IMG/VR virus record: IMGVR_UViG_3300027545_000001
Coordinates: 501 to 64,500 of that record
Source: a virus
Direction: 5' to 3' (one strand)
Length of the DNA: 64,000 nucleotides
Positions within the stretch are counted from its first letter, which is position 1; each line of letters starts with the position of its first letter. Of the stretch, positions 1 to 64,000 are shown piece after piece. Position numbers and translations under genes: made by a program. The notes below the pieces were generated by a model. That model ran no database searches. It had not been told where the DNA came from and saw nothing but the letters and a program-made list of their open reading frames with translations.

Positions 1-31
1 GCAGTCCTGCATAAACAATCCCCAGTGTGCC

Positions 32-3000
32 ATGGCGATACTGCAACAGCAGATCAATATGAATGGGTGGTGCTCAAGCGCCATCACTTCACTTTGTACT
101 TTGGATGTGGCTCTCTCCATGAACATGGGTGGCAATACTGCGACCAAGATTCTGTCAAACGCTGTTACACTGCCATGCTGCACATCTGGTTCAGCGGCAG
201 TCGTAACTACCCCGGCCACGATCTCAGCGGGAACGACGGGCATTGACCCTTGGATATATGATAGCAGCCCAAAGATCACGTCCTACGATGCGTACAAGCA
301 GGGCGGATGCGCCACAGTTTCAGGAAACATCGTTACACGGGTGGGAACGTGTACGGGGTACAACAATGGAAGCGGCGTTAGTAATATCAGTGACTTCTTT
401 AGCTTCGACTGGCTCCAGAGTGGTCGCATCCGATTGTCTACCGTTTCGGTAGCAGATGCATGTCTGTCTACATCTAGCGGGACCAATGCAGAAGCCGTCA
501 TCACTGGCACTACGGGACAGAACTCTCTGACGCTAGCTACTTCTCCAGGCAACACTTACACCTTCTTCTGCGGACAGGGATACTCGATCATGATCCGCAG
601 ACACACGGCGGACGCGGGGTCCTCGGTCAACATTCAAGGCGTCACTGCGTCATATGTGTCTGGCTTGGATGCTGAGACCCCCAGTCAGGGACTTGAAACC
701 ACTTGCTCGCATACAATATTCAGCGGGGGGTATCTATGCATGACAGACGATGCTGGAGCAAGCGGGTGGTTGACTTGGTACAATCCCTCTAACGGAACCG
801 CCAGTATCATCGGGCAGATGCAGACCAATGCAAAGACATCCGGCTCAGATCAGTGGGCATCCCAGGTTTGCCCATACCTCCCCGACATTTACATGGTGGT
901 TGACGACACAGCATCCATCCCGACATGGTACTGCGTGGTACAGGATACGAACAGTAAATGGGTTGTTCTGGAAACAGACTTTGGGGGAACATACACTACA
1001 AATAACAATTTCTCGGCCAGCGCAAGTATTGGTTCTGGGGCAGCAACGGTCGGAACCTATACCCTAACGTATCCAGCAAACAGCGTAACCATATCAGACC
1101 TCACGCCAGGATCGCTTGGAATGGACATTCTTTCCTTAGCGAACGCCTATCTGGGGACCACTGCCGTTGTTCCCGCTGCTCAGCCGCTCATTGCCTGTGT
1201 TGGCGCACAGGTGCAGCAAGGCAACCTGCTCGTGAGATGCTATGCAGGCGTTGGCGCTCAGGATGGCCAGAACACAATGCAATGGCTGTTCGTTATCTCT
1301 CCGGGAGACCACAATCCAGCCCATGCTGGTACGACTGGGGCGCACATCATAGCGGCGCTCAATACATGGCAGTATGCCAATTCTCGATTTAGCGGAGTTC
1401 ACGGGACGGAGGACTATGGGCAAGCCTCTCCATATCTAGGATACGGAGTGGAGCCTATTGAACCGGGCGATCAGGTGATTGGTGATACAGCCATGTATGT
1501 GACCACTAATTCTGAGGTACCTGGGAACAGCGCAAGCGCAGCCCCTCAAGTAATAGCATGTCCAACTAACTCTTTAGGCGTAACAGCCCCTGATACATGC
1601 GTCCAGCTTCAGATCAATCCAGCTACAGGGTTCAGTGATTGCACCACGGGCGGATGTGAACCATACTACTGGACTAGCAAGGGGCTGCAAGGAACCGCCC
1701 CTGGAGTGCCTGCCGTATCACAAGTGGGAGACTTCGTCTGCATCAGCACCAACCAGACAGGATGCGGGTTCCGCAATGCTACCGCGCAAGTGCTCCAACT
1801 GATTCAAAAAGGGGTGGGAGGCGATCCATCCCAGTGGATATTCCGCCTGCAATACCCCAACAATGGCAATAACCCGCTGCTCAACACCACGCTCAAATAC
1901 ATATTCTTCCTGCCATCGAACTATGCGAGCACACATGCCGGACCAGAATGGCCGGGGCTAAGCTTCGTCGGAGGACTTTATTCCACCTTCACGAACAGCA
2001 CTTTGGGATGCTACACCCTGTGGCCGTATGCCACTGATCCGCTAGGGCAGAATACTATCATAGATCCTCAAGCTGGTTGCGTTGGTCACGGATATACTCG
2101 CACGTGGTCTGTTGTACAGGATAATAACGGTCCCGCTGCGGGCAGTCCGCAAACCTACTGGGCGCGCTACGGCAGCACCTTTGCCGCAGTCCTCGCCGCG
2201 CCAAATGCCCTAGTAACCGAGACCCCAGTATTTGATGGCTTGACCAATGGGCCAAGCGCAATGTCCGGCTGGTACCAATCCCACCCAGGCCCATCTGGAG
2301 AGAATGCTATATCCAGTGAGCAGCAAGCTTTCTTTGATGTGCGCCCACTAGTTGGCGCAGCCACGTCGGCACCCGCAATTGTGTATAGCAATGTGGGCGG
2401 CAATGTGTGGGTAGAAACGTTCTCTGGAGGCGACATCATCGATGCAGATGACTTTGGGAACGTTGGACTCGGGACTAACCTGAACAGGAAGATCTACGCC
2501 ACGAACGCGAGTTCCGGCCCCCATCCATTAGTTGACATCAGCGGGCCAAGCTCCAACATCTGCAATCCAACTTGCGCGACCACGACAGCCCCCATCTACA
2601 CTTATTGCATTCCACGTGTGATCGGAGAATGTAATTCTGGCAGTGCACTGGGCTCTATTTACGTGAACGTTCCAGGGATCGTTATCAAGTTCTGTTTCGG
2701 GGATGTGACTAGCGGATTGTCGCAAGATCCACAGGCCAATGATGTTTGTATCACCAACGCGGTCCCAGTCATGCAGGGCGTAGTACAGGCAAGCACGCAG
2801 CAGAACGATCCGAACGCGGCATATCAGCGCGTGCTAACCCACATGGTAGGCCCTCCCAAGCAGACGCAGGGGCAGGTTGGGCCTCACTTGATGCCAGATA
2901 ATTCATGGGTGTTCTTCCCCGCACCATATCTGGATGGCAATTCACGTTCCAACTATATCGCCAAGCTACCCCCATACCCATCGGTAGACAGCTTCGTCCG

Positions 3001-5626
3001 CAATGCCTTCATCCCTATTGCCGTTAACCTGACGGCTCCAACTGGCCTCAGCGTCACTAACGCAATCATCACCTTTGGCTATTTAGACTACAACGGAAAC
3101 TGCACCACAAGGAACGACCCATGTATAGCGAATGCAGCGACGATCCCGAGCGGGACAGCACCTTTCTTATATGCAAGCGAGTCGCCAACTGGTTTGGCTT
3201 GCACTACATCGTGCACGATCACGATACCAGCGATCAGCGAAAGGATGCTGTACTACACAGCGAGCTTCCGCAACGCATCGAACGTGGTGGTGGCGACGAA
3301 CCCGACAATCATTGAAGCAGTTGAACCAATGGCTCCGATTACGCTCTCGCCATCGACGCTGCCGAATGGCACCGTGGGGATTGCATACTCGCAGGCCATC
3401 ACACCCAGTGGCGGGACTGGCCCATATACCTGTGATGTAACAGTTGGATCTATACCAGCAGGCACAACACAGACTGGCACAGGTAACTGCACCATCTCTG
3501 GAATCCCCACCACTGCTACCAGTTATGGATTCACCATGACGGCTACTGACTCACTTGGTAATAGTGGTGGACTCAGTTACTCTGTAACTATTGCTCCACC
3601 CACGATTATCATTGCCCCTAATGTCATGCCTACAGGCATTCAAGGGACACTATATGCACAGAGTCTAGGTGCTAGCGGCGGAATCTTCCCATACACTTAC
3701 TCACTCACAGTTGGATCTTTACCACCAGGACTGTTCATTAACTTTCCAACCATAGGGGTTATTAGTGGGACGCCAACATCCACCGGGACAACTAACTTTA
3801 CAGTCACAGCCGTAGACTCTCACGGGAACACTGGCACCCAGGCATATTCGATTACTATTACTGCTCCTGCCGTTGCTCTCGGGACAGTTGTAATAGGATC
3901 TACTGCTACAGCGGGTATAACACAGAGTGGAGTAAATCAACCATCCACATGGACTCCACTACATCTCACACAGACTAATAACCTAGCACCCACATTCTCT
4001 CTGTTCCCCAGCATGACTGGAGTATGCAATGTAGCTAAGGCGACATCTCTTAACTGCGGAACTCTGGGGTGCTCAACTACTAGCACTCCAGGTTGTGTCC
4101 CAGCACAAGGCTATCAAGGTGGAGTATACGTCCCTGCTAACTCAACTTATCCCAATGGGGAGGCAATATTCAACCCCTGGCAGCAAGCACAATCTACTCC
4201 TATTGGACAGTGGATCGGCTATACAGGTGGGCCATCTGGCACATTCCACTGCTCTACATCTGCTGCATGTTCAGCTAACTGGGAAATCTTTGATTCCACA
4301 TCCCTAGTAGGCTCAGTTGTCACATGCACTGCTGCCCCATGCCCAACTACTGCAACTGCCGCTGGGTATGTAGGCAATGTGGTATTCCAGCCAGCATCAG
4401 CAGGCGGGCCGTGGTACTACTTCGCCCCAGACATCGCAGACATTGCTAGCCGCTCTGGCCTAGCTGTACTCAGATACAACGGGCAGGGTCTAACAAATCC
4501 GTCTAATTGGCAGGGCTTTCTTCTACCTTGTCAGTCAGCCACTCCCACAGGATGCACTGGATTCACAACCATAAATGCTAACGTCGGAGGAGCCACTACT
4601 AGCCCATCAAGCTCCGGGTATGGCTGGTGTGGTCTAGTTTATGACGGTCGATATGTATACTATGTACCAACACATGGCGGACCCTCCACTAATCGGAATG
4701 TAATCCGGTTTGATACTGGCACTTCTGGGACTAATACCTTTGTTATCACTAACTTCAGTCACGTCAATATCGGTGCATTCAACTCCAGCGCAGGAGGCTA
4801 TCTATCTGGTGGATATGATGGTGGCCAGTATGTTTACTTCTTGCCTACTGACACTGTGATGGCACGTTACAATTCCAATGCTGCCTCATGTGCTGGAGGG
4901 TTCACGAGTTCTAGTTGCTGGTCTTTCTTCAGCTTGGCTAACTTAGGCACAGGCGGTAATCCTCAAGTAACTGGCAATGGGAATCTCGCATCCATTCAGA
5001 ATAACGGGTACTATGTTGGCGCTCAAATGGTATGGGATGCGGCAGATGCTAATGAATACATGTATATGGACCCATTTCAGCTTCGTTCTACTCTAGATAT
5101 GCAGAGCAACGTTATTCGGATCAAAGTAGGCACTTGCTCAGGCGGGACTCCTGGACAACAGACCTGTACCGGAACCTTTACCCCAATTGATGTATTCTCC
5201 TCTGGCTCTACATGGGAGATCTTTGACCTAGCAAACTTAGCCTCTAACCAAGAGTGGGCGATTGCCGGGTTAGCTTCACCCCCCGTATACGGACGTGGCA
5301 GCACTTGGGGTAATAATGCACAAGGTAATCAGTTAGTTATTGGTGGATTCCAGTTAGGCTGGATTAATACATCCAATATAGCAGATCCCAAGATAGGAAT
5401 GGTTGCAGATAACGGAGCCATCTACTCTATTCACGATGTGGCACATACGCTGAGTGATCCAACTGGGTGGACTCTCACACCACGGCCATCTAGTCAAACC
5501 AGTGGCACGACTAATCAGGTTAACGGCTGTATGGGTGGCGCATATGACTATGTAGACCAGACACTTTATGTTGCGTGCCCAGCAGTGTCACCTATAGAGA
5601 GCATGTTCAGACTATCACCTATGTAA
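32..5626 (+). CDS. Very large Thr/Ser/Gly/Cys-rich fibre or surface protein with two He_PIG-like Ig domains (5'-truncated)
   Basis: 1864-aa ORF; the frame is open back to base 2 (QSCINNPQCA-M), so the true start is upstream. Two Ig-like repeats at about 3340-3870 (LPNGTVGIAYSQAITPSGGTGPY; MPTGIQGTLYAQSLGASGGIFPY); C-terminal YDGRYVYYVP-type repeats. Confidence 0.7.
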   Translation: MAILQQQINMNGWCSSAITSLCTLDVALSMNMGGNTATKILSNAVTLPCCTSGSAAVVTTPATISAGTTGIDPWIYDSSPKITSYDAYKQGGCATVSGNIVTRVGTCTGYNNGSGVSNISDFFSFDWLQSGRIRLSTVSVADACLSTSSGTNAEAVITGTTGQNSLTLATSPGNTYTFFCGQGYSIMIRRHTADAGSSVNIQGVTASYVSGLDAETPSQGLETTCSHTIFSGGYLCMTDDAGASGWLTWYNPSNGTASIIGQMQTNAKTSGSDQWASQVCPYLPDIYMVVDDTASIPTWYCVVQDTNSKWVVLETDFGGTYTTNNNFSASASIGSGAATVGTYTLTYPANSVTISDLTPGSLGMDILSLANAYLGTTAVVPAAQPLIACVGAQVQQGNLLVRCYAGVGAQDGQNTMQWLFVISPGDHNPAHAGTTGAHIIAALNTWQYANSRFSGVHGTEDYGQASPYLGYGVEPIEPGDQVIGDTAMYVTTNSEVPGNSASAAPQVIACPTNSLGVTAPDTCVQLQINPATGFSDCTTGGCEPYYWTSKGLQGTAPGVPAVSQVGDFVCISTNQTGCGFRNATAQVLQLIQKGVGGDPSQWIFRLQYPNNGNNPLLNTTLKYIFFLPSNYASTHAGPEWPGLSFVGGLYSTFTNSTLGCYTLWPYATDPLGQNTIIDPQAGCVGHGYTRTWSVVQDNNGPAAGSPQTYWARYGSTFAAVLAAPNALVTETPVFDGLTNGPSAMSGWYQSHPGPSGENAISSEQQAFFDVRPLVGAATSAPAIVYSNVGGNVWVETFSGGDIIDADDFGNVGLGTNLNRKIYATNASSGPHPLVDISGPSSNICNPTCATTTAPIYTYCIPRVIGECNSGSALGSIYVNVPGIVIKFCFGDVTSGLSQDPQANDVCITNAVPVMQGVVQASTQQNDPNAAYQRVLTHMVGPPKQTQGQVGPHLMPDNSWVFFPAPYLDGNSRSNYIAKLPPYPSVDSFVRNAFIPIAVNLTAPTGLSVTNAIITFGYLDYNGNCTTRNDPCIANAATIPSGTAPFLYASESPTGLACTTSCTITIPAISERMLYYTASFRNASNVVVATNPTIIEAVEPMAPITLSPSTLPNGTVGIAYSQAITPSGGTGPYTCDVTVGSIPAGTTQTGTGNCTISGIPTTATSYGFTMTATDSLGNSGGLSYSVTIAPPTIIIAPNVMPTGIQGTLYAQSLGASGGIFPYTYSLTVGSLPPGLFINFPTIGVISGTPTSTGTTNFTVTAVDSHGNTGTQAYSITITAPAVALGTVVIGSTATAGITQSGVNQPSTWTPLHLTQTNNLAPTFSLFPSMTGVCNVAKATSLNCGTLGCSTTSTPGCVPAQGYQGGVYVPANSTYPNGEAIFNPWQQAQSTPIGQWIGYTGGPSGTFHCSTSAACSANWEIFDSTSLVGSVVTCTAAPCPTTATAAGYVGNVVFQPASAGGPWYYFAPDIADIASRSGLAVLRYNGQGLTNPSNWQGFLLPCQSATPTGCTGFTTINANVGGATTSPSSSGYGWCGLVYDGRYVYYVPTHGGPSTNRNVIRFDTGTSGTNTFVITNFSHVNIGAFNSSAGGYLSGGYDGGQYVYFLPTDTVMARYNSNAASCAGGFTSSSCWSFFSLANLGTGGNPQVTGNGNLASIQNNGYYVGAQMVWDAADANEYMYMDPFQLRSTLDMQSNVIRIKVGTCSGGTPGQQTCTGTFTPIDVFSSGSTWEIFDLANLASNQEWAIAGLASPPVYGRGSTWGNNAQGNQLVIGGFQLGWINTSNIADPKIGMVADNGAIYSIHDVAHTLSDPTGWTLTPRPSSQTSGTTNQVNGCMGGAYDYVDQTLYVACPAVSPIESMFRLSPM

Positions 5627-5645
5627 AGTGTAATGATTACACTTT
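5625..5645. repeat. Dispersed palindrome copy 1 (AAAGTGTAAT-G-ATTACACTTT)
   Basis: Perfect 10-bp arms; overlaps the stop of the 1864-aa gene. Confidence 0.95.
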
Positions 5646-5680
5646 TATGTGCATAATGGAGTAGGGGAGGGATCACTCTA

Positions 5681-5860
5681 ATGACTGCAATAACAATCTT
5701 CGAGCTTATAGGAGCCATCTTAGCCGGATTAGCTCAAGATCTTCCGAGTCTATTGTCTATTCTCCAGGATCTTGCTACGGCTGTTAATGCTACTCCTGGA
5801 ACTCCTGAACATACTGCCGCTGTTCAGAGAATTAAGGCCGCGACAGCTAAGGCCAAATAA
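5681..5860 (+). CDS. 59-aa protein with hydrophobic N-terminus (MTAITIFELIGAILAGLAQ...)
   Basis: Hand-translated; GGGGAGG RBS at about 5664-5670; below the ORF-track size cutoff. Confidence 0.6.
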   Translation: MTAITIFELIGAILAGLAQDLPSLLSILQDLATAVNATPGTPEHTAAVQRIKAATAKAK

Positions 5861-5874
5861 TAACCCAGAACATT

Positions 5875-5904
5875 CCCAGCCCAGACTGCTATGTTTGGGC
5901 TGGG
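5875..5904. terminator. Hairpin between convergent genes, probable terminator
   Basis: CCCAGCCCAGAC-TGCTAT-GTTTGGGCTGGG, 12-bp stem with one wobble. Confidence 0.55.
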
Positions 5905-6594
5905 TTAGCCCACCTCAGATGTCACATCTAGAGTCATCATATCCAATTCACCTACAGCAGACGAGTGGCTAGCCCCTCCAAAGTTCTGTACTAGTACCAT
6001 TCCGCCACCCTTCTTAGTAAGTCCGCTCATCTCCAGCACTCTATCTCTGGCATGTGCATCTCCAGGCTTACGGATCTTACCACTGGTGCATACCGGGCAG
6101 TCTCGAATCCATAAGACTTCTTCGCCACTCTCCATTGATCTATAACCGGGGGTCTTATCTGGCAATCCAGCAGGGGCAGATACCCAAGTCATCCCATCAC
6201 ATCTGTCACATACAACATTTACAGTGCGGGCATCTTCCACCATATCTCTTGTGATATCAACACTTGCAGTCTGAGCCACAGCTAATGCAGCTTGCGTGCT
6301 CTCCTTCTGCCACCACTTATTAAACTCCATAAGATCTATATTGCAAGCCTTAGCTATTGACTGCATAGACACCTTCTTGTATCTAGGCATCATGACTCGC
6401 TCTAAGAACTCTTGGAATCTTGGGTCAGGTGAGCAGGCGAGAGCCTGTCTTACATTAGGATTCTCTCGGGGATTCAACTTAGTCAGGTAAGCCCCATACT
6501 CCTTATCCTTTATGCCGAAACTGGTACTTGGCACCAGCCCTCTTATCTCGTCTCTCTCCTTTATTAATGCTGCTACTCTCTTATTCATACCCAT
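5905..6594 (-). CDS. Hypothetical protein with CxxC...CxxC zinc finger; possible terminase small subunit
   Basis: ORF 5905..6633; likely start ATG 6594 or 6588; CDRC and CPVC pairs; helical region and C-terminal RDRVLEMSG...GGG loosely resemble TerS. Confidence 0.45.
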   Translation of the reverse strand: MGMNKRVAALIKERDEIRGLVPSTSFGIKDKEYGAYLTKLNPRENPNVRQALACSPDPRFQEFLERVMMPRYKKVSMQSIAKACNIDLMEFNKWWQKESTQAALAVAQTASVDITRDMVEDARTVNVVCDRCDGMTWVSAPAGLPDKTPGYRSMESGEEVLWIRDCPVCTSGKIRKPGDAHARDRVLEMSGLTKKGGGMVLVQNFGGASHSSAVGELDMMTLDVTSEVG

Positions 6595-6605
6595 AGTATA
6601 CTTGA

Positions 6606-6624
6606 AAGTGTAATGATTACACTT
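6606..6624. repeat. Dispersed palindrome copy 2
   Basis: AAGTGTAAT-G-ATTACACTT between divergent genes. Confidence 0.95.
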
Positions 6625-6633
6625 AATAGGCAT

Positions 6634-8415
6634 ATGAAGATAACACTGGCCTTATTAGTCTTTTGCACTTCTCTGTTATCTCAAAATCAGCCCCAACCTT
6701 CCCCACTTGTTTCTAAGAGCGCACTCACAGTCGGAACACTACCATCCCCAGCAGCAGCGGGGTGGGTAGTTAGAATTAAAGATGGCGTATCACTTAGTGA
6801 CTGCTCAACTGGAGGGGGGGGCAACTCTGTATGGTGCTGGTACAACGGGAGTGTATGGCAACCTATGGGGGCTGGTGGATTCTCCCCACCAGTTGGGCAG
6901 CAGACTCAGTACCTTCAGATCCAACCTAATACAGGAAATAACACCACTACCAGATTCACATCATTACCCTATCTAAGTTCATCTGATTACAACTTCCCAG
7001 CACAGACAGGTACGATCTCTTCCATATCTCCAGGCAATAATAACATTACTATGACTCCTGTTCCGCTGGGGGTTAATGGGTCAGATGGTCATCATAAGTT
7101 ATGGGTGTCGGGAGGAACTGGAACAGCAGAGGCTTGTACTATAGTCGGCGGGTCCGGCACATCAGGCCAAACATCAGGAGTCATTACACTTAGCTGCTCT
7201 AACTCACATAGCGGAGCGTTCACAGTAAGTAGCGGGACAGTTGGGATTGAAGAAGCTATTATTCAGGCTTCTAATATGAGCACGCCATATGTAGTCATTC
7301 CAGCAGGTGACTATACTCTGCACACAGGTGTATATATTCAGGCTGGGATGTCTGATGGAAGGCTCACTGGAATTGGTGTCTCTCTCGCAGTAGCATCTGG
7401 GTTCACAGGAGAGATAGTCACTGGTGATGCTAGCTTATTTGGATTCACTCTTGAAGGATTCGAGGTTAACTGTACGAACTGTACTGGGACAGGTAACATT
7501 ATAAATCTTAGCCGACCAGAGAACTCAGTACAGGATAAGGTCTCTAAGATACGTGTAGACTTCGCACCAGTAGGTAGCATTATCTTGAACATGGATGGCG
7601 ACGAAGACAGCACCGTAGAAGACACTGGACTATTCAATGCTGCTGGCTCACTCACTAGCTCATCCGCATCTATCTCGTGGCATGTTCCCGCAGGCAACAT
7701 ACATGTAACTAATGTCACCACCTTTGGCTATCTTCTATTTAGTTATCAGATAGCAACCATCGTGCAGACTACAAGCGGGCCACTTCTGTTAGATGGAGCC
7801 AACCTAACTACAGTGATTGATGGAGGTTACATGTATGGTGGCCTCCAACCTAATAACTCCAGTTACTTCTTCTATAACATTTCTATAACTGGCACAATCA
7901 TGGTGCTAGCCCAGAATCAGGTAGCTTTCGTTGGCACTTATGATGGGACAGTAACTTTCCAAGGACTTGCTTATGCCCAAGCTACTCCAGCTACACTTTT
8001 CGGCAGTACTACATTAGGGTCTGGGGCATTCTTTCTTTATGGCGGCCCACAACTCTATGCGAATGGAGCTACACAAGGAACTCCGAATGGCCCACAGATT
8101 GGAGGGTTCCAGCCAGGAGGCATTACTAGCATAGGCTATAACTTCATATCTACTGAGACCGGCGCTAATAATGCAGTTGTAGGTAGTACTCTACTTGTAA
8201 CTGCTCCTCTTCCTGGTATGTGCGTGACAATGATGTTGTCTCACAGCCTACAGACTGGGGGAGTTAATACAGCAGCAATTAATGGGTCATCTGCAATAGA
8301 GATCCGATCACACTACAATCCTGCTAACCTATTGTCTACTCATGCCTATATCTCTGGAGGCATCATCAATATGTGTCTCTATAGCGGCGGCTATTGGTTA
8401 GACATGAGTCAATAA
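6634..8415 (+). CDS. Tailspike/fibre-like beta-helix protein with signal-peptide-like leader
   Basis: MKITLALLVFCTSLLS-Q leader; IEEAI...YVVIPAGDYTL beta-helix cap motif; ORF-track start 6613 lies inside the palindrome. Confidence 0.65.
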   Translation: MKITLALLVFCTSLLSQNQPQPSPLVSKSALTVGTLPSPAAAGWVVRIKDGVSLSDCSTGGGGNSVWCWYNGSVWQPMGAGGFSPPVGQQTQYLQIQPNTGNNTTTRFTSLPYLSSSDYNFPAQTGTISSISPGNNNITMTPVPLGVNGSDGHHKLWVSGGTGTAEACTIVGGSGTSGQTSGVITLSCSNSHSGAFTVSSGTVGIEEAIIQASNMSTPYVVIPAGDYTLHTGVYIQAGMSDGRLTGIGVSLAVASGFTGEIVTGDASLFGFTLEGFEVNCTNCTGTGNIINLSRPENSVQDKVSKIRVDFAPVGSIILNMDGDEDSTVEDTGLFNAAGSLTSSSASISWHVPAGNIHVTNVTTFGYLLFSYQIATIVQTTSGPLLLDGANLTTVIDGGYMYGGLQPNNSSYFFYNISITGTIMVLAQNQVAFVGTYDGTVTFQGLAYAQATPATLFGSTTLGSGAFFLYGGPQLYANGATQGTPNGPQIGGFQPGGITSIGYNFISTETGANNAVVGSTLLVTAPLPGMCVTMMLSHSLQTGGVNTAAINGSSAIEIRSHYNPANLLSTHAYISGGIINMCLYSGGYWLDMSQ

Positions 8416-8416
8416 A

Positions 8417-8433
8417 AGTGTAATGATTACACT
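8417..8433. repeat. Dispersed palindrome copy 3
   Basis: AGTGTAAT-G-ATTACACT between stop 8415 and RBS GAGGA. Confidence 0.95.
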
Positions 8434-8443
8434 CAGAGGACAA

Positions 8444-10618
8444 ATGAGACATTTGAGGCTTTTTCTTATCATTATTATATACACTCAGTGCTCTTGGGGT
8501 CTGGGGTCCATTAGTGGGTGGTGTGAACAGGGTAATTCTCTAGTAACTGCCTCTGGTACAGGCGGTACAGCGGCCCCTTACGGACCATTCTCATTCACAG
8601 GTACTTCCATAACTATTCTGGCCTCAACTCATAAGCAGGGTCCCACCCCATTCGTGGAAGTATATGATTCTATGGGATATAACGTAAGTGGGCAGATAGC
8701 TGTACAAGTATCTAATGTAGGTACTGTTGTTATTGGTGGGGCCTCAACTACTTCAGATACCTACACTTACACTATCTATGGGGCACTTGGGACTCCCACG
8801 GGTGGACCTATATCGAGGTTCTATCAGCAGTCATATCCACAATGCACTATTACTGTGTATCAGACAGGCACTTTGACCCTAGCCCCTTTGTTTTCAACGA
8901 ATACGACATCCCCAACACCCCTATCTAACCCATTTTCTGGTAACTTTAACGGCTATTATCAGGCTTTCGCGGCTGAAGGTCTCTATGATGTGCAAATATC
9001 CCAAGGTGGACTGCCTGCACCCTTCACTTTAGGGTCAGAGTCTAACATTGACCCTAATTTTGAGCCTCCTAACCTCTGGGTGACGAATGGAGCAGTTGTC
9101 AACCGGACTAAGAACGCCAAACTCGCTGATTTCATGGATATTCTGGACTTCGGGGCAGATCCAACAGGAAATACTGATATTTCCACTGCGCTCAATAACG
9201 CTTATGCCTCTTTGACTGCTGCTGGCGGTACTATTTGGTTTCCTCCAGGAATATACAAGTTATCTGTTGGGGTTAACTTCAATACCAATAACAAGCCTGT
9301 TCTACTCCAGGGATCTCCAGGTAATGCAGTAGTCATTAACTACACAGCCACATCTGGCACTGCTATCACATTCGACTATGGCACTGGCCTAACTATGGGC
9401 AAAGGACTTCGAGACATAGCTCTTGTTGGCACCGGCCCGACAGCTACCTCAGTCGGACTCAACATCGGAGGCACCGTCAATGGAGCACAGGGTACAGCTA
9501 TTTATGATTTCAAGATTGACAGCTTTGGAGTGGGAGTCACATTCGGTAGCAACACTTGGATAGTGAAGTTGGGGCATGGACTCATTAGGAATAGTGGCAA
9601 TAATGTAATATTCCCTAGCTCCTGCGTAGGTTGTGGTGAGAATATTCAGTGGGACCACATTACATTCGCTGATGCACCAGCCCCATTCACTAATTCAGTA
9701 TGGTTGCAGGCCGGTGAGCATAAGATGACTGACTGCTCCTTCGATCAGGCTCAACTCTCTATAGGGAATGGGACTACTTCACATGCCTTAGTGTCTGTGG
9801 TGGCAGGGCACTTTGAGAATCCTAACTATGCAGCCAACTCCACTCATTATGACTTCATCACACAGAGTAATAATGGAGGCAATCATCTTTCACTAGTGTC
9901 TCCATTCTTTAATCAGGATGATCTCAATCCGGCACATGGACCCTTTGCAGAGTTCATCACCACTAATGGCGGCGAGTTATTTGCTTTCGGTATTGAGATG
10001 TTCACTCCTATAGGGCCAGTGACTCAACTCATCACAGCCAATAATCAGGCCAATGTAACTGTTTATGGATTCAATGACGAGTCAGGCCAGACCACATCTT
10101 TAGTTGGAGGCAACAGCACCGGTTATCTAGTTCAGTTTCCCGGCACCGATCCAGGCCAGACTAATGGACTTAATAATGTTATCGGACCTGGAGCGGGCAC
10201 CAATAGAGGCGGCTCTATACTTGATGTGACTGGTAATATCCGATCCAGTTACAGTGCCAGTGTCCCATTCAGTGGGCAGTTGATATCCGAGATCCCGACA
10301 GGTAATTCTCCTATCGTGGTGAACTCGACTACGCCAGTCACTAATCTATTCTCGAACTATATTCTCTACACTGGTGTGCCAACTCCTACTCCTGCATCCA
10401 CCACCACTAAGATATTGGCTGCTTCATTCACTCTCTCTGGTGGGACATATAATGTCATTTTCCCTGGGGGCATATTTACCAACTCAAGCAGCTACTTCTG
10501 TAATGCCACCGACACCTCCGCTAAGAATCCCATGGAGATAGAACTCTCCAGTGGCACGGCATTCACTATCAGCGGGACCGGCAGTGATTCTGGGATGTTC
10601 ATCTGCACCGGATTCTAA
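8444..10618 (+). CDS. Tailspike-like protein (Pectate_lyase_3-type beta-helix) with signal-peptide-like leader
   Basis: RBS GAGGA then ATG 8444; MRHLRLFLIIIIYTQCSWG leader; DILDFGADPTGNTDISTALNNA...GGTIWFPPGIYK motif; LSNPFSGNFNGYYQAFAAEGLYDVQI resembles virion-attachment domains. Confidence 0.75.
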   Translation: MRHLRLFLIIIIYTQCSWGLGSISGWCEQGNSLVTASGTGGTAAPYGPFSFTGTSITILASTHKQGPTPFVEVYDSMGYNVSGQIAVQVSNVGTVVIGGASTTSDTYTYTIYGALGTPTGGPISRFYQQSYPQCTITVYQTGTLTLAPLFSTNTTSPTPLSNPFSGNFNGYYQAFAAEGLYDVQISQGGLPAPFTLGSESNIDPNFEPPNLWVTNGAVVNRTKNAKLADFMDILDFGADPTGNTDISTALNNAYASLTAAGGTIWFPPGIYKLSVGVNFNTNNKPVLLQGSPGNAVVINYTATSGTAITFDYGTGLTMGKGLRDIALVGTGPTATSVGLNIGGTVNGAQGTAIYDFKIDSFGVGVTFGSNTWIVKLGHGLIRNSGNNVIFPSSCVGCGENIQWDHITFADAPAPFTNSVWLQAGEHKMTDCSFDQAQLSIGNGTTSHALVSVVAGHFENPNYAANSTHYDFITQSNNGGNHLSLVSPFFNQDDLNPAHGPFAEFITTNGGELFAFGIEMFTPIGPVTQLITANNQANVTVYGFNDESGQTTSLVGGNSTGYLVQFPGTDPGQTNGLNNVIGPGAGTNRGGSILDVTGNIRSSYSASVPFSGQLISEIPTGNSPIVVNSTTPVTNLFSNYILYTGVPTPTPASTTTKILAASFTLSGGTYNVIFPGGIFTNSSSYFCNATDTSAKNPMEIELSSGTAFTISGTGSDSGMFICTGF

Positions 10619-10773
10619 ATGTTACTGCTCTGGTATAGACTATCTGTATTTGGTTATCCCTCATGCCATGAAGATTGTGCTAGGCACTATTGCATAGTCG
10701 TATATGATGTTGGGGACAAATTAGACTGTTCATATAAGATGTCCCTATCCTAACGAACTTTAATTTGCCTATT

Positions 10774-10790
10774 AGTGTAATCATTACAGT
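10774..10790. repeat. Dispersed palindrome copy 4
   Basis: AGTGTAAT-C-ATTACAGT, followed by TTTATGGCATAAT. Confidence 0.95.
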
Positions 10791-10820
10791 TTTATGGCAT
10801 AATCTTGGTGGAGGTATGCC

Positions 10821-11000
10821 ATGTTCTGCGACGGAACCACTATTTGCGCTGGATGTCACAGGCGGGTACCTGCTGAGGCTGGTATCTGTCTTTTGTGTGG
10901 GAACACATTAGAAGTGAGGACTATGCCAGCTATACAAGACTCAGAGATTGACAGGCTCATGAAGTATTATATGAGTGAGCTTGAAGAAGTAGCAGCATAG
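10821..11000 (+). CDS. 59-aa zinc-ribbon protein
   Basis: Hand-translated MFCDGTTICAGCHRRVPAEAGICLLCG...; GGAGG RBS. Confidence 0.65.
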   Translation: MFCDGTTICAGCHRRVPAEAGICLLCGNTLEVRTMPAIQDSEIDRLMKYYMSELEEVAA

Positions 11001-11010
11001 GAGTATACTT

Positions 11011-11331
11011 ATGTCTGTCACAGTACAGAACGTTCAAACATTTGCAACTGACATGCTTAACACCTTGACTGCTGAGGGAGTCTTTGATCCTAATGCCAAA
11101 GTGGATGACATGTTTCTATTCTGCTTTTGGCTGAGACTGCCAGTGTCCGCTCCAGGGGTTGTGGACCAAGCTAAGGCGGCTGCATTCGCTCAGACAGTAA
11201 GGTCTAAAATGGGACCTAACTACTTAGTAGGTATTGGTGGATTCTTTATGTCGGTTGCCTACTATCCCATACCATTAACTTCACCAGATGATGGGCCGGT
11301 TCCTGCACCGGCCCACCCTCTCCTACCTTAG
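11011..11331 (+). CDS. Hypothetical protein
   Basis: 106-aa ORF with GGAG RBS. Confidence 0.6.
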   Translation: MSVTVQNVQTFATDMLNTLTAEGVFDPNAKVDDMFLFCFWLRLPVSAPGVVDQAKAAAFAQTVRSKMGPNYLVGIGGFFMSVAYYPIPLTSPDDGPVPAPAHPLLP

Positions 11332-11529
11332 AGAATCAGCGAGCTTATCCAGCCAAGACTTATGGGTGGTCAGCACACATTTATATACATGCTCATGACC
11401 ACCCACATCACAGACCTGATAACCGTTCTCACACTTGCCACAATTCTCTTTAGGCACTACTGGGTAGTTGGCGACACCAACCACTACAAGACTGAGTAAC
11501 ATCAATCCTGCAATCATTATCTTCTTCAT
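11323..11529 (-). CDS. Small exported Cys-rich protein
   Basis: MKKIMIAGLMLLSLVVVGVA leader, then CGKC...C...C; start ATG 11529 preferred over 11565. Confidence 0.55.
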   Translation of the reverse strand: MKKIMIAGLMLLSLVVVGVANYPVVPKENCGKCENGYQVCDVGGHEHVYKCVLTTHKSWLDKLADSLR

Positions 11530-11630
11530 ACCTATATAGTGCAGATCACCCCAGAAATATCTCACAATAATAATTATTAAATCTAATTAACAAAACTTGA
11601 CTTATGCCATGTCACCATGTTACGTTCATT

Positions 11631-11837
11631 CTTCATTCAGTGAATGAAGGCGAGCTTCTCGCCTACTTTCAATGAGTGAGTCCAATCACTCCCGCCAGAA
11701 TACTATTAGGACTCCAGGACAGCCGCGCAAGCGCGTCTGTCCTTCCGTCCGCTTGCCTGACCTATCTGTGATGTGTGATGGCTGCTGGCCCAGCCCGAAC
11801 TTTGACCTATATAATACGAAGTATTATATAGCGTCAA
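11631..11837. other. Cluster of five inverted repeats (possible origin, packaging site or structured RNA)
   Basis: IRs at 11631-11649, 11648-11664, 11674-11691, 11716-11743 and 11802-11837 in non-coding DNA. Confidence 0.6.
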
Positions 11838-11957
11838 CGTGAGGGCGAGATAAGCTGAGTGCCTAGACTGTCATCCATCCCGGAATAAGCTAAGCACCAC
11901 GCAGATAGTTATCCCACCAAACTTTCTGTCACGTAGTCGTCTCAGCGAGAAGATATT

Positions 11958-11974
11958 AGTGTAATCATTACAGT
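11958..11974. repeat. Dispersed palindrome copy 5
   Basis: AGTGTAAT-C-ATTACAGT; a degenerate copy TGTAATCAATACA follows at 11988-12000. Confidence 0.95.
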
Positions 11975-12289
11975 GATGTAAGTGCTTTGTAATCAATACA
12001 ACCTGCTATTTTATTTTTTATTGAACTGTATAGATGCGGCGCCTCACCCCAGCATCCCCCTAGGTATCCCCTCAAACAATGCAGCAGGTAATGTGAGTCA
12101 ATAGGCAACAAGCTCAAGCTCACGCCAGCTAGACGACCGAGCGCGAGATGATGAGTGAGCATGACGGACCATCCATGTCTATGCCATCACTGATGCGTCG
12201 TGCGCAGCACGCAACGTGAGAGCAAGGGCGCGCAGCGCCCATGCGATTACGTTGAGCACTATAGCACCTGGTCGTGAGATGATAGTGTT

Positions 12290-12475
12290 ATGCCCGGTGG
12301 CCAACGAGATGATGACTGGCGCTGTCCTACTTGCAAGCACTGGCATCGTACTCGAACTAGACAGTGCAAGTGGTGCAAGCGCATTCCATCCACGAGGTAT
12401 ACGCGCGCAGCGTTCAGAGACCGTACAGCCACTCGGGCCTTCTTCGTCTCACCTTATGTATATGGCGGAGAATAG
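12290..12475 (+). CDS. RanBP2-type zinc-finger-like small protein
   Basis: W-x-C-x2-C-x3-H-x6-C-x2-C spacing (WRCPTCKHWHRTRTRQCKWC); stop overlaps palindrome copy 6. Confidence 0.5.
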   Translation: MPGGQRDDDWRCPTCKHWHRTRTRQCKWCKRIPSTRYTRAAFRDRTATRAFFVSPYVYGGE

Positions 12476-12490
12476 TGTAATCATTACGGT
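12474..12490. repeat. Dispersed palindrome copy 6 (variant)
   Basis: AGTGTAAT-C-ATTACGGT. Confidence 0.9.
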
Positions 12491-12660
12491 CATTTCTCGT
12501 TATACAGTATAACCCATAGATAACAGAAGAGATAAGAGCAAACAGTGAAATAGCTTGGATTGCGTCAACACTTTCATTCGCCTTGTAATCATAGAGATAT
12601 GGGTAAGTGTGACAGGGCGGTACAGGATGGGTGGATAATGGGACTTCGGGGGGAGAGAAG

Positions 12661-12942
12661 ATGTTGAAGATTACCAAAGAGCATTATGAAAAGATGCGGG
12701 CCGCTTGTGAAGAAGTACTAGCTAAGTATCCAGTTATCACAGTGGATACCTATGAAGCGCAGGGATTATCCCACATGAGATTCAATTGGGATGTGTTCCA
12801 CTCTGCAAAAATAGATGGAGTATCTAGCACCAAATGGGCATGTGACAATCTCTACTCTTACTTGGATGATACTCATATCAATAGTGCTTTAGCTGTAATC
12901 ATGCACAATGACGGGCTGAACCACAAAGGCAAGAGGAGATAA
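12661..12942 (+). CDS. Early-region hypothetical protein
   Basis: MLKITKEHY...; GGGGGAGA RBS-like sequence before ATG 12661. Confidence 0.6.
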   Translation: MLKITKEHYEKMRAACEEVLAKYPVITVDTYEAQGLSHMRFNWDVFHSAKIDGVSSTKWACDNLYSYLDDTHINSALAVIMHNDGLNHKGKRR

Positions 12943-12943
12943 T

Positions 12944-13084
12944 ATGAAACCAAGCGATATCAGCGACAGCACATTTAGACTCTTGAGAGCGATGATGGAG
13001 TGTGAAGAAATACAAGGCATACTCATCCTGGTTCACGCGAGAGATTATCTGCGGGATACTTACATCCTGAAGATAGGGCAATAG
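12944..13084 (+). CDS. 46-aa hypothetical protein
   Basis: Hand-translated MKPSDISDSTFRLL...; GAGGAG RBS. Confidence 0.5.
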   Translation: MKPSDISDSTFRLLRAMMECEEIQGILILVHARDYLRDTYILKIGQ

Positions 13085-13134
13085 AGTCTCGAATAGGCGC
13101 CGCTAGAGATAGTGGCGCTAGTTGGAGGTTCTAT

Positions 13135-13356
13135 ATGCAATGCGATCAATGTGAGATGTTGAGCATTAATGGTCGGGCTTGCCATGAGCATGGATGCCCT
13201 AACATGAATGCTCACTGGAAAGATGGTGAATGGGTAAAGTACTACGAATGTTTTGAGTGTGGCTGTGATGTACCAGCTGGTGAATCATGTAATTGCAACG
13301 AACCGTTTTACGACGATGAGCAAAAAGAGGATAGCGACGATGACAGAGACATTTGA
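13135..13356 (+). CDS. Cys-rich hypothetical protein
   Basis: GGAGG RBS; CDQC, CHEHGC and CFEC motifs. Confidence 0.6.
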   Translation: MQCDQCEMLSINGRACHEHGCPNMNAHWKDGEWVKYYECFECGCDVPAGESCNCNEPFYDDEQKEDSDDDRDI

Positions 13357-13621
13357 AGTAAAGAGTGGATACAGCCGGAGACCTGAAAAACTTAGGTTCC
13401 GCAACCCGGAGAGCATAGCTGAGATGGTGAGCTATTGCAATTCCAAAGCACACATTGAAGTACGAGATCAACATGGCAACTGGCGCACAGTCAAGGTCAA
13501 TGGTGCTGTGAGGACGTGGAAGCGAGATCCGCAGCGTATTGAAGTGCCATGCAAGTATGGCATGTATGAGTACTTCATACTAAGCGGCGAGGATATCAAT
13601 GATGTGCTGATACCTGTCTAG
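13340..13621 (+). CDS. Hypothetical protein
   Basis: Likely start MTETFEVK at 13340, overlapping the upstream gene. Confidence 0.55.
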   Translation: MTETFEVKSGYSRRPEKLRFRNPESIAEMVSYCNSKAHIEVRDQHGNWRTVKVNGAVRTWKRDPQRIEVPCKYGMYEYFILSGEDINDVLIPV

Positions 13622-13668
13622 TGCTGCGTATTCCTCTGTGACAGAGAGGAATATGGAGGATTTGACAA

Positions 13669-13869
13669 ATGCAGTGGAGACCAGAGGTTAGAAGTAAAGA
13701 TGATTACTTCGTCTATGTAGGGCTGTATGACGGAGATGGCACACGAGTGTCAGGACAGAATACATGTTGGGTGCTTAATGAAAGATACAAGGCGCTCAGA
13801 TATGCCAACATGCTTAACAAGGCAAATGGCCTTGAGCTATACACACCAGAGTTAGAGGAGAGATCATGA
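13669..13869 (+). CDS. Hypothetical protein
   Basis: GGAGGA RBS; ATGA overlap with the next gene. Confidence 0.55.
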   Translation: MQWRPEVRSKDDYFVYVGLYDGDGTRVSGQNTCWVLNERYKALRYANMLNKANGLELYTPELEERS

Positions 13870-14078
13870 CGAAGAAACATTTTATCGCATTAGCGAAATC
13901 ACTGAAGTACATGAAGCCGCGGGAGACAGATTTAGAACGCATGGACCAGTGGGTTCTGATAGTGGCTGAGTTAGCGGACTTCTGTAAAGAACAGAACAGG
14001 AACTTCGACCGTTATAGATGGCTTGGTTACATCAACGGCGAGAATGGTCCATCAGGGGGTGCTATAAAACATGGCTAA
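13866..14078 (+). CDS. Hypothetical protein
   Basis: GAGGAG RBS; coupled overlaps on both sides. Confidence 0.6.
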   Translation: MTKKHFIALAKSLKYMKPRETDLERMDQWVLIVAELADFCKEQNRNFDRYRWLGYINGENGPSGGAIKHG

Positions 14079-14361
14079 GAAACCTTACCGCGCATATCGC
14101 AGCATCACCAGAGAGCAGGCATTCTCTGCTGGCTTTGATGGAGAATGGTTACTTATGGATGAGGAGTCGATCAAAGCTCGCGAGCTATTCAAGGAATATA
14201 GACTATGGGTGCAAAGCAATGGTGATAGGGCTTTTACATCACAGGTAGACTTCTGCATCCCATTGCACAACGAGAGGACGGCGCGCTATACACCTGCGCC
14301 AGGGGTGATAGTGCATTTGAAGAGACCACACAGAAAAGCAATAGTGAGGATAGGACAATGA
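14071..14361 (+). CDS. Hypothetical protein
   Basis: Tightly packed + strand operon. Confidence 0.55.
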   Translation: MAKKPYRAYRSITREQAFSAGFDGEWLLMDEESIKARELFKEYRLWVQSNGDRAFTSQVDFCIPLHNERTARYTPAPGVIVHLKRPHRKAIVRIGQ

Positions 14362-14576
14362 AACGACACAATGAATACTTACCTGTTTTGGGCAAGCTAT
14401 ACGACGATACACCGAAGGCAGTATTCGCAGCTATAGCTCTCAGCCTCTCATTCATCGACATAGAGGGAAGAGGGTGGGAACAGGCTGTAACTAGGCTAAA
14501 AGCAGAATGGTTAGCATTATATAACAATGGCATAGTGCCACAGAGACCACCAAGGATGAATAAAGAGGACCTATGA
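14358..14576 (+). CDS. Hypothetical protein
   Basis: ATGA overlaps on both sides. Confidence 0.55.
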   Translation: MKRHNEYLPVLGKLYDDTPKAVFAAIALSLSFIDIEGRGWEQAVTRLKAEWLALYNNGIVPQRPPRMNKEDL

Positions 14577-14770
14577 CGTATCAATCGACGGGCGAAGTAC
14601 GAGCACCAAAGAAGGGTGAATACTTTCTATCCTTCAATCCGACTCAGCATTATAATGCAAGGCTGATCGGTCATATACACAACGAGATGGAAGAGACCAT
14701 ATTCTCGGAACATGTCCGAGTAATCATGGTGCCAGTAGTGGAGACATTCGATGAGCTATCAGATAACTGA
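14573..14770 (+). CDS. Hypothetical protein
   Basis: GAGGA RBS; ATGA overlap. Confidence 0.5.
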   Translation: MTYQSTGEVRAPKKGEYFLSFNPTQHYNARLIGHIHNEMEETIFSEHVRVIMVPVVETFDELSDN

Positions 14771-14972
14771 CTCGTATCAAGATGACTTTGACTCTAGAGA
14801 ACCATACCCCGAGGACATGGATACACCAGACGAACCTTGGGACGATCTAGAATGCTGCCCTAATTGTGGGCGGTATGGTGGCACTCCAGTATTCATACGG
14901 GTTACTGAAGATAGCCAAACTGGGTATGTGGATTGCTTCGACGGCTGTACTCGGTGCAAGCCATATGCCTGA
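14751..14972 (+). CDS. Acidic zinc-finger-like protein
   Basis: CPNC and CTRC motifs; GGAGA upstream. Confidence 0.5.
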   Translation: MSYQITDSYQDDFDSREPYPEDMDTPDEPWDDLECCPNCGRYGGTPVFIRVTEDSQTGYVDCFDGCTRCKPYA

Positions 14973-15050
14973 ATGGATGGAGGTGAGCGGTGGACTGCTA
15001 ATACTAGCTGCGTTCATTACAATGCTAGTGCTAATGACAAAGAAGAGACG

Positions 15051-15278
15051 ATGAAACAATCGGAAGTAACTATTGGTGCTGTATATCAAGTTAAGGTTTC
15101 AGGAGTGGTAAAGCCGGTTAGGATTGATTCCCAGGATGATCCTTATATCCACGATGGATCATTCCATCACTATAACCGGAGACGCAGATTTAATGGAACC
15201 GTCCTAACCACTGGTAGGAAGATTAGGCTAACAGCGGCGAGAATGAGAAAAGAGTTGATAACAAAGGAGATACAATGA
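15051..15278 (+). CDS. Hypothetical protein
   Basis: Likely start MKQSEVTIGAVYQVKV; ATGA overlap with the next gene. Confidence 0.55.
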   Translation: MKQSEVTIGAVYQVKVSGVVKPVRIDSQDDPYIHDGSFHHYNRRRRFNGTVLTTGRKIRLTAARMRKELITKEIQ

Positions 15279-15466
15279 GACAGTTCTTCTGTAACGATTG
15301 CAAAGAGAAACTGACCATGCACGCGGATGGCACCGTAGCCTGTTCGTGCGCCACGTTCAATGATTCAGACGATGCCAATGAGGCAGTCTCGCACAGCTGG
15401 AATGCCACCAGAGAGGACATCTACCTCTTACAGCTTGCAGAGAGCGATTATATTGAGGAGGAGTGA
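15275..15466 (+). CDS. Zinc-ribbon-like protein
   Basis: AAGGAG RBS; CNDC and CSC motifs. Confidence 0.55.
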   Translation: MRQFFCNDCKEKLTMHADGTVACSCATFNDSDDANEAVSHSWNATREDIYLLQLAESDYIEEE

Positions 15467-15469
15467 GAA

Positions 15470-15787
15470 ATGAGTGTAATCATTACGCCAACAGACTTAG
15501 ACGAAGCAATACGCCTGGAGATGGACGGCCATGCACCAATACAGCACGGCGAACCATGTGACATATGCAAGGCATTCGCTGATGCAATGGTGTCTAGCGC
15601 CAGCACAGTTGGCATCATCGAAGAGTTTGCGGCTGAGGGTGCTCGCTGTAACAGCATCCAACTATACATCAGCCTGCTAGGTGCATTCCATCGCGGGATC
15701 ATGCTAGGTGCAAAGGCACAGGAGCTAGCAACCAACAGGAATAAAGAAGATTTAGAGGGTTGGTGGGAGTTCCAGGATAAGGGCTAA
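15470..15787 (+). CDS. Hypothetical protein; N-terminus encoded by palindrome copy 7
   Basis: GAGGAGGAG RBS; begins MSVIIT. Confidence 0.55.
   Translation: MSVIITPTDLDEAIRLEMDGHAPIQHGEPCDICKAFADAMVSSASTVGIIEEFAAEGARCNSIQLYISLLGAFHRGIMLGAKAQELATNRNKEDLEGWWEFQDKG
15473..15487. repeat. Dispersed palindrome copy 7 (variant, intragenic)
   Basis: AGTGTAAT-C-ATTACG. Confidence 0.85.
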
Positions 15788-16168
15788 ATAGACTTAGCCT
15801 TAAAGACTTATGATTGGTTGGGTGATGCTTTCATGGGGCCTCTTGGGCCCCTTGAATGCCTCACAGAAGCAATTATAGCAGCCTGTGGAAATCGATGTCA
15901 AGTACTTTGTTTCGAAGGAGATGAGATGACAATAGCAGCAGAGAAAGCTACAAATGCAAGCAGCTGTTGTGGCTATGCTCAATCGATGGAAGGTAGAACA
16001 GTTACCTAATGGGGATTTGAAGATGAGGAGGAGGAGATGAGATTTGCTCTAGGATGTTGGGATTTTGGATTTGCCAATAAGACCGGGTTTTGGCTCATTC
16101 AAGCAGGGTTTCTTCAAGTTTGGTATTGGAAGAGGAGACTCAAGTAATCACGTACTACAGGAGATGAG

Positions 16169-16369
16169 ATGACAATAGCAACGGAACTATCGATGCAATG
16201 TAGCCTATCTTTCATAGTCATCCGCAAGATTAGAGATGACTTAATGTTCCTGCTGAACATTGATGATGCCAGCGGGAGCGAGTACGAACAGTCTGTAAAG
16301 CACATTGAGACTGTGCTTGAGGGATTCGAGGACTTCACAATACGTACTCTAGCGGCTGTAAAAGTGTAA
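16169..16369 (+). CDS. Hypothetical protein
   Basis: AGGAG RBS; stop TAA lies inside palindrome copy 8. Confidence 0.55.
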   Translation: MTIATELSMQCSLSFIVIRKIRDDLMFLLNIDDASGSEYEQSVKHIETVLEGFEDFTIRTLAAVKV

Positions 16370-16379
16370 TCATTACAGT
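16363..16379. repeat. Dispersed palindrome copy 8
   Basis: AGTGTAAT-C-ATTACAGT, one base before ATG 16381. Confidence 0.95.
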
Positions 16380-16380
16380 C

Positions 16381-16620
16381 ATGGACAGAACAGAACAGGT
16401 ACTCGCGCTGGTGTTTGCGTCACTTAAGAAGAACCCGCCAGTAGTGAGGCCAGCACTGAGGAGGATATTTAGCCAATGTGAATGCGGTAATGAGGCATGT
16501 AATTGCGCTTCATGCCTACATCAGAAGGGCGGCAAGCGCAATACATGCAGGGTATGTGCATTGATCGCTGGCCAGAACACAACAAGGATTGGACTGACAA
16601 CGTATAGGAGCAAATATTGA
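16381..16620 (+). CDS. Cys-rich hypothetical protein
   Basis: CEC, CNCASC and CRVC motifs. Confidence 0.5.
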   Translation: MDRTEQVLALVFASLKKNPPVVRPALRRIFSQCECGNEACNCASCLHQKGGKRNTCRVCALIAGQNTTRIGLTTYRSKY

Positions 16621-16621
16621 T

Positions 16622-16822
16622 ATGGCTTGGATACCTGTGACATTGTGGCTGACATCTCTGTTAATAGCACTGGGGGGCTTGGCCTTTGCTGTCATAGCAA
16701 CAATCATTAAGCTGGATACAGGGGTGTTTACACAATACGTTATGACGATTGATTTAACAGCATTAGGCTTGCTGGTAACAGCTAGGCTTGTTGCTGCCAT
16801 AATGGGGAGGAGCAAATACTAA
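16622..16822 (+). CDS. Two-TM small membrane protein
   Basis: Two long hydrophobic segments; TAATG coupling to the next gene. Confidence 0.55.
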   Translation: MAWIPVTLWLTSLLIALGGLAFAVIATIIKLDTGVFTQYVMTIDLTALGLLVTARLVAAIMGRSKY

Positions 16823-17052
16823 TGAGGGTAGAGCAGATCAAGTGTGACGTGTGTGGCAGAGCAAAGGGAGAGGGGAATCATTGGCTAGGAGCTACAGTAT
16901 CAGAGGATCCACCTTACATTGGAATATCTGGTTCTAGCAATGTTGACCTAGATCTATGCTCTGAAGAGTGTATGCAAAAACTACTGGCTATGGTGCTGGT
17001 TAGAATTAGAGCACACAGTGCGAGTGTGTCAGTGATATCATACCCACAATAA
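16822..17052 (+). CDS. Zinc-finger-like protein
   Basis: CDVC and CSEEC motifs; GGGAGGAG RBS. Confidence 0.55.
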   Translation: MRVEQIKCDVCGRAKGEGNHWLGATVSEDPPYIGISGSSNVDLDLCSEECMQKLLAMVLVRIRAHSASVSVISYPQ

Positions 17053-17066
17053 AGTGCATGGTCCGC

Positions 17067-17095
17067 TTGACGGTTAGAGATCGTAGTGCTACTCT
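17067..17095 (+). promoter_or_regulatory. Sigma70-type promoter upstream of the ParB-like gene
   Basis: TTGACG-N17-TACTCT with an extended TG. Confidence 0.5.
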
Positions 17096-17145
17096 TCCAT
17101 CAGGCTTAAATAAGTTAGCCTACAAAACCAGAGAGGACAATTAGA

Positions 17146-18432
17146 ATGGAAACACCTACGGAATTTCAGGGCTTGTACTTGGAGCCTGACCAACTAGTAA
17201 CAGACGACAATATCCGATTCGGGCTGAAAGAATCCCGCGTCCAGAGCCTCATGCAGAGTATCCTAGACCGTGGTGGCGTCATGGAGCCGCTTGAAGTAGA
17301 GGCTACCACTAATGGTACTTACAAGATCACAGATGGCGCATATCGCAGGGAAGCTGTAGCTCGCCTCAATAAAGAGCAAGGCGCTGGCCTGCTTCTACCC
17401 TGCATGGTGGTTGATATCAACTCAGGTAAAGAGCGTGTTATGAGGCAGCTAGAGCATAACGGCGAACGCGAGAACATGACTCCGATGGATACCGCATACG
17501 CCATTAAGAAGCTGATGGACATGGGTATCTCGCGCACTGAGATTCGAGGGATGTTCAAGCGGCCTGGAGGAGCTAAGGGTAATAAGATTCAGCCTGCTAG
17601 TAATAGCTTCCTCAACATGATGCTGTGCTACTTGGACCTGCCCAAGACAGCACAGAGGAAGATTCACGAGGGTGACTATGGCGTAGCTGGCGCATACACT
17701 CTCTATAAGACTTGGCTGAAAGATCCTAACCGCATCAATGCCGTGATAGCTGAGCTTGACTCAAGCAGGGCCAAGCTGTATGAGGATCAGGAGAAGGATG
17801 AGGAGCGATATCTCAACTCCATAAAGAAGGTGGAAGAGGTAGAGGCCAAGCAGGTATCACTGGCATCCGAGCTAGAGCAGGCTAAGGCGACAGCAGATGT
17901 GATGTCAGCCAAGTTCTCTGAGCTATCCAAGGTAGAGAATGACGCCTATGCTAAGACTCTTGTCACTGATAAAGCTGAGAAGGATAAGGCCCAGGCAGAA
18001 TTGAAAGAGTCTAAGTCACATAGTGCAGAGGCGCTTAAGGCATTCGAGGAGAGTAAGAAGACTGCGGATAAGCTGGCGGCAAAGCTGGAGACGGCCAAGA
18101 AAGAGGCTGAGAAGATTCGTAATAAGCTGGAAGCCAAGCGCAAGGAGACCAGCAAGAAGAAGAAGGCAGTCACCTCTAAGGATGTGGTTAAGGCTGCTAA
18201 GAAGGTCGGAGTAGAGGACGCTGGCGGCCATGTGCAGTTAAAGCTGGCTGAGATCCGGTCATTCATTAGTGAACTCGCTCTGCCGTCATCACAGCCCAAG
18301 GTACAAGCTATTGGTAAGGCACTGCTGGACTGCATCAATGGCATCACCACAGATAAAGAGTGCATGAAGGCTCTAGCTATGGTGACTGGCGAGACTCCTG
18401 TGAAGAAGGCGAAAGTGGATAAGGTAGCCTAA
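17146..18432 (+). CDS. ParB/Srx-domain protein with HTH-like region and Lys/Glu coiled coil
   Basis: LVTDDNIRF...LMQSILDRGGVMEPLEV...YKITDGAYRREAV (GxxR-type motif); ENMTPMDTAYAI; long K/E/A-rich C-terminal half. Confidence 0.7.
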   Translation: METPTEFQGLYLEPDQLVTDDNIRFGLKESRVQSLMQSILDRGGVMEPLEVEATTNGTYKITDGAYRREAVARLNKEQGAGLLLPCMVVDINSGKERVMRQLEHNGERENMTPMDTAYAIKKLMDMGISRTEIRGMFKRPGGAKGNKIQPASNSFLNMMLCYLDLPKTAQRKIHEGDYGVAGAYTLYKTWLKDPNRINAVIAELDSSRAKLYEDQEKDEERYLNSIKKVEEVEAKQVSLASELEQAKATADVMSAKFSELSKVENDAYAKTLVTDKAEKDKAQAELKESKSHSAEALKAFEESKKTADKLAAKLETAKKEAEKIRNKLEAKRKETSKKKKAVTSKDVVKAAKKVGVEDAGGHVQLKLAEIRSFISELALPSSQPKVQAIGKALLDCINGITTDKECMKALAMVTGETPVKKAKVDKVA

Positions 18433-18668
18433 TGGAAGAGTCCACAATCAGCACATTTCTAGATGAAGAATGCATCAGTTGTCTGGAGGACCCTGACCCA
18501 TCTCATCCAATGGGTTATGACAATTATAAGTGCCCACAATCTAAGCGGTCATGTGGGCACCACTGCAACCACTCGTGGAGCCACGATGAATGCTGCTGGT
18601 GCAATACGGAGTTTGGACCCATAGAAGAAAGCCCCGAAGTTGAAATGGACAGAAAAGTTGGGCATTAG
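18432..18668 (+). CDS. Cys/His-rich hypothetical protein
   Basis: TAATG coupling; CISC, CGHHC and CCWC motifs. Confidence 0.5.
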   Translation: MEESTISTFLDEECISCLEDPDPSHPMGYDNYKCPQSKRSCGHHCNHSWSHDECCWCNTEFGPIEESPEVEMDRKVGH

Positions 18669-18692
18669 GTAGCTCTTCTCCTGTAACACTAA

Positions 18693-18729
18693 GGGCCGGT
18701 CATCAGCCAAGATGATCGGCCCTATTTTT
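18693..18729 (+). terminator. Intrinsic terminator ending the early operon
   Basis: GGGCCGGTCATC-AGCCAA-GATGATCGGCCC followed by TATTTTT. Confidence 0.75.
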
Positions 18730-18736
18730 GTGCCAC

Positions 18737-18757
18737 AAAGTGTAATGATTACACTTT
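18737..18757. repeat. Dispersed palindrome copy 9
   Basis: Perfect AAAGTGTAAT-G-ATTACACTTT at the convergence point; supplies the stop of 18749..18976. Confidence 0.95.
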
Positions 18758-18976
18758 ATTCCTACTCATCCTCATGTAGTACTTAAATAGCATCTTCCAT
18801 ATGTGGCCGTTGTGGTCTAGCCTCTTTCCATCTATACAGTCATATGCCTCCATATTGCCCCCTTGGGTCACAACTGCATAAGTAGCTAGAAGATTATCCA
18901 CCTCAAGGAGATGTACATCTTCCCCTAACCCCCTGTGGCCTCTAGCATTTATGGTGTTAAGTACTCTTATGCTCAT
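18749..18976 (-). CDS. Hypothetical protein
   Basis: ATGA overlap with the upstream gene. Confidence 0.5.
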   Translation of the reverse strand: MSIRVLNTINARGHRGLGEDVHLLEVDNLLATYAVVTQGGNMEAYDCIDGKRLDHNGHIWKMLFKYYMRMSRNKV

Positions 18977-19323
18977 GGCCTATACTCCACACTCATATAG
19001 ACTCCCCCAATCCCCACAGCAAAGCTAGTACCTAGTGCAGTGCGGATGCTGGCAGCATACTCCTCTGTGGTGTGAGTGGACCCAGCAGGCCACACTGGTA
19101 GATCAAGCCAGAATGCAAAGCCCAATGCTGTATGCACTGAGATCGACAGCCCACTCATTAGGTAGTTGATGGTGGGTGTGAATCCATATGTGCTGAGGCT
19201 GAGATCACACACAGTCCTGAGTGCTACGACGAGATCAGAACGTATACCCAAATACTTATTTGGTGTGGTGCCGCCCGCAGTAAGTGACGCTGCTGATAGT
19301 GGTTTCTTCTTCTTCAGTTTCAT
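18973..19323 (-). CDS. Peptidase M15-like protein, apparently lacking catalytic residues
   Basis: Likely start MKLKKKK (ATGA overlap); LGIRSDLVVAL...SVHTALGFAFW...ALG...YMSVEYRP parallels the layout of small phage M15 peptidases (see findings). Confidence 0.4.
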   Translation of the reverse strand: MKLKKKKPLSAASLTAGGTTPNKYLGIRSDLVVALRTVCDLSLSTYGFTPTINYLMSGLSISVHTALGFAFWLDLPVWPAGSTHTTEEYAASIRTALGTSFAVGIGGVYMSVEYRP

Positions 19324-20861
19324 TGATGTGCTCCATACATAATGTAGTCTAGGATGATACTCCAAACTCTTAGCCACCATGCCCATAGGGCCTGCCACCA
19401 TGTGAGTCGCTTAGTCTTCTCTCCCTCGGGAATGGGATACTCAATCTGTTGGTCGTAGCGTGGCTCATTGGGTGAAGGGTGTGGTAGGGTGGGTGTCTCC
19501 TTCTTAGGGGTGTATGTCCAAGTCTGTATCACAGGCTTAGATACCGATGTGGTGGCATACTCAGTTGGGTAGTCTACTGATGGCACAGGCTTGTCTAAGA
19601 AGTCACAAATTCTGAACCAGTGGTATTTATCTCCTTCCTCCATATTCATTAGTAATAAATCCAATGGCCGGTCTTTGAAGTACTCTCGAACTTCTGCATT
19701 GTGACGCCTATATCTAGCTATGAATGTGTCTGGGTGGAAGTTTTTCATACCATAGAGAGCCTTATGTACTCTATGTGTGAATGGGTCATTATCCCACCCG
19801 GATCTAAACTCGTTATGCTCTGTGCTCCAGTGCTTGCGCACACTATTGAGCCAAGCCTGTTCATTCCGAGTGGTTAGGATGAACTTAGAGCCTGGGTATG
19901 CTTTGTCTAACTCCTTATACAGCAATGTGATAGGGAGATCAGTGAGAGCATAATACTCCTCTAATGTGCGGGATCTGCCACTAGTCAACATTTGGTCATA
20001 AATAGCCTTAGCCCAGTGTGCAGACTTCCAATGGGCACTGTCTAGGCCAAGGATCTTGAATGCTTTGTGCAGAGAGGTGGTGGCAGTCTTGTGCATCCCT
20101 ATACCAAAGACTCGGGTAGGGACCGGCCCTAGTATTATTGGTGTGGGATCAAAGTTCCTATAGACAGTACCCATGCCAAACTTGCCGTAGTTGACTATGG
20201 TGTTATCTGCGGCGGCAAGCTCTAACTCATCCTCACCCATCTCAGCCGCTACCCGTGCATGCGGATACTCTCTGAATCGCATCTTGTCATTATGCTTGAC
20301 AGCACTTAGATAAGCTGGGTCTATCTCGATACCCTTGTAGCCTAACCGCCGTAGCCGCGCATTGAAGTCCTTATCGTCATGGCCCCAGGCATCATACTTC
20401 TCATCGTAGCCACCAGCTTTGATGAAGGCATCAGCAGATACAACAATGCGACCACTAATGCCACGATCTAGGACTCCAGGCTGCATCTTAGCCCACATGA
20501 AGATGCCACTATCGAACTTCTTATCTACATGTGCCGCAAAGTTTGGGCCTGTGAAGTTATCTGCATCCAAGTTGACTAGGATGTCGCCACCTTCTAATAT
20601 GCCTAGTCGGTGGGCCATGTTCTTGGCATGGGCCATGTGGAAAGGGCCAGTAGCAAGGAAGTCATAGTACACAAGCCTCCCCGACTCAATGGCGTTCACA
20701 TGGATATTATCTATGTATCCCCGCAGGTCATTTTGGCCTGCTCCATACCCCAGCACCAAGAACTTACAGTTCTTATAGTCAGCATTGTCAGCCAGATTCT
20801 TAGGCAAGGTCTGCTGTAGGTGCTGAGTGCGATTCTTGCATGTTGTACAGAATACTATCAT
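19320..20861 (-). CDS. Glycosyltransferase (GT-A fold) fused to a sulfotransferase-family domain
   Basis: N-terminal CTTCKNR, LVNLDADN and GGYDEKYDAWGHDDKDF; C-terminal VFGIGMHKTATTSL and KFILTTR; Trp-rich terminal helix. Confidence 0.8.
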   Translation of the reverse strand: MIVFCTTCKNRTQHLQQTLPKNLADNADYKNCKFLVLGYGAGQNDLRGYIDNIHVNAIESGRLVYYDFLATGPFHMAHAKNMAHRLGILEGGDILVNLDADNFTGPNFAAHVDKKFDSGIFMWAKMQPGVLDRGISGRIVVSADAFIKAGGYDEKYDAWGHDDKDFNARLRRLGYKGIEIDPAYLSAVKHNDKMRFREYPHARVAAEMGEDELELAAADNTIVNYGKFGMGTVYRNFDPTPIILGPVPTRVFGIGMHKTATTSLHKAFKILGLDSAHWKSAHWAKAIYDQMLTSGRSRTLEEYYALTDLPITLLYKELDKAYPGSKFILTTRNEQAWLNSVRKHWSTEHNEFRSGWDNDPFTHRVHKALYGMKNFHPDTFIARYRRHNAEVREYFKDRPLDLLLMNMEEGDKYHWFRICDFLDKPVPSVDYPTEYATTSVSKPVIQTWTYTPKKETPTLPHPSPNEPRYDQQIEYPIPEGEKTKRLTWWQALWAWWLRVWSIILDYIMYGAHQ

Positions 20862-20893
20862 AAGGTTGGAGGAGTACTGGTACTAGGATACCA

Positions 20894-21343
20894 TTAATCC
20901 TCAGTCTCCTCCTCCTTAGATTTGCTGATGCGGAGTGTATAGCTGGTACTCTTCTTCATGCTAGCCAGTATCACAGCAGGCGCAACACCATTAGAGAGCA
21001 GAAGCTCCTTATCCAGCACTGATCTCTCTGCTCCGAAGTAGCTCACTCGAATGTCATCTAAGAGAGCCTTGCCCACTTTGTGCTTGCCCAGTATATTCTT
21101 AATCTTAGTCTCAAGAGGCTTACGCATCTTAGCCGCCTCTGCTGCCTGCTCCTTCCAAGGCATATCCTCTTCAATGAGTCGCCGCAGTAGGAGAAGGTCT
21201 TTCTTGTCACTGATGAGATCACTAAGCTGTGGTGTCTTCTCTTCTTGGGGTGGGGGAGCGATAGGGTGCTCCTTAGCTACCGGCACCATACTAGGTGCTG
21301 GTGGCGCGGCTTCTTGTAAGCGTTGCTTTAGTTCGTTAGTCAT
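20894..21343 (-). CDS. Hypothetical protein
   Basis: 149-aa ORF in a packed operon. Confidence 0.6.
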   Translation of the reverse strand: MTNELKQRLQEAAPPAPSMVPVAKEHPIAPPPQEEKTPQLSDLISDKKDLLLLRRLIEEDMPWKEQAAEAAKMRKPLETKIKNILGKHKVGKALLDDIRVSYFGAERSVLDKELLLSNGVAPAVILASMKKSTSYTLRISKSKEEETED

Positions 21344-21635
21344 GTGATTTACTCCGTTCTGCTAGTTCTTTGTTGACACAATTCATTGCACTTTCCTTGG
21401 TAAGGAACTCAGAATATCCACAGTATGCTTGACCAACATATGCCTTCCATAACTCGTGCTCTACCCGAGCTGTTCCGACCACAGCGCCCTCCTTGGTTAC
21501 GCATAAATAGGTTTCTGGGAATGACTCAGTTCTATGCAGAGACCAAGTGCAGTCCAAAGAGCTATCTCTGTGTGTAGGTTTTGGTGATCCACAACCAAGG
21601 AACCCTAACATCAATAGCAAATAGGCGTGTCTCAT
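21336..21635 (-). CDS. Putative lipoprotein
   Basis: MRHAYLLLMLGFLG-C lipobox-like leader; AGGAGG RBS. Confidence 0.55.
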   Translation of the reverse strand: MRHAYLLLMLGFLGCGSPKPTHRDSSLDCTWSLHRTESFPETYLCVTKEGAVVGTARVEHELWKAYVGQAYCGYSEFLTKESAMNCVNKELAERSKSHD

Positions 21636-21817
21636 TTATTACCTCCTACTATTTGGGCTGTCACTTCTACTACCACTAACTCCTCTGGCCTGATACTCTT
21701 AGATGCAGACTTGATTGCGTCCTTCTTGTTAGCAAAGAACTCGGTCTCATACTCCTCTAACTCTGCCATAATCCTGGGTATTGTCTTGTTGCGAGTAGTC
21801 ATGAAGTAATGTCTCAT
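21632..21817 (-). CDS. Hypothetical protein
   Basis: GAGGAG RBS; coupled overlaps. Confidence 0.55.
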   Translation of the reverse strand: MRHYFMTTRNKTIPRIMAELEEYETEFFANKKDAIKSASKSIRPEELVVVEVTAQIVGGNK

Positions 21818-21996
21818 TACTCCTCCTCACAGTCTGCTTGTACTTGCTCTAGGGTTTCATAGGGTGGGTCAAAGGGCGGCATGATATAGCCATGGACTCC
21901 AATAGACTTAAGGAATCCAACTATCCTGCTTAGTTCCTTGTCAGTTGCTTCTAATGCTACTTCTACAATTGTCTTAGGACCTTCCGGCGCGGGCAT
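21817..21996 (-). CDS. Hypothetical protein
   Basis: Likely start MPAPEG at 21996 after GAGGAGG. Confidence 0.5.
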   Translation of the reverse strand: MPAPEGPKTIVEVALEATDKELSRIVGFLKSIGVHGYIMPPFDPPYETLEQVQADCEEE

Positions 21997-22012
21997 AACT
22001 ACCTCCTCAGCC

Positions 22013-22040
22013 ATCATACCAAAGTATACCGTGGTGTCAA
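22013..22040 (-). promoter_or_regulatory. Sigma70-type promoter
   Basis: TTGACA-N16-TATGAT with an extended TG on the minus strand, just after the polA stop. Confidence 0.4.
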
Positions 22041-22043
22041 CTC

Positions 22044-23429
22044 TTATTTATCCAGAGATCCCCAATCAGCCGCCGTCACTGCACTGGCCTTGATTGGTAC
22101 TGTAAGTGGAACACATGTCTCGAATCTGTATTTAGTAAGCTCGCCCATCTCCTCTGCCACGTCTTCTCTGCACTCGAATACTAACTCATCATGCACCTGT
22201 AGCAGCGGGTGGACTATATCCTCAAGAGTCTCTATATCGTCATTGATAGCAGCCATAGCTATCTTGAGTATGCCTTGTGCGCCAGCTTGTAATGGTAAAT
22301 TGCCTGCCTCTCTCAGTGCAGCACTTACTACCCACTGTAAGACACTCCTAGCTGCTGTGACATGTAAGATACGCCCCCACATATCATGAATCATGGCGTG
22401 CCGTCTAACATAGATATCATCGGCACGCTGCATCTTAGTAAGTCCTATGTACTTTAGATAGAATGAGTTAATAAGATCAGTACACTTGTTCTCAGTCCAC
22501 ATAGGTATGAACTTACTGCATGTGTGCTTACTGGCGTCTAAGTGGCAGTTATCACATAGTACTGGCATCTGAGCCAGTAACCCGCCACCAGTTACACGGT
22601 ACATAGAAGCTAAGATACAAGTCTTAGCTGGGTACCTGTGCTGCATAGAGTCAACAGTGGGGTAGATCCACTTACCTTTGTCATCTCTGTATCTTTCATC
22701 TTTGAGCTTGAATGCTGTGGTGGCGAAGTCAGAGTAGATGTCCTCTTTATTCCTATAGATAGACATGAGGCCAGGGTCTTGACTCCTATGCGCTGCGACT
22801 CTCATCTCTATCTGACTTAGATCTACTGAGAGATACACCCATCCTTCATCGGTAATAAATCCCTTACGAATCTCCTTGCCTCTGTCTGTTCTAGTGGGCA
22901 TGGCAAGTAAATTAGGGTCTGCACAAGATAGCCTGCCACTGGGTACGCGAGTGGTTCGGAAGTTAGGGAACATGCGCCATGCTCCGAACGAAACCCTCTT
23001 GGCAAGTCTAGGCATTGGTCTGACATAAGTACCCCTTAGTTTCTCAAACTCCTTATATTCCAATAACTTGGGTACTACTGGGTGGTCATGCTGGATAGCA
23101 GTTAGTACCTCATCCTCGACAGACTCTCTATCACCGCTGCTGGTCATCTTAGGCCGTGCCTGCTTGAGACCTAGCTTCTTGAAGAGTAAGTCTGCTACCT
23201 GATCTCCGCTGCCACAGTTGATGTAGTACCCGGTAAGTGCTCTAACATCCTCAGTGATCTGATCCATATCGGATGTGAGTACTGTCTCTAACTTGGAGAA
23301 GTGATCTAGGTCAACTCTGAGGCCACGCTCTGCCATCTTGAGTATTAGTGGCATAGCGTTCATATCTATTCGTTCTGCATTGGCTGGGCATGGGCCATTA
23401 ACTAGCCTTACTCCCCCATAGAGCCTCAT
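22044..23429 (-). CDS. polA: Family A DNA polymerase, polymerase domain only
   Basis: TRVPSGRLSCADPNL; motif A LSVDLSQIEMRV; motif B RYPAKTCILASMY; motif C LLQVHDELVFE. Confidence 0.92.
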   Translation of the reverse strand: MRLYGGVRLVNGPCPANAERIDMNAMPLILKMAERGLRVDLDHFSKLETVLTSDMDQITEDVRALTGYYINCGSGDQVADLLFKKLGLKQARPKMTSSGDRESVEDEVLTAIQHDHPVVPKLLEYKEFEKLRGTYVRPMPRLAKRVSFGAWRMFPNFRTTRVPSGRLSCADPNLLAMPTRTDRGKEIRKGFITDEGWVYLSVDLSQIEMRVAAHRSQDPGLMSIYRNKEDIYSDFATTAFKLKDERYRDDKGKWIYPTVDSMQHRYPAKTCILASMYRVTGGGLLAQMPVLCDNCHLDASKHTCSKFIPMWTENKCTDLINSFYLKYIGLTKMQRADDIYVRRHAMIHDMWGRILHVTAARSVLQWVVSAALREAGNLPLQAGAQGILKIAMAAINDDIETLEDIVHPLLQVHDELVFECREDVAEEMGELTKYRFETCVPLTVPIKASAVTAADWGSLDK

Positions 23430-23578
23430 TTAGAGAATGGGCATTCTTCACCAAACTGAGCATAGTATGTCCTATTCTCCAATGGCCCATAATATAAGAC
23501 ATGAGTTAGGCAGAGCCTACACCATAGTTCATAATCTCGTATTGATTCTCCACAGCAGTCACATCGTGATGTAATCAT
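23426..23578 (-). CDS. 50-aa zinc-finger-like protein between the polymerase halves
   Basis: Hand-translated MITSRCDCCGESIRDYELWCRLC...; starts in palindrome copy 10; ATGA overlap with polA. Confidence 0.55.
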   Translation of the reverse strand: MITSRCDCCGESIRDYELWCRLCLTHVLYYGPLENRTYYAQFGEECPFSK

Positions 23579-23582
23579 TACA
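23570..23582. repeat. Dispersed palindrome copy 10
   Basis: TGTAAT-C-ATTACA core; on the minus strand its TAATG is the stop of one ORF and the start of the next. Confidence 0.9.
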
Positions 23583-23739
23583 GATTCCTCAGTTGCACTC
23601 CGTGCTTGTCTCCATAAGTCAGAAGAAGCTGATAGATAGCTTCATTCCTGAATGGTGACTCAGTGAATACGGCGGGCTTATCTGTGAAGAAGGCCCGGTA
23701 AAGATTGACTAATGGTTGCTTAGAACATACTATCGTCAT
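23578..23739 (-). CDS. 53-aa hypothetical protein
   Basis: Hand-translated MTIVCSKQPLVNLY...; AAGGAG RBS. Confidence 0.55.
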   Translation of the reverse strand: MTIVCSKQPLVNLYRAFFTDKPAVFTESPFRNEAIYQLLLTYGDKHGVQLRNL

Positions 23740-23885
23740 GCTGCTCTCCTTTATAGATTAGGCGCGTCGGTGCTGAGGTTTAAGCACATGTAGCTGTCAT
23801 GAGAGTATGGCGTCCCTCCCCTTAGCTCATGGTCTTGCATGTTGTACCCTTTTGATATCCGATATTTTATTCGCGCGCCCCAATA

Positions 23886-25259
23886 TCATGCTGCTTTATC
23901 TGCCCAGAACTCCTGTGGCCGTCTTCTAACGTTGTGCTCCATCCATTTAAGTAGAGGCCACAGTCTTAATGTGGCGTCTGCATCCCTGCAAGCATAGTGA
24001 ATCACCTTGTCTATTGGGGCATAGGTGATGCACTTCCCAGGCCATGAACCTAGCTCCTTCTCCACCATCTCATGGCACTCATCCCAGTTATCCCAAGCAG
24101 TGAATAAGTCCTTATCAGAGTTCTTATTGAGATCAGTAAAGAACCGCTTTAATTTAGTACTCATACTCTGTGCCTGATATATCTTCCACTTACCATCCTT
24201 GTCTCGTATCATCTCTGCTTCAGGCTTAGGCCACTCTTCTAAGTGAGCCTGCCTGTAGTAGTCCAGCACAAGAGGCTTAGCGTAGGGAGTTACTAAGTCA
24301 TCAAAGTCCTGCATAGTCATCCCTAACTCCCTATAAGCTAGAGCTTTGAGACCCTGTGGCATGTTACCCAGTGAGAACACCTTGACCATAGTGTCTCTGA
24401 TGCGACTATTAGGAAATACTAGCCCCATCTTCTTGACTACTTTGCCGTCAAAAAGCCAATTGTGAAAAAGTATAAGCCCCTTCCATTCACTAAGATACGC
24501 TTGGAAAGTCTCCAGTATATCGATCCTAGATGCCCTGACCAGATATCCCGTCCCTTCCCGGATTGAAAAGGTGAGGCAGAATGGATCTCCTCCACGTTTA
24601 ACCTCCGTATCACATGCCATTAAAGTGTAATCATTACAGCCGCCCAGTATCGAGTGCAGGTGGGCTACACTTACAACCTCTTCATACTCTTCTCTGCCCT
24701 GGTACTTATCCTTGGGCAGCACTAACTTACCTATGATGTACTTACGCAACCTAGTCCAGTCAGTGCGGATGAGTAACATCTTCTTAGGTTCATGGATGCC
24801 ACCCGCCGGGTGGTACATAGGGAATGCCTTGCCCCACATAGTAGTAACTGGCATTCCATGCTGTAACTCAAGGTCTATATCTGGATCAATCGCTCTGCAA
24901 GCGAAAGCCCCCATCGGAATGATGAGGTTAGGCTTGTGTCTTTCAAGATTGGGGTAGAGATGGTGCTCGGCACATGCCTGCAATAAATCACAGTCTGCCT
25001 GCCGCTTAGTATCAAGTTTCCCTTTAGGTCTGTCTGGTAGGCAAGAGATAGCATTGTCAAAGTATACTGAGTCTCTTTTGAATCCTGCGATTGGTAAGTA
25101 TCCACGGTTCACCTCATCTCCTGTCTTGCCCATGAATGGCAGTCCCCGTCTGTCCTCTGTAGATCCTGGGGCTTCACCTATGAAGTGATAGCCGCAGTCA
25201 GCAGGGCCATCTGGTGGCACACAGTTATTCTTGCCTGGACAGAGGGGGCAGCGGCTCAC
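23886..25259 (-). CDS. Uracil-DNA glycosylase (family 4-like) fused to 3'-5' exonuclease (N-terminal part of the DNA polymerase)
   Basis: CPLC, FIGEAPG and MYHPA UDG motifs; Exo I CDTE, Exo II FHNWLFD, Exo III YACRDA. Confidence 0.88.
   Translation of the reverse strand: MSRCPLCPGKNNCVPPDGPADCGYHFIGEAPGSTEDRRGLPFMGKTGDEVNRGYLPIAGFKRDSVYFDNAISCLPDRPKGKLDTKRQADCDLLQACAEHHLYPNLERHKPNLIIPMGAFACRAIDPDIDLELQHGMPVTTMWGKAFPMYHPAGGIHEPKKMLLIRTDWTRLRKYIIGKLVLPKDKYQGREEYEEVVSVAHLHSILGGCNDYTLMACDTEVKRGGDPFCLTFSIREGTGYLVRASRIDILETFQAYLSEWKGLILFHNWLFDGKVVKKMGLVFPNSRIRDTMVKVFSLGNMPQGLKALAYRELGMTMQDFDDLVTPYAKPLVLDYYRQAHLEEWPKPEAEMIRDKDGKWKIYQAQSMSTKLKRFFTDLNKNSDKDLFTAWDNWDECHEMVEKELGSWPGKCITYAPIDKVIHYACRDADATLRLWPLLKWMEHNVRRRPQEFWADKAA
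24626..24638. repeat. Dispersed palindrome copy 11 (intragenic)
   Basis: AAAGTGTAAT-C-ATTACAG; encodes CNDY in the UDG-exonuclease gene just before Exo I. Confidence 0.9.
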
Positions 25260-25361
25260 TTTACCACCCCAAGTGTAGACCCAGCTTGTTTGCTAGGAAT
25301 AAGCCCAGATATACCCAGAGTGTCAGCCCTGTAGCCTCTAGTAGCATATAGAGAGCCTTTC

Positions 25362-26117
25362 TTACCATCCTCGTATCTCCTTTATGATCTTCCTTGCCGT
25401 CTTGACTCCTAGTCTAGGCAGCTTCAGCCAGTCCATCTCACTTGAGTTAGCTAAGTTAATAGGCAGTTTGAATAACTCCTCTGCCTGCAAGCTATGCTTG
25501 ACTCCGATATCCTCTATGTCACTCGCCCACTTTCTCACTAGCGTTGGCTTGCCCCTCATGTCTGGGATGCAGAGCTTCTGTACCTCCAGCATCGAGGTGT
25601 GACTCTCCCAGGGTTTCTGGAAGTAACTGTAAATAGAGGATATATTGAACGCAGTATGTATCAAGTCGCGGCTCTGAGAGATTAATACACCTGACATTGA
25701 AACACTTAGTAAGTAGTTGAATAGCTTCGTATAGAGTGTCCTGCTGCTCCTGTACTTGCAGAATCCCCATGATGTTCCTCCATTGAATCCTTCCATCAGC
25801 CAGCCCTCTGGGTCATGTGGTCGCCAGCAGCCCTCTAACATAAGGATGCTGACCTGATACATCTGACCCATACCTACCTTCTGGTGTGCTGAGTACCTAC
25901 TGTCGTCTATACAGTTGAGCATGTCGTGCAGAGTCTTACGCTCTATGCCGATCATGATCTTACCGTGAGGCCCATTGCCCTCGAATGCAGCATCAGCAAA
26001 CTCTAATGCACCCTTATCACAACTGATACCTATGCGCCGGATATGTGAGATGAGCTTATCCACAGTGGTTAGATCACGCTGTTTTTCAGCCCCAGACCTA
26101 TAATCAACGAGGATCAT
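25362..26117 (-). CDS. ERCC4/XPF-family nuclease with C-terminal HhH
   Basis: ILVDYRS...IGIERKT..D...LMLEG; LPRLGVKTARKI. Confidence 0.8.
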   Translation of the reverse strand: MILVDYRSGAEKQRDLTTVDKLISHIRRIGISCDKGALEFADAAFEGNGPHGKIMIGIERKTLHDMLNCIDDSRYSAHQKVGMGQMYQVSILMLEGCWRPHDPEGWLMEGFNGGTSWGFCKYRSSRTLYTKLFNYLLSVSMSGVLISQSRDLIHTAFNISSIYSYFQKPWESHTSMLEVQKLCIPDMRGKPTLVRKWASDIEDIGVKHSLQAEELFKLPINLANSSEMDWLKLPRLGVKTARKIIKEIRGW

Positions 26118-26244
26118 AAGCAAATATTGACCACCCTACAGATACCATGAGTACAGCAGTTAACTCTAAGTTCCCACCCATATGGCAGTAAGCGGCTATG
26201 CCTATACCACCAAGAATGAGGACAAATGCTACTAAGTACTTCAT
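26104..26244 (-). CDS. 46-aa two-TM protein
   Basis: Hand-translated MKYLVAFVLILGGIGIAAYC...; ATGA overlap with the ATPase stop. Confidence 0.5.
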   Translation of the reverse strand: MKYLVAFVLILGGIGIAAYCHMGGNLELTAVLMVSVGWSIFAYDPR

Positions 26245-27116
26245 AGACTCCATTCCTTCATATCCACCTCGGGATAGATAGCGGACACTAATCCTCTGAA
26301 GTTACAGTCATCACCTATTAACTCCATTCCCTCTAGGCTTCGGTTATGCTTACACTTCAGGAGCCTAATACCAAACGTGCCAGGAACCTCCTTATGCGTG
26401 ATTCCGTTAATGCGTGGCGGATTATAAAAGTGCCGTAGTTGTATCTGCCATAAGTAGTCCTGATCGGGGAATCCTTGGCGCACTTTGTTGCCAGTCTTTC
26501 TCTTGGTGTCGCTGCCATCTCTCTCCTTCATTGGCTGCCCAGCTGAGTCAGTCACAGTCAGATACTCATCTCTTATCTTGTTGGTGCCAATAACTATCTT
26601 GCCTGAGTCCCATGCTCTAGCTGTCATAGCCCGCCGTCCAGCATAGACATCTCCATACTTAGTCTGCGGCCAGACGTTAGCCAACTTACCGAACTCAGCA
26701 AGCCTCTGGAGTTCCCAGAAGTCGCTATCACCATCAATGGCTACTGTGACTGCATCAGTATTATCAAGAGCCTTATAGAAAGTGCTCCGAGTCTCCCTGA
26801 AGTAGTCTTCATACATACCCTTGGCAGTCGGCCCAGTGTTCAGAGGGACCTTTATTACCTTGAATGCAAACTGATCCGACTTACGCTCTTTGGGCGGATT
26901 AGGATTGTCAAGCAGGCCGTCAAAGCCACGATCTAATGCGATGAATATGCCAGGGCCTGGGCAGGAGAGAATGAACTCACTCTTGCCTGTGTTAGTCTCG
27001 CCTTCAGTGCCGATGAGCAGAGGCTTGAGGAACCTGCCATTAGGCAGCTTCATCCTGACACGAGCTTGTGCAGCAGGCTGGAATCCATCACGTAAGAAAC
27101 TTGTGGGCAGACTCAT
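26241..27116 (-). CDS. P-loop AAA ATPase (AAA_24/Sak4-like)
   Basis: Walker A GETNTGKS; FIALDRG; VAIDG; likely start 27116 (ATGA overlap). Confidence 0.7.
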   Translation of the reverse strand: MSLPTSFLRDGFQPAAQARVRMKLPNGRFLKPLLIGTEGETNTGKSEFILSCPGPGIFIALDRGFDGLLDNPNPPKERKSDQFAFKVIKVPLNTGPTAKGMYEDYFRETRSTFYKALDNTDAVTVAIDGDSDFWELQRLAEFGKLANVWPQTKYGDVYAGRRAMTARAWDSGKIVIGTNKIRDEYLTVTDSAGQPMKERDGSDTKRKTGNKVRQGFPDQDYLWQIQLRHFYNPPRINGITHKEVPGTFGIRLLKCKHNRSLEGMELIGDDCNFRGLVSAIYPEVDMKEWSL

Positions 27117-27724
27117 TCCATCCCTGCTTCTTGTGCTCGTCTGTACTCCAAATAGTCCATAAGTAGCCGCCAATTGTCGTCAATCTCTTGCTGTGTGAAC
27201 TCAATGCGCCATTTCTTCAGCATCGGCTTCATTGGGTAACTGTAGTCTCCATTCAAGAACAGTACATGTAACTCGGCAAACAGTGTATCTGTAGCCTTGC
27301 AGTAAGACTTGATCTGTGACAGCCACATGAATTGACTAGTCAGATCACCCACAGTCTTAGTTGACTTGTAAGTACTCTTGAACTCGTGTATTACCTTCAC
27401 CCACTTATATATGAAGCTGAGGCTTTCACCATCAGGCGACATATACACACCGTCGTACTCTATCTCGGACGGATGGTCTACTACATCAGGCAGTAAGTCA
27501 ACATATTGCCGCTCCCAGCCAAGCCCGATCAGAATCCTAAGCACTGTAGTAGGATCAGTGATTTCTCTAGCATCTACCAGTGATAACTCTTCAGCCCATT
27601 CAGGCTTGAGTATCCCCATCTCAGTAGCCATGCACCGTATAATGCCGGATACATGCTGCCCTGGAGATCGAGGGATCTTAGGTGGAGGCAGAGTTAGATT
27701 GACTGGGAGTTCAGTTACAACCAT
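27113..27724 (-). CDS. PD-(D/E)XK (RecB/Cas4-like) exonuclease
   Basis: SPDG...IHEFKST...QIKSY motifs. Confidence 0.75.
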   Translation of the reverse strand: MVVTELPVNLTLPPPKIPRSPGQHVSGIIRCMATEMGILKPEWAEELSLVDAREITDPTTVLRILIGLGWERQYVDLLPDVVDHPSEIEYDGVYMSPDGESLSFIYKWVKVIHEFKSTYKSTKTVGDLTSQFMWLSQIKSYCKATDTLFAELHVLFLNGDYSYPMKPMLKKWRIEFTQQEIDDNWRLLMDYLEYRRAQEAGME

Positions 27725-28176
27725 TATAGACTCTCTATTGGGTCTGGGTCAGATACAGCCACAATCTCTAATGGCTGTGGCCGGAATAACATGCTAACTT
27801 GGGGCTGTCGATTCAGGATTCTAAGCACACCAAGAAACTCTCTCTTCCAGTCAGAGCCTAAGCAGGCTTGGATTACCAGCCTTATAGATTCATCTATTTT
27901 CACGATTGAGTTATTGAGTTTGACAACAGCGTGATAGTTCCCACTCTTACTCTTAGAGATTACCCAACTCGGAGAGAACCCTTTCCTACCCAAGATTCCC
28001 ACTCTCCCCTTAAAGGTACTAAGAGCCTCTTCACTATCTAAGTCAAAGGTAAGAGTCTGATCGTCATTGGATATAATCTCTCTACCCATGTCTTGGGCTT
28101 GTTTGATATGATCCTTCTCACTTCGCAGATCATAGTTTTCACTGCATAACTCTTCTACTTCAAGTGAATAGTCCAT
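27724..28176 (-). CDS. Small protein with AEP/prim-pol-like motifs
   Basis: TFDLDS and SKSKSGNYHAVV resemble AEP motifs I and II. Confidence 0.35.
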   Translation of the reverse strand: MDYSLEVEELCSENYDLRSEKDHIKQAQDMGREIISNDDQTLTFDLDSEEALSTFKGRVGILGRKGFSPSWVISKSKSGNYHAVVKLNNSIVKIDESIRLVIQACLGSDWKREFLGVLRILNRQPQVSMLFRPQPLEIVAVSDPDPIESL

Positions 28177-28258
28177 TGTGATTTATCCTCTGGGGTCCCA
28201 CGTCTAACGCCATGAGACCCCAAGTTTTAGTCAGAAGCGCCACAGACTGACTAAACTC

Positions 28259-29191
28259 TTATGACGGCTTCACCATAGCCCCAGCCTTCTCATACCCCAG
28301 TTGGTTGAGTAAGCTATTAGCTCCATCGTCATTGGTGAAGTAGGCATCCTGCACAGCCTGTGCCATATCATCACCATAAGTCTTCTTCACGGCAGAGAAC
28401 GTACCAGTGCGGAAGGGTAGCCATGCCATACCCTTGGGATTCTTCTCCAACACTTCAGAGCCAGAGTTGACAGCGGCAGACAGTACATCTGCTTCGTCAC
28501 TGGCAGGAGTAGCCTTAGTCCCAGGCTTGCTGATTGGAGTAGGCTTGACAGCCCCATTTACCTTAGTGACCGGCACTGCTGTAGCACCAGTTGGAATACC
28601 ACCAGTGCCTTCCCACGGTTTGCCGTCATCAAGGATCTCACTCACTACGGAGATAGTCCTGTTCTTTCTCTCCGTACCTGCATTCTCCATGGTGGCACTA
28701 CCGAAGCTCTTACGTTCCTCCGGCTCAGGCACATGTGCAATAACTACATGCGTTCCATCAAGCACAGAGATGTCATTACTAAACACTCCAGCCGGTAAGC
28801 CAGAATCATAGTAAGACTTGAGCAAAAGAGACCAGTTAGTGCTGTCGGGTAGAGTACTCCCAGATCCTCCCGGTATAGCCACGAGTGACTTACCCGTGTC
28901 TGGGTTGGGTGCAAAACTCTTGTGAGCATTGGTGCCCAGCGAGTAGAAAGCAGTATATGCCCCATCTCCCTGATGGCTAGAGTCACTGAGGCTGTGGGCC
29001 TTCACCATCACACCAAGTCTCGACTCACCCAACTTTTGACCTGCTTTGTTCTCTGCTTGAAACATCTGTACAGTGTGCTCTAGTGCATACTGCCCCGGAG
29101 GTATACCACCCCCAGCAGCATACATATTGAGATCACCGAAGTTAATTCCTGCCACTTCGACAGGGGGTGTTACCTTTTTAGCTACTGGCAT
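28259..29191 (-). CDS. Putative single-stranded DNA-binding protein
   Basis: GGGIPPGQY N-terminus, beta-rich region, flexible linker; position in the recombination block. Confidence 0.4.
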   Translation of the reverse strand: MPVAKKVTPPVEVAGINFGDLNMYAAGGGIPPGQYALEHTVQMFQAENKAGQKLGESRLGVMVKAHSLSDSSHQGDGAYTAFYSLGTNAHKSFAPNPDTGKSLVAIPGGSGSTLPDSTNWSLLLKSYYDSGLPAGVFSNDISVLDGTHVVIAHVPEPEERKSFGSATMENAGTERKNRTISVVSEILDDGKPWEGTGGIPTGATAVPVTKVNGAVKPTPISKPGTKATPASDEADVLSAAVNSGSEVLEKNPKGMAWLPFRTGTFSAVKKTYGDDMAQAVQDAYFTNDDGANSLLNQLGYEKAGAMVKPS

Positions 29192-29204
29192 TACTTTCTC
29201 CTAT

Positions 29205-29432
29205 TTAGTTGATCTTGCTTCTTAAACCATCTCTGATCCAAGCTCGTGCTGATGCTGTAACTTCTTGAGCACAGTCACCTGTACCACCGTTACCTAGTGA
29301 CTGCCAGTACCACTGATCTTGTTTGACCCCATTGACCCTCTCTACTCTACGCCAGATATGGTAAGGACCGCTCTTACCATTGTCTGCCTTGTAGTAAATA
29401 GTAATGGCGTCACTTGGAACATCTGTAATCAT
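29205..29432 (-). CDS. Hypothetical protein
   Basis: Start ATG lies within palindrome copy 12 (MITDVP). Confidence 0.5.
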   Translation of the reverse strand: MITDVPSDAITIYYKADNGKSGPYHIWRRVERVNGVKQDQWYWQSLGNGGTGDCAQEVTASARAWIRDGLRSKIN

Positions 29433-29440
29433 TACACTTT
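29424..29440. repeat. Dispersed palindrome copy 12
   Basis: TGTAAT-C-ATTACACTTT between the helicase stop and the next start. Confidence 0.95.
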
Positions 29441-31001
29441 ACCTCAGAGCAGGTGGCTGTGGAAGCACACTAACCGTCTTGAAGAAAGCATGAAAGCTTC
29501 TAGGTGCTAAGTGTCCATAGCGGGGTATGAACCATTCAACATGTGAGTCACCTATGAATCTTTCACTCCAGTCAGTCTTACTTCTCACATCCCTCCCCAC
29601 CTGCTGTACGAATCTCTGCATAGTTCTATAAGGGCGATACTCTGGGTCTAACTGCTCTCTTGCCTTCTGTATCTTAGAGGGCGGCTCAAAAGGTAACTTG
29701 AGTATGACAGTGAAGCGGCACTGATCGTTAGGGAAGTCATAACCTTCACCAATAGAAGGCGAGACTAAGATAGCGCCAGCGCCAGCGTTACGGAAGCTCT
29801 CTATAACTTCAGTAGGCGCCTCACCTTTAGGGTTAAGGATCATCCTAGAAGAGAATCTACTAGAGTCCTTAACTCCGGTCTGATACCCGAAGGAGGTTGT
29901 CTGTATAATTCCCTTGCGGTCAGTGCGCTTTGCAAGTATCTGGTCAAGCCTAAGCCACAGCATGGACAAGTCGTCTGAGGATCTACTATCGACTCGCATC
30001 GTGGGCACATAATAGATAGGACATCGCTTTGGATCAAAATCACTGTCGAACTCCTTGAAATCAAAGTTATCTTTGCCTATGCCACACATATACATAGTCT
30101 TAGGTCTAAGCGTGGCACTTACTATGATGATCTTAGGTACTCTGAACAAGAGAGCGCCTTCAGCATACTTACCCGGTCGGATAGGATCAAACTGATAGCC
30201 CTGTTCTAACTGCTCCACTATCCAATCCTGTGGGCTGGCAGTAGCCAGTGTAGCCAAGCGGCGAGTTAGGTTACGCATGTGAGTGAAGTGCTTCACCCAA
30301 GCTGGCTTAGGCTGCTTAGCTCCATTCAACTTACTCTGTGCCGCTAACATCTCTAACTCAGCAGTAGCTCTGGCATAGACAGCCCAACTCTTCCAGGTAC
30401 TAAACTCCTGTGACTCGGGGTTAGTGGGGAAGTCTAGGTGTAAGTCTTGCTCTATCTCCTTATGATTGAGTATGACTTGCATCGCAGAAGCCAGAGCTTC
30501 AGGGCACTGATGACCTTCGTCAAAGATAACTTGTTGTATGTGGTTCCAACCTTGACCGTACTTCTTACTAGCCGTCCACTTAGCATAGTTAGTAACTATC
30601 AGCTTAGATGTACTAGCCCGTAACTCAGCCTGACTACAAGGGCACGCCACACTACCTATATAAGGACAGCGGCTAGCAAAGCCTTCCTCACAAGTGTAAG
30701 TGGGGTCATCAGGCTTCATGTCACATTGATAGTTACGTCGTCCTCGGATATCCACCATACCTATAGGTCCGAAGTCACTCATCAACTGATCTTGTAGGCC
30801 CCGAGAGTTAGTAACTACTACAGTAGGTGTGTCACTCTCTATAGCATGAGCCACATAAGCAGGTGACTTACCGCTGCCAGTGGGGGCACATATAGCTACA
30901 GTTCTCTTAGTAGATCGTGACATCAGATCTATCATGCCCTCTTGGTTAGTCCTCCAGTCAGAGAACTTACTCGGAAGCCCGTATTGGTGTGGTGTCTTCA
31001 A
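29439..31001 (-). CDS. DinG/XPD-family SF2 helicase
   Basis: APTGSGKS; IFDEGH; SATL; EGYDFP; ILKLPF; QQVGRDVRS. Confidence 0.88.
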   Translation of the reverse strand: MKTPHQYGLPSKFSDWRTNQEGMIDLMSRSTKRTVAICAPTGSGKSPAYVAHAIESDTPTVVVTNSRGLQDQLMSDFGPIGMVDIRGRRNYQCDMKPDDPTYTCEEGFASRCPYIGSVACPCSQAELRASTSKLIVTNYAKWTASKKYGQGWNHIQQVIFDEGHQCPEALASAMQVILNHKEIEQDLHLDFPTNPESQEFSTWKSWAVYARATAELEMLAAQSKLNGAKQPKPAWVKHFTHMRNLTRRLATLATASPQDWIVEQLEQGYQFDPIRPGKYAEGALLFRVPKIIIVSATLRPKTMYMCGIGKDNFDFKEFDSDFDPKRCPIYYVPTMRVDSRSSDDLSMLWLRLDQILAKRTDRKGIIQTTSFGYQTGVKDSSRFSSRMILNPKGEAPTEVIESFRNAGAGAILVSPSIGEGYDFPNDQCRFTVILKLPFEPPSKIQKAREQLDPEYRPYRTMQRFVQQVGRDVRSKTDWSERFIGDSHVEWFIPRYGHLAPRSFHAFFKTVSVLPQPPALR

Positions 31002-31008
31002 CAGGATC

Positions 31009-31038
31009 AGAGTAACCCAACGTATACCACCCTGTCAA
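31009..31038 (-). promoter_or_regulatory. Promoter for the helicase operon, predicted leaderless
   Basis: TTGACA-N18-TACTCT-N7-TTG(start). Confidence 0.55.
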
Positions 31039-31274
31039 CTATTATTATTGAGAATACTTGTGTGATGTTCAAGCGCCTCAAGGAAGCTCTCAAGTCCCAT
31101 CCCTAATGCAGCACTCACCTTCTGTGCCACATTTAATGTAGGACGGCGCTTGCCCGAGAAGATGCGGGACAGATGATTAGGGTAGAGGCCAGAGGCTACG
31201 GCAATGTCTGTGAGGTTGATGTAGTCGCCTGCAAAGTATACGCTCTGGCTGCTGGGGTGCCGGTACATATTCAT
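31035..31274 (-). CDS. XRE-family HTH regulator (repressor-like)
   Basis: LTDIAVASGLYPNHLSRIFSGKRRPTLNVAQKVSAALG. Confidence 0.88.
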   Translation of the reverse strand: MNMYRHPSSQSVYFAGDYINLTDIAVASGLYPNHLSRIFSGKRRPTLNVAQKVSAALGMGLESFLEALEHHTSILNNNS

Positions 31275-31300
31275 ATACTACCACTAGGGTAGAGCTTGAG

Positions 31301-31317
31301 ACTGTAATGATTACACT
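31301..31317. repeat. Dispersed palindrome copy 13 (between divergent HTH genes)
   Basis: ACTGTAAT-G-ATTACACT. Confidence 0.95.
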
Positions 31318-31329
31318 CAATAATAAATA

Positions 31330-31359
31330 TTGACGACTGGTTGTAATTGGTGGTAATCT
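31330..31359 (+). promoter_or_regulatory. Promoter for the Cro-like gene, predicted leaderless
   Basis: TTGACG-N18-TAATCT-N6-GTG(start 31366). Confidence 0.5.
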
Positions 31360-31365
31360 TCTTTT

Positions 31366-31584
31366 GTGGCGAGACGGCAATTGACATGGGAGGAGCAGAG
31401 AGTGCGGCGCTGGGTGAAAGAGCACCGTGGCATCCTCACTCAAGTAGCTCTCTCTCATCAGCTATCCCCACAGTTTGTGCAGGCTGTAGCTTATGGCACC
31501 AATCATACAGCTATAGCTACGGCACCTGTGGTGGAGAGAGCACTTCGTAGTGCCGGATGGCCTGGAATTAGGAGAAGGCAATGA
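31366..31584 (+). CDS. Small HTH (Cro-like) protein
   Basis: LTQVALSHQLSPQFVQAVAYG; divergent from the XRE gene. Confidence 0.6.
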   Translation: MARRQLTWEEQRVRRWVKEHRGILTQVALSHQLSPQFVQAVAYGTNHTAIATAPVVERALRSAGWPGIRRRQ

Positions 31585-31859
31585 ACGTACATGAACATTT
31601 GATTAGGGCACAACAGAGCGCAGCTGCTGCTATGGAGATTGCAGAATCAGTAGCCCATCTCAAGAACCGTAGGTCTGCGGATGCTGCTACTTATGCTACT
31701 TATGCTGCTGCTCGTGCTAAGGCTAATGCTGCTTATGCTAATTATGAGGCTGCTCGTGCTGCTGACGCTGATGCTAATGCCGCTGCGAGACTAAAGCAAC
31801 AGGACCTAAATATGCAGATAATCCGTAGGCATCTACACTGCCCAGTCAATCTAGGGTAA
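31581..31859 (+). CDS. Ala-rich repeat hypothetical protein
   Basis: AGGAG RBS; YATYAAARAKANAAYA low-complexity repeats. Confidence 0.55.
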   Translation: MNVHEHLIRAQQSAAAAMEIAESVAHLKNRRSADAATYATYAAARAKANAAYANYEAARAADADANAAARLKQQDLNMQIIRRHLHCPVNLG

Positions 31860-31869
31860 GGAGAAGGGT

Positions 31870-32094
31870 ATGACAATGGCAGAGAGAATTGCCGAGCATA
31901 ATCAGATAAGCACAGACACAATCTATGGGCCACTTACCTATGATATGTATACAATCTGCGGCCATAGTTGCTGCCTATTTCTCCCCGAGTTTGGTCATCT
32001 GAATGATGAATACATATGTGGATCATGCGGCAGCAAATGGACTGTAGTTGACAAGAGTGACCCAGTTTGGTCTGAGATTTCACGGGGGATATGA
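31870..32094 (+). CDS. Zinc-finger-like protein
   Basis: CGHSCC and CGSCG motifs; AAGGAG RBS. Confidence 0.5.
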   Translation: MTMAERIAEHNQISTDTIYGPLTYDMYTICGHSCCLFLPEFGHLNDEYICGSCGSKWTVVDKSDPVWSEISRGI

Positions 32095-32252
32095 TGCCTA
32101 AGTTTCTAGAGGATAAATTAAAGAAGGAGTACGGCAGCAACAATAATGCCATCTATGGCACTATGAACAAACTGGGGGCCATGAAGGGTAATAAGATCAC
32201 CAAGAAGGGTGAGGACATGCAGAAGAAGCATGACTCAAAGATGAAGAAGTAA
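32091..32252 (+). CDS. 53-aa Lys-rich protein
   Basis: Hand-translated MMPKFLEDKLKKEYGSNNNAIYGTMNKLGAMKGNK...; GGGGG RBS-like run. Confidence 0.6.
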   Translation: MMPKFLEDKLKKEYGSNNNAIYGTMNKLGAMKGNKITKKGEDMQKKHDSKMKK

Positions 32253-32278
32253 GAGGAGTGGGGAGAAGGAGCAATAAA

Positions 32279-32962
32279 ATGCGCAACTTACAACGTGGCG
32301 GGCTGCTTATCGCAACAGCCCTAGTAGCAGTTCTTTCAGCACATGCGTCGACGGTGAACTGTGCCTCAGCAACCGGAGTCATCACGTATGGAGTAGCCAA
32401 CACCGACTCGTTTTTCTGTGGCAATGTGGTGTTCTCCAACTTCATACTAGATGCGGTGTCAGGTGGGGCTGGCAGTGTCACCATCATTGGTGCAGACTAC
32501 AACACAGTAACGGGGCAGGTTGTACTTAACCTTGATCCTGATCTAGTTAGTGACCAAGATGACCTGCTCACCTATCAAGCTGCTGCCTTCACAGGGTTCA
32601 AGATCACTGGTCTTGATGCTTCCATTGGTGGTGATGATGCTGCTATGGATGAGCGTGCTTGCCTCCTGCCTGTGCCGACCAGTGGGCCATCTGCTTATCT
32701 ATGTCCCAAGGGAACTCAGTTAGGGTCTATAGCTATAGCAAGTGGAGATCCTGATATGCCGGTGTTTTCTAATCCCTTTGGTTACATAGGGCCAGTCTAT
32801 GTAGTAAAGGATATTGGTACAGGCCCAGGGGGATCTGAGTCAGTAGTAAATCAGAGCTTTGAAACTGCCAATGATACTCCCCCAGTTCCAGAGCCAGCCA
32901 GCCTGCTTCTACTTGGTGGTGGTCTGTTTGGTCTAGGTTTATGGAAGAGGCGTAAAGCCTAG
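32279..32962 (+). CDS. PEP-CTERM sorting-domain surface protein
   Basis: Signal peptide MRNLQRGGLLIATALVAVLSAHA; C-terminal VPEPASLLLLGGGLFGLGLWKRRKA; AAGGAG RBS. Confidence 0.92.
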   Translation: MRNLQRGGLLIATALVAVLSAHASTVNCASATGVITYGVANTDSFFCGNVVFSNFILDAVSGGAGSVTIIGADYNTVTGQVVLNLDPDLVSDQDDLLTYQAAAFTGFKITGLDASIGGDDAAMDERACLLPVPTSGPSAYLCPKGTQLGSIAIASGDPDMPVFSNPFGYIGPVYVVKDIGTGPGGSESVVNQSFETANDTPPVPEPASLLLLGGGLFGLGLWKRRKA

Positions 32963-32974
32963 ATTCTTAAGGGG

Positions 32975-34177
32975 ATGGCTAAGGTCATCCCCATTAAGTG
33001 TAATCATTACATGCAAATCAAATTCAAATCAATGGGAGTCCCGATACTCTTGGTGTCTGACAACCCGGCACTACAAGGTGGACTCTCCCGCATGTGCCGT
33101 GACTTAGCCAGTCTATGCAGCACAATGCCGCAGTTCAGAGTGGGTGTATTAGGTAGAGGGTTAGGGCAGCGCAGTAAGTTCCCTTGGATAACCTATGACT
33201 TCCCCGAGTCTGGTAACTGGGGTGAGGATATCATAGAGCCTGTCTGGAATGACTTCGCAGGAGAAGATTCAGGTGTAATCATTACACTTGATGATCTATC
33301 CCGGCGGCACTGGTTCACTAATCCAGTTGGCATGTCTCCTCAGTTACAGCGGTTCCTAGGTGATGGCCGTAACTTTAAGAAGTGGGCTTACCTCCCGCTT
33401 GACTCTACTGGCCCCAAAGGATTCACACTCAGTGCTGCTGCTACTGACTGTGCTCTCAGGTATGACCGAGTGCTTGCGGCATCAGAGTGGGGATATAACT
33501 TACTGAGAGCTAGTGGTAGACATGATGCTGACTGGTTGCCTCATGGTATATGGGTGGATAAGTTTAACCCTTGGCCTCATTTATCTGACCCAAATGTATA
33601 TGTTGGATGTGTCATGGCTAACCAGTCCCGCAAGGACTTCCCTGCTGCCTTTGAGGCATTCGCTGTGCTCAAAGAAGAGTATGGTAACAGGCTCCGTATC
33701 TGGCTGCATACAGATGTGATGATACGATACTGGAATATCTATGCATTAGCTGCTGACTATGGTGTATCTGACTGCATAGAGGTAACACAGGATAAAGATG
33801 ATAAACAGCTTGCTCTACATTACTCTGCTTGTGACTGCACTATCCTCCCTTCTGCTGGGGAAGGATTCGGATTCCCTACTGCTGAGTCTCTTGCTTGTGG
33901 TACTGCCTGCATTGTTACTGACTATGCTGCTGGCCAAGAGATAGTAGAAGAGGAGTGCCGTGTTACTCCACTCGCGTACAGAATCGATACTCAACATAAT
34001 TGCAGACGTGCTGTGTTATCTGGTTATGCTTTTGCACAGAAGGCGAAAGAGCAAATAGAAAAGAAGCGTGCCGACTGGGGGTATAGGTCACAGGAGTTAG
34101 CTAACTCAGTGAGTCACCTTGACTGGACTAAGCTGGGTAACTTGTGGCGTAAGTGGCTGCTGGATGGAATCAAATGA
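32975..34177 (+). CDS. GT4-family (GT-B) glycosyltransferase
   Basis: NQSRKDFP; YSACDCTILPSAGEGFGFPTAESLACG; true start may be 33011 or 33032. Confidence 0.88.
   Translation: MAKVIPIKCNHYMQIKFKSMGVPILLVSDNPALQGGLSRMCRDLASLCSTMPQFRVGVLGRGLGQRSKFPWITYDFPESGNWGEDIIEPVWNDFAGEDSGVIITLDDLSRRHWFTNPVGMSPQLQRFLGDGRNFKKWAYLPLDSTGPKGFTLSAAATDCALRYDRVLAASEWGYNLLRASGRHDADWLPHGIWVDKFNPWPHLSDPNVYVGCVMANQSRKDFPAAFEAFAVLKEEYGNRLRIWLHTDVMIRYWNIYALAADYGVSDCIEVTQDKDDKQLALHYSACDCTILPSAGEGFGFPTAESLACGTACIVTDYAAGQEIVEEECRVTPLAYRIDTQHNCRRAVLSGYAFAQKAKEQIEKKRADWGYRSQELANSVSHLDWTKLGNLWRKWLLDGIK
32999..33011. repeat. Dispersed palindrome copy 14
   Basis: AAGTGTAAT-C-ATTACA at the start of the GT4 gene. Confidence 0.9.
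33272..33289. repeat. Dispersed palindrome copy 15 (intragenic)
   Basis: GGTGTAAT-C-ATTACACTT; encodes GVIITL in GT4. Confidence 0.95.
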
Positions 34178-34869
34178 CACACGAGGTAGTTAGTGTGATA
34201 TGCAGTGGGTCTAATTTGACCAGTCATATTGACAGAATCATAGACAATACTGGCAATTACTTCGCCCCATGTGTAGCATATGAAAAGCTACTCAGGACCT
34301 CTACCCCAGACATCATTATCTACATCCATGATGATGTGACTATTCATGATTCTAACTGGCTAGAGAGAGTTATAGATTGTTTTGATGTGCCTATGTATCC
34401 TTCTGAGAATACTGTGGCTGTTGGTCTTGGTGGTGCAACTCAGTTAGGTAATGGCAACCTCTACCGCAAGCCATACAACATTATGAACATGGCCCGCTAC
34501 GGCTATGCCAGCAACCAGACTGATGCCGAAGTGCATGGTGCAAGATTCACTGGAGTAAGAAAGGTGGCAGTCCTTGACGCTTTCTTCATGGCAGTTAGAA
34601 GAGATTGGCTTCTATCTATTGGAGGCTGGCCCGTCCGTTATCTTACTCATCACTGCCTTGATACTTGGCTGGCGTGTGAGGCAGCTAGAGCGGGGAAAGA
34701 GATCTGGATGGTAGGTGCGTCATGCACCCATCACGGCGGCGGCTCCTCGACTAAGGACACTTACAGAGATGCTAAGTGGCTACAGGGTGGGAGCCGTGAG
34801 CTTGACCACCGACTGCCGCATAAGTGGATCTATGAAAACTATGGGGATGTGCTTCCCATAATCATATGA
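34174..34869 (+). CDS. GT2-like glycosyltransferase
   Basis: IIYIHDDV; VLDAFFMAVRR; HHGGGSS; ATGA overlap. Confidence 0.75.
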   Translation: MTHEVVSVICSGSNLTSHIDRIIDNTGNYFAPCVAYEKLLRTSTPDIIIYIHDDVTIHDSNWLERVIDCFDVPMYPSENTVAVGLGGATQLGNGNLYRKPYNIMNMARYGYASNQTDAEVHGARFTGVRKVAVLDAFFMAVRRDWLLSIGGWPVRYLTHHCLDTWLACEAARAGKEIWMVGASCTHHGGGSSTKDTYRDAKWLQGGSRELDHRLPHKWIYENYGDVLPIII

Positions 34870-35540
34870 CTAACATAGTGATGCTAGTACGTGATAGGTA
34901 CATCCTAACTAGGCAGGCTCTTGATTCTCTGTGGGAGCATACTAACTACGATGATTACACTCTGACTGTAGTAGATGATGGCTCTACTGATTTTAGGGTT
35001 AGACACTTTACTCCTGATCTATATGTTGAAAGGAGTTCACATACCCTATCTCAGTTAAAGAATCTCTGTATCTACTGGTCTGAGCAGCACTTTGGCCGTG
35101 GCGATTGGTTGTACATCAGCGACAATGATGTGTACTTCGCTAACGGGTGGCTCAGTGATCTTATAAGAACTGCCAAGTTAACTGAGAGAGATGGGTTTAA
35201 CCTATGGGGTGGACAGCATCATCCGTACCATAAGCCCATAGATAGTTGGATATCTTCAGTGGGTATGCTATGCGCCACAGAGCATGACTGTCTAGCTGGT
35301 ACCTCATGGCTGATGCGGTGGTCAACTTGGGATAAGTATGGCCCATTCAAGCGTGATACTGCACCCGGAGTATGTCAGTCAGAGGACTATGAGTTTACCC
35401 AGAGACTACGTGCTGATGGCGGTAGGATTGGTGTCATCCACCCCCATGTAGTTATTCATACGGGCATTACTAACTCAGAAGGCAAGCCCGCTGTCGGGTC
35501 TGATCTGTTTCCTAGAGTACCCGGAGTAATCTATGAGTGA
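34866..35540 (+). CDS. GT2-family glycosyltransferase
   Basis: VVDDGSTD; YISDNDVYF; SEDYEFTQRL. Confidence 0.85.
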   Translation: MTNIVMLVRDRYILTRQALDSLWEHTNYDDYTLTVVDDGSTDFRVRHFTPDLYVERSSHTLSQLKNLCIYWSEQHFGRGDWLYISDNDVYFANGWLSDLIRTAKLTERDGFNLWGGQHHPYHKPIDSWISSVGMLCATEHDCLAGTSWLMRWSTWDKYGPFKRDTAPGVCQSEDYEFTQRLRADGGRIGVIHPHVVIHTGITNSEGKPAVGSDLFPRVPGVIYE

Positions 35541-36048
35541 ACTACTACTTAATGTAGGTAGCGGCCAGAGACCCTTCAAACCACCTTGGATCAATATAGA
35601 TAAGCAGGCTAAGTGGTACCCGGACATCCTATGGGACTTTGGCAATCCACTTGAGTCACCACACTACAAAGATGACACAGTGGATATGATTGTGATGCAC
35701 CACATACTGGAGCACTATGGATGTGGTGAAGCTAGTAATGCTCTGACTGAGGCTCACCGACTGCTCAAGCCCAATGGCTCCCTCCTAGTCTTCGTGCCTG
35801 ACATGTATGAACTAGGTTGCATGTGGCGTGAGGGCAGGATCTCGGACCAAGTATACATGACCAATGTGTATGGTGCCTATATGGGTGATGATGCTGACCG
35901 CCATAGATGGGGCTATACTAAGTCAAGTCTCAAGTCTGTATTACTTAATATAGGATTCAAGGCTGTAACTAGCTTCAACTGGCGCATGATAGAAGGTGCT
36001 GACTTGGCACAAGCAAGATGGGTGCTGGCAGTGGAGGCGATACGGTAA
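35533..36048 (+). CDS. Class I SAM-dependent methyltransferase
   Basis: LNVGSG; HHILEH; HRLLKPNG. Confidence 0.85.
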   Translation: MSELLLNVGSGQRPFKPPWINIDKQAKWYPDILWDFGNPLESPHYKDDTVDMIVMHHILEHYGCGEASNALTEAHRLLKPNGSLLVFVPDMYELGCMWREGRISDQVYMTNVYGAYMGDDADRHRWGYTKSSLKSVLLNIGFKAVTSFNWRMIEGADLAQARWVLAVEAIR

Positions 36049-36287
36049 TGAAGATACATCCCATGACTGCTCTGAAGTGGGGTACTATTTTGGGTAAGAG
36101 AGCCTTTGTTATTGGCTACAGACTGGTAGAATTAACATCATACTATCTTATCCTTATTACACACCCCCGCACTTACTATAGATATCTATGGCGCAGACCC
36201 AATTGGATGGTATCTGGATCTTTGAGTATTAATAGATCTTTCTATAGCAAGTTAGTACATTTGGAGAAGAGATGGGATCGATATTAA
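36048..36287 (+). CDS. Hypothetical protein
   Basis: TAATG-coupled start MKIHPM. Confidence 0.5.
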   Translation: MKIHPMTALKWGTILGKRAFVIGYRLVELTSYYLILITHPRTYYRYLWRRPNWMVSGSLSINRSFYSKLVHLEKRWDRY

Positions 36288-36964
36288 TTGTAGCTAGGAA
36301 CTCACTGGCACTTACTAAGTTAGCAGTCAAATCTGCACTAGCCCAGGATGTTCCATGTGACGTGCTAGTCATAGATAATGACAGTGCTGATGGTACATCT
36401 TACTGGCTTCGCACTAAGCCGCTTGCCTATATCGCCTATCACCCACAGAAGTCACTGTCTGCCTGCTGGAATGCTGGTATCAAAGCCTTCTGGAGTGTTG
36501 GTGCTAGTGAGGTATTGGTCATCAATAATGATGTAGAGATAGCCCCCAATACGTATAGAATATTGAGTGCTGGAGAAGGATTTACTACAGGAGTTGGAGT
36601 ATCAGATAGGGAACAATTTAAACCAGTCCCAGGTATTCTGCTGGGTACAAGCAGACCCCACCCAGATTTCTCCTGCTTCATGATACGGAAAGAAGTAACA
36701 GATAAGGTTGGCTGGTTTGATGAGTCATACTATCCAGCATACTGCGAGGACTCCGACTATCATGTGCGTATGCACAAGGCAGGTATAGAGGCTGTCTGTG
36801 TTGACCTACCCTTCTACCACTACGCAGCAGGCACACTCAAGAATGCTAACCCCGCAGAGGCATCAGCTATAAAGCATGGGGCGGATGCTAATAGAGAGAG
36901 ATTCAGGAAACAATATGGCTGCTTACCTGGGTCTGATGCCTATAACAAGCTGTTCGAGGAGTGA
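36272..36964 (+). CDS. GT2-family glycosyltransferase
   Basis: VIDNDSADGT; VINNDVE; FDESYYPAYCEDSDY. Confidence 0.88.
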   Translation: MGSILIVARNSLALTKLAVKSALAQDVPCDVLVIDNDSADGTSYWLRTKPLAYIAYHPQKSLSACWNAGIKAFWSVGASEVLVINNDVEIAPNTYRILSAGEGFTTGVGVSDREQFKPVPGILLGTSRPHPDFSCFMIRKEVTDKVGWFDESYYPAYCEDSDYHVRMHKAGIEAVCVDLPFYHYAAGTLKNANPAEASAIKHGADANRERFRKQYGCLPGSDAYNKLFEE

Positions 36965-37353
36965 TAGAGATGCTACTTAATCTGATAGAAGATATGAATA
37001 AGTGCCTGCCTGATTCATCATATGAGAAGCCTCTGCTAGAGATTAATGGATGGAAGTTCTTTCTTGATGAGAATGGCTTCTTACCATCCGCCAGTAATAC
37101 AATGCTGGTGGCTAAGATATTGGCATGGAAAGATACTGAAGATAATCATTACGCATCCTGTGTGGGTAACAGTACCCCACTAGGAACTATACAGTACCAG
37201 AAGGGACGTGACTTATCCACTGGATTCACACAGGGGTGTGTGATAGACACAAGATTCTTTAGTAGATACGGGTCCAAGGGTATTCAAGATGAGTGTAGTA
37301 AGACTCTGCAAAGACTAATAGACTTTGTGTCTAGTAGGGAATCTCTTACTTAG
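36961..37353 (+). CDS. Hypothetical protein
   Basis: GAGGAG RBS; last gene of the GT operon. Confidence 0.5.
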   Translation: MIEMLLNLIEDMNKCLPDSSYEKPLLEINGWKFFLDENGFLPSASNTMLVAKILAWKDTEDNHYASCVGNSTPLGTIQYQKGRDLSTGFTQGCVIDTRFFSRYGSKGIQDECSKTLQRLIDFVSSRESLT

Positions 37354-38428
37354 GCTTCAACTGCCCAGCAGTAGGTAGGATCTTATGAGTCATAAGATAG
37401 TCATCTATCTTTTGGAGCTCAGCCGCAGAAGCATCAGCTATTGAGTTATGACCGAAGTTAGACTTGACTGCTAGTCTAATATCCGGTGTGGCCTTTACCC
37501 CCGCAGGATACCCAGGTAGATTTAACTCCTGGGCATGAACATGCAGTCCAGCATTGACTTGACTCCTAGGTAGAGTGAGTGTAGCAGTATCTCCCGCTGG
37601 TTTCACTGGTGGTATTCCTCCTGGTTGTGCTAGCTCCCCGTTACCTACTGGCTGTAGGAATGACTTCACATTAGATAGAGAGTCCTCAGTAGAGATAGGA
37701 CGTGGGAACTTTGAGTTAGTGGCTGTGAATGATGAGGTTGGGCCAGTCACAGGCTGCACTGGTCCTGTTGAGAATGACGTAGTGTCACCTACTACTGGCT
37801 CACCTACCCCTGGCTTACTTGCTGTGAAGGATGTAGTAGGTCCATATACAGGGACAGTATTCTTATCAGCTAAGTGAGTAAGATATCTCTTAGCTAGCTT
37901 GCCAAATGGTAATAGGCTAGCATCTGAATCAGACAATCCCTGTATGGCACTGCCTATTCTGCTGGCCCCCACACCACCTACTACTCCACCGACTGCTCCT
38001 GCTAAGTCTGCCCCCCAATCTGGGGCACCTAACATCTTAGCTCCCTTGTGAGCAGCCCCCGCAGTAGCTAACCCTGTGACTGTAGATGCTGGATTACTAA
38101 TTAGCCCAGCACCAGCCAGCATTGCTGAGGGCACTGACATCTCAGACCCACCACCAGGAATACCAGTGCCTATATCTGCTGGCGGCGGGAACCCGTACTT
38201 AGCTTCCCATGCCATCTTGGAGGCATCCATTAGATTAGAGTCCGCTGGATTCCTATTAGGGTAATCAAATGCCTTATTTATGTCAGGCTGATAAGCCCCA
38301 GTCATCGGCAGTCCAGAAGAACTAAGGTACTTAGTAAGTAGGGGAGCACGAGGATCACCAGAGGCAAGTAGATGCTGATGTACTTGCTGTAATGTCTGTA
38401 GATCATCGGGACTAAGCTCATCTGCCAT
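37346..38428 (-). CDS. Putative ejection/internal virion protein
   Basis: Gly/Ala-rich amphipathic segment; last of three low-complexity genes after the tail hub. Confidence 0.5.
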   Translation of the reverse strand: MADELSPDDLQTLQQVHQHLLASGDPRAPLLTKYLSSSGLPMTGAYQPDINKAFDYPNRNPADSNLMDASKMAWEAKYGFPPPADIGTGIPGGGSEMSVPSAMLAGAGLISNPASTVTGLATAGAAHKGAKMLGAPDWGADLAGAVGGVVGGVGASRIGSAIQGLSDSDASLLPFGKLAKRYLTHLADKNTVPVYGPTTSFTASKPGVGEPVVGDTTSFSTGPVQPVTGPTSSFTATNSKFPRPISTEDSLSNVKSFLQPVGNGELAQPGGIPPVKPAGDTATLTLPRSQVNAGLHVHAQELNLPGYPAGVKATPDIRLAVKSNFGHNSIADASAAELQKIDDYLMTHKILPTAGQLKPK

Positions 38429-40329
38429 TACTGTATAGTTACTTTCTTACCACTAGGTAATGTGATAGTCATACCACCTGTGCCAGCAGGTTGCGGCTCT
38501 CCACCTACGGGACTAACTGCTCCAGGCTGTTCTTTATTACCACCAAATCTCTTACTTAGTGGACCTTGCTGTGCCTTGAGCGCGGTTAGAGTATTAGTAA
38601 GTACCTGCTTGGTAATCTCAGGACGAGCTAGTAACTGTCCTCTCTGCGCCTGCAATGCAGCCCATGCCTCTGGCCCTCTGAATCCAGTAGCCCCCATAGG
38701 CCCTCGGAGTAAGTTAATATCTTCCATCATAGTTCTGAAGTTACCAACAAACTCAGCTTCACCAGGAGTAAGAGGCATCATTCTATTAACTATGGCTCTG
38801 ACTAGGCCACTGGAATCCATCTGAACATTCAACTTACCTGACTCAATCATTGAGTTGAGCAGCGGTAGCTGACTCTGTATCTTCTGTATGCGATCTATAG
38901 CTAAGTTGTATTGGCCAAGCTGCTGCTCACCATGCATCTGCTGCTGTGGTGTGAATGGCTTAGGGAATGATGTGGGTGATGACCCTCCGCCACTGGGTCC
39001 ACCAGACATTCCTCCCCCACCCCTAGTTTTGGTTGAGGTAGTATTGACTAGTTGAGTTACAGGATTACCTTCTGCATCTGTGGTGCTTATAGACCGTGGA
39101 GATGTTGTATTGCTAGGCACAAAGGAGGGGTTAATTGCCCCTGCAATGGGCCCCGCACCTGCCTGTGCTGGTGAGGTAAAGAACTGCTCCCCATGAGGAC
39201 CAGTAAGTAGATGAGGGTGGATCTGACTAGATACTAATGACGGATTAACTGATGGCCCACCACCTACAGCAGTCAGACCACCACCGGCACCTAGCGCAGT
39301 GTTCTTATCTTCTATGCCAGTCTGACCAGCAGCATTAAGCGTCCCAACAGTGCCAGCCCACCCCTGCCTAGCCTGCCCCATTGGGTTACCCATACCATCT
39401 ACATCGGCAGTGAACTTACCAGAGCTATTAGCTGGTATGCCGTAAGTAGACTTCTGTTCGGGCGACATGTGAGTGGCATCTACTTCCATCTGATGCACTC
39501 GCATGAGTGAGGCCATCCCCATCATGCCTGATGGTTGATAACCGGCAGCTTGCTCCTGTATCTGTAACTTCTGGAAGGGGTTAGCAGACTGATACTCTGG
39601 CCTAGCCTCTAAGTCAGATAGATTAGCGGCCCTCATCTGCTGCTGTTCCCAAGGTGCTAACCCTTCTATTTCAGCCTTCATCTGGGCCTCAATGATGGGC
39701 TGCATGTGAGGGGTAGCTTGCATCAACTGAGTCTGATACTTCTGTAAGATCTCTTGGCGCTTACCTCTGATAGCCTCAAACGCCCTGTCCTGATTACTGG
39801 GCTGGCTCACTGGTGGTACAGCAGCACTAGGTTGTGCCTGTGGTGCAGCTTGCGGCTGTGCTTCGACAGGTGGCACGACTCCACCCACACCAATAGTGGA
39901 TGGCTGTGATACTGCCTGTGATCCCTGTGGACTCTGAGACTGTGGCTGCACGGGGGATGTAGCAGGTTGGGCAGCAGCCCCAGTCCCCGGAGCCTTACCT
40001 GCCTGTGGCCCCGGTGATGGAGTAGGTTGCGCGGGCGGACCACCAGCAGCCTGCCCTAATGCAGCGTCACTCTCTCTATGTCCCTGCAATGTCTTGACTA
40101 TAGCAGGAGCCACCTTCGCCATATCCTTGCCAGCATATAAGTCACCAGCATGAGACAGTAACTCACCCCTACGCTGTGGGTCATTCTCCTGTTGAGCCTG
40201 CTGTGCTAAGAGTGCTGCGAACTGTGACCGTCTATTCTCAAGCACACTTCTGATCTGCTGGCCATACTGCTGTAATCCTTGGTCTAACCCAGATCCTACA
40301 CCAGCTAGACCACCTGCGATGCCACCCAT
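38428..40329 (-). CDS. Putative ejection/internal virion protein
   Basis: Gln/Gly/Pro-rich; MGGIAGGLAG N-terminus; podovirus-like synteny. Confidence 0.55.
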   Translation of the reverse strand: MGGIAGGLAGVGSGLDQGLQQYGQQIRSVLENRRSQFAALLAQQAQQENDPQRRGELLSHAGDLYAGKDMAKVAPAIVKTLQGHRESDAALGQAAGGPPAQPTPSPGPQAGKAPGTGAAAQPATSPVQPQSQSPQGSQAVSQPSTIGVGGVVPPVEAQPQAAPQAQPSAAVPPVSQPSNQDRAFEAIRGKRQEILQKYQTQLMQATPHMQPIIEAQMKAEIEGLAPWEQQQMRAANLSDLEARPEYQSANPFQKLQIQEQAAGYQPSGMMGMASLMRVHQMEVDATHMSPEQKSTYGIPANSSGKFTADVDGMGNPMGQARQGWAGTVGTLNAAGQTGIEDKNTALGAGGGLTAVGGGPSVNPSLVSSQIHPHLLTGPHGEQFFTSPAQAGAGPIAGAINPSFVPSNTTSPRSISTTDAEGNPVTQLVNTTSTKTRGGGGMSGGPSGGGSSPTSFPKPFTPQQQMHGEQQLGQYNLAIDRIQKIQSQLPLLNSMIESGKLNVQMDSSGLVRAIVNRMMPLTPGEAEFVGNFRTMMEDINLLRGPMGATGFRGPEAWAALQAQRGQLLARPEITKQVLTNTLTALKAQQGPLSKRFGGNKEQPGAVSPVGGEPQPAGTGGMTITLPSGKKVTIQ

Positions 40330-40340
40330 ATTTATGCCTC

Positions 40341-40359
40341 AAGTGTAATCATTACACTT
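40341..40359. repeat. Dispersed palindrome copy 16
   Basis: AAGTGTAAT-C-ATTACACTT between stop 40359 and the next RBS. Confidence 0.95.
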
Positions 40360-40967
40360 TAAATCTGGCCCAAGATGCCACCAGACCCACCAGTCCCTCC
40401 ACCATATGGAGTAGTCAGCAATCCAGCCAGACCTTGCCCTATCTGCTGGTCAAGTAGATTACTGAAATATTGCTGCTGCATTCCACTATTAGCCAGAGCG
40501 GAGTTAGCGCCTGTAGCAGCATTGAGAGATTGATTACCTAATCCGAATAGGCCAGACCCCAACTGCTGCTGCTGCAATCCAATCTGAGGTAGAGCACTCG
40601 CCGCTGTGGTCCTCCCACTATTGAATAGACTCTGTATCTGAGACTGAGGTGCAAACGACTGTCCAAATAAAGCTGATGATCTACCACCACCCCTAGGCAT
40701 CAGGGTGTTAATAGCATTCAGATTGTTAGCTACACCACCTTGAATCTGATTGATGCTGGGCTGGAGTGCCGCTGCTGTATTAGCGTTGTTACCTTGCAGC
40801 AGCGTGTTGAAGAAGTTAGTCCCACTAGCCACATTACCTGCGCCAGTGTTGAGTGCTGTGGTACCTTGGCTAGTCTCAGCAGGCAGCAGTGTATTCAGTG
40901 CGGCATTGGATGTGCCAGACAGATTGTTCTGAGCTGTCTTAGTAGTATTGCTGGCACCGAAGCTCAT
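40359..40967 (-). CDS. Putative DNA pilot/ejection protein
   Basis: MSFGASNTTKT; Asn/Gln/Gly-rich. Confidence 0.55.
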   Translation of the reverse strand: MSFGASNTTKTAQNNLSGTSNAALNTLLPAETSQGTTALNTGAGNVASGTNFFNTLLQGNNANTAAALQPSINQIQGGVANNLNAINTLMPRGGGRSSALFGQSFAPQSQIQSLFNSGRTTAASALPQIGLQQQQLGSGLFGLGNQSLNAATGANSALANSGMQQQYFSNLLDQQIGQGLAGLLTTPYGGGTGGSGGILGQI

Positions 40968-41443
40968 ACGGGTGCTCCTTCAGTCTCCATCTCCTCAAGT
41001 GGCACAAGGAATGGTGAAGTCTTAGATGGCGTCTCAGGCATTACCAGTACACTGAATACATTCCACGGCTCAAGCTGCATACCTGCTGCCTGTGCAAGCT
41101 GACTAACCTTCCCTGCTGGAGCAAATGTATACACCCAAGCAGGCCCGCACCGCCTCAGCACAGTCCGCTCTGCCTCTCTTACTAACGCAGAGAATATGTC
41201 AGAGTGACCATTCTCTATCCACATAGGCTCCGCATGTAGCTTGATCTGTAACACTATGAATCCAATAACCTTACCCTCTCTGATGTAACCCACGAAGGTG
41301 GACTCATTAGGGTTAGGTAGTGGGTGCCCCTTCTCTGTGAAGAGATATTCTACTGTCTTGATCTCATCAGCAGTTAGCTCCCTGACTCCATCCTTGCTTT
41401 TAGGAGTCTCAGTGGCAATTGGAGGCGGCAGCATTTCAATCAT
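40964..41443 (-). CDS. GNAT-like protein between tail hub and ejection genes
   Basis: GYIREGKVIGFIVL...ALVREAE...VYTFAP pattern; podovirus-like position. Confidence 0.45.
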   Translation of the reverse strand: MIEMLPPPIATETPKSKDGVRELTADEIKTVEYLFTEKGHPLPNPNESTFVGYIREGKVIGFIVLQIKLHAEPMWIENGHSDIFSALVREAERTVLRRCGPAWVYTFAPAGKVSQLAQAAGMQLEPWNVFSVLVMPETPSKTSPFLVPLEEMETEGAPV

Positions 41444-41455
41444 GTCTCTATCCTA

Positions 41456-41803
41456 TCATGAGGTTAACTGATTGTTGAGGTTGTTCAGTTGGTTAATAAG
41501 GCTGTTCAATAGTGTCTGCAAGTTAGGCTGTGCTGGCGCTGGAGCCTTGAGCAGTGCAGTCTGCACCTGTTCAATAGATGCCTTCACTGAGGTTATCTGA
41601 GATAAGATGGCCGACTGCTTCACTGTGGCTGGAGCACCCAAGCCAGGGGTAGCAGTGATGGTGGGAGTAGTGACAGTGGGGATCTGCGCTTGTTGCACCA
41701 GCACTGCTGTCTGATCTATCTTGTTATACAAGTCCTGTATGATCGTGTTGGTGATCGGGTCCGGGTGCTCTAGCCTAGTGTATGGCAGGAATCCAGAGGC
41801 CAT
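41456..41803 (-). CDS. Hypothetical virion-associated protein
   Basis: TAATG-coupled start MASGF; GGGAGG RBS. Confidence 0.55.
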   Translation of the reverse strand: MASGFLPYTRLEHPDPITNTIIQDLYNKIDQTAVLVQQAQIPTVTTPTITATPGLGAPATVKQSAILSQITSVKASIEQVQTALLKAPAPAQPNLQTLLNSLINQLNNLNNQLTS

Positions 41804-42132
41804 TACTCCCTCCCGATCCAAGCCACCCCGTCTGTATTCACGGTGCAAGCGAAGTACAGGGTAGCGGGATTGATGCTGTTGGCTGGATCAGTGGAGTTAT
41901 AGCTTGCGCCTGCCACCAACTCACCACCTGTTGATGTGGTGACTCCTATCCCACCCACATAGATCTTGCCTGTGTTAGCAGCCAATGCGGATACAGTAAG
42001 CTGCCGCAGTGAATAGCTGGTGGTGGACACCTGAGCATTGCCTGATGTGGGGCAAGTGGCCTGCCCTGACTGGTAGTTGCCAGAGTATCCGACAGCAGCC
42101 CAGACAACGAAAGCTAAGAGTAATCTCTTCAT
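41803..42132 (-). CDS. Small beta-rich protein with signal-peptide-like leader
   Basis: MKRLLLAFVVWAAVGYS leader; ANTGKIYVGG motif. Confidence 0.65.
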   Translation of the reverse strand: MKRLLLAFVVWAAVGYSGNYQSGQATCPTSGNAQVSTTSYSLRQLTVSALAANTGKIYVGGIGVTTSTGGELVAGASYNSTDPANSINPATLYFACTVNTDGVAWIGRE

Positions 42133-42146
42133 ATCATTATCCTATC

Positions 42147-45100
42147 TCATGACTTGAACACAGCCAAGTTTATATAAGACTCCTCGGTCCACTGCTTAAC
42201 TTCGACTGTGAAGTCAGCAGGAAAGAAAGCGAATGTGAATCCCTGACCATCCAATTGTAATGCGAATGCCAGATCCTTTATGTTCTGCGGGAGCATCTGA
42301 GGCAGCACCCTAAACTGTCCACCTGTGGAGGCTATAGTGAATGGCCCATATGTTCTACCATCCTGCGTCATGATAGTCATCAGTATAGGATTGTTGGATA
42401 TGATGGCAGGGTACATGCGCCTCATATGCTTCCAACCAGGGAATGAGAATAGTATGTACTGAGTCACAAAGAACTGACTCAGATAGGGCTGCATGAATCC
42501 ACTAGGCTCCCAAGCTGCTATACGAGGGCCAGCAGGACCACCAGTCCAAGAGAACTTAGATCCTATATTTAGATACAGAGCTAAGTTAGATAGAGAAGAT
42601 ATGTTCTGCTGAGTCTGCTGTACTGTACCATTACAGGCTATCTGCATCACTGGTGAGTAAGACTGAGCACTGTTATAGGTGGCAGCTACACTCAGTGTCC
42701 CAGTGCCCCCGAACATAATCATCGAGTCTACATAGAGCTTCTGTGCTCGTTCATCCTTGCCGTCATCAGAAGGCGTGAGGACTATAGAGTTAATGATTGC
42801 TCCATTGTCTGTATTACCACCAGCTAACATTATCTGATTGGTGGGACCCACAGACAGCTGTAAGATCTCCTGCTGATTAGGTAGGCTCTGAGAGTTCTCC
42901 ACTAAGTAATGGAAGTTAATAGCATCTGCATAGTTATTCAGGAACCACCGCTTATGATAGATCTGATACTCCAGAGTGTTCCAGTTGCCATCTATGTCGG
43001 GGTAGCTAAACCTCAGTGTCTCATCACAGTAAGACAGTCTCAGATATTGCAGGGCAGTCATATCAACTGGGAGTATGACGTTGTTACCATAAGTCACAGC
43101 AGTAGCAGGCTGTCCATCATGTGGGAACAGAGGATACAGTTCCTCATCAGTGATGTTCACACACTGTGAGTCAGTAGTGAGATAGATGCCATCAGTACCT
43201 AAGAAGGCTACACCAACAGGACAGGCACAGCAGGCCCATCTACTCCAGATACCAGACTGAGCATTCAACTTACGCCATTGAAACTGATTGCTGGCAGCAG
43301 CACCTATGGTTGCTAGATAAGAGTACTGTATGGTGAAGATCTCTTCTCTACTGCCACAGAAGGCTATGCCCTTCCATACAGCACCACTTACTAAGTTGTT
43401 AGAAGGTGAGGTTACCTCCAGAGTATTAGAGTCGTTAGCTGAATCAGCATCACTGTAGTTACTATAGTAGAGCAGCCCACCATTAACTGGATCACCCAAG
43501 GCGAATACCACAGGTGCGAATGGACCTTCCAATGCACCAAAGGCAAAGGGTAATGGCTGGCCTGTTATGGTCGGGCTAGAGATAAGGAAGCTAACACTTG
43601 AGAATGTCCCGGCATCCTGAGTAAGTTGTATGTGGGTCAGATCTATAGGTAACCCATAAGTGAGAAAGGTCTGGCCATTAATAAGAATAGCTGTAGCATC
43701 CTCAAGAGTAGGACCCAGTAGAGACCCAGTTAGTATCTGTATAGACGTGCCAACTACACTACAGGTACCAGACCAAGGTGCTTGCAGTAGCGGCCACGGC
43801 TGTAGAGCAGTGAGATCAGGTGGCTGGTTAGTCTCCAGTATAGATGAGTCAGGCAAGCTATCTAAGTAAGTGCCAGAGTTAGGCGTGGTAGCCACATAGA
43901 GGGGAGATGTTACAGCCCCACCTAATCTGTAAATGTCATTACTATCAACACCAGCCTGTGTACTATAAACAGGTGTAATGATTACACCTTCTCTCAACGG
44001 GAATAGAGCTTGCCTATTACCCGGCCCAGGCACTGAGTGAGCACCTGTTGAAGAGTCCCTATTAGCTGTGTAGTAGATCAAGCCAGTTGGTGAGTTAGGC
44101 TGTATCGTAGGTCCATAAGTGCCAAAGAAGTACCACCAGTCAAAGCCATAAGAGCAAGCTCCACTGCTAGTCATCTGAATAGCTATGCCAGTTATGTTGG
44201 AGAAGTTAAGAGTGTAGTCTCCACCATACTGAGTACCAGATGAGATGGGTATTACTATCTCACACCACGAGTCACCGCTGGAGCCTAACTCAACTAACTG
44301 TATCTGGGGTATAGTCCATATCCACGAGTTACCTGGACTAGTAAAGGAGAAGTTAGGGGTAGAGTCCAGACTGACTAGTATCTGCATGTTAATAACATTC
44401 TGAGGATTCTGGAGGAACAGACTAATATGCAGATAGTCATTAGCAGGATCTATGGATGCCCCATTGGATGCCACCTGAGCATCGATGCCACCACTGAAGT
44501 TAGCGGCACCTATAGCTGCTGTCGTATGGACTAGCGATACAGCCCCAGATGTTATAGTCTCTGTTGCTACATGAGTCCCAACGGTATACACATACCAAGA
44601 CAGCAGCCCAGTTACAGTGTTACCGACTGAGTGAGTACTGCCTGTAGAGCACCTAATAGAATAGGCTGACCCAGTAGGTGCGGGTATAACTTCAAGTACT
44701 CTGAACACATCAGAGCCTATCTGTAGGAGTGAGTTACGAGCTAGGCCAGATGGGTTATTTACTAAGGTCATGGAGCACAGACCATTAGTCCCGCTGTCAT
44801 AAGATATGCCTGCCACTGTGGTAGTAGCTATAGCTGGCAGGACATCTCTCACTAGTACATGCTCTGCCCCATTAAGTATCACCTTCATTCTGGAACCCAT
44901 CCAGAATGTCTGGGGCAAAGTCATAGATGGATTGATGCAGCACCACCCTGTACTGCCAGAGTTATAGAGAATAGCTCCTATGGTGGCTCCAGATGAGTTA
45001 GTCCTATCGAATGTAGCAGGTGAGGAACTACCCCCAGTAGCAGACCACCCCGAGTCAGTCTGGGCATCTGTAATAGTTACTGTAGCTGGAGGAGCGTACT

Positions 45101-45563
45101 CAATAGATGGTGCCTTACTCGGTGGCACTACACCTATGGCTCTGAGTGTTCCATCCGGTCTGACTTTGGATTGCTTGTTCCTATCATAGACATACATCCA
45201 TGACTCAGGAGAGTTATTAGGTCTGAACGGGATGAGGGATAGAGGCAGACTGGAGTATCCGCTGTCGATGACATCGAAGGCTGTTTCAATCCCGGCATAG
45301 AGTTCGGCACTTCCACCTCCAATGTATGTATACCCAGAGGGAGCATAGACTTGCGTTGGATCATTGAGTCTCCTTATAGAGTTAGGTGTACTAACTAATT
45401 GCAGTGATGCCACATACCCAGGTCTCCCCTCTATCCATCCCTCTTGAGTCACACGTACATTGAATAGATAAGAGAAGTAGTCAGGCGGCACACGATCTAT
45501 AGGGCAGTTAACATTGATGCCCTTACAGTTCATGCGGAGAGGTAGCTTGAATAGGTCAGGCAC
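42147..45563 (-). CDS. Tail hub/stabilisation protein (P22 gp10-like position)
   Basis: 1138 aa; N-terminal LFNVR...IEGRPG and beta-propeller-like segments; follows the adaptor genes. Confidence 0.6.
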   Translation of the reverse strand: MPDLFKLPLRMNCKGINVNCPIDRVPPDYFSYLFNVRVTQEGWIEGRPGYVASLQLVSTPNSIRRLNDPTQVYAPSGYTYIGGGSAELYAGIETAFDVIDSGYSSLPLSLIPFRPNNSPESWMYVYDRNKQSKVRPDGTLRAIGVVPPSKAPSIEYAPPATVTITDAQTDSGWSATGGSSSPATFDRTNSSGATIGAILYNSGSTGWCCINPSMTLPQTFWMGSRMKVILNGAEHVLVRDVLPAIATTTVAGISYDSGTNGLCSMTLVNNPSGLARNSLLQIGSDVFRVLEVIPAPTGSAYSIRCSTGSTHSVGNTVTGLLSWYVYTVGTHVATETITSGAVSLVHTTAAIGAANFSGGIDAQVASNGASIDPANDYLHISLFLQNPQNVINMQILVSLDSTPNFSFTSPGNSWIWTIPQIQLVELGSSGDSWCEIVIPISSGTQYGGDYTLNFSNITGIAIQMTSSGACSYGFDWWYFFGTYGPTIQPNSPTGLIYYTANRDSSTGAHSVPGPGNRQALFPLREGVIITPVYSTQAGVDSNDIYRLGGAVTSPLYVATTPNSGTYLDSLPDSSILETNQPPDLTALQPWPLLQAPWSGTCSVVGTSIQILTGSLLGPTLEDATAILINGQTFLTYGLPIDLTHIQLTQDAGTFSSVSFLISSPTITGQPLPFAFGALEGPFAPVVFALGDPVNGGLLYYSNYSDADSANDSNTLEVTSPSNNLVSGAVWKGIAFCGSREEIFTIQYSYLATIGAAASNQFQWRKLNAQSGIWSRWACCACPVGVAFLGTDGIYLTTDSQCVNITDEELYPLFPHDGQPATAVTYGNNVILPVDMTALQYLRLSYCDETLRFSYPDIDGNWNTLEYQIYHKRWFLNNYADAINFHYLVENSQSLPNQQEILQLSVGPTNQIMLAGGNTDNGAIINSIVLTPSDDGKDERAQKLYVDSMIMFGGTGTLSVAATYNSAQSYSPVMQIACNGTVQQTQQNISSLSNLALYLNIGSKFSWTGGPAGPRIAAWEPSGFMQPYLSQFFVTQYILFSFPGWKHMRRMYPAIISNNPILMTIMTQDGRTYGPFTIASTGGQFRVLPQMLPQNIKDLAFALQLDGQGFTFAFFPADFTVEVKQWTEESYINLAVFKS
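43971..43989. repeat. Dispersed palindrome copy 17 (intragenic)
   Basis: Perfect AGGTGTAAT-G-ATTACACCT; encodes GVIITP. Confidence 0.95.
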
Positions 45564-46899
45564 TCTTCATCTCCAAGGCATCTGGCCTCTGTGCTGTCTC
45601 TACCTGCGGCTGTCCGAATAGAGGCTCTAGGTATCTGATCTTGGCTGCATTGATACTGCCTCTCTGTGCTGCTGCCTTCAGGAACTCATCATGCTCTGAC
45701 ATAGTAGTCTTGAACTCATTGCCACCACACTTGAAGGTGAGGATGTGAGTTACATAGGAGCCAAGAATGTCTAATTGCTCCTCACCTATAGGCATAAAGG
45801 CATTTAATGCAGTGGGTATAGGTGCAGCCTGTACGACATCTACAGCTATCCCATATAGCTGATCCACCTGCCCCACATTGATGGACATGAAGTCATAGAG
45901 AGCACCAGCTACAGACGGCTGACCTATCTGGTTACGCCAGTATAAGTTAGCGGCATCTATGGACATCATGGAGTCAAGAGGCAGAGGCTTGTTATTAATG
46001 AGGACTCGCATGATAGTTCTAGCATCCTGTGCAAACTTAACAAGCTGCTGGTACCTCATCTCTGCATACTGAGCACGTAGAGGATCTTTAATCTGATTGT
46101 CACTAGAGAGGATACGGGATAGTGCAGCATACTTAATGGCGGGCACCCACTCATCTGGAACCTCCAGTAGAGTAGTTGATGTGCCCAAACTCATGACTAG
46201 GGAGTTAACAGCAAGAGCCTCCAGCGCCCCTTTATTAATAGGTGGCGGGATTAACTGTAACTGTAGAGGGGCGTTCTCTGCCTCAGAGTATGACTGTGGC
46301 ATCCCAGGATCTAGTGTCCACAGGGGATTATACTTATCAGAACTCCAGGCATCCTCTCGCCAGAGGTTAGCCCACACTCCAGGATTGTTACCACCTTCTA
46401 TGTCCTGCCATGATGCCTTGTGAACAAAGACAGTACCCTGATCGAACGTTACCATACCTCCTGGTGATGGAGGCAGGCCAAAGCCTTCTACCACTGAGAC
46501 AGGGAAGTGGACATCCAGTACGAATCTATTACGTGCATCCTGTATGGCGTTGAGTATGGTGGTGACAGAGATCTGACCACTCATCCCAGCCCCACCAATA
46601 CCACTAGGATTCTCTAGCAGAGCATACTGTATCTCTTGAGTAAGTTGATTCAGAGTCCAAGTGCGGGGGCGTAACGCAGGTAACTTAACACTCAGATCAT
46701 AGAAGGGGTAGGGGTCAGAGGGAGTTAAATTGAATGTACCTCTGGATCTCCAGAAGTTAGTAAGTGCCCCCCATACTCTCAGTGCTTCCTGAGTAGCATA
46801 GGTGATCTCGGGCGCAGTCCAGTACACCTGATTAACATCATCAAGTACGATGCTGATCTGGGTAATGAACTGCGCGAGAGTCGTCTGTTGATAGGGCAC
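45556..46899 (-). CDS. Head-tail adaptor/tail tubular-like protein
   Basis: Helix-beta-helix layout; LEVPDEWVPAIKYAALSRIL. Confidence 0.5.
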   Translation of the reverse strand: MPYQQTTLAQFITQISIVLDDVNQVYWTAPEITYATQEALRVWGALTNFWRSRGTFNLTPSDPYPFYDLSVKLPALRPRTWTLNQLTQEIQYALLENPSGIGGAGMSGQISVTTILNAIQDARNRFVLDVHFPVSVVEGFGLPPSPGGMVTFDQGTVFVHKASWQDIEGGNNPGVWANLWREDAWSSDKYNPLWTLDPGMPQSYSEAENAPLQLQLIPPPINKGALEALAVNSLVMSLGTSTTLLEVPDEWVPAIKYAALSRILSSDNQIKDPLRAQYAEMRYQQLVKFAQDARTIMRVLINNKPLPLDSMMSIDAANLYWRNQIGQPSVAGALYDFMSINVGQVDQLYGIAVDVVQAAPIPTALNAFMPIGEEQLDILGSYVTHILTFKCGGNEFKTTMSEHDEFLKAAAQRGSINAAKIRYLEPLFGQPQVETAQRPDALEMKSA

Positions 46900-46907
46900 A
46901 CCGCAGC

Positions 46908-47084
46908 CTACTTATGGTATCCAGCTTTGTCTTTGCATGGGCCATCGATGGTAGTTCCCTTGCCCCAAGGCAGCTTGTCACTCCCCGGATAGTTCTTAAT
47001 AGGGAGCTTAAGGTCATTAGAGCTAGGGCCACTCTTGCCGTTATATCCAGCAGGGCCTTCAATCGTCTTTGCTTTATCAGCCAT
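46908..47084 (-). CDS. 58-aa Gly/Lys/Pro-rich protein
   Basis: Hand-translated MADKAKTIEGPAGYNGKSGP...; AAGGAG RBS right after palindrome copy 18. Confidence 0.6.
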   Translation of the reverse strand: MADKAKTIEGPAGYNGKSGPSSNDLKLPIKNYPGSDKLPWGKGTTIDGPCKDKAGYHK

Positions 47085-47097
47085 TACATTCTCCTTT

Positions 47098-47114
47098 AGT
47101 GTAATGATTACACT
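47098..47114. repeat. Dispersed palindrome copy 18
   Basis: AGTGTAAT-G-ATTACACT between a stop and an RBS. Confidence 0.95.
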
Positions 47115-47273
47115 TTATCTTATCAGAGGACCCACCCTACCTAGTATCTCAGCTAGGATTACGCAGGCCACTCCAATCCAGCACAGCCTCCAGCGCCACG
47201 GTTCAGTCGGAGGTGGAATGATTGCTCCAACTAACACGAGCACAAACCCGAACACCAAAAGAATCAATTGCAT
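47115..47273 (-). CDS. 52-aa two-TM protein (holin-like)
   Basis: Hand-translated MQLILLVFGFVLVLVGAIIPPP...; AGGAG RBS. Confidence 0.55.
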   Translation of the reverse strand: MQLILLVFGFVLVLVGAIIPPPTEPWRWRLCWIGVACVILAEILGRVGPLIR

Positions 47274-47281
47274 ATCGTCTC

Positions 47282-47572
47282 CTATCTGTGATCTTGTGGT
47301 CTTGCACCTACCCCACCAGTTTTCTCGTGATTGGTCCTACCAAAGTAGAAGCCAACGACAGTTCCAAAAGCCAGACTAAATACTGTAGGAACCTGCTCAG
47401 TATACTTACTTACGAATCCCCATATAGATGCCCCCATTGTGCTAACAACAACAGTGACAGCTATTAGCGCCTGTGTTACTTCCCAGATTAAGTTAACCCG
47501 GCGCTGGCCAGCAGTAACCATGTCCTGCTGAGATGTAGTATTCGGCGGTAATGATGGTTGTGTCTCTTCCAT
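47282..47572 (-). CDS. Putative holin
   Basis: Two TM segments; FGTVVGFYFGR motif. Confidence 0.6.
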   Translation of the reverse strand: MEETQPSLPPNTTSQQDMVTAGQRRVNLIWEVTQALIAVTVVVSTMGASIWGFVSKYTEQVPTVFSLAFGTVVGFYFGRTNHEKTGGVGARPQDHR

Positions 47573-47580
47573 GAATCATC

Positions 47581-47985
47581 CTACTTAGGACCCATTACCG
47601 ATCTTACATTATCCATCCTGCCCAGAGTGTCTTGCATGGACTTCATAGTCCTAAGCATCTCCTCTGACAGAGTGTCTTGCATGGTTCGCAGAGTCTTTAG
47701 CATCTCATCAGATAGCAACTTATTAGTGGCAAGGCTATCAGACATAGCCTTATAGTTATCCATCACCAACTTATCTTTCTCATTGACCTTACGCCATAGA
47801 GCAAGCACAGCCACCGATAAGATACCATCTAATCCTAGATGTCCTATACTGTCAGGAACATTTGGCGCACCAGATGGGGGAACGACCACCTGGGCTAGGT
47901 TTATCATTATTGCTAGTACTCCCAAACCCATCGTAAACTTAGCCAACCATATAGTAGGTATCATCTCTAGGGCCCGATTAATCAT
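47581..47985 (-). CDS. Membrane protein with coiled-coil repeat (holin-like)
   Basis: Two hydrophobic segments; duplicated S(D/E)EML...MQDTL repeat. Confidence 0.5.
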   Translation of the reverse strand: MINRALEMIPTIWLAKFTMGLGVLAIMINLAQVVVPPSGAPNVPDSIGHLGLDGILSVAVLALWRKVNEKDKLVMDNYKAMSDSLATNKLLSDEMLKTLRTMQDTLSEEMLRTMKSMQDTLGRMDNVRSVMGPK

Positions 47986-49232
47986 CCTAAAAGAAACGGA
48001 CTATGTGTCTGTTGCCATTCTCCCGTCTGCCACGGGGCGGGAGCGTAAGGATAGATCTCATAGTCTATGAGGGACACACCAACCTCTTCATCATTCCGCA
48101 TGAGATCCACCATCATATCCTCTAGTCTTTTCGCGTGGTACATCGCCTGCTTAAGATCATGATAAGGATTAAGGTGCTCTGAGTCTTGGCCAGGGAACTC
48201 TGCACACTTTTGTAGCGCACCCTCTAGTATCACTTCACCCCTATTAGCTATCAGCGGCGGCAGAGCAGGCTGCTGTGTAGTGAGTGCATACTCTCTAGCC
48301 ACATAGATGTATGGATAGAGATAGCCACTATAAGATGGAGTAGGCCATAGCTCATAGAGGATAGATCCTTGACTTACCTGTGAGGTACAGTTAATAACAA
48401 ACAAGTCACCTGACACATAGTTGGCAGTAGGCCAGTAGACTTGGACCCCATCAGATAAATCATAGGGATAAGATGTAGTAGGCTGCTGGAGAGAGAAGGC
48501 AGTCTGACCTGACCGCATCCATTTGAATGTAGCTGTGCCCACTGCACCGCCAGTTACTACTTGAATGATGTAGGTAGCATTCGCAGGGAAAGAGTATCCA
48601 AGCGTTGTCGTAGAGATTGGTGCAGGATCTGTAGGGCTAGTAACTGAGAGCGTTGATCCAACAAGACCTCCATAATTGTTCGAGTATCCTCTGTAGACGG
48701 CTGCATATGTTTGTCCAAAGTTAGTCCTTTGTGGATCTAGTATAGCAAGATCGTTCTCAGTAAGATTGATCCACAACCTATAAGAGTCCTTGATAGACAC
48801 CACAGCATACATGTATCCGAAGTCAGGGGGCGTAGGATAGAAGCACTGTAGTATCTGGTATGACTGGCCTGTAACATCAGGACCATTCCAAGGCTGATCT
48901 ATGAGTAACTGAGTGGGGGATAGCCAACCAATGATTGTATAAAAGGGATAAAGTAGCCCTCCCACTCTGATCTGGGTCCCTATCATTTGCGGGGTCCAGA
49001 CAGTATTAATGCCAGTGATGAGTGTTGGATTGCCAGCACTTACATTAGTGCTAGCCATCCCTGTGCTGTATTGAGTAGGTGGTGCAAAGGTGTTGTACTT
49101 ACGGCGGAAACTCCACTCACGCCTAGCCTGTAGAGTCTGCCAGCTATCATTAACAAACTGTTGACAGAGGTTGATACCAGCGGCAGGGCATCTTAGAAGG
49201 AGTCTATTCGATAGTGTGTTGAAGTCATCCAT
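47982..49232 (-). CDS. Head-tail adaptor-like protein with inserted beta domains
   Basis: Helical N-terminus CQQFVNDSWQ...EWSFRR; C-terminal QPALPP...EVILEGAL. Confidence 0.5.
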   Translation of the reverse strand: MDDFNTLSNRLLLRCPAAGINLCQQFVNDSWQTLQARREWSFRRKYNTFAPPTQYSTGMASTNVSAGNPTLITGINTVWTPQMIGTQIRVGGLLYPFYTIIGWLSPTQLLIDQPWNGPDVTGQSYQILQCFYPTPPDFGYMYAVVSIKDSYRLWINLTENDLAILDPQRTNFGQTYAAVYRGYSNNYGGLVGSTLSVTSPTDPAPISTTTLGYSFPANATYIIQVVTGGAVGTATFKWMRSGQTAFSLQQPTTSYPYDLSDGVQVYWPTANYVSGDLFVINCTSQVSQGSILYELWPTPSYSGYLYPYIYVAREYALTTQQPALPPLIANRGEVILEGALQKCAEFPGQDSEHLNPYHDLKQAMYHAKRLEDMMVDLMRNDEEVGVSLIDYEIYPYAPAPWQTGEWQQTHSPFLLG

Positions 49233-49265
49233 GGGTCCCTAGCTTTAACACACACAATAGATTCC

Positions 49266-49472
49266 TTATTTCTTCATACCAAGTTTCCTATCAGCCTTGG
49301 CATCTATCTTCTTCTCAGCAGCCATCGAGAGCTTACCTTTGTGCTCCATCTCACTGGCTCTGGCCTTTGCATTCCTAGCATGGCTCTTATCCTGTACCGG
49401 GTAGCTACGGTCAGGGCCAGCAAAGGAACTAGCAGGTAAGCTATTACGTTCCTTTGCTGACAACTTAGCCAT
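49266..49472 (-). CDS. Small basic protein
   Basis: LPASSFAGPDRSYPVQDKSHARNAKAR motif. Confidence 0.6.
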   Translation of the reverse strand: MAKLSAKERNSLPASSFAGPDRSYPVQDKSHARNAKARASEMEHKGKLSMAAEKKIDAKADRKLGMKK

Positions 49473-49741
49473 TAACCAACCCTAGATATCACAACTACTA
49501 CAGCAGTCCAAGCCCCTACTATTGTGAAGGTGAGGGTAGTCGTTGTGCTAGTAGGCCCTGGAGATGTAGTGACACCTACTGATACAGAGGTAGTGGGACT
49601 GATGAGAACAATCTCAATGTCTGTTTGGGGCACCACGAGAGTATCCCCAGTAGTGCCACTGCCCACCACGCTGTATCGACGGAATGCCAGATCCCCTATG
49701 ACATGCCGTCTTACTTTATTGGTCTGAACTAGTTGTGCCAT
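49472..49741 (-). CDS. Small beta-rich structural protein
   Basis: Follows the decoration-like gene; TAATG coupling. Confidence 0.55.
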   Translation of the reverse strand: MAQLVQTNKVRRHVIGDLAFRRYSVVGSGTTGDTLVVPQTDIEIVLISPTTSVSVGVTTSPGPTSTTTTLTFTIVGAWTAVVVVISRVG

Positions 49742-49751
49742 TCAATCACCC

Positions 49752-50351
49752 TTAGTCCTGGAATCCGACATTGACATCGCAGAAGAAGGAGTTAGCTGTG
49801 CCAGTATTAGCAACGCCAGTAGCCACACCTACTAGAGTGGTGGGGGCTGCTGTGCCAACAGCATTGGCTACTGTATTAGCTGTGTTAGCAGCAGTATTGC
49901 CTGTCAAGAACTCTCCAGCAGTAGGAGTAGAGCTACAGAGTACTGGGGTATTACGCTTCTGGATGACTAAGTCAGTCATATACATCTGGGGATTGCCATC
50001 TGGCCCATTGACTCCGGGGGTCACAGTCGGAGCCAATTGGAAGACACCAGCAATGCGGTTAGGCGCAGCAGTGGCTCCAAGGTCACACTGGAACTTATCA
50101 TTAGTGACGATGGCAACTCCAGGGGCAGCGTTCTTCCAGTAGGCTAACTCACCAGCCAGAGGGCTATGGCCAATACCACTGGTACTGGTAGCACCAGAGT
50201 CAACCTGCACCCGGACATATACCCCACCCGTATTCTGATCTGAGAAGGAACAGCCAAGCTCCCCAGGAGCAAGATAAGGAGACGGAGTGTTAGTCTTGTC
50301 CGGCGTCCCATTGTACATGTATGGATTTGTTATGCGATCATAGATTTGCAT
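49752..50351 (-). CDS. Capsid decoration/cement-like protein
   Basis: Immediately after the MCP; Gly/Thr/Ala-rich with LVGVATGVA. Confidence 0.55.
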   Translation of the reverse strand: MQIYDRITNPYMYNGTPDKTNTPSPYLAPGELGCSFSDQNTGGVYVRVQVDSGATSTSGIGHSPLAGELAYWKNAAPGVAIVTNDKFQCDLGATAAPNRIAGVFQLAPTVTPGVNGPDGNPQMYMTDLVIQKRNTPVLCSSTPTAGEFLTGNTAANTANTVANAVGTAAPTTLVGVATGVANTGTANSFFCDVNVGFQD

Positions 50352-50364
50352 ATCTTGTCTCCTA

Positions 50365-50383
50365 AAGTGTAATCATTACACTT
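50365..50383. repeat. Dispersed palindrome copy 19
   Basis: AAGTGTAAT-C-ATTACACTT overlapping the MCP stop, followed by an AGGAG RBS. Confidence 0.95.
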
Positions 50384-51620
50384 ATCCTTGGAAGTTAAAG
50401 CCGTATGTCACGTACCCAGGCAGGATACTCCAGTTCTCTGCCAGTAGCACCTTACCAACCAGCTTGGTATTACCTGCACTCGGGATGAATCCGTCATCAT
50501 CTAAGCTGCCATCGAAGGGCTTAGACTTACTGGTGCGGTACTTAACCATAGGCTTGCGGATGTTCTCAAACCAGATAGTCTCACCAAATGCTGTACCACC
50601 AGCAGGGCCGACACCCACACCAGCGCCACCAGAGCCATTGCCCCACATTACAAAGGAGGCGGGGTAAGCTACTGGGCTATTAGCAGGCGGGCCATTCACA
50701 TTCTGACCAGAGGCATAGTTGAACATGCGGAGAGCTACACGATCATTAGTCCCATTGTTGTTACCAGCAGTGTTGGGATTGACTGTGGCTGCACCATTAG
50801 CAGGGTTCATTAGGTAGGAACCAGGAGCATAACGAGAAGCATAGATAGTTGCTCCGTTGTACTCCAGCCCCCTGAATCCAGCCTTACCCACTGTAGTGTT
50901 CTGGAACCTCTGCTGTGTCTGGTAGTTGTTGCGGATGAAACCGTAGCCAGTAGGTGTAGTCGTGATGACATTGCACTCATACTTGCCAGATCCAAAGTTC
51001 ACTGACTGGTATAGCTGCTCCATGATAGGCAGCGAGATAGCCCCCCCAGCAAAGTTGTAAGGCGCTGGAGCCAACATACGACCACCATACAGAGAGCGAG
51101 TCAGTGTGCCATACATGGGATAAGTATTGCCGTCCCACCCAATGCTAAGGCCATCACTGGATGCTTCAAGTAGCCCATTAGGGAACTTAACAAACTGTGC
51201 AGACTGGCCTTGCAGATATCGCTTGATAGCAGACTGGGCACCCATCTGAATGAAGGCAGCATCCACACGCTCAGTCACCAGATTGATAACTGCCAGTGGA
51301 TCACCAGCAACGTTGAAGACCTTGATGTGCTCCTTATAGAAGGGGATCATCACCACATTGAACTTAGGCAGGAATTGTAGAGCCTGCTCCAACTGGCGTT
51401 GATCTGCCGGGAGATCCTGACCAATTGAGTAGGGTCCGCCATCCTGCACGTCATACTCAATGTTGTCATTCCAGTTGAGACCCCCACCGATCTCCTCATG
51501 ACACTGCTCACCAATGAGAGACATGGTGGGGTCATGGTTGAATACCAAGTCCCGCAACTCAGGATTGGTATCGATGTAACGCCGGGTGGTTACTGTCAAC
51601 TGCGTTGCGATATCAGGCAT
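50382..51620 (-). CDS. Major capsid protein (HK97 fold)
   Basis: 412 aa after the scaffold; IITTTPTGYGFI, GFRGLEYNGATIYAS; portal-scaffold-capsid synteny. Confidence 0.78.
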   Translation of the reverse strand: MPDIATQLTVTTRRYIDTNPELRDLVFNHDPTMSLIGEQCHEEIGGGLNWNDNIEYDVQDGGPYSIGQDLPADQRQLEQALQFLPKFNVVMIPFYKEHIKVFNVAGDPLAVINLVTERVDAAFIQMGAQSAIKRYLQGQSAQFVKFPNGLLEASSDGLSIGWDGNTYPMYGTLTRSLYGGRMLAPAPYNFAGGAISLPIMEQLYQSVNFGSGKYECNVITTTPTGYGFIRNNYQTQQRFQNTTVGKAGFRGLEYNGATIYASRYAPGSYLMNPANGAATVNPNTAGNNNGTNDRVALRMFNYASGQNVNGPPANSPVAYPASFVMWGNGSGGAGVGVGPAGGTAFGETIWFENIRKPMVKYRTSKSKPFDGSLDDDGFIPSAGNTKLVGKVLLAENWSILPGYVTYGFNFQG

Positions 51621-51632
51621 CTTATGAGTCCT

Positions 51633-52451
51633 CTATTGCACAGATTCAGGATTGTTCCAAGTGTTCGCCAGATCTCTCTGGAGAGCAGTCTTGTCAAACT
51701 TTTCAATGTCACTCTTAGACCGCTGAGAGAGTGCGCTGGGAGTCATGTCTCCACCAGCGGGGAAGTTAGAGGAAGCACCACGCTTCTGTAATTCTTCCTT
51801 GACTCTCTTCTGGATCTCATTCTCACGATTGGTGGCTTCAACCTTATCACGCTCAGGCTTATCCCACTGGTCATAGGCATCCTCGATGCTCATGTTACGG
51901 CCAGCCTTCTGAGCATCACCCATGAGCTTGTCTAACTCATCGAAATCAATGGGGTTAGTGCGCTTAGCATACATATGCTTCTGGACTAACTTACCTGTAG
52001 TCTTCAGCACATTAGCGATGTTGGGAGCCTGCACATTCTGAAACTGTTCACTGACTAGCTTGAGTACATCCTCCTTACTCAAGCCCCCACCAGCGCCAGT
52101 ACCAGTTGCAGGAGGAGTGCCGCCAGAATCGATAGAAGCAGACAGAGTAGCAAAAGCACCATCACCATGCTTTTTGTCATATGCCGCGATAGCTTTTGCA
52201 TTGGCATCTACTGTCTTCCAATTCTTGTCATACCACTCACGGTATGCACGGGACCCAGGCTGTGCTCCACTGCCAGCCAACTCAGCCTCAAGTGCTTGAC
52301 GCTGTGCCTCAATAGCAGCAAACTCTTTCTGATCCTTAAGAGTAGCTGCCTTAGTCTTAACTGTGTCTCTATTCAGTGCAGCAATGACTACTGCCTTCTG
52401 ACCTTCATCAAGACCTTCCGTGAGCCACGATTCTAGTTCTTTGATATCCAT
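51633..52451 (-). CDS. Capsid scaffolding protein
   Basis: Charged and helical; SIEDAYDQW; directly upstream of the MCP. Confidence 0.65.
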   Translation of the reverse strand: MDIKELESWLTEGLDEGQKAVVIAALNRDTVKTKAATLKDQKEFAAIEAQRQALEAELAGSGAQPGSRAYREWYDKNWKTVDANAKAIAAYDKKHGDGAFATLSASIDSGGTPPATGTGAGGGLSKEDVLKLVSEQFQNVQAPNIANVLKTTGKLVQKHMYAKRTNPIDFDELDKLMGDAQKAGRNMSIEDAYDQWDKPERDKVEATNRENEIQKRVKEELQKRGASSNFPAGGDMTPSALSQRSKSDIEKFDKTALQRDLANTWNNPESVQ

Positions 52452-52461
52452 AAGTCCTCAG

Positions 52462-52478
52462 ACTGTAATGATTACACT
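52462..52478. repeat. Dispersed palindrome copy 20
   Basis: ACTGTAAT-G-ATTACACT between a stop and RBS GAGGA. Confidence 0.95.
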
Positions 52479-52858
52479 CACTGACCTACTCCACCCACAG
52501 GACCGGGACCTTGCGGCCCACCCGGAGGAGGACCAACTGGACCAGGGCCAGCAGCCTGTGGTCCCTGTCCACCAGGTTGCATCATCTGTTGTGCTGCCAT
52601 AGGTAAGAGGGAGGTTGCAAGAGCTACTATCTGTGAGCATGGCTGTTCTGCACCAGGGATTGCACCACTTTGTACTAGCTTCTTACATGACATCAGGATA
52701 TTATCCACTTCCATCTTGACTGGAGCCAGTCCAGATATGAGGGATGCCATGTTCCCCCCAGGTGCAGCCCCAGCACTCTTACTACCACCAGAGAGGTCTG
52801 GGAGTGGAGGGAGAGGAGCAGCACCCGGAGGAGTCGAAGATGAAGGAGAAGGAGTCAT
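52478..52858 (-). CDS. Pro/Gly-rich hypothetical protein
   Basis: 126-aa ORF; TAATG-coupled. Confidence 0.6.
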   Translation of the reverse strand: MTPSPSSSTPPGAAPLPPLPDLSGGSKSAGAAPGGNMASLISGLAPVKMEVDNILMSCKKLVQSGAIPGAEQPCSQIVALATSLLPMAAQQMMQPGGQGPQAAGPGPVGPPPGGPQGPGPVGGVGQ

Positions 52859-52995
52859 TACTTACCGTGGGGGCCTTCCATCTTCATGCCACCCTTGCCA
52901 TGTTTACCAAGGCCAGCACTGAAGCCGGATTCATGTTTGCCCATGCCTTCCTTCTTACCCATGTGCTCTTTCTTTTTACCTTCCTTCTCTTTCAT
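52858..52995 (-). CDS. 45-aa Lys/Gly/His/Met-rich protein
   Basis: Hand-translated MKEKEGKKKEHMGKKEGMGKHESG...; AGAGG RBS; overlaps on both sides. Confidence 0.55.
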   Translation of the reverse strand: MKEKEGKKKEHMGKKEGMGKHESGFSAGLGKHGKGGMKMEGPHGK

Positions 52996-53177
52996 GCAAG
53001 TGCTCCTTTGCCTCTTAATTTACTGAGTGATTCGGCCTTGGTACTTGACTTGCCTAACTTCCCAGGGCTACCAGGATTCTTTTTCATGAAGAGTTTGGTG
53101 GCACCCTGCACTCTAGGCGCACCCATGTCCTGTGCATCACCTGGGTTACCTGCTGTGTTCATGGGATCAAAGGCCAT
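52992..53177 (-). CDS. Small basic protein
   Basis: 61-aa ORF downstream of palindrome copy 21. Confidence 0.5.
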   Translation of the reverse strand: MAFDPMNTAGNPGDAQDMGAPRVQGATKLFMKKNPGSPGKLGKSSTKAESLSKLRGKGALA

Positions 53178-53194
53178 CTAGATATAGAGTGTCA

Positions 53195-53211
53195 AGTGTA
53201 ATCATTACAGT
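53195..53211. repeat. Dispersed palindrome copy 21
   Basis: AGTGTAAT-C-ATTACAGT; TTGAC occurs at both ends on the minus strand. Confidence 0.95.
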
Positions 53212-53522
53212 CAACACCTATCCTATTGACCTGTAAGGACTTTATATAATCTGGCTGAAAATGGTAGTAAGTGGTTGTAACTATCCTGTATATTGTGCTA
53301 TAGTATATCTGCCGGTGAAGTTAATCTACGAGCTTGCTACTCTAGAAACTTTAATCCATCTACTTACTGGGCGCAGTACTGTGTATCTGCTGAAGACCTC
53401 AAGTCTGGTAGGTTAACCATGACCTGGAGACCCAATGATATTAGGTTAGCTACCTAAGAAAGAAGGGTGATGTGAATCCAGACAACCCAGACGAAACTGG
53501 GCAGTAGGTAGATGGAGCCGGA

Positions 53523-55478
53523 CTAACTGGTAGTTATCGTGGGGCCATCAGCATTCTGACCCATACTGGGTGGTGCTGCATCCGTAGACTTCCTACCTTG
53601 AGCATTGGCAATCATCCCTATCCCTAGCGCCTGCTGTAGCTTCAGCCTACTAATCTCATCAGGCGGCACCTGAATACTAGGTGGTGTGTAGTTCATGATT
53701 CCCATCTTCTCCATGAGAGTGAACACACTGATGTAGCCCATCTTGGACAGCATGAAGTACTTCATTAACTCCTGCTGGGCTGCTGTATTCAATAGGCTAG
53801 ATGGGTCAAACTCACAGGCAATAGCTTCTAACATGATCTTAGCTCTAACATGCAATGGCCTTGGATTGTCAGTAGCCAGTGCATCCTCCATGCCTGCTAT
53901 GTCTCCAGGTTCTCCATCAGGCACATTGTCAGGGATGAATGTCTTAGGGTCATAGTCAAAGTCTTCTGGTGTAGCAGCATCAGGACCCAACCTAGTAAGC
54001 CGCTTCATGAGAGTATCCCACTCTGCATTAGCAAACAGGAACATCTCAGCTAGATCCTTATAGCAGCCCTCTAATATGCGAGACCGCAATCTCACACCCG
54101 GAGTCATAGCCTTCATGATCGTGTCTATGGTGTCGTCACTCGGGATCTGAGAGAGACTAGCCATAGCACTGGGGTCAGCAGTACCAGAGATCTTCTGCAT
54201 AGTCTCTTGGCACCATTTAATAACCTCCCAGATAAGTTGATCCAGTGGGGATGGGTTTACTACTGTAATACCCTTGCCACTAGCCATATTGGTACGGATC
54301 TTATAGCCAGGAGCACGAGTGTTAAACTTATTCATCTCAGCCTTGGATACATTCCTATCAGCTATTGCTCCAGGCTGTGCTACTTGCGCTGCATGATCGT
54401 CGATGACTCTGAGGTTATTAGTGATACTGGCTTGCAGAGGTATACAATCCCATAGAGGAGCCTTACCCAACCAACTCATCGGCCAAGGATTGAGAGTAAC
54501 CTTAATAAGAGGGAACTTAGGCAACCAATAGGGAGATGTATTGTCATACATCAGTACCCTATTACCCCATACGATCATGCGGCCAAAGGGGAATATAGGC
54601 TCTCCCGGTCTCACCTCATATGACCAAGGGGTAGTAGGCTTGCCATCTTCCCATGGCCCTAGCCTCATGATCTTGCCACTCTTATTAGTACGCATATCCT
54701 TTAGATACATAGTGTTAACGAACACTGTGGGTGTACCTGGGATATTCTTATCAGCCTTACTCTTCTTACTAAGTGGCCCACCTCTCTCACCCGGCCCTTC
54801 TACTAGAGACCTATGCAGCCAGCCAAAGAAGGTACCTAGCCCTCCCCCTTCATCTGTATTTACTGTCTTGTTATACTCCTCTTTAACCCACTCCGGGGTA
54901 CGTGGCCTGCGAGTAATCACAGCACTACAATCCTGAATGCTGTGGTACGACATGGGGTCTACAGGGAAGACATTGCGGGGGTCTTCAGCATCCACCATCA
55001 TGTCATCTAGTCTGCGGGAGTAGTAGAAGTGAGCATACCCAGTACCAGCCAGAGTGTAGTACCGTATAACATCTCCCATTCGGAGATCTATCTGGCGTCT
55101 GTTGTACCAACTCTCTGCACTCTTGTTACTGAGCTTGCACTGCTTCTCGTACTTGGGGTTCTGTGTCCTATAGTTCCAGAACATCCTAGTATCAGTGAGC
55201 ATGGCAGTAAGATCCTCTGCCACCTTGGGGATTAGATTAGCTCTGGTAGTGGAGAGAGGACTCTTAGCACCCGGCACATAACTAGCTGCCGTAGACTTCT
55301 CATAGGCGAACACTTCATCTATTGCAGTGGAGATCTTATCATAGCCAATAGACTGCTCTACAAACTTGATGCCCCTCTTCAGGCGCTCATCACACCACTC
55401 TAGGACATCATAGTCCCTAGACCCAGGCTCTACATCATTAGTGGTTAAGGCAGGAAGATCGAAGTAGTCACTTGGCAC
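53523..55478 (-). CDS. Portal protein
   Basis: 651 aa; DPRNVFPVDP, FPLIKV, ITNNL..IDD...AQPG, GVRLRSRILE; position after the terminase genes. Confidence 0.82.
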   Translation of the reverse strand: MPSDYFDLPALTTNDVEPGSRDYDVLEWCDERLKRGIKFVEQSIGYDKISTAIDEVFAYEKSTAASYVPGAKSPLSTTRANLIPKVAEDLTAMLTDTRMFWNYRTQNPKYEKQCKLSNKSAESWYNRRQIDLRMGDVIRYYTLAGTGYAHFYYSRRLDDMMVDAEDPRNVFPVDPMSYHSIQDCSAVITRRPRTPEWVKEEYNKTVNTDEGGGLGTFFGWLHRSLVEGPGERGGPLSKKSKADKNIPGTPTVFVNTMYLKDMRTNKSGKIMRLGPWEDGKPTTPWSYEVRPGEPIFPFGRMIVWGNRVLMYDNTSPYWLPKFPLIKVTLNPWPMSWLGKAPLWDCIPLQASITNNLRVIDDHAAQVAQPGAIADRNVSKAEMNKFNTRAPGYKIRTNMASGKGITVVNPSPLDQLIWEVIKWCQETMQKISGTADPSAMASLSQIPSDDTIDTIMKAMTPGVRLRSRILEGCYKDLAEMFLFANAEWDTLMKRLTRLGPDAATPEDFDYDPKTFIPDNVPDGEPGDIAGMEDALATDNPRPLHVRAKIMLEAIACEFDPSSLLNTAAQQELMKYFMLSKMGYISVFTLMEKMGIMNYTPPSIQVPPDEISRLKLQQALGIGMIANAQGRKSTDAAPPSMGQNADGPTITTS

Positions 55479-55497
55479 AGACTAAGAATAGCAGGAA

Positions 55498-55514
55498 AGT
55501 GTAATCATTACACT
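55498..55514. repeat. Dispersed palindrome copy 22
   Basis: AGTGTAAT-C-ATTACACT; supplies the stop of 55508..55927. Confidence 0.95.
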
Positions 55515-55927
55515 CCACCAGTCCACGGCCCACTAGCTATTGCCTGTCGCATATCATCTATAAGATCTTCTTTAGCTTTCTTAGAGATATGTGGCACAGT
55601 GTAGTTCTCTGGTACTGGTTCATTACCGTTATTGAAGTTAGTAGCCTCATGAACAGTGCCAGTCTCTTTCTCATAGGCACTCATGTTCATGATCTCTCTG
55701 CGCTCAAAGCCTTGATTACTATAGGCTTGGGGCATTGGTGCATCTGCTCTGGCGGGTGTCTTGTGCTCCCCAGTGAGGGGGTTATGATAGACCACAGCAC
55801 GCTCTGAAGCACCCACTTGAGCATTGCGTTGCACCTTGGAAGCACCACACTTACAGCACTTACGGGAGTCTGGGCTATTCTTTTGGTTGCAATAGCACCA
55901 CCAACCTTGAGAAGTGAATCTGGGCAT
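55508..55927 (-). CDS. Zinc-finger protein (RanBP2-like spacing)
   Basis: WWCYCNQKNSPDSRKCCKCG. Confidence 0.6.
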   Translation of the reverse strand: MPRFTSQGWWCYCNQKNSPDSRKCCKCGASKVQRNAQVGASERAVVYHNPLTGEHKTPARADAPMPQAYSNQGFERREIMNMSAYEKETGTVHEATNFNNGNEPVPENYTVPHISKKAKEDLIDDMRQAIASGPWTGGV

Positions 55928-55928
55928 G

Positions 55929-56162
55929 TCAGTAAGCTACACTATTGATTGCCTGCTTGAGCATATTCTCCCATAAGAATGTCTCCAGCTTCATGGTATA
56001 TGCTCTCTTCCTAATCCTATTCGCAGCATCAGGCTCAATAAGGAACTCAACTCTCATGCCCCCATCTGGCTGTAGTACTACCCGACATTTGGGGAGAATA
56101 CCAGACGGGGGCAATTGTGGTTTAGTCTTATTGGTCTGCTGAACAGTTGACGTGTCGGGCAT
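55929..56162 (-). CDS. Hypothetical protein
   Basis: Likely start MPDTST at 56162, predicted leaderless. Confidence 0.55.
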   Translation of the reverse strand: MPDTSTVQQTNKTKPQLPPSGILPKCRVVLQPDGGMRVEFLIEPDAANRIRKRAYTMKLETFLWENMLKQAINSVAY

Positions 56163-56168
56163 ATACAA

Positions 56169-56187
56169 AAGTGTAATCATTACACTT
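56169..56187. repeat. Dispersed palindrome copy 23
   Basis: AAGTGTAAT-C-ATTACACTT; one arm forms a -10 element. Confidence 0.95.
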
Positions 56188-56199
56188 ACTTGATGTCAA
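56170..56199 (-). promoter_or_regulatory. Promoter whose -10 lies inside the palindrome
   Basis: TTGACA-N18-TACACT-N7-ATG. Confidence 0.55.
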
Positions 56200-57153
56200 C
56201 TAGTCATACCAGTCCGCTGTAGCTCTTTCTTTCCAGCCAGTAAAGCCTCCAGTCTCCTCTATCACGAGACCCTTCTCATACGATACTTCACAGAGTGGGG
56301 CAGTCCTTTGTGGCTCTAGTATAGGTGTCTCTGATACAACCTGATCCAGTCTCTCCACATCGTAAGTCCACTTATGCCCAGCCCAGAAGCATAGGTTAGC
56401 CGCCATGAACCTATCATCGTGATGACCATGAGAAGCCTTAGCTCTCATCTTATCTAGATCTACCTCAGCATTAGAGTACTCATCTAATAGGTATTTAGAC
56501 CTGATCTCAGCATGTCTCCCCATTAGATGACGGCGGGACCTGTACCATAGAATCTTCTGGCTCTCTCGGGTAGATCTCCACCCTAATCTATTGGTCTCCT
56601 CAGCCTCACTATCTATGTACTCCCAGTGCCAGAGATTCCCATACCCTAACCTCAATAGCTCTTGGGTCATGAGGATGCCACACCCAGGCCATGACTCCCA
56701 TATCAGTTCACACTGGTCTTCATCCTCACCAGCATAGATACGGCCTAGGACATTAGCTACCTTAGCAAGCTCTACTGCATCACAGGGGGCAGCGAACTCT
56801 GCCACCTGCACATCCTTATAAAGCCTTCTCTGTCTTTTAGTTACGGGATCTATGTCTGGTATCTTCTCACCATTCTCTATCTTGAATAGCAACTCATAAG
56901 TGCCATCTGGCTTGAAGATCTCTATCACACCATTGTCAGTCTTGCTATCCTCCGTAGTCCGAGTGGCACGAGACCAGCCTGTTATACCCTCTGTAGAGTC
57001 GGCACCCATGATGTACTTAACTCCGGGCTGCGGTGGCTCCCACATCAATAGGACTCCACGTGGATCTTTTTCTATCTCGCTCCACGGTTCGTCATCATAC
57101 TCACCAATAGATGACCCTGCTACGTATAGCGTTCTGGGATAAATCTGACCCAT
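56200..57153 (-). CDS. terL: Terminase large subunit, nuclease domain (separate gene)
   Basis: YIMGADSTEG; QVAEF; GWRST; HDDRFMAANL, RNase H-like pattern. Confidence 0.82.
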   Translation of the reverse strand: MGQIYPRTLYVAGSSIGEYDDEPWSEIEKDPRGVLLMWEPPQPGVKYIMGADSTEGITGWSRATRTTEDSKTDNGVIEIFKPDGTYELLFKIENGEKIPDIDPVTKRQRRLYKDVQVAEFAAPCDAVELAKVANVLGRIYAGEDEDQCELIWESWPGCGILMTQELLRLGYGNLWHWEYIDSEAEETNRLGWRSTRESQKILWYRSRRHLMGRHAEIRSKYLLDEYSNAEVDLDKMRAKASHGHHDDRFMAANLCFWAGHKWTYDVERLDQVVSETPILEPQRTAPLCEVSYEKGLVIEETGGFTGWKERATADWYD

Positions 57154-58481
57154 TAAGCTGCCACCTCCATAGAGTACACATGTGGCTTCCTAATACTAAG
57201 TTCCATCTCCTCTATGAGTTCCACAGGCAGTGCGCCTCTAGCCCAGTTAGTGAATGACTGCTCTGGAGTAGCTGGATATGATGCTAAGAAGTGCCCGAGC
57301 TTACCCTGTCTTGCATACTTATCTCTCTCTGTCTCCCACCAGTACAGTTGGTCTACAGTTGGTTTAACTGATCTACCATCACACCACTCAGGGCTAGTCC
57401 TCTCTATTAGATCAGCATGCTCTATGGTATGGTGCTCCGGTTGCCAGTCTAATGGTGGAATAGATCTCCACTTAGTACTGTTCAGATACCAAGGCACAAA
57501 GATGTAAGTCCATGATTCATAACCCTTTTCCTTGTTCCGGCAGGACTCAGTTACCTCATTCCAGTAGTCTCCCTTACCTGCGCTGGTAGCCTCTTGTATG
57601 TGCAGAGTCATGCGGGACTTGGGCAGCGATGGTGTGAATGAGTAGCCTATCTGATAAGGGAACTTCCACAGACTAACCTCAGTAAGATGACTTACATCCT
57701 GCTGAGTACCAACACCAATACCTTGCTCTTGATTCTCTGACTGGTATAGGAGGCGGGAGTCAAAGGGATGTTTAAAGCCTAATTCGGAGTCTTTAACATC
57801 TGGGTATATATCTGCTTTAGCTGGCTTAAGCCAGAAGGGGAGATTATCAAGGGTAAGCTTATCTCTCTTGTAGAGTTCTCCGGTCCCATCTGGGCTAAGA
57901 GACGCAGCAAAGCATCTAGTTCCAGGCCATAGGAGCATTCTATGAAGGGAAGCCCCCCTAGAAGTTGCTGTAAAAACAACCTGTCTGCACTTGTGGGCAT
58001 AGACTCTTATCCCCTCTGTATGCTTATACTTAGCATACTCCTGATGAACTACATCTTCTCTCTTGCCCAACTCCTTAATGAACTTCCTCTGTGATTCCAG
58101 TAAGATACCAGCACCAATACCCTCTTGACTTCCCACTCCGGGATCAAGCTCTACCACATGATAACGAGTCAAGTAGTACTCGAAATCTGCCTTACATATA
58201 AGGCGCTCTGACCTGATGAAAGCGTGCTCCTTAGCATCTAACTCTCTTACAAGCTGGCCCTCTGGCAGTGGTTCATTCCTAGCATTGAATCTCAGCTTCT
58301 CTAACTTGCCTGCAATATCAATGCTCTTGTCTCGTGGAAGCCGCTGGAACTGTAGACCAGCCTTCTTTGCGGCAAAGAGTCTTCTCTCAGTTATCTCTGG
58401 ACTATACATAAAGTATAATCTATGGTAATCTTTGGTTGGGGCCGTTGCATATAATGGTGCACCCTGGTAGCAGGGAGTCAA
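57153..58481 (-). CDS. terL: Terminase large subunit, ATPase domain (separate gene)
   Basis: KCRQVVFT (K.RQ-type Walker A variant); HLTEVSLW; IQEATSAGKGDYW; FVPWY; start may be 58409. Confidence 0.82.
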   Translation of the reverse strand: MTPCYQGAPLYATAPTKDYHRLYFMYSPEITERRLFAAKKAGLQFQRLPRDKSIDIAGKLEKLRFNARNEPLPEGQLVRELDAKEHAFIRSERLICKADFEYYLTRYHVVELDPGVGSQEGIGAGILLESQRKFIKELGKREDVVHQEYAKYKHTEGIRVYAHKCRQVVFTATSRGASLHRMLLWPGTRCFAASLSPDGTGELYKRDKLTLDNLPFWLKPAKADIYPDVKDSELGFKHPFDSRLLYQSENQEQGIGVGTQQDVSHLTEVSLWKFPYQIGYSFTPSLPKSRMTLHIQEATSAGKGDYWNEVTESCRNKEKGYESWTYIFVPWYLNSTKWRSIPPLDWQPEHHTIEHADLIERTSPEWCDGRSVKPTVDQLYWWETERDKYARQGKLGHFLASYPATPEQSFTNWARGALPVELIEEMELSIRKPHVYSMEVAA

Positions 58482-58501
58482 GAAACGGCCTCATTACACT
58501 T

Positions 58502-58750
58502 TCAGGCTTCATCTTCATCACCTATCCCATCCCACGCATCTTTCAACTTCTGCAAAGCACTCTTAGGCTTATCGTCATCACCCATGTAACTTACTTCTGT
58601 GTCGGACTTCTTGGGATTCTCTGTTATTCTGATGATGGGTGGATTCCTGGCAGCTAACTCTGTTTCATACAATTCGCGCAGGATTGACATTTCCCTAGCG
58701 ATTGTGCTGAAGGGATGCACCAATCTCATCAGTTTAATCCACATATACAA
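58502..58750 (-). CDS. Hypothetical protein upstream of the terminase
   Basis: 82 aa; TATACT-N7-TTG start geometry. Confidence 0.55.
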   Translation of the reverse strand: MYMWIKLMRLVHPFSTIAREMSILRELYETELAARNPPIIRITENPKKSDTEVSYMGDDDKPKSALQKLKDAWDGIGDEDEA

Positions 58751-58776
58751 TGATGATAGTATACGTCATAAGGATA

Positions 58777-58795
58777 AAGTGTAATGATTACACTT
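58777..58795. repeat. Dispersed palindrome copy 24
   Basis: AAGTGTAAT-G-ATTACACTT between the divergent packaging and fibre genes. Confidence 0.95.
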
Positions 58796-58803
58796 AGTAG
58801 CCT

Positions 58804-61800
58804 ATGAAGAACATCTTAGTTGGTCTGCTCTTTATCTCTACAGCACTTTGTCAGATAAGCCCCCCAGCAGGTGGAGGCGGCACAGGTGGCTCAGGTGCCA
58901 AGAACCTCAGTACCAGTTGGTCCACGGCTACTACCACAGCATCTATTAATGTATCTTCCTTTAACCTGACCACAGCTTCAGTCAACTCTGTCATACCAGC
59001 ATGTTCCACAGGCACAGGGTACTCAGGCACTCCCCCCACTGGATTCCCCACTGGCCCCTTGACTCCGCTCTCATTCGTAATGACCCCGACATTCAGCGGG
59101 TCAAATCTAACCACAGAGACATTCACATTCAGCAGTATTGCTAATGGAGTCTGCACAGTTAACAGTAATGGTGGGGCAGGGGCAGTCGGACCACAGGGAC
59201 CAGCAGGAGCTAATGGCAGCAATGGAGCACCTAGTTGCGGAGTAGTTGGAGCCTGCACGATTGTTTATGCCACCACTTCAGTGAACACAACTGGCCCTGG
59301 TGCAGGCGCTCTCATGATGCAACAGGGTGGTGCTCAGACTCCCCCAGCTAATGCAGTTGGTATTTCTGCTCCTGTATCTGTTCCGAACTGTGCGCCTTCC
59401 AATGGCCCAATGAATGTTCTTTGGGGAGTACCAGCTACAGGGTTAATCCATACCTCGAATGGTTGTCCATCATTCTGGACTACCAGCCTTGTTGCCACGA
59501 CGGATGCAGCAGCCCTAGTCGGAACAGATACCTCTTTTGTGACGGGGCCAACGGGAACAATCGTAGCTGGAGACGCCGCTATGGGGAGCACCAATGGAGG
59601 CGTTACCGACAGCACCTTCCCGATTCAGAATATCTGCGGTGTCAGCACTATCCCTGTCACGGGAACGGGAGGGAGAATTAATGTCACCTGTATACCCCAA
59701 CTTGCTGGGGATGTCACGAACACACCTGGAGGAACAGGGGAAAACATAACAGTTAATGGGATTAATACCGTTCCTCTCTGTACTACATTCACGCCGACCA
59801 ACGGGCAACCTTTAACATACACAACCGGGGGTACGCCTAACCCATGCTGGGGTCCGGTTTCCTCTGCGGGAGGCGGCAATGTTACAGCTGGCACGCTAAC
59901 ATCTGGGTCAATACCTAAAGCCAACGGAGCCACCTCGATCACCAATTCTGGGCTTACCGAGTTCTCCGGGACCCTTGCCTATGGAGGCACCGTGAACTTT
60001 AGCGGTTCCACCCATACAGCACCAGCCATAGTCGTGGCTACGGCTGGTGCGCTCCCAGCCACCTGCAACGCGGCTATCGGTGAGGTAGCCATTGTCACCG
60101 GGGCTACGGCTGGGCAAAACTGGTACTTCTGCTTGACGACGAACACTTGGACGCAGCAGTTAAACAGCGGTGGGGGTAGCACTGGGTTCACTGCCACAGC
60201 AGGTTCAGGCGGCGTTACAGCCAACCTATTAGCTAGCCGGGACACCAGCAATCCTACAGAATACATACTTCCTACGTCTGGTGGATGCGGTGTCGGAATT
60301 GCAGCCACGACCGCCGCAGCTTCATCCACATTTTTACTTCAGACGGTAGCTGGTTCAGTGTTTACTGGAGTAGCTGATAATGCCATAACAGCAGGGCACA
60401 TTCTAGTCGGCGGAACGACAACACCAGGACGAGTATCAGATAGCGGTGTCTCTGCCATTACATCTATTTCTCCTTCCACTTGTGTAGTTGGAGCAGCTAC
60501 GGCCAGCGCCACCACTGGGAGTACCGTCACTCTTATATGGTATGGGGTGGGTACCTTTGGTGCTCAGGCAAGTAGCGGGGGTACAGGCAACGTGGCAACA
60601 CAGCATACCGTCACATTCTCAGCTACTCCGACATTCACCGGCGCATCGGCTTCAGCGGGTACCGTCGATGATTTCGTAATGAGCACGGCCCTCTCGGCCA
60701 ATATCACATCATCAACACTAGCGACCGTCACGAGCGGGCAAGTCCTAAACTTCACCTTTACGCAAGCTGCTAGTGGTGGGCCTTTTACCGTCGTAATGCC
60801 TACGGGATTTGACGCCTGCACAGTGGCTCCAACCGCAAGCACGCTCACGACATGTAGCTATTGGTACGACGGAACAAATGCACACTTGGTGGCAACAAAT
60901 AGTACTTGTCCGAGTTGTGCAGGTGGCGCGTTCTTTGCGGGGAACACGACGAATCCAACAATACCGGTGAATGACTTCGGAATCATAGGATTCAACACTA
61001 CTTCTGCGACGGCCTATGGATGGCAACCGTCATCAACAGCGCCATCTGGCACCCAGTTCATGACGGCGGGTACTCCATCGGGCGGCTATTCTCCAGTAGG
61101 CTATACGAGCACAATAGGTCTATCCAGCCTTGCTACTCAGGCTACTAATACGGTAGTCATGAATGCTACCGGCGGGACAGCAGCACCCACGGCAGTAGCG
61201 ATGCCCACCTGCACGACTGGCGCGGATCTCTACAATACGAGCACGAACTCATGGTCATGCGTGAGCACAGGTGGTAGCACCGGTATAACAGTCACAGCCA
61301 ATAGCACCGGCGTCACAGCAAATCTGCTTGCCAAGCAAGACGCGAGTAACCCTGGCCAATACCAAACCGTAACGGCATCTGGCGGATGCGGACAGGGTAT
61401 TGCTGCTACAACCGCCACATCAACAACATTTCTATTGCAGACCCTACCAGGGGCAGTCTTGACTGGGGTGGCAGATGGCACAATCACTGCGGGGCATATT
61501 CTAATAGGAGGAGCCACAACACCAGGAAGAGTCGCAGATAGTGGCCAGACTTCTCCCGCCTTATTAGCTTCCACCGTATGCGTGGTAGGGTTAGCCACAG
61601 ACAGTGCTACAGTCGGCAATCCCGTAACCTTAATTTGGTATGGAGCGGGGAGTGCTGGGGGCGCAGCGGCGGCGACCAACCTTAGTAATCTTGCAGGGGT
61701 TTCTATCAACACATCGCTGCTTTCTGCTGCTAGTGTAGATCTGGGGAGCACAGCTAATCCGTGGAGGAATCTATATCTATATGGGTCTGGCACATATGGG

Positions 61801-62355
61801 AGCACATATTTAAAGTTGACTGGCACACCAACCTCTACGCGCACATGGACGTTTCAAGATGCCACAGATACATTGGTTGGTTTGGCAACCACTGACACAC
61901 TGACCAATAAAACACTCACCAGTCCAACGCTCATCACCCCTGTCCTGGGAGCGGCCACGGCAACGTCTCTACTAGCCAGCGGGACTTTGGACGGTCAAGC
62001 ACCCATCACGGTTACGACAGGATCATCCGCTACTCTCGGGGGAACCTACAAGTCCGGCTATACATTCAATGAGAACGCCACAGCAGGCACGGCCATCACA
62101 TATACGCTCCCGACCGCTGCGGCAGGCTTGCAGTACTGCGTGGGCAATGCCAACGGTGGAGCGGCCAATACAGGAACATTGGAGCTTCTTACGTCAGCGT
62201 CTGGGCAATTCATCATCTTCACTGATGGCACGCTGAGCGCCACTGGGGGATTCGTCCAATCAGGAGGAGCGGCGGGAGACTTCGGATGCGTGGTCGGTGT
62301 GGACTCTACGCATTGGTATTTCCGGCCATCGCAAGGGACATGGACAAAGCATTGA
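58804..62355 (+). CDS. Long fibre-like protein with signal-peptide-like leader, short collagen-like stretch and duplicated cement-like domain
   Basis: MKNILVGLLFISTALC-Q leader; GAVGPQGPAGANGSNG; two roughly 130-150 aa repeats; TDTLTNKTLTSP motif. Confidence 0.7.
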   Translation: MKNILVGLLFISTALCQISPPAGGGGTGGSGAKNLSTSWSTATTTASINVSSFNLTTASVNSVIPACSTGTGYSGTPPTGFPTGPLTPLSFVMTPTFSGSNLTTETFTFSSIANGVCTVNSNGGAGAVGPQGPAGANGSNGAPSCGVVGACTIVYATTSVNTTGPGAGALMMQQGGAQTPPANAVGISAPVSVPNCAPSNGPMNVLWGVPATGLIHTSNGCPSFWTTSLVATTDAAALVGTDTSFVTGPTGTIVAGDAAMGSTNGGVTDSTFPIQNICGVSTIPVTGTGGRINVTCIPQLAGDVTNTPGGTGENITVNGINTVPLCTTFTPTNGQPLTYTTGGTPNPCWGPVSSAGGGNVTAGTLTSGSIPKANGATSITNSGLTEFSGTLAYGGTVNFSGSTHTAPAIVVATAGALPATCNAAIGEVAIVTGATAGQNWYFCLTTNTWTQQLNSGGGSTGFTATAGSGGVTANLLASRDTSNPTEYILPTSGGCGVGIAATTAAASSTFLLQTVAGSVFTGVADNAITAGHILVGGTTTPGRVSDSGVSAITSISPSTCVVGAATASATTGSTVTLIWYGVGTFGAQASSGGTGNVATQHTVTFSATPTFTGASASAGTVDDFVMSTALSANITSSTLATVTSGQVLNFTFTQAASGGPFTVVMPTGFDACTVAPTASTLTTCSYWYDGTNAHLVATNSTCPSCAGGAFFAGNTTNPTIPVNDFGIIGFNTTSATAYGWQPSSTAPSGTQFMTAGTPSGGYSPVGYTSTIGLSSLATQATNTVVMNATGGTAAPTAVAMPTCTTGADLYNTSTNSWSCVSTGGSTGITVTANSTGVTANLLAKQDASNPGQYQTVTASGGCGQGIAATTATSTTFLLQTLPGAVLTGVADGTITAGHILIGGATTPGRVADSGQTSPALLASTVCVVGLATDSATVGNPVTLIWYGAGSAGGAAAATNLSNLAGVSINTSLLSAASVDLGSTANPWRNLYLYGSGTYGSTYLKLTGTPTSTRTWTFQDATDTLVGLATTDTLTNKTLTSPTLITPVLGAATATSLLASGTLDGQAPITVTTGSSATLGGTYKSGYTFNENATAGTAITYTLPTAAAGLQYCVGNANGGAANTGTLELLTSASGQFIIFTDGTLSATGGFVQSGGAAGDFGCVVGVDSTHWYFRPSQGTWTKH

Positions 62356-63908
62356 AACTTATCATTTTGCTATTCTCATTCTTCTTGGCATGTGAAGGCC
62401 AAGTCATGCCAGTGATACTGTCGGGCGGGGTAGTCACGAGCGGCGGTGCAACCCCGACCTTTATCCAATCAACGGCAACCCCATCCGATACCCAGACGCA
62501 AAGCCCATTCTCAACAGGAACCGGGAGCATTACTACATGTTTCCCAAACTCCACGCAATCAGGGAATACCATAATCGTAAGACTTACATCATCATCCACT
62601 CTGGCCAACATATCCTCAGTAACAGATGACGGTTCGTCATCTAACACTTATACGCAACAGAAAACGGAAGTGGTAAGCAGCAGAACCCTAGCGATCTATA
62701 CTGCGCCAGTAACCAACGTTTCCAGATGCACCACCGTACTATATACGTCTGGGCCAGTAGCTACGGATAATGAGGTCAAGATCTATGAGTTTAGTAATAT
62801 AGCTACAAGTAGTCCTCTGGATGTGTCATGCAATGGAAGCGTAACCAGCGGAACAGCCCCGGCTTGCTCTTCTTCCATGACTCCCACCGTAGCGGGAGAC
62901 TTAATATTGACCTTCGTTGATATTAAGACTTTCACCTCTACGCCAACCGGGGCGATGACCTTCACAGCGCAAACTGGCACCACCCCCACATATCAACTCC
63001 TACCTGGAGACGCAGACGGCACTTCTTGGTCCGCCGGTGATTATGCTATTGACTCGGCTACTTCTGCCATTACCCCCTCCATAACTATATCTCAGTCCAC
63101 TACGCAGGCCCAAGTCGTGGCCATTGCCTTAAAAGCCGCATCTAGTGGGTCTGGATTCAGTGGCATACACGTCAATAATGTGGCAAAGTTTGCACCTCAG
63201 TTCGCCTACTCAACAGCGATAACGGGTACGGCACAGGTAATTCAATTCCCATGTGTAGGTAATGATCTGTGGGTAATCGTAGGAATAGGAGACAATACTA
63301 CCGTTTCTAGCATAAACACAGATAGCAATAGTAACACTTGGACCGGCCTCACGCGAGTAGACAGCACAGGCGATGGCTTCTCCATTCAGTGGTATCACTC
63401 AGATTCGGCAACTTGCAGTGGCACCGAGAAGTTTACAATCAACTTCGCCGCGGCTCCTTCATTCATGACGGTTGTGGCTGTGGACATCTCGAACGCCACG
63501 GGCTATGATTCTTCAGCAACATGCGCAGCCGGATCTACTCCATGTCCTATAAACGTTTCTAGCGGGGGGGATGCGAACAGCACTACTACTATTTCTGGGG
63601 CAAAGATTACCCCGAGTACGGCGGCCGGAGTGGTTCTTAGCTATCAGAATCAGGATTTCGACAGTATGTGTGCAGTTTCTCCTGGAAACTTTGTTGCAGA
63701 TTTAGAGGGCGGTCCTAGCGGGGGAGCGTGTGCGTCTGGATCAGCCTCCATATATAATTATGAAGGTTCAGGATTCGAGCAAGACATGGGGCTTCTTGTG
63801 AAATATTATTCCAGCACTGCTCAAATTTCTATAACATGGTCCATTGCCAATACTCAATCCAGAGCGATTGGCCCTGAATTTAGCTCTACCGTGGCGGTGA
63901 AGCAGTGA
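62352..63908 (+). CDS. Ser/Thr-rich beta protein with signal-peptide-like leader
   Basis: Likely TTG start at 62352 (TTGA overlap): MKLIILLFSFFLACEG-Q; tandem GN.I.V-type beta domains. Confidence 0.65.
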   Translation: MKLIILLFSFFLACEGQVMPVILSGGVVTSGGATPTFIQSTATPSDTQTQSPFSTGTGSITTCFPNSTQSGNTIIVRLTSSSTLANISSVTDDGSSSNTYTQQKTEVVSSRTLAIYTAPVTNVSRCTTVLYTSGPVATDNEVKIYEFSNIATSSPLDVSCNGSVTSGTAPACSSSMTPTVAGDLILTFVDIKTFTSTPTGAMTFTAQTGTTPTYQLLPGDADGTSWSAGDYAIDSATSAITPSITISQSTTQAQVVAIALKAASSGSGFSGIHVNNVAKFAPQFAYSTAITGTAQVIQFPCVGNDLWVIVGIGDNTTVSSINTDSNSNTWTGLTRVDSTGDGFSIQWYHSDSATCSGTEKFTINFAAAPSFMTVVAVDISNATGYDSSATCAAGSTPCPINVSSGGDANSTTTISGAKITPSTAAGVVLSYQNQDFDSMCAVSPGNFVADLEGGPSGGACASGSASIYNYEGSGFEQDMGLLVKYYSSTAQISITWSIANTQSRAIGPEFSSTVAVKQ

Positions 63909-64000
63909 GACTATTATTAGCATTTTTATCATTAGTATCACTAGCTCATTCCGCTACATATACGGCGGCCACCTGCGGAAGTGCGGATGTACAGTCTGCC
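63905..64000 (+). CDS. Signal-peptide-bearing protein, 3'-truncated
   Basis: GTGA overlap; MRLLLAFLSLVSLAHS-ATYTAATCGSADVQSA, open to the window end. Confidence 0.6.
   Translation, partial: MRLLLAFLSLVSLAHSATYTAATCGSADVQSA

Follow-up and report, generated by a model that had tools for sequence, protein, structure and literature searches.

In Bacillus, the orphan ParB paralogue Noc, which has no ParA, binds many dispersed palindromes (NBS sites) and spreads from them; it works on the host chromosome, which it tethers to the membrane. Chromosomal parS sites, the targets of ParB, cluster near the origin and function together with ParA. The IncP plasmid RK2 carries 12 OB sites. This operator, bound by KorB, has a 6-1-6 architecture with the core TTTAGCGGCTAAA (PMC11790492). 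Among phages, the Cluster O mycobacteriophages (Corndog) contain 34 copies of a 17-bp dyad, TGTTCGG-N3-CCGAACA; the authors who described these repeats left their binder and function open and drew no link to the phage protein gp90 (PMC4351075). Cluster A mycobacteriophages possess 24-36 stoperators, short conserved sites located in intergenic gaps that co-evolve with their binding protein (described in part in PMC4351075).

The closest known systems to the palindromes analysed here are KorB-OB of RK2 and the unexplained Cluster O repeats. As in KorB-OB (PMC11790492; PMC13584720), a palindrome of 13 bp, arranged 6-1-6 around a G or C, is present in many copies over a mobile genome, some promoter-adjacent and some far from promoters, and a ParB-family protein is the reader, here a candidate one; KorB structures are among the top Foldseek matches of this ParB-like protein. 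However, the carrier is a tailed phage and not a plasmid, the OB sequence is unrelated to the phage palindrome, and the sites are more numerous (25-44), evenly spaced and kept within coding sequences. Unlike KorB, the ParB-like protein has a coiled-coil hairpin of ~140 residues that separates the HTH from the C-terminal domain, and its G-x-Y-R-x-x-A box is non-canonical; the phage has neither an IncC/ParA partner nor a recognised KorA/TrbA clamp-locking partner. The Cluster O repeats are likewise invariant palindromes with a 3-bp spacer, distributed genome-wide (more than 30 copies there), mostly at junctions with some intragenic copies, and unoriented with respect to transcription, in phages that lack integrase and ParA but encode a ParB-like protein, gp90. 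In an hhalign comparison (probability 96%), gp90 aligns with the present family across the N-domain and into the first part of the HTH. The ParB-like proteins are only distantly related, the repeats have another sequence, and their phages infect another phylum (actinobacteria). Short conserved sites spread across a phage genome also recall the stoperators, but these are asymmetric, oriented with transcription and bound by the immunity repressor of a temperate phage. None of the three holds here: the site is palindromic, and its asymmetric variants occur in both orientations. In line with a dispersed operator network of the KorB-OB type, the palindrome is present in 25 copies, one of which precedes a -35 box by ~13 nt at the XRE/Cro junction.

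Sequence, copy number and placement of the palindrome

A motif scan of the window, the whole 64,000-nt stretch of DNA analysed, identified 22 exact TGTAATSATTACA sites, whereas the sites centred at 12482 and 15481 read TGTAATCATTACG, one-base variants of TGTAATSATTACA. All 24 centres of the original prediction are real, and the shared sequence that it gave, TGTAATSATTAC, is kept by 24/24. A 25th exact copy was found outside the window, at window-equivalent position 65998 of the 66,875-bp virus record. No motif match appeared in 100 dinucleotide-preserving shuffles of the window, in line with the earlier view that the copy number is not due to chance. Mismatch counting gave 22 exact sites and 3 with one mismatch; sites with 2-3 mismatches occurred at chance level only, and no degenerate tail of weaker sites was seen in this count. 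The three partial sites listed previously are also present, as a one-mismatch copy centred at 11994 (the listed position, 11988, is its first base) and as half-sites at 12584 and 58491. The extended consensus, aAAG-TGTAAT-S-ATTACA-CTTt, is symmetric over 21 bp. It comprises the half-site (T)GTAA, a 3 bp spacer and A/T-rich flanks, for a total of ~21 bp, and in the site alignment the information content is limited to positions -10 to +10, with no -35 box.

The sites occupy convergent, divergent, non-coding and intragenic contexts (Table 1). Their presence at the main divergent (6615, 31309 and 58786) and convergent (18747) junctions was confirmed, as was the claim that at least three are intragenic, with in-frame copies at 24632 (UDG/exonuclease linker), 33280 (GT4) and 43980 (1138-aa structural gene). 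In the stop-site-RBS-ATG arrangement, a median of 17 nt separates the site from the start codon. There is one site per 1.3-2.5 kb, and spacing is more even than under random or junction-sampled placement (CV 0.47-0.74 vs ~1).

Table 1. Palindromic sites and candidate reader genes in the window
Feature	Coordinates	Strand	Context
site 1	5629..5641		full 21-bp palindrome; giant fibre gene stop 3 nt before; convergent with minus-strand gene 5905-6594
site 2	6609..6621		middle of ~40-bp divergent junction; start codon ~14 nt off each side
site 3	8419..8431		separates two plus-strand tailspike-like genes; order stop, site, RBS, ATG
site 4	10776..10788		non-coding, downstream of tailspike gene
site 5	11960..11972		non-coding late/early boundary; adjoins hairpin cluster
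degenerate copy TGTAATCAATACA	11988..12000		1 mismatch; 28 nt from site 5
site 6	12476..12488		variant TGTAATCATTACG; early region
site 7	15475..15487		variant TGTAATCATTACG; ATG 15470 + 5 nt; codons 2-6 of small early gene
site 8	16365..16377		early intergenic; ATG 16381 follows 3 nt on
ParB/KorB/Noc-like orphan protein, 428 aa (candidate reader)	17146..18432	+	ParB N-domain, HTH, ~140-residue coiled-coil hairpin, C-terminal helical domain
site 9	18741..18753		full 21-bp palindrome; convergent junction; 18 nt past canonical GC-rich terminator 18692-18723
site 10	23570..23582		456-bp ORF-free gap between UDG-exonuclease and polymerase genes
site 11	24626..24638		in frame in UDG-exonuclease ORF, interdomain linker; position also occupied in relative L113
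site 12	29424..29436		helicase stop codon 3 nt before
XRE-type HTH protein, 79 aa	31035..31274	-	rival candidate reader
site 13	31303..31315		divergent XRE/Cro-like junction; ~13 nt upstream of TTGACG -35 box facing Cro-like gene
Cro-like small protein	31366..31584	+	weak candidate; homologues in G001 and L113 only
site 14	32999..33011		follows hairpin; upstream of likely true GT4 start
site 15	33274..33286		intragenic in GT4, read V-I-I-T; orthologous position conserved in G001
site 16	40344..40356		late operon junction; stop, site, RBS, ATG at 40329
site 17	43974..43986		intragenic in 1138-aa structural gene, V-I-I-T; conserved in G001
site 18	47100..47112		late junction; AAGGAG RBS 2 nt further
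site 19	50368..50380		late junction; major head gene stop just upstream; RBS and ATG next
site 20	52464..52476		late junction; stop, site, RBS, ATG at 52451
site 21	53197..53209		non-coding, downstream of portal gene
site 22	55500..55512		late junction; TAA within site is upstream gene's stop codon
site 23	56172..56184		late junction below terminase-like gene
site 24	58780..58792		divergent junction, late operon / fibre genes

Conservation among related phages

When the scan was extended to relatives, 19-44 copies per genome were found in each of 7 of them, at only 45-70% protein identity. The palindrome is the mark of a whole group of uncultured soil phages. Distant relatives retain GTAA-N3-TTAC with a central triplet that is lineage-specific (TSA, TWA, GCA or AST) and uniform within each genome. 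L113 has an asymmetric variant, CGTAAGCATTACA, and G006 and G007 have another, CGTAATAATTACA; these variants are present in both orientations relative to genes. The sites, the ParB-like gene and the replication module travel together.

These sites are under strong purifying selection at the sequence level, even at synonymous positions. Among 57 orthologous site pairs, with flanks that are 74% identical, 53 retain all of the 10 core bases, where ~3 would be expected (P~1e-63). Third-codon positions within intragenic copies are conserved in 71 of 74 cases, as compared to 58% for those nearby (P=3e-13). The sites showed neither neutral drift nor insertion-like mobility, either of which would have counted against the original prediction. 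A few orthologous junctions differ cleanly by the presence or absence of a site (for instance G004 5611 versus G002).

The central base, read in the sense direction, is C at 40 sites and G at 47, showing no strand bias relative to transcription, and the asymmetric sites of relatives behave alike, in agreement with the mixed orientation initially reported. The flanks are mirror images of each other, yet their complementarity does not exceed the prediction from base frequencies, the symmetric flanks being chosen independently. The absence of orientation bias, the selection on sequence and the even spacing therefore indicate that a dimeric protein recognises the palindrome as double-stranded DNA, and the independent symmetric flanks and synonymous-site selection fit the earlier proposal that such a site marks all modules alike, as a global operator or a loading site. 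On balance, we consider it probable that the palindromes are recognition sites for a phage-encoded dimeric protein whose likeliest reader is the ParB-like protein.

A ParB/KorB/Noc-like candidate reader

Judged from its sequence and predicted structure, the ParB-like protein has the most support among the three candidate readers, because it combines a ParB/KorB/Noc fold with an HTH, occurs in every relative examined, and in most of them has a site upstream of its own promoter. Its N-terminal (Srx-like) domain, a putative NTP switch, matches PHROG ParB families (E 6e-14 to 4e-10). A phmmer search of PDB sequences matched Noc, which is the closest in both sequence and fold, and Spo0J; the matches include the G-x-x-R-x-x-A and N-x-E-R-E boxes. 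PF02195 is recorded for homologues, whereas Pfam scans of the protein itself and of two relatives' versions (G001, L106) remained below threshold. The AF2 model (pLDDT 86) gave Noc, KorB, ParB and Spo0J as best Foldseek matches over ~200 residues covering the N-domain and HTH, with a probability of 1.00 to Noc, KorB and ParB. As in KorB, Noc and chromosomal ParB, the predicted HTH directly follows the N-domain (AF2 helices 130-136, 153-164 and 167-175), and a SNSFINM...L-LP motif parallels the ParB recognition helix.

The family consensus of the first box is G-x-Y-R-x-x-A, with G64 and R67 invariant in a 27-sequence alignment and A70 invariant among six phage genomes only; the second box, canonically ENLQRE, reads (E)N-x-E-R-E-N-x-x-P-M-D. 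The first nucleotide-binding box departs from the canonical GERRxRA, of whose ERR it keeps a single Arg, which makes CTP binding and clamp closure uncertain. In the putative recognition helix, residues Q149, S152, N153 and N157 are (nearly) invariant, like the GTAA half-site, whereas other residues of the helix vary between lineages with different central triplets. This link between helix and site variants tracks phylogeny and does not represent independent events, and P0023 in L114 has a clearly different ParB helix, yet a standard TSA-centred site. Asymmetric consensus sites in some relatives are also unexpected for a symmetric homodimer.

The gene was found in 8/8 whole relatives and wherever its region could be examined, and 7/7 further contigs recovered via its homologues carry GTAA-N3-TTAC sites. 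In 13/16 loci the parB start is preceded by a site at a distance of 84-251 nt, and this site typically stands 14-42 nt before a TTGAC-type -35 box; none lies inside parB in the loci examined. In the present genome, the closest upstream site is 775 nt from parB, and no other recurring palindrome fit for this ParB was found. The genome contains no AAA_31/ParA match, although the same search was positive in 14/14 control genomes; the locus is not a ParABS partition locus, because the ParA ATPase is missing. Searches of the genome likewise revealed no integrase, resolvase, phage RNA polymerase or sigma factor.

Other explanations and a possible mode of action

Instead, the small XRE-type (or Cro-like) HTH regulator could use the sites as operators or roadblocks, a palindromic counterpart of stoperators, and the ParB-like protein would have another target. 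Short palindromes are common targets of HTH_3 dimers, the domain type of the XRE protein, whose promoter region carries a site in G000, G001, G003 and G007. Co-occurrence does not separate it from the ParB-like protein, since XRE homologues are also present in G001-G005 and G007. We nevertheless regard this explanation as rather unlikely: G002, G004 and G005 have no site near the XRE promoter, and L113 keeps the site network in spite of a syntenic helicase-Cro interval without the XRE gene. A promoter-directed repressor would predict neither even spacing nor upkeep inside long genes, and the absence of an integrase or other sign of lysogeny leaves nothing calling for an immunity-type silencing network. 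Of the three candidates the Cro-like protein is the weakest, its homologues having turned up only in G001 and L113. A host regulator such as a Fur/Zur-family repressor, tying the whole phage genome to a host signal, is very improbable. Fur/Zur-family boxes have a 7-1-7 layout (xxxTAAT-N-ATTAxxx) that the site resembles, and five Fictibacillus genomes share the exact 17-mer at a single conserved locus. However, 185,579 species genomes (596 Gb) yielded 43 single matches, about the chance level, and no genome with several motif loci save one contig with two. The host may harbour a degenerate regulon, but more than 160 near-perfectly identical copies would be unusual for a host regulon, and central triplets that change with phage lineage do not suit a host protein.

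Many copies lie in the gap that separates a stop codon from the following RBS, and full 21-mers fold at about -7 kcal/mol, which could suggest an RNA hairpin 5' of the RBS acting as a processing site, mRNA stabiliser, weak terminator or translational operator for an RNA-binding protein. This is very improbable: folding energies range from -3.3 to -7.4 kcal/mol, copies with poor flanks (-3.3 to -3.6 kcal/mol) do no better than shuffles and some copies are unfolded, flanking positions show no covariation, the site has no Rfam match, and what is conserved is strict sequence identity and not structure. Copies at divergent junctions, in non-coding DNA and within genes, as well as asymmetric variants in both orientations, point the same way, and the copy at 18747 adjoins a canonical GC-rich terminator. 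Least probable of all is a phage-specific bidirectional promoter element or a selfish miniature palindromic insertion. TGTAATSAT does resemble an extended -10 (TGn followed by AATSAT, with 4/6 hexamer positions including A2 and T6), but a -35 box accompanies just 2/87 sites, ordinary TTGACA-N17 promoters are located elsewhere in these genomes, no phage RNA polymerase or sigma factor is encoded, and convergent-junction and intragenic copies do not fit a promoter. The clean presence/absence differences noted above would suit an insertion; orthologous positions with flanks 74% identical suit it poorly.

If the ParB-like protein is the reader, its dimers would dock at the ~25 sites and, by analogy with KorB, ParB and Noc, might close into clamps and slide off, so that a site every 1.3-2.5 kb would keep the entire phage chromosome loaded. 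The reader, the nucleotide-gated clamp cycle and the biological outcome, which could be global transcription control, genome organisation or protection, are all three inferred. Dispersed docking sites for a ParB-type clamp have been studied in depth on plasmids, but not in phages. Promoter-adjacent sites, at the XRE/Cro junction here and at the parB promoter in relatives, would serve as operators, and the remaining ones as loading points. Most sites lie in tiny stop-to-RBS spacers, presumably because a 13-bp palindrome costs nothing there, although the neat stop-site-RBS-ATG geometry could also point to a role in gene expression and not mere tolerance. In long genes, copies are retained inside, as V-I/M-I-T or C-N-x-Y codons.

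An iterated palindrome in a group of soil phages

The window contains 22 copies of TGTAATSATTACA, a sequence absent from all of 100 dinucleotide-preserving shuffles. Two further copies, at 12482 and 15481, carry a final G in place of A; all 24 palindrome centres of the original prediction were thereby recovered, as 22 exact and two variant copies. There is one degenerate copy, at 11994, and beyond the window, at 65998, a 25th exact copy. Conservation is symmetric to about 21 bp (aAAG...CTTt), with information content only at positions -10 to +10. The window contains no tail of degenerate copies, and no second recurring palindrome was found in this genome.

The window spans bases 501-64500 of an IMG/VR virus record. 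The record (66,875 bp, with a 126-bp overlap between its ends) is rated complete by CheckV. It originates from soil metagenomes: four DNA runs contain part or all of the sequence, and a fifth, included only through a shared study, contains next to none of it. No nucleotide relative was revealed when 20 kb were compared by megablast to 50,697 records of cultured phages. Gene content was obtained from PHROG and Pfam scans, in which only part of the genes were recognised. Tyrosine and serine recombinases, ParA, a phage-type RNA polymerase and a sigma factor were each searched for and not found in this genome, and tRNA and Rfam scans gave no match.

Features of the phage genome, with coordinates in the window
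Feature	Coordinates	Strand	Remarks
Tailspike-like genes			PHROG/Pfam scans
Hairpin cluster	11631-11831		Non-coding late/early boundary; clustered perfect hairpin palindromes, arms 7-11 nt; adjoins the fifth site and its degenerate neighbour; may be an origin or packaging region
Small early gene block			PHROG/Pfam scans; last gene encodes the ParB-like protein
ParB-like gene	17146-18432	plus	Last gene of the early block
Perfect sigma-70 consensus	15872-15901	minus	TTGACA, 18 nt, TATAAT, TG upstream; antisense in the plus-strand early block
Intrinsic terminator	18692-18723		13-bp GC-rich stem and T-run
Conserved 150-aa protein	20894-21343		No Pfam match; alignment without evident DNA-binding feature
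Replication module		minus	Family A polymerase split in two genes (UDG-exonuclease and polymerase), ERCC4-like protein, helicase
Split polymerase locus	22044-25259	minus	
Polymerase ORF	22044-23429	minus	
UDG-exonuclease ORF	23886-25259	minus	
XRE/Cro-like pair	31.0-31.6 kb		Divergent
Glycosyltransferase operon			
Head and packaging module		minus	Portal, major head and terminase-like genes
Fibre block	58804-64000 and 1-5626		Runs through the record ends

The two ORFs of the split polymerase are separated by a 456-bp gap that is ORF-free and AT-richer. Relatives show LAGLIDADG or Hint insertions in these replication genes; the contig L117 carries a UDG gene of 822 aa (6290-8758) and the contig L114 a helicase with an intein-like insert (11106-11703).

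Scanning IMG/VR for the exact pattern located the 17-mer at 36 loci, many of them on contigs whose polymerase, helicase, portal or terminase is 45-70% identical to the protein of the window. Five such relatives, represented by whole records, contain 19-36 exact copies each. Two more distant genomes, G006 and G007, were added by a ParB-like profile search (ParB 32-35% identical); their sites read YGTAAT-W-ATTACR and number 32 and 38. Contigs with further central triplets were recovered through additional ParB homologues: GCA, giving an asymmetric site, in L113 and L117, A-S-T in L118, and a looser T-N-A or C-A-A in L119 and L121. The group-wide invariant is GTAA-N3-TTAC, with a centre that is lineage-specific and largely uniform inside most genomes. 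The sites are common to a whole group of uncultured soil phages, and with 19-44 copies of one palindrome per genome, together with natural centre variants, they could be used to map recognition rules. Within the loci of the two distant genomes (L107-L112), the two outer bases of a site and its centre do not vary independently, the predominant forms being CGTAATAATTACA and its reverse complement. Several orthologous sites of G006 and G007 are exact reverse complements, as though entire sites had been inverted.

Conservation, placement and nature of the sites

Windows of 300 nt around the sites were aligned to the other genomes, yielding 57 orthologous pairs. Flanks were 74% identical, whereas all 10 core bases were identical in 53 of the 57 pairs (about 3 expected). 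The central base, G/C or, in the distant genomes, A/T, changed about as frequently as the flanks (41 of 57 identical). Copies inside long open frames are read as V-I/M-I-T or C-N-x-Y. Within the core, 71 of 74 of their third-codon positions were kept, compared with 58% in the codons on either side (Fisher P = 3e-13). The synonymous-site comparison proposed with the original prediction demonstrates selection on the DNA sequence itself.

Placement was tabulated for 161 exact copies in six genomes, using rough gene calls made for this analysis. Co-directional gene junctions hold 87 copies, convergent junctions 17 and divergent junctions 12; 42 lie within open frames of 80 codons or more and three at contig edges. 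The stop codon of the upstream gene is the site's own TAA in 27 cases, and a stop codon lies -4 to +10 nt from the site in 65. Start codons present in the next 40 nt lie at a median distance of 17 nt, which leaves just sufficient room for a ribosome binding site. The copy at 24632 falls exactly in the linker of the UDG and exonuclease domains, a position also occupied by a copy in the relative L113. The sites are evenly spread, with a coefficient of variation of spacing of 0.47-0.74 as compared to about 1 for random positions or random gene junctions (P<=0.03 in six of eight genomes). The fibre block, with 52% GC versus 48%, contains a single copy in its 13.7 kb, where the rest of the genome has 0.45 per kb (Poisson P 0.015); higher GC and paucity of sites are consistent with a recent acquisition from elsewhere.

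Several results argue for a double-stranded DNA element read by a two-fold symmetric protein, as had been proposed from the mixed orientation of the copies. Relative to transcription, the centre base favours neither strand (40 C, 47 G), upstream and downstream flanks mirror each other, and the asymmetric variants of relatives occur in both orientations relative to genes. Flank complementarity does not exceed the base-frequency prediction, which indicates no selection for a longer stem. On RNA folding, the best copies reached only -7 kcal/mol and those with poor flanks remained unfolded. The early operon is closed by a strong canonical intrinsic terminator, which stands 18 nt ahead of the copy at the convergent junction (18747). 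Of 87 sites, only 2 are accompanied by a -35 box at the spacing of a promoter, ordinary TTGACA-type promoters being seen elsewhere.

Among 185,579 species genomes, the 17-mer gave single matches at chance level and no genome was enriched, a result that speaks against both a host regulon and residence as a prophage in known genomes. In each of five Fictibacillus species (loci L069, L071, L075, L084 and L093), one exact copy of the 17-mer AGTGTAATSATTACACT was found; this may represent a conserved operator of the Fur/Zur type and probably has no relation to the phage.

Candidate proteins reading the sites

The best-supported mechanism is that the palindromes are genome-wide docking or loading sites for a predicted phage-encoded dimeric DNA-binding protein. 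On balance, we favour the 428-aa orphan ParB/KorB/Noc-like protein as the reader of the sites. Blastp clustering identified only the replication module and this protein as shared families, and palindromes are the targets of ParB-family proteins. The protein matches PHROG ParB families and could be aligned to Noc and Spo0J across the G-x-x-R-x-x-A and N-x-E-R-E boxes; its nucleotide-binding box is non-canonical. The structural model (pLDDT 86) comprises an N-domain, an HTH following a small beta-hairpin, an antiparallel coiled coil of about 140 residues and a helical C-terminal domain, and its top structural matches over about 200 residues are Noc, KorB, ParB and Spo0J. The family is small, with 28 clusters, all metagenomic. 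Residues Q149, S152, N153 and N157 of the putative recognition helix are invariant or nearly so, like the GTAA half-site, and neighbouring helix residues vary between lineages with different centres. This correspondence of helix and site variants tracks phylogeny, with the exception of L114, where a different helix goes with the standard site.

In 13 of 16 loci a site precedes the parB start codon by 84-251 nt, typically 14-42 nt before a TTGAC-type -35 box, and this holds for every motif variant. None of the parB genes in the loci examined has an internal site. The layout is as expected for autoregulation. In the present genome, the nearest upstream site is at 775 nt. The main rival to the ParB-like protein is the 79-aa XRE protein, homologues of which were detected in the relatives G001-G005 and G007 by tblastn, more sensitive than blastp clustering. 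However, the XRE promoter lacks a nearby site in three relatives, and in L113 an XRE gene is missing from the syntenic position, where the source-called open frame overlaps the real Cro-like gene and shows no relationship to XRE; the additional records bearing on XRE and ParB presence or absence are fragments. We consider it quite unlikely that the XRE protein reads the sites. An exact copy of the element TTGACAGGTTTC is present at both the parB and XRE promoters (21042 and 32365 in G002; 21847 and 33920 in G005), which suggests that the two genes are co-regulated by a factor other than the palindrome. This element was ruled out as a member of the network, having just two exact copies per genome and none elsewhere in G002 or G005.

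Binding of the ParB-like protein would result in global transcription control, or in coating and organisation of the genome. A bolder version, which seems to us rather unlikely, is that a (probably) virulent phage coats its whole chromosome with a partner-less ParB-type clamp, site and protein co-evolving lineage by lineage. Clamps would be loaded from evenly spaced sites, one per 1.3-2.5 kb, and would form a virus-encoded 'self-marking' or chromatin-like layer, separate from plasmid partition. Such a layer would give order to replication and packaging, or protect the phage DNA against host nucleases or SMC-type defences.

Relation to known systems

According to a 2025 survey (PMC12704722), mobile elements and phages frequently carry orphan ParB-fold proteins. 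Our literature search found no published function for an orphan ParB in a phage, and the present group provides these proteins with a concrete candidate DNA target, open to testing. When the ParB-like protein was compared by tblastn to the 50,697 cultured phage records, the sole match was a weak one to the N-domain in Gordonia phage Bowser. Bowser was ruled out as a further example, since it carries an integrase and lacks an iterated palindrome; a ParB-like gene alone does not therefore predict a site network, and the association is not universal.

KorB of plasmid RK2 is a ParB-family CTP-gated clamp that loads at dispersed 13-bp palindromes (OB) and silences near and far promoters (PMC11790492, PMC13584720). 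With the sites in the window, OB shares the 6-1-6 layout and the central G/C (PMC11790492). KorB-OB is the closest mechanistic model for the proposed phage system. In contrast to RK2, the carrier is a phage, ParA and a recognised KorA-like partner are lacking, sites are kept inside genes, and they are 2-4 times more numerous. If the phage protein is a sliding clamp, the KorB-type principle of long-range control would have been carried over from plasmids to tailed phages.

The closest phage precedent is the 17-bp dyad repeat of Cluster O mycobacteriophages, which occurs in 34 invariant copies without orientation and whose function was left open by its authors (PMC4351075). These phages are likewise devoid of integrase and ParA (PMC4351075). 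We found that gp90 of the Cluster O phage Corndog is ParB-like (Pfam ParB_N) and aligns with the present family through the N-domain and as far as the beginning of the HTH (hhalign probability 96%). The Cluster O repeats, unexplained since 2015, may be linked to the phages studied here by a partner-less ParB-like protein that is encoded there too.

Follow-up and report, generated by a model that had tools for sequence, protein, structure and literature searches.

Two tailspike-like β-helix proteins with predicted Sec leaders close a seven-gene block in an uncultured soil phage

Introduction

In the textbook account, tailed-phage assembly is wholly cytoplasmic. Lack of a signal peptide has even served to recognize phage fibre proteins (PMC6199706). 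Two adjacent genes of an uncultured phage from soil raise the question of what tailspike-like proteins with export leaders do, and whether they belong to the particle. The window analyzed here is a stretch of 64,000 nucleotides (positions 501 to 64,500 of IMG/VR record IMGVR_UViG_3300027545_000001) from a circular ~66.7-kb genome, in which portal, capsid, adaptor, and terminase genes are present together with the two genes in question, named here by their start positions, 6634 and 8444. The host is probably a member of the Acidobacteriota. The initial annotation had described two β-helical proteins with signal-peptide-like leaders, one also with an attachment-like domain, and had proposed exported depolymerases that remodel the host surface or are added to particles after export.

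Results

The leader-bearing gene block

Both open reading frames were borne out, at 6634..8415 (593 aa) and 8444..10618 (724 aa) on the + strand, each with a Sec-type leader. They are only the last two of seven consecutive + strand fibre/spike genes with leaders, a block that the initial annotation had not described. This block starts divergently from the terminase end with genes of 1183, about 522, and 544 aa (58804..64000), continues beyond the window end with a gene of 95 aa and a giant one of 2132 aa that wraps to window position 5626, and amounts to ~17 kb, a quarter of the genome, separate from the tail module. Leaders occur in all seven block genes versus 4 of about 50 other ORFs, a clustering that is beyond chance, and core virion proteins are without them. 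The Cys content of the leader proteins is 2.1%, compared with 0.86% for the structural module. No docking domain common to all seven block proteins was found, and no leaderless fibre or spike candidate was found in the present phage genome.

Each of the two genes is directly preceded by a palindrome copy, as previously noted. Both copies of this 15-bp sequence, GTGTAATGATTACAC, are perfect. The copy at 6608..6622 ends 11 nt 5′ of the 6634 ATG and contains an in-frame ATG at 6613; the copy at 8418..8432 lies 2 nt past the stop codon of the 6634 gene and 11 nt before the 8444 ATG, with an in-frame ATG at 8423. Across the window, 24 copies occur at ≤2 mismatches, where 0.09 would be expected. Initiation within the palindrome (ORFs 6613..8415 and 8423..10618) would prepend MITLxxx, and the leader is retained from either start. 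The layout of palindrome, 10–11 nt, and ATG is common to the 6634, 8444, and 58804 genes.

Domain structure of the two proteins

Translation from the 6634 ATG gives MKITLALLVFCTSLLS↓QNQ, the arrow marking the predicted cleavage site. The predicted Sec signal peptide (residues 1–16; 6634..6681) has the parts MK-ITLALLVFCTSLL-S↓Q, with Leu at −3 and Ser at −1, and its helix (residues 4–11) lies outside the modelled fold. It is followed by a small N-terminal domain (residues 18–80; 6685..6873), with a Cys57/Cys68 pair and weak similarity to terminal domains of other fibre proteins, and by a conserved neck and first-rung module (residues 75–240; 6856..7353; Cys168/Cys188) found at 45–60% identity in about 45 other spike proteins. 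A right-handed parallel β-helix spans residues about 110–470 (6961..8043), and the C-terminal module (residues 503–593; 8140..8412; Cys530/Cys581) is common to P0035, P0036, and P0043 at 41–47% identity. Pfam and PHROG searches with the 6634 protein gave no match. Confidence in the AF2 model is restricted to about residues 110–310 and is low over half the protein's length; residues 110–470, a partly low-confidence region, align to β-helix enzymes and tailspikes with Z scores of 12–15, among them RbmB (14.2), WceF (13.5), and VexL (12.9). No N-terminal particle-binding domain was recognized in this protein. Its type of β-helix occurs in other phages fused to the N-terminal spike domain found in the 8444 protein. 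The public call for the gene (P0034) comprises 516 aa from Met78 and looks truncated.

The 8444 protein, for which the public call (P0001) has the identical start, begins MRHLRLFLIIIIYTQCSWG↓LGS and reads further on DFGADPTGNTDIST...GGTIWFPPGIY. Its predicted Sec signal peptide (residues 1–19; 8444..8500) has the parts MRHLR-LFLIIIIY-TQCSWG↓L, with Ser at −3 and Gly at −1. In the AF2 models of both proteins the leader is a detached helix. The head-binding-like N-terminal spike domain (8501..9088) is split into a first strand, GWCEQG (residues 20–29), and a main part (residues 125–215), with a Cys27/Cys134 pair; the 95 residues inserted between them (30–124) are modelled at low confidence and are common to P0030 and P0031. 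A pectate-lyase-like β-helix (residues 230–580; 9131..10183) contains the vicinal Cys394/Cys397, and a C-terminal β-sandwich (residues 640–724; 10361..10615) contains the covarying pair Cys686/Cys721. PF12708 (Pect-lyase_RHGA_epim) matches residues 230–308 (1.8e-10; 41.4 bits vs. a cut-off of 27), pLDDT exceeds 90 over residues 230–580, and the top Foldseek matches of the model in the PDB are phage tailspikes. Both proteins are β-helical, as first proposed. Polar residues invariant across phage and cellular homologs are E399, H405, D410, C431-S-F-D434, Q437, and H456-F-E458-N; E399, D410, D434, and E458 are among the candidate catalytic residues.

Leaders, cysteines, and the N-terminal domain family

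The attachment-like domain of the 8444 protein proved to be a very widespread N-terminal spike domain, weakly similar to solved tailspike head-binding domains. The family, defined as relatives of the domain behind the 8444 leader, comprises 7,435 clusters at 50% identity. Most of its top members carry a leader, hundreds of homologs retain one, and the leader-bearing trait is clade-wide. Conservation in these proteins is highest in the N-terminal domain, with 56–59% mean column identity versus 28% for the whole protein.

In both the 6634 and the 8444 leader, a basic n-region precedes a hydrophobic core within the 7–15-residue range of Sec signal peptides and a polar c-region, with −3/−1 taken by small residues; by eye, both lack a twin arginine and a lipobox Cys at +1. 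Family leaders are variable in sequence, with the signal-peptidase motif at a constant distance from the domain. Counted from the first conserved Cys, Ala, Gly, or Ser stands at −8 in 117/127 leader-bearing members, and A/L/V/S/G/I/C at −10 in 120/127; Pro is enriched at −11 and −13 and Leu at −14 to −16, and the first 10 residues contain on average 1.6 K/R and 0.07 D/E. The 8444 leader conforms to this pattern, with S-W-G↓L placing S-W-G at −10/−9/−8. Leaderless homologs begin MQxxQG[WYF]x, with the initiator Met at −7, which is the predicted mature end of the leader-bearing forms; the two starts coincide exactly.

Both Cys of the conserved pair are present in 135/138 leader-bearing but only 3/23 leaderless members (Fisher 2e-19), an association that may not be phylogenetically independent, only two contrasts being well supported. 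The median number of Cys per spike is 8 in leader-bearing and 2 in leaderless forms, and the count is even in 98 of 126 leader-bearing spikes (binomial 3e-10). Every mature Cys of the 6634 and 8444 proteins has a nearby partner, except the invariant C431, and disulfides are expected in both. The fixed-distance motif, its match to the leaderless starts, and the cysteine-pair and even-cysteine statistics strongly favour real Sec/signal-peptidase-I leaders. We infer that both proteins are exported and cut at the sites marked above.

Possible links to the virion

Leader-bearing spikes directly follow an SU10-type adaptor gene in the relative L025 and in the contig with P0085, and in this adaptor-adjacent slot the leader-bearing gene overlaps the adaptor gene's stop. 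In L027, a relative of 64.9 kb, a further leader-bearing spike lies inside the tail module. The adaptor-adjacent slot is taken by leaderless spikes in L026 and L007, and leaderless spikes with the N-terminal domain are encoded between the adaptor and nozzle genes. A PDB profile search with the N-terminal domain matched only podophage tailspike N-terminal domains, weakly (E 0.007–0.08, about 45 residues), which suggests a faint resemblance to head-binding domains. Because the 8444 protein keeps, behind its leader, the domain that starts the adaptor-adjacent tailspike in leaderless relatives, it is most likely the true tailspike of the phage. Judged from sequence and gene order, conservation of a docking-type domain and synteny favour addition to particles after export over a free depolymerase for this protein.

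Discussion

The best reading of these data, to which we assign a probability of roughly 0.45 as a whole, is that a short-tailed phage of the SU10-adaptor type infecting Acidobacteriota exports its spikes through Sec, that these fold oxidatively, and that they join particles at lysis; it predicts both export and virion presence. Both genes would encode late, Sec-exported, disulfide-stabilized β-helix proteins that bind or cut polysaccharide. Guided by its leader, each chain would pass SecYEG unfolded, signal peptidase I would cleave after Ser16 in the 6634 protein and Gly19 in the 8444 protein, and folding and cysteine pairing would take place in the periplasm. The 8444 spike would then meet the cytoplasmically built head-and-tail core only once the inner membrane is breached at lysis; any spikes still free would in the meantime act on surface glycan of the host itself. 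By this account the 6634 protein would be another such spike, built on a different N-terminal module. That spikes dock at lysis or later is speculative. To our knowledge, no pathway that brings Sec-exported proteins into tailed-phage particles has been described. A point against this reading is that both genes lie outside the tail module in the present genome.

The main competing explanation accepts export, for which the evidence is identical, but keeps the proteins out of the particle: both, with the rest of the block, would be free late periplasmic or surface glycanases or adhesins that trim host exopolysaccharide or O-antigen, so that progeny escape without being trapped on debris (receptor destruction), and that possibly exclude superinfecting phages, virion receptor binding being left to other parts such as the nozzle. 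A non-virion role comes naturally since the cellular acidobacterial homologs of the 8444 β-helix core are plain secreted enzymes; these proteins of about 360 aa from Bryobacterales and Terriglobia keep all candidate catalytic residues. Exported β-helix glycanases are known (WceF, with RbmB and VexL likewise among the structural matches), the signal-bearing, tail-hydrolase-like esterase of Xanthomonas phage PBR31 is interpreted as a lysis helper, and the position outside the tail module and the lack of a common docking domain among the seven proteins point the same way. However, the phage forms keep an N-terminal domain that is strongly conserved, is absent from the cellular enzymes, and heads leaderless spikes in the adaptor/nozzle slot, a slot that leader-bearing versions also occupy, overlapping the adaptor gene's stop. 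The phage would moreover be left without a recognizable receptor-binding protein, and about 17 kb is much to spend on accessory enzymes. We regard this explanation as rather unlikely. As for the exported depolymerases initially proposed, comparative evidence strongly favours real Sec leaders; superinfection exclusion gained no specific support.

Two other accounts dispense with export of the virion spikes or with the leader itself. Synteny and the head-binding-like domain would be equally explained by ordinary spikes assembled in the cytoplasm, as in all known tailed phages (PMC6199706, for example, takes a missing signal peptide as typical of phage fibre proteins). Their hydrophobic N-terminus might serve, uncleaved, as a structural or membrane-tethering segment or act as a signal too weak to capture most chains, and their cysteines would oxidize only after release. 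This is improbable: all that the leaders conserve is the physics of a signal peptide and the A/G-at-(−8) cleavage motif, not their sequence, which is unexpected for a docking segment; the predicted cleavage site is exactly where leaderless homologs begin; cysteine pairs and even cysteine counts go along with leaders; and the leader is modelled as a detached helix. An annotation artefact, with translation starting downstream of the hydrophobic stretches, is very improbable. It could appeal to the public call from Met78 and to GGGAG about 13 nt before that ATG, but the 84 codons preceding Met78 are open, with stops throughout both other frames, a Cys-pair mini-domain is encoded there, the 6634, 8444, and 58804 genes share one palindrome-to-ATG layout, the public call for the 8444 gene includes the leader, and hundreds of homologs keep theirs.

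Extended to the family, the favoured reading of export followed by docking would mean that across a very large soil-phage clade receptor-binding spikes are Sec-exported, cut by signal peptidase I, oxidized in the periplasm, and docked only when the inner membrane opens; we put this forward tentatively. If spikes with a docking domain are exported first, virion completion would span two compartments, an assembly route not known for tailed phages. Host Sec, signal peptidase, and Dsb functions, on which it would depend, would join the host factors of these phages and offer additional points of phage resistance, and the receptor-binding proteins of soil phages could be disulfide-locked for persistence. 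For many soil viruses, host-recognition genes would be misclassified by pipelines that drop signal-bearing proteins as 'non-structural' or count signal-bearing spikes as secreted metabolic enzymes. The family offers a direct test: its members number in the thousands, they include natural pairs in one gene slot of which one has a leader and the other does not, and a mature N-terminus is predicted.

Comparison with known systems

Host-type signal peptides have been reported on genes of Porphyromonas gingivalis phages (PMC10367356) and on the gp40 esterase of Xanthomonas phage PBR31 (PMC10975493). These are interpreted as envelope modifiers or lysis helpers, and in these reports neither a tailspike nor a fibre bearing a head-binding domain is named, and no clade-wide pattern or cysteine signature is described. 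Closer to the present block, and a precedent for the favoured reading, are gp091–gp095 of Cellulophaga phage phi10:1 (KC821618), which follow one another among the late genes at the genome's fibre end, all begin with classical signal peptides, and include one pectate-lyase-type enzyme. MS/MS of virions led to the annotation of gp091–gp094 as 'structural protein', although co-purifying secreted proteins could account for the detection. Unlike the present phage, phi10:1 has a Bacteroidota host and its leaders follow the Bacteroidota Gln(+1) rule; no sequence relationship to the present proteins was found, and a literature search found no paper discussing signal peptides on phi10:1 structural proteins.

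Among cellular proteins, WceF of Pantoea stewartii is an exported trimeric β-helix glycanase with a tailspike-like fold and a P22-like head domain (PMC7949094). WceF, Vibrio RbmB, and Achromobacter VexL, which match the 6634 model, are exported and cut the cell's own exopolysaccharide. However, WceF has a Tat signal (folded export), whereas the leaders here are Sec-type without a twin arginine, and all three are cellular genes in polysaccharide clusters, in contrast to phage genes with a phage-spike N-terminal domain. The secreted β-helix proteins of Bryobacterales and Terriglobia (L011–L024) are 44–49% identical to residues 238–560 of the 8444 protein and, like it, have a signal peptide, but they lack its N-terminal spike and C-terminal domains. 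Their gene neighbors are cellular (kinases, an ECF sigma factor, transporters), and no polysaccharide cluster was seen around the two examined (L013 and L017).

The podovirus tailspikes (P22, Sf6, HK620, K2-2 TSP 8iq5) share with the 8444 protein a right-handed β-helix body and a C-terminal β-sandwich, and in relatives the spike gene adjoins the adaptor gene. The head-binding domains 7eeq and 9vyg align with the core motif VY.tGT.T.a.iY...l.NP..a...G.f of the roughly 100-residue domain of the 8444 family, but the N-terminal similarity to podovirus tailspikes reaches only E about 0.01, and the 8444 gene lies outside the tail module. To the podovirus plan the present proteins add a cleavable-looking Sec leader and paired cysteines throughout.

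Genome organization and gene starts

The IMG/VR record, of which the window takes bases 501–64500, is 66,875 bp long. After 8 odd bases its ends repeat 126 bp exactly (genome 9–134 = 66750–66875), so the phage genome, of about 66,741 bp (~66.7 kb), is circular or circularly permuted, though IMG/VR classes the record as linear. The two genes of this study are adjacent on the plus strand. The ORF of the 6634 gene (6613–8415) encodes 593 residues from the ATG at 6634, beginning MKITLALLVFCTSLLSQNQ, and that of the 8444 gene (8423–10618) encodes 724 residues from the ATG at 8444, beginning MRHLRLFLIIIIYTQCSWGLGS. Translation from these ATGs returns both N-termini as read in the initial annotation, and the palindrome copy it had placed directly before each gene is a perfect GTGTAATGATTACAC ending 11 nt upstream of either ATG.

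The palindrome occurs 24 times in the window at ≤2 mismatches, against 0.09 expected. In-frame ATGs inside it, at 6613 and 8423, would add seven residues to the two proteins (MITLNRH and MITLRGQ, respectively); the N-terminal signal peptide-like leader is kept whichever start is used. That the start codons are wrong, with the leaders as artifacts, is very improbable. Public annotation starts the 8444 gene (P0001) at 8444 and the 6634 gene (P0034, 516 aa) at Met78. We think the latter call is too short at its 5′ end, because 84 codons are open upstream of Met78 in a region where stops crowd the other frames, because this upstream stretch encodes a small cysteine-pair domain, and because the arrangement of palindrome, 10–11 nt and ATG is identical at 6634, 8444, and 58804. 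A scan for promoters and terminators in 5500–11100 gave none above shuffled expectation.

On the circular genome the palindrome has 25 copies, spanning window positions 5628–58793, with the extended consensus AAA-GTGTAATSATTACAC-TT. Many copies precede start codons, on one strand or the other, by 8–15 nt, often with a Shine-Dalgarno-like AGGAG or GAGGA immediately after them (e.g., 47099, 50367, 52463). The ATG within the palindrome gives naive ORF calls spurious "MITL" or "IKCNHY" N-terminal extensions.

Folds of the two proteins

In Pfam the 8444 protein hits PF12708 (1.8e-10), and in PHROGs a tail-spike family (1.6e-6). An AF2 model built from 28 homologues (mean pLDDT 74) comprises a detached leader helix (residues 2–13), a low-confidence insertion (30–128), a β-sandwich (130–200), a β-helix with pLDDT above 90 (230–580), and a C-terminal β-sandwich (640–724). 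Among PDB entries the closest to it are phage tailspikes (K2-2 TSP, Sf6, Kp7 gp52, CBA120 TSP4, and HK620), and the predicted protein is clearly tailspike-like. The 6634 protein has no match in Pfam or PHROGs. Its model is confident only over residues 110–310 and weak beyond 310, and a Foldseek search of the PDB returned nothing at E ≤ 1e-3. Only an exhaustive structural aligner gave a fold assignment, aligning residues 110–470 to β-helix enzymes and tailspikes, including RbmB, WceF, and VexL, with Z scores of 12–15. The β-helical nature first proposed for both proteins is therefore upheld, for the 8444 protein by Pfam, AF2, and PDB matches and for the 6634 protein by these Z scores.

The domain directly behind the 8444 leader is split by a 95-residue insertion (residues 30–124, window 8531–8815), which is shared only with P0030 and P0031 (53–58% identity) and is modeled with low confidence. 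The insertion could, by analogy with branched tailspike systems, serve other fibres as a docking site.

Leaders as probable export signals

The leaders were judged by family comparison. The domain behind the 8444 leader, with the pattern GxCEQGG...YPxCTVTVY...NPF...G.wfFYA..G.YDV, defines a very large family; its profile recovers 7,435 clusters at 50% identity (E ≤ 1e-3), 479 of them at E ≤ 1e-30. Family leaders vary freely in sequence, yet across 127 leader-bearing members the same residue preferences recur at set distances from the first conserved Cys. Position −8 is Ala in 83, Gly in 30, and Ser in 4 members, and 120 of the 127 have Ala, Leu, Val, Ser, Gly, Ile, or Cys at position −10. Positions −11 and −13 are Pro-rich and −14 to −16 Leu-rich, and the first ten residues contain on average 1.6 Lys/Arg and 0.07 Asp/Glu. 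Read from these alignments, the pattern is that of the signal peptidase I (−3, −1) rule, held at a constant distance from the domain. The 8444 leader agrees with it (S-W-G|L). Leaderless homologues (MQKIQGWSEQGG...) have their initiator Met exactly at the predicted mature end (−7) of the leader-bearing forms.

Other sorting routes were considered and rejected. Neither leader has the twin arginine of the Tat route or the lipobox of lipoprotein sorting. There is no Pfam match to T9SS C-terminal domains or PEP-CTERM, and by eye the C-termini of both proteins are unlike such signals.

Conserved cysteines

Both conserved domain cysteines are present in 135 of 138 leader-bearing and 3 of 23 leaderless members (Fisher 2e-19, not phylogeny-corrected); the three leaderless exceptions resemble truncated gene calls. 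Beyond the domain, leader-bearing spikes have a median of 8 cysteines and leaderless spikes a median of 2, and the cysteine count is even in 98 of 126 leader-bearing spikes (binomial 3e-10, not phylogeny-corrected). All mature cysteines of the two proteins but one, the invariant C431, have a nearby, covarying partner. Candidate pairs are 27/134, 394/397, and 686/721 in the 8444 protein, and 57/68, 168/188, 280/283, and 530/581 in the 6634 protein. Such a pattern would be expected of proteins that fold oxidatively outside the cytoplasm. Part of the association between leader and cysteines may reflect shared ancestry, since the tree-controlled test for the cysteine pair (a 98-column tree with few supported branches and 2 usable contrasts) had no power.

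The leader-bearing block and the structural module

On the circularized genome, seven consecutive plus-strand genes each start with a signal peptide-like leader. In window coordinates the first spans 58804–62355 and the second about 62340–63908; the third to fifth (544, 95, and 2132 aa) extend past the window end, wrapping to 5626, and the 6634 and 8444 genes close the block. The minus-strand structural module encodes a terminase, an SU10-like portal, a major head protein, an SU10-type adaptor, and a 1138-aa nozzle-like protein. Its core proteins have no leaders, and no further fibre or spike candidate is present in it. Cysteine content is 2.1% in the leader proteins versus 0.86% in the structural module.

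Within the block, in the interval 66470–66510 of the genome (just past the window end), a palindrome copy lies inside the leader-coding region of the 2132-aa gene, which wraps round the record ends, and supplies part of the hydrophobic core of its leader (MKTFILQ-SVIITL-FCSLAHS|Q). In window 5681–5904 this gene is followed by a 59-aa ORF with a hydrophobic N-terminal half, and a hairpin with a 9-bp stem (5875–5883/5896–5904) lies between this ORF and a convergent minus-strand gene (5905–6594). The latter lies midway in the block but on the other strand. Its product, of 242 aa if the longest ORF is taken (reaching 6633, inside the palindrome) or about 229 aa if translation begins near 6594, contains two CxxC pairs and a stretch resembling an HTH. 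A related 65-kb phage (L005) has a 209-aa counterpart beside the terminase genes, just before the leader-bearing spike. The gene may encode a small terminase or else a regulatory protein, and its placement is a hint that the block has been rearranged. Four small proteins outside the block also have leader-like N-termini (about 41803–42132, 21336–21635, and 11323–11565, minus strand; 32258–32962, plus strand). One, of 109 aa, lies just downstream of the nozzle-like gene; another, of 99 aa with a lipobox-like LGFLGC, is possibly a spanin or lipoprotein.

Host and cellular relatives

Among 50,697 cultured-phage records, no match was found by megablast of 6000–11000 or by tblastn of the 8444 protein and of its N-terminal domain. 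Homologue loci in species-representative genomes are all acidobacterial (14/14; Bryobacteraceae, Bryobacterales, Terriglobia, and Solibacteraceae). A Bacteroidota host had been suspected from Gln at +1 in five of the seven leaders; it was rejected because of these loci and because +1 is mostly Arg or Asn in the spike-domain family.

The cellular homologues, of about 360 aa, consist of a leader and β-helix only, are 44–49% identical to residues 238–560 of the 8444 protein, and have ordinary cellular genes as neighbors. On Bryobacterales and Terriglobia MAG contigs, secreted β-helix genes occupy 7830–8966 (L013) and 7854–8942 (L017), one beside an ECF sigma factor–Ser/Thr kinase pair, the other beside PD40 and two-component genes. 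Judged by sequence, these proteins are a not yet characterized acidobacterial enzyme family shared with phage spikes. Residues E399, H405, D410, C431-S-F-D434, Q437, and H456-F-E458-N are invariant in phage and cellular forms, which suggests a conserved active site.

Proposed export and particle assembly

Every spike homologue whose gene context was examined lies within a phage structural module. Leader-bearing spikes with the N-terminal domain directly follow an SU10-type adaptor gene in the phage locus L025, where the spike gene overlaps the adaptor stop codon, and in the similarly arranged contig carrying P0085. In L027, a relative of 64.9 kb, the gene for the leader-bearing spike is flanked by the nozzle and Ig genes on one side and the internal-protein genes on the other. 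Leaderless spikes occupy the same slot in two other phage loci (L026, L007). In each such module the leader and the many cysteines are confined to the spike gene, the neighbors having 0–0.6% Cys. Conservation of these proteins peaks in the N-terminal domain (56–59% mean column identity vs 28% for the whole protein). The PDB profile matches of this domain, weak and over about 45 residues (E 0.007–0.08), are exclusively to N-terminal domains of podophage tailspikes; one of these, of marginal similarity, was deposited as "Tailspike head-binding domain." A 6634-type β-helix sits behind the N-terminal spike domain in other phages; here, the 6634 protein has a different N-terminal module in its place.

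Our preferred reading, put tentatively at a probability of about 45%, is that both proteins are exported and oxidatively folded and that the 8444 spike joins the particle at lysis. Sec would export both proteins, signal peptidase I would remove the leaders, and folding with disulfides would take place in the periplasm. The 8444 spike, its docking-type domain retained, would join the particle once lysis breaches the inner membrane, the free spike pool meanwhile acting on host glycan. The P22 tailspike can be added in vitro to spike-less particles, which makes late docking physically plausible; late docking in the present phage is speculation. That both are instead free exported glycanases is a less probable account, to which the existence of cellular homologues and the likeness to WceF, RbmB, and VexL lend weight, but which fits poorly with the conserved docking-type domain and with the gene slot. 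Cytoplasmic spikes whose leader goes unused are unlikelier still.

Comparison with known systems

No description of signal peptides on tailspikes or fibres was found in the literature searched, and the Tunturi acidobacterial virus paper makes no mention of leader-bearing tailspikes. The closest published cases are Porphyromonas phage genes with signal peptides, interpreted as envelope modifiers (PMC10367356), and an esterase with a signal in Xanthomonas phage PBR31 (PMC10975493). In a survey of prophage-encoded carbohydrate-active enzymes that excluded tail fibres, 5% had signal peptides (PMC13507307). WceF, a bacterial tailspike look-alike, is exported by Tat (PMC7949094). In Cellulophaga phage phi10:1 (KC821618), MS/MS of virions led to the annotation of gp091–gp094 as "structural protein"; these and the adjoining pectate lyase gp095 all start with classical signal peptides, providing indirect experimental support, by analogy, that leader-bearing proteins can travel with particles.

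Follow-up and report, generated by a model that had tools for sequence, protein, structure and literature searches.

Gene content of the locus

The window analysed here (64,000 nucleotides) is part of a 66,875-bp IMG/VR record rated 100% complete by CheckV. Matches to portal, major head protein and terminase, together with PolA, a UDG-exonuclease fusion and a helicase, identify it as a phage (48.5% GC), which is probably virulent since no tyrosine integrase was found in it. A tailspike with a pectate-lyase fold is encoded at 8423-10618, and the phage receptor is therefore probably a polysaccharide. A fusion of a glycosyltransferase (GT) and a sulfotransferase is encoded at 19320-20861, apart from the region described below.

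All genes of this region are on the plus strand. Rightward transcription is opened by a Cro-like early gene (31366-31584; homologues 38-61% identical), with a promoter-like site at 31296-31324 that overlaps one copy of a recurrent palindrome. The 12-nt core of this palindrome, TGTAATSATTAC, has 50 strand-matches in the window (at most one mismatch) versus 0.74 expected by chance. A conserved gene for a 53-aa basic protein (MPKFLEDKLKKEY... type; 32091-32252) precedes the PEP-CTERM gene (32279-32962, 227 aa), whose ribosome-binding site, AAGGAG, lies 7 nt ahead of it. Two copies of the 13-bp palindrome had been reported around this point, and both proved exact: one (32999-33011) is in the gap that separates the PEP-CTERM stop codon from the probable GT4 start, its last bases entering the ATG, and the other (33274-33286) lies within the GT4 coding sequence.

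The PEP-CTERM protein consists of a signal peptide (32279-32347) with two Arg residues, a hydrophobic core and an A-H-A cleavage motif, a four-Cys beta-sandwich domain (32348-32878), and a tag (approximately 32882-32953) in which VPEP is followed by a Gly/Leu-rich helix and KRRKA. The original prediction had recognized the signal peptide and a VPEP-TM-KRRK tail, and the curated profiles agree (PF07589, 29.7 bits with a cut-off of 20.7; TIGR02595, 25.6 bits with a cut-off of 16); the tag is the only such match in the whole virus record. By its signal peptide, VPEP motif, hydrophobic helix and basic cluster, and as a small, secreted and otherwise uncharacterised protein, it resembles members of the PEP-CTERM/exosortase (EpsH, XrtA) sorting system (Haft et al. 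2006, PMC1569441). Unlike them, it is encoded by a phage, and one that carries no exosortase: the absence of this enzyme, first noted for the window, holds for the entire 66.9-kb record (PF09721), so any sorting must rely on a host enzyme. The gene also lies inside an early operon, whereas a cellular PEP-CTERM gene typically stands alone behind a long regulatory region.

Downstream is an island of GT and methyltransferase genes. It comprises a GT4 glycosyltransferase of the GT-B fold and retaining type (33011-34177; PF00534, E 7e-13, and PF13692), a GT-A glycosyltransferase (34174-34869; PF13712, E 9e-12), a GT2 (34866-35540; PF00535, 27.4 bits), a compact class I SAM-dependent methyltransferase (35533-36048; PF08241, 30.6 bits), and a last GT2 (36272-36964; PF00535, 24.9 bits) with weak C-terminal similarity to beta-4-galactosyltransferases (TIGR01556, E 1e-7, below cut-off). 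Members of the GT2 and GT4 families are just as characteristic of clusters for O-antigen and exopolysaccharide. The enzymes are real and keep their catalytic motifs; the E-x7-E motif of GT4 is invariant in the alignment (A3), and the methyltransferase has a GxGxG-type motif at residues 8-12. The unit ends with a 130-aa ORF of 41% GC and no family match (36961-37353). Neighbouring genes overlap by ATGA at 34174 and again at 34866, by 8 nt at 35533 and by GTGA at 36961. The predicted series GT4, GT2-like, GT2, methyltransferase and GT2 with mostly overlapping stops and starts is thus recovered by Pfam and by the junctions, and the map needed two amendments. First, GT4 most likely starts at the ATG at 33011 rather than at 32975, because the N-terminus read from there aligns with relatives. 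Second, the gap before the last GT2 is filled by a coupled 79-aa ORF without a Pfam match (36048-36287; TAATG overlap with the methyltransferase at 36046-36050), the position of which is variable among relatives.

The PEP-CTERM gene is an insertion beside a conserved island

The GT4 has 263 homologues at E<=1e-10, and about a third of the 120 listed are on contigs of ~55-68 kb. We compared 15 relatives bearing the GT/methyltransferase island (three closest loci and 12 IMG/VR loci), whose GT4 copies are 49-70% identical to that of the window. Their gene order is Cro-like gene (upstream of GT4 in 14 of 15), GT4 and GT-A (15/15), followed in most by GT2 (13/15), variable inserts, methyltransferase (12/15) and the last GT2 (10/15). 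The inserts encode PLOD-type GTs (at least 8 loci), extra GT2 and GT4 enzymes, Methyltransf_23/24 proteins and a B12-radical SAM enzyme. In G003, a relative of complete genome whose portal is 67% identical, the five island genes follow one another in the same order at 52-57% identity; no homologue of the 130-aa ORF was found in it. By these comparisons the island is a core feature of a large soil-phage lineage, many members of which are on contigs of ~55-68 kb.

The PEP-CTERM gene has a different distribution. Profiles of the tail and of the family match only the window, leaving none of the 15 relatives with such a gene, and the whole genome of G003 is without one. In the relatives the conserved 53-aa gene abuts or overlaps GT4 (e.g. 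4276/4276 in L014 and 4783/4780 in L112), and recognisable copies are directly before GT4 in L013, L014, L110, L112, L115, L116, L117 and L119. Between these otherwise abutting genes the window carries a clean 758-bp insertion specific to this phage (32253-33010), which contains the ribosome-binding site, the PEP-CTERM gene, a spacer and the palindrome copy.

These results bear directly on the interpretation originally offered, an operon working in glycosylation with the PEP-CTERM protein at its head and with the phage glycan decorating this protein or signal-peptide fibres, or cloaking the host surface with it. The two sets of genes are indeed adjacent and on the same strand, exopolysaccharide loci with their GTs are known associates of PEP-CTERM systems (PMC1569441), and GT4 is weakly similar to the GT of the XrtA system (TIGR03088), albeit with 27.5 bits versus a cut-off of 409. 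A lack of co-occurrence in relatives had been named beforehand as one result that would refute this functional link, and the island is without the PEP-CTERM gene in every relative. Moreover, the island enzymes have no membrane segments and are soluble and cytoplasmic, and the ORFs scanned gave no recognisable flippase, oligosaccharyltransferase or enzyme for lipid-carrier priming; a protein exported by Sec would thus be out of reach of the GTs. With 15% Ser/Thr, the PEP-CTERM protein is not Ser/Thr-rich either. A single functional unit is therefore very unlikely, and of the earlier interpretation the tag, the enzymes, the reliance on a host exosortase and the Acidobacteriota host (see below) stand, while the functional link between PEP-CTERM protein and glycosylation does not. 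We consider it more likely than not that the region consists of two evolutionarily separate adjacent parts, a core glycan island and a host-derived PEP-CTERM cargo gene, which are neighbours rather than one machine, as all relatives have the island without this gene. No terminator is predicted between the two, so they are probably co-transcribed, and some functional interplay is possible. A look through RNA runs gave none that contains the region.

Origin of the PEP-CTERM protein

A search with the mature domain retrieved 71 cluster representatives of ~200-240 aa, all of which have a signal peptide and a PEP-CTERM tag and conserve four Cys. This family is uncatalogued; only the tail of the phage protein matches the models of named NCBIfam PEP-CTERM subfamilies. 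The nearest cellular homologue, P0123, is 48% identical (E 6e-33), with full-length homology and shared length, Cys residues and tag. Its gene is flanked by aspS and a ketoacyl synthase gene, and the AspRS of the contig is 86% identical to that of a Bryobacterales MAG. Within Acidobacteriota, the family was present in 17 of 151 sampled Bryobacterales genomes (19 candidates scored per genome), and a phylum-wide screen of 301 sampled genomes (9 candidates per genome) found it only in the centre genome. Exosortase was found in all four family-bearing genomes tested, which places the family in exosortase-bearing soil bacteria. In the phylogenetic tree, the phage pair is on a long stem inside a clade with P0123 (SH-aLRT 93), and the sister clade contains the tandem copies of the Bryobacterales genome G004. 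The phage protein thus nests within a family of Bryobacterales chromosomes, which shows its cellular origin, and differs from its cellular kin in its long branch (0.84 substitutions per site), lower GC and phage transcriptional control.

This nesting supports the earlier guess of an Acidobacteriota host, as does the capsid protein, whose sole match among cultured phages is to phages of Tunturiibacter (Acidobacteriota). Neither a DNA nor a spacer match to the phage was found in the 151 Bryobacterales genomes. An Acidobacteriota host, from which the gene was acquired, is probable though not proven.

One may ask whether the gene is merely a neutral passenger, recently captured and with no role for the phage. 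Its absence from the 15 relatives would fit, and the stretch from the Cro-like gene to GT4 is a hot spot of small-gene variation. On the other hand, comparison with an 83%-identical copy (L010) gave pN 0.118 versus pS 0.80 (pN/pS 0.15), with 29% of nucleotides differing and synonymous sites saturated, and the signal peptide, the four Cys and the tag are intact in both copies. The gene is under purifying selection. Its GC content (50.5%) matches that of the phage, not that of the L010 copy (54.5%) or of an assumed high-GC donor, the long stem branch implies long residence in phages, and the ribosome-binding site is strong. A passenger without function is, in our view, unlikely.

Putative role of the glycan island

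Homologues of GT4 and of the last GT2 (26-32% identity, E 1e-9 to 1e-13) are found beside a SAM methyltransferase within the head modules of two cultured phages, the Pontimonas phage phiPsal1 (MG835450), between the major capsid protein and the neck protein, and the Synechococcus phage S-CBS4 (NC_016766), where portal and head protease enclose them. Their methyltransferases show no detectable homology to that of the island, there are two GTs in those phages versus four here, and the role is putative in both cases. In cluster O mycobacteriophages, capsid and tail tube are modified by three GTs and an O-methyltransferase (PMC11600133, citing Freeman 2023), and the capsids of the F1 phages Che8 and Rita bear glycans (PMC11256854, citing Freeman et al. 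2023). These actinobacteriophage cassettes for virion glycosylation resemble the island in their tandem soluble cytoplasmic GTs with a methyltransferase, conserved across a phage cluster. They differ in that no sequence homology of the mycobacteriophage GTs to the island GTs was detected, the host here is probably a Gram-negative acidobacterium, the island is at the boundary of early and structural genes, and virion glycans are deduced here from genes only.

We infer that glycosylation of virion proteins is the likeliest role of the island. The enzymes would assemble a short methylated glycan stepwise and directly on a cytoplasmic acceptor. As in the cluster O/F1 phages, this is probably a virion protein, or several, modified while the particle is being assembled or earlier. 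The capsid protein is without an obvious Ser/Thr-rich tail. Relatives would diversify the glycan by adding PLOD-type GTs, further GT2 and GT4 enzymes and methyltransferases, and a B12/radical-SAM enzyme.

Such hypervariable tailoring genes would also suit an arms race over surface glycans, in which the GTs act peripherally on undecaprenyl-linked LPS or exopolysaccharide intermediates that host flippases and polymerases finish, the PEP-CTERM protein being separate cargo. The outcome could be a block of superinfection, or progeny that do not re-adsorb to debris. Sets of GT2/GT4 enzymes with a methyltransferase are typical of O-antigen and exopolysaccharide clusters, and the probable polysaccharide receptor and the GT-sulfotransferase fusion point the same way. 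Against this, the phage is probably virulent, the island is without membrane-bound or lipid-carrier enzymes and is a strictly conserved lineage core rather than variable cargo, and its counterparts in the two cultured phages are in capsid modules. We regard envelope remodelling as a possible but rather doubtful function.

Phage GTs acting on DNA exist, e.g. the alpha- and beta-glucosyltransferases of T4, and an island of cytoplasmic enzymes adjoining replication and early genes could conceivably glycosylate and methylate modified bases to evade restriction. However, the ORFs scanned yielded no gene for a hydroxymethylase, a thymidylate-synthase-like protein or any other base modification, and none of the Pfam matches is to a DNA glucosyltransferase family. 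In addition, a set of five to nine enzymes, PLOD-type protein GTs among them, better suits the assembly of an oligosaccharide than the attachment of one or two sugars to DNA, which makes DNA hypermodification highly improbable.

Putative role of the PEP-CTERM protein

Returning to the PEP-CTERM gene as separate, host-derived cargo, its insertion would put it under the early rightward transcription of the phage. The product would be exported by Sec, retained by its C-terminal helix, and cleaved or sorted at the PEP motif by the host exosortase. An AlphaFold2 model (alignment A1; pLDDT 91.4) predicts a beta-sandwich, the nearest folds being carbohydrate-binding modules at Z 8.0-8.6, a borderline resemblance given that Z 7-8 is typical of chance best matches in the calibration of the tool itself. 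The result would be a small, disulfide-bonded, carbohydrate-binding-module-like protein at the surface of the infected cell or within its slime layer, where it would probably bind or tether exopolysaccharide and thereby alter surface accessibility. A cellular case of a related effect is PepA, a PEP-CTERM protein of Aquincola and Zoogloea, the overexpression of which shifted exopolysaccharide from soluble to cell-bound (PMC9850573).

The phage PEP-CTERM protein carries a genuine sorting tag

The 227-aa product of ORF 32279–32962 (+), which is preceded by a strong ribosome-binding site, has a leader with two Arg residues, a hydrophobic core and an A-H-A cleavage motif, and a C-terminus in which VPEP is followed by a Gly/Leu-rich helix and KRRKA, all of it read directly from the sequence. 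The signal peptide and tail noticed in the original prediction were borne out by profile searches, including the TIGR02595 HMM proposed as a check: PF07589 (29.7 bits, cut-off 20.7) and TIGR02595 (25.6 bits, cut-off 16) both passed their cut-offs, with the tag match spanning residues 202–225. The tag genuinely belongs to the PEP-CTERM sorting-signal family, and this ORF is the sole PEP-CTERM match in the whole virus record. The named NCBIfam PEP-CTERM subfamilies compared (THxN NF038125, NF038129, EDSAP-1, PepA NF033554, XDP1 and others) reached 14–30 bits versus cut-offs of 50–125 and covered the last 25–45 residues only.

The lack of an exosortase, first remarked on for the window, holds for the entire 66.9-kb record, in which PF09721 was not found; the exosortase would therefore have to be that of the host. 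In the established model PEP-CTERM proteins are exported by Sec, anchored by the C-terminal helix and processed by exosortase in exopolysaccharide producers (PMC1569441), and overexpression of one of them, PepA, shifts soluble exopolysaccharide to a cell-bound form (PMC9850573). We infer that an early rightward unit of the phage would express a host-type PEP-CTERM protein, which the host exosortase would sort and which might then alter infected cells at their slime layer or surface, with the exclusion of other phages or altered aggregation as possible payoffs. Our literature search found no description of phage-encoded genes dependent on a host exosortase; the present gene would add a traceable case to this class.

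The PEP-CTERM gene is an insertion ahead of a conserved glycan island

The original prediction placed the PEP-CTERM gene at the head of one functional operon with the glycosyltransferase (GT) and methyltransferase genes that follow it. To this we compared 15 relative loci, namely the three closest (65–69% identity) and 12 IMG/VR loci retrieved with a GT4 alignment query. All 15 carry the island, with a Cro-like gene followed by GT4 and GT-A, and none has a PEP-CTERM gene: local HMMs of the tail and of the whole family, run against all ORFs of these loci, matched only the window. Such a gene is also absent throughout the genome of the complete relative G003. The PEP-CTERM and island genes thus do not co-occur in relatives, an outcome that the original prediction had itself listed as counting against it. 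The reading as one unified operon is not supported; treating the two as separate sets right a model that was tempting but wrong.

The local gene arrangement points the same way. Most relatives have a conserved basic, lysine-rich protein of 53–57 aa, the stop codon of its gene abutting or overlapping the start of GT4. In the window the corresponding gene (32091–32252) and GT4 lie 758 bp apart, and this stretch consists of exactly the ribosome-binding site, the PEP-CTERM ORF, a spacer and a palindrome. Since the two genes adjoin in most relatives and are separated here, the PEP-CTERM gene is an insertion into a lineage-core island. The 53–57-aa protein, of the type MPKFLEDKLKKEY...GTMNKLGAM.GNK, is encoded directly 5' of GT4 in most members of the lineage (e.g. 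4106–4276 in L014, 4610–4783 in L112 and 6638–6811 in L119, among others), and may itself belong to the island. In relatives, the stretch from the Cro-like gene to GT4 is a hot spot for further cargo of exported or membrane type (5103–5444 in L116, 6339–6485 in L110, 6479–6649 in L111), such as a 113-aa protein whose leader (MNRRGFLRALG...) is twin-arginine-like, and small proteins containing hydrophobic helices.

Both palindrome copies originally noted in the region proved to be exact. The core, TGTAATSATTAC, has 50 strand-matches with at most one mismatch versus 0.74 expected by chance, and 24 exact sites are spread over positions 5629–58792 (e.g. 31303–31315, 32999–33011 and 40344–40356). 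With 33011 as the likely start of GT4, the copy at 32999–33011 falls between that start and the end of the PEP-CTERM gene. The majority of copies lie where one gene meets the next, often providing a TAATG stop/start, and the palindrome resembles a regulatory or operator site specific to the phage.

An uncatalogued PEP-CTERM family of Bryobacterales

A word-based search returned a single relative of the PEP-CTERM protein (P0002, 83% identical), on a 1.26-kb contig whose small upstream ORFs differ from those of the window, and an IMG/VR pattern search with the single sequence returned no relatives. Run exhaustively with the mature domain, phmmer yielded 71 cluster representatives, the best cellular match having an E-value of 6e-33. 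The members retrieved and aligned are ∼200–240 aa long and share a signal peptide, four conserved Cys (C28, C47, C128 and C142) and a PEP-CTERM tag. Two homologues are chromosomal: P0123 (48% identical) sits between aspS and a ketoacyl synthase gene, and P0131 adjoins housekeeping genes on a 1-Mb contig. The AspRS encoded beside P0123 shares 86% identity with its counterpart in a Bryobacterales MAG, with Bryobacteraceae as the next best matches, and it was through this neighbour that host genomes were reached. The family profile was positive in 17 of the 151 Bryobacterales genomes sampled; across the phylum only the centre genome was positive among 301 sampled, with fewer candidates per genome scored there. 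All four family-bearing Bryobacterales genomes tested encode an exosortase (PF09721). The phage protein belongs to this Bryobacterales family of four-Cys beta-sandwich PEP-CTERM proteins, which is uncatalogued.

When 72 sequences were placed in a maximum-likelihood tree, the two phage-context copies form a pair with 100% support on a long stem (0.84), which falls within a clade with P0123 (SH-aLRT 93); the sister clade holds the tandem copies of the Bryobacterales genome G004. Between the two phage-context copies pN is 0.118 and pS 0.80, with synonymous sites saturated, so that selection maintains the protein. The GC content of the gene (50.5%) matches that of the phage (48.5%). Neighbours of the phage protein in the ESM Atlas are small PEP-CTERM proteins from several phyla, a similarity of features only, given no weight for taxonomy.

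Among cultured phages, the capsid protein (50382–51620) matches only Tunturi_1 and Tunturi_2, phages of Tunturiibacter (Acidobacteriota) that were recently described (PMC11924767) and are the only acidobacterial phage isolates that we found; the match is weak (25.6% identity, E 4e-8). Taken with the placement of the PEP-CTERM family, this independent match supports the Acidobacteriota host guessed originally, and the host is probably Bryobacterales-like. A 20-kb DNA query found no spacer or prophage match in 151 Bryobacterales genomes, a result uninformative for the host. The PEP-CTERM gene provides a concrete, testable host link, to the Bryobacterales (Acidobacteriota), for an uncultured soil phage lineage.

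A single-sequence AlphaFold2 model of the protein (pLDDT 36) was discarded for one built with the family alignment (pLDDT 91.4), a confident model in which the signal peptide and the C-terminal helix flank an all-beta sandwich. Comparison by Foldseek and VIA gave carbohydrate-binding modules and the C-terminal domains of GH98 enzymes as the nearest solved folds (Z 8.0–8.6, TM up to 0.46) and other small PEP-CTERM proteins as the nearest predicted ones, the matches being only of a generic beta-sandwich or carbohydrate-binding-module type. The tool's own calibration rates these values as borderline, and glycan binding is therefore no more than a lead.

Content and conservation of the glycan island

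The run of four GTs and a methyltransferase with overlapping junctions (33011–36964, +) stood up to reanalysis in the order GT4, a PF13712 GT-A, GT2, a compact class I SAM methyltransferase and a second GT2, joined by ATGA, 8-nt or GTGA overlaps. Two details were revised: the GT4 start is most likely the ATG at 33011, because that N-terminus aligns with relatives, and the gap ahead of the last GT2 is occupied by a coupled 79-aa ORF (36048–36287). The E-x7-E motif of GT4 is invariant in the family alignment. The same five genes occur in the same order in G003 at 52–57% identity, with three extra genes within the island.

An IMG/VR pattern search with GT4 as a single sequence found no relatives; its homologues number 263 at E≤1e-10, and about one third of the 120 listed sit on contigs of ∼55–68 kb. 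In most of the 15 loci the GT4 and GT-A genes are followed by GT2, variable inserts, the methyltransferase, GT2 and then divergent structural genes. Expansions include PLOD-type GTs (at least 8 loci), more GT2 and GT4 genes, Methyltransf_23/24 and a B12/radical-SAM enzyme, and the island is a modular, diversifying glycan pathway, shared across the lineage. Genes for a B12-binding radical-SAM enzyme and for an SPFH/Band-7 protein lie in or beside the GT island of relatives (L113 10270–11724; L116 7286–8146).

Virion glycosylation as the favoured role

None of the island proteins has a membrane (hydrophobic) segment, and the ORFs scanned included no recognisable flippase, polymerase, priming phosphoglycosyltransferase or oligosaccharyltransferase. 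A PDB sequence search gave no match for the GT-A enzymes and weak ones only for GT4 (MshA, a sucrose-phosphate-synthase-like protein and PBCV-1 B736L). Two cultured phages, unrelated to each other, have homologues of GT4 and the last GT2 inside their head morphogenesis modules, with a SAM methyltransferase alongside; these genes lie between the major capsid and neck protein genes in phiPsal1 and between the portal and head protease genes in S-CBS4. A precedent comes from actinobacteriophages: three GTs and an O-methyltransferase of cluster O phages modify capsid and tail tube (PMC11600133), and the capsid of F1 phages carries glycans (PMC11256854). Like the mycobacteriophage cluster O/F1 cassettes, the island combines tandem GTs with a methyltransferase conserved in a phage lineage. 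A tblastn search of 50,697 phage records with GT4, the PF13712 GT-A and the last GT2 gave no mycobacteriophage match, and for lack of homology we regard the island as an analogue, not a member, of that group. It is a new variant of the phage GT/methyltransferase cassette.

Together the soluble enzymes, the failure to recognise a flippase and related functions among the scanned ORFs, the modular expansion, the head-module homologues and the actinobacteriophage precedent favour glycosylation of virion proteins, the inferred acceptors, in the cytoplasm, a reading to which we give a nearly even chance. Remodelling of host envelope glycans ranks next and seems rather unlikely. Unlike the GtrA, GtrB and GtrC system of O-antigen seroconversion, the island has neither a flippase in the membrane nor a bactoprenol GT bound to it, and its proteins match no Gtr-type Pfam family. 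Models for exopolysaccharide GTs of XrtA/PEP-CTERM systems score far below their equivalog cut-offs (TIGR03088 stp2, 27.5 bits vs 409; XrtY-associated NF046085, 12.8 vs 400). Modification of phage DNA ranks last, as very unlikely. Of the components of T4-like DNA glycosylation, neither a DNA glucosyltransferase family nor a base hydroxymethylase was seen among the ORFs scanned, many small ORFs lying outside the scan.

If the island does glycosylate virions, phage glycan shields would prove common among soil phages of Gram-negative hosts, with a bearing on adsorption, particle stability in soil and receptor mimicry. Joining this role with that of the PEP-CTERM gene gives a more doubtful picture, offered tentatively, of a widespread soil phage lineage (at least 263 GT4 homologues) on Gram-negative Acidobacteriota hosts, whose virions would bear a methylated, lineage-variable glycan made by the modular cytoplasmic island and of which individual members would also capture host exosortase substrates and so re-engineer the slime layer of infected cells; virion glycosylation would then extend well beyond actinobacteriophages.

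Genome and lineage of the phage

The source record is 66,875 bp long and 100% complete by CheckV, the window covering bases 501–64500. The latter holds structural genes (portal, major head protein, terminase) and replication genes (family-A DNA polymerase, PolA; a UDG-exonuclease fusion; helicase) and no tRNA genes; no tyrosine integrase was found in the phage. Several soil metagenomes contain the same phage or near-copies, the region turned up in no RNA run, and blastn of the region against the 50,697 phage records gave no match. G003, reached via the portal protein (67% identical), is 64,934 bp long with terminal repeats. The genome is mosaic, the structural genes and GT island being common to the window and G003, and almost the entire replication block (∼12000–31000; PolA, UDG-exonuclease, helicase) being without a homologue there; the helicase is shared with the closer relatives L013–L015 at 59–81% identity. 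Within this block, and likewise without a homologue in G003, a gene at 19320–20861 (−) fuses a GT-A domain (Glyco_transf_7C / GT2_2) to Sulfotransfer_4 (E 3e-35); its product could attach a sulfated sugar and perhaps broaden the island chemistry.

Tailspike- or fibre-type proteins encoded at 6613–10618 and 58804–63908 have hydrophobic, signal-peptide-like N-termini and 21–28% Ser+Thr, and are possible acceptors of the island glycan or exported depolymerases. One of them has a pectate-lyase fold, consistent with a polysaccharide receptor. Two island-bearing IMG/VR contigs, L111 (107,603 bp) and L113 (94,720 bp), exceed the usual ∼62–67 kb and could be concatemers, larger phages or phage-host junctions, the last perhaps revealing the host.
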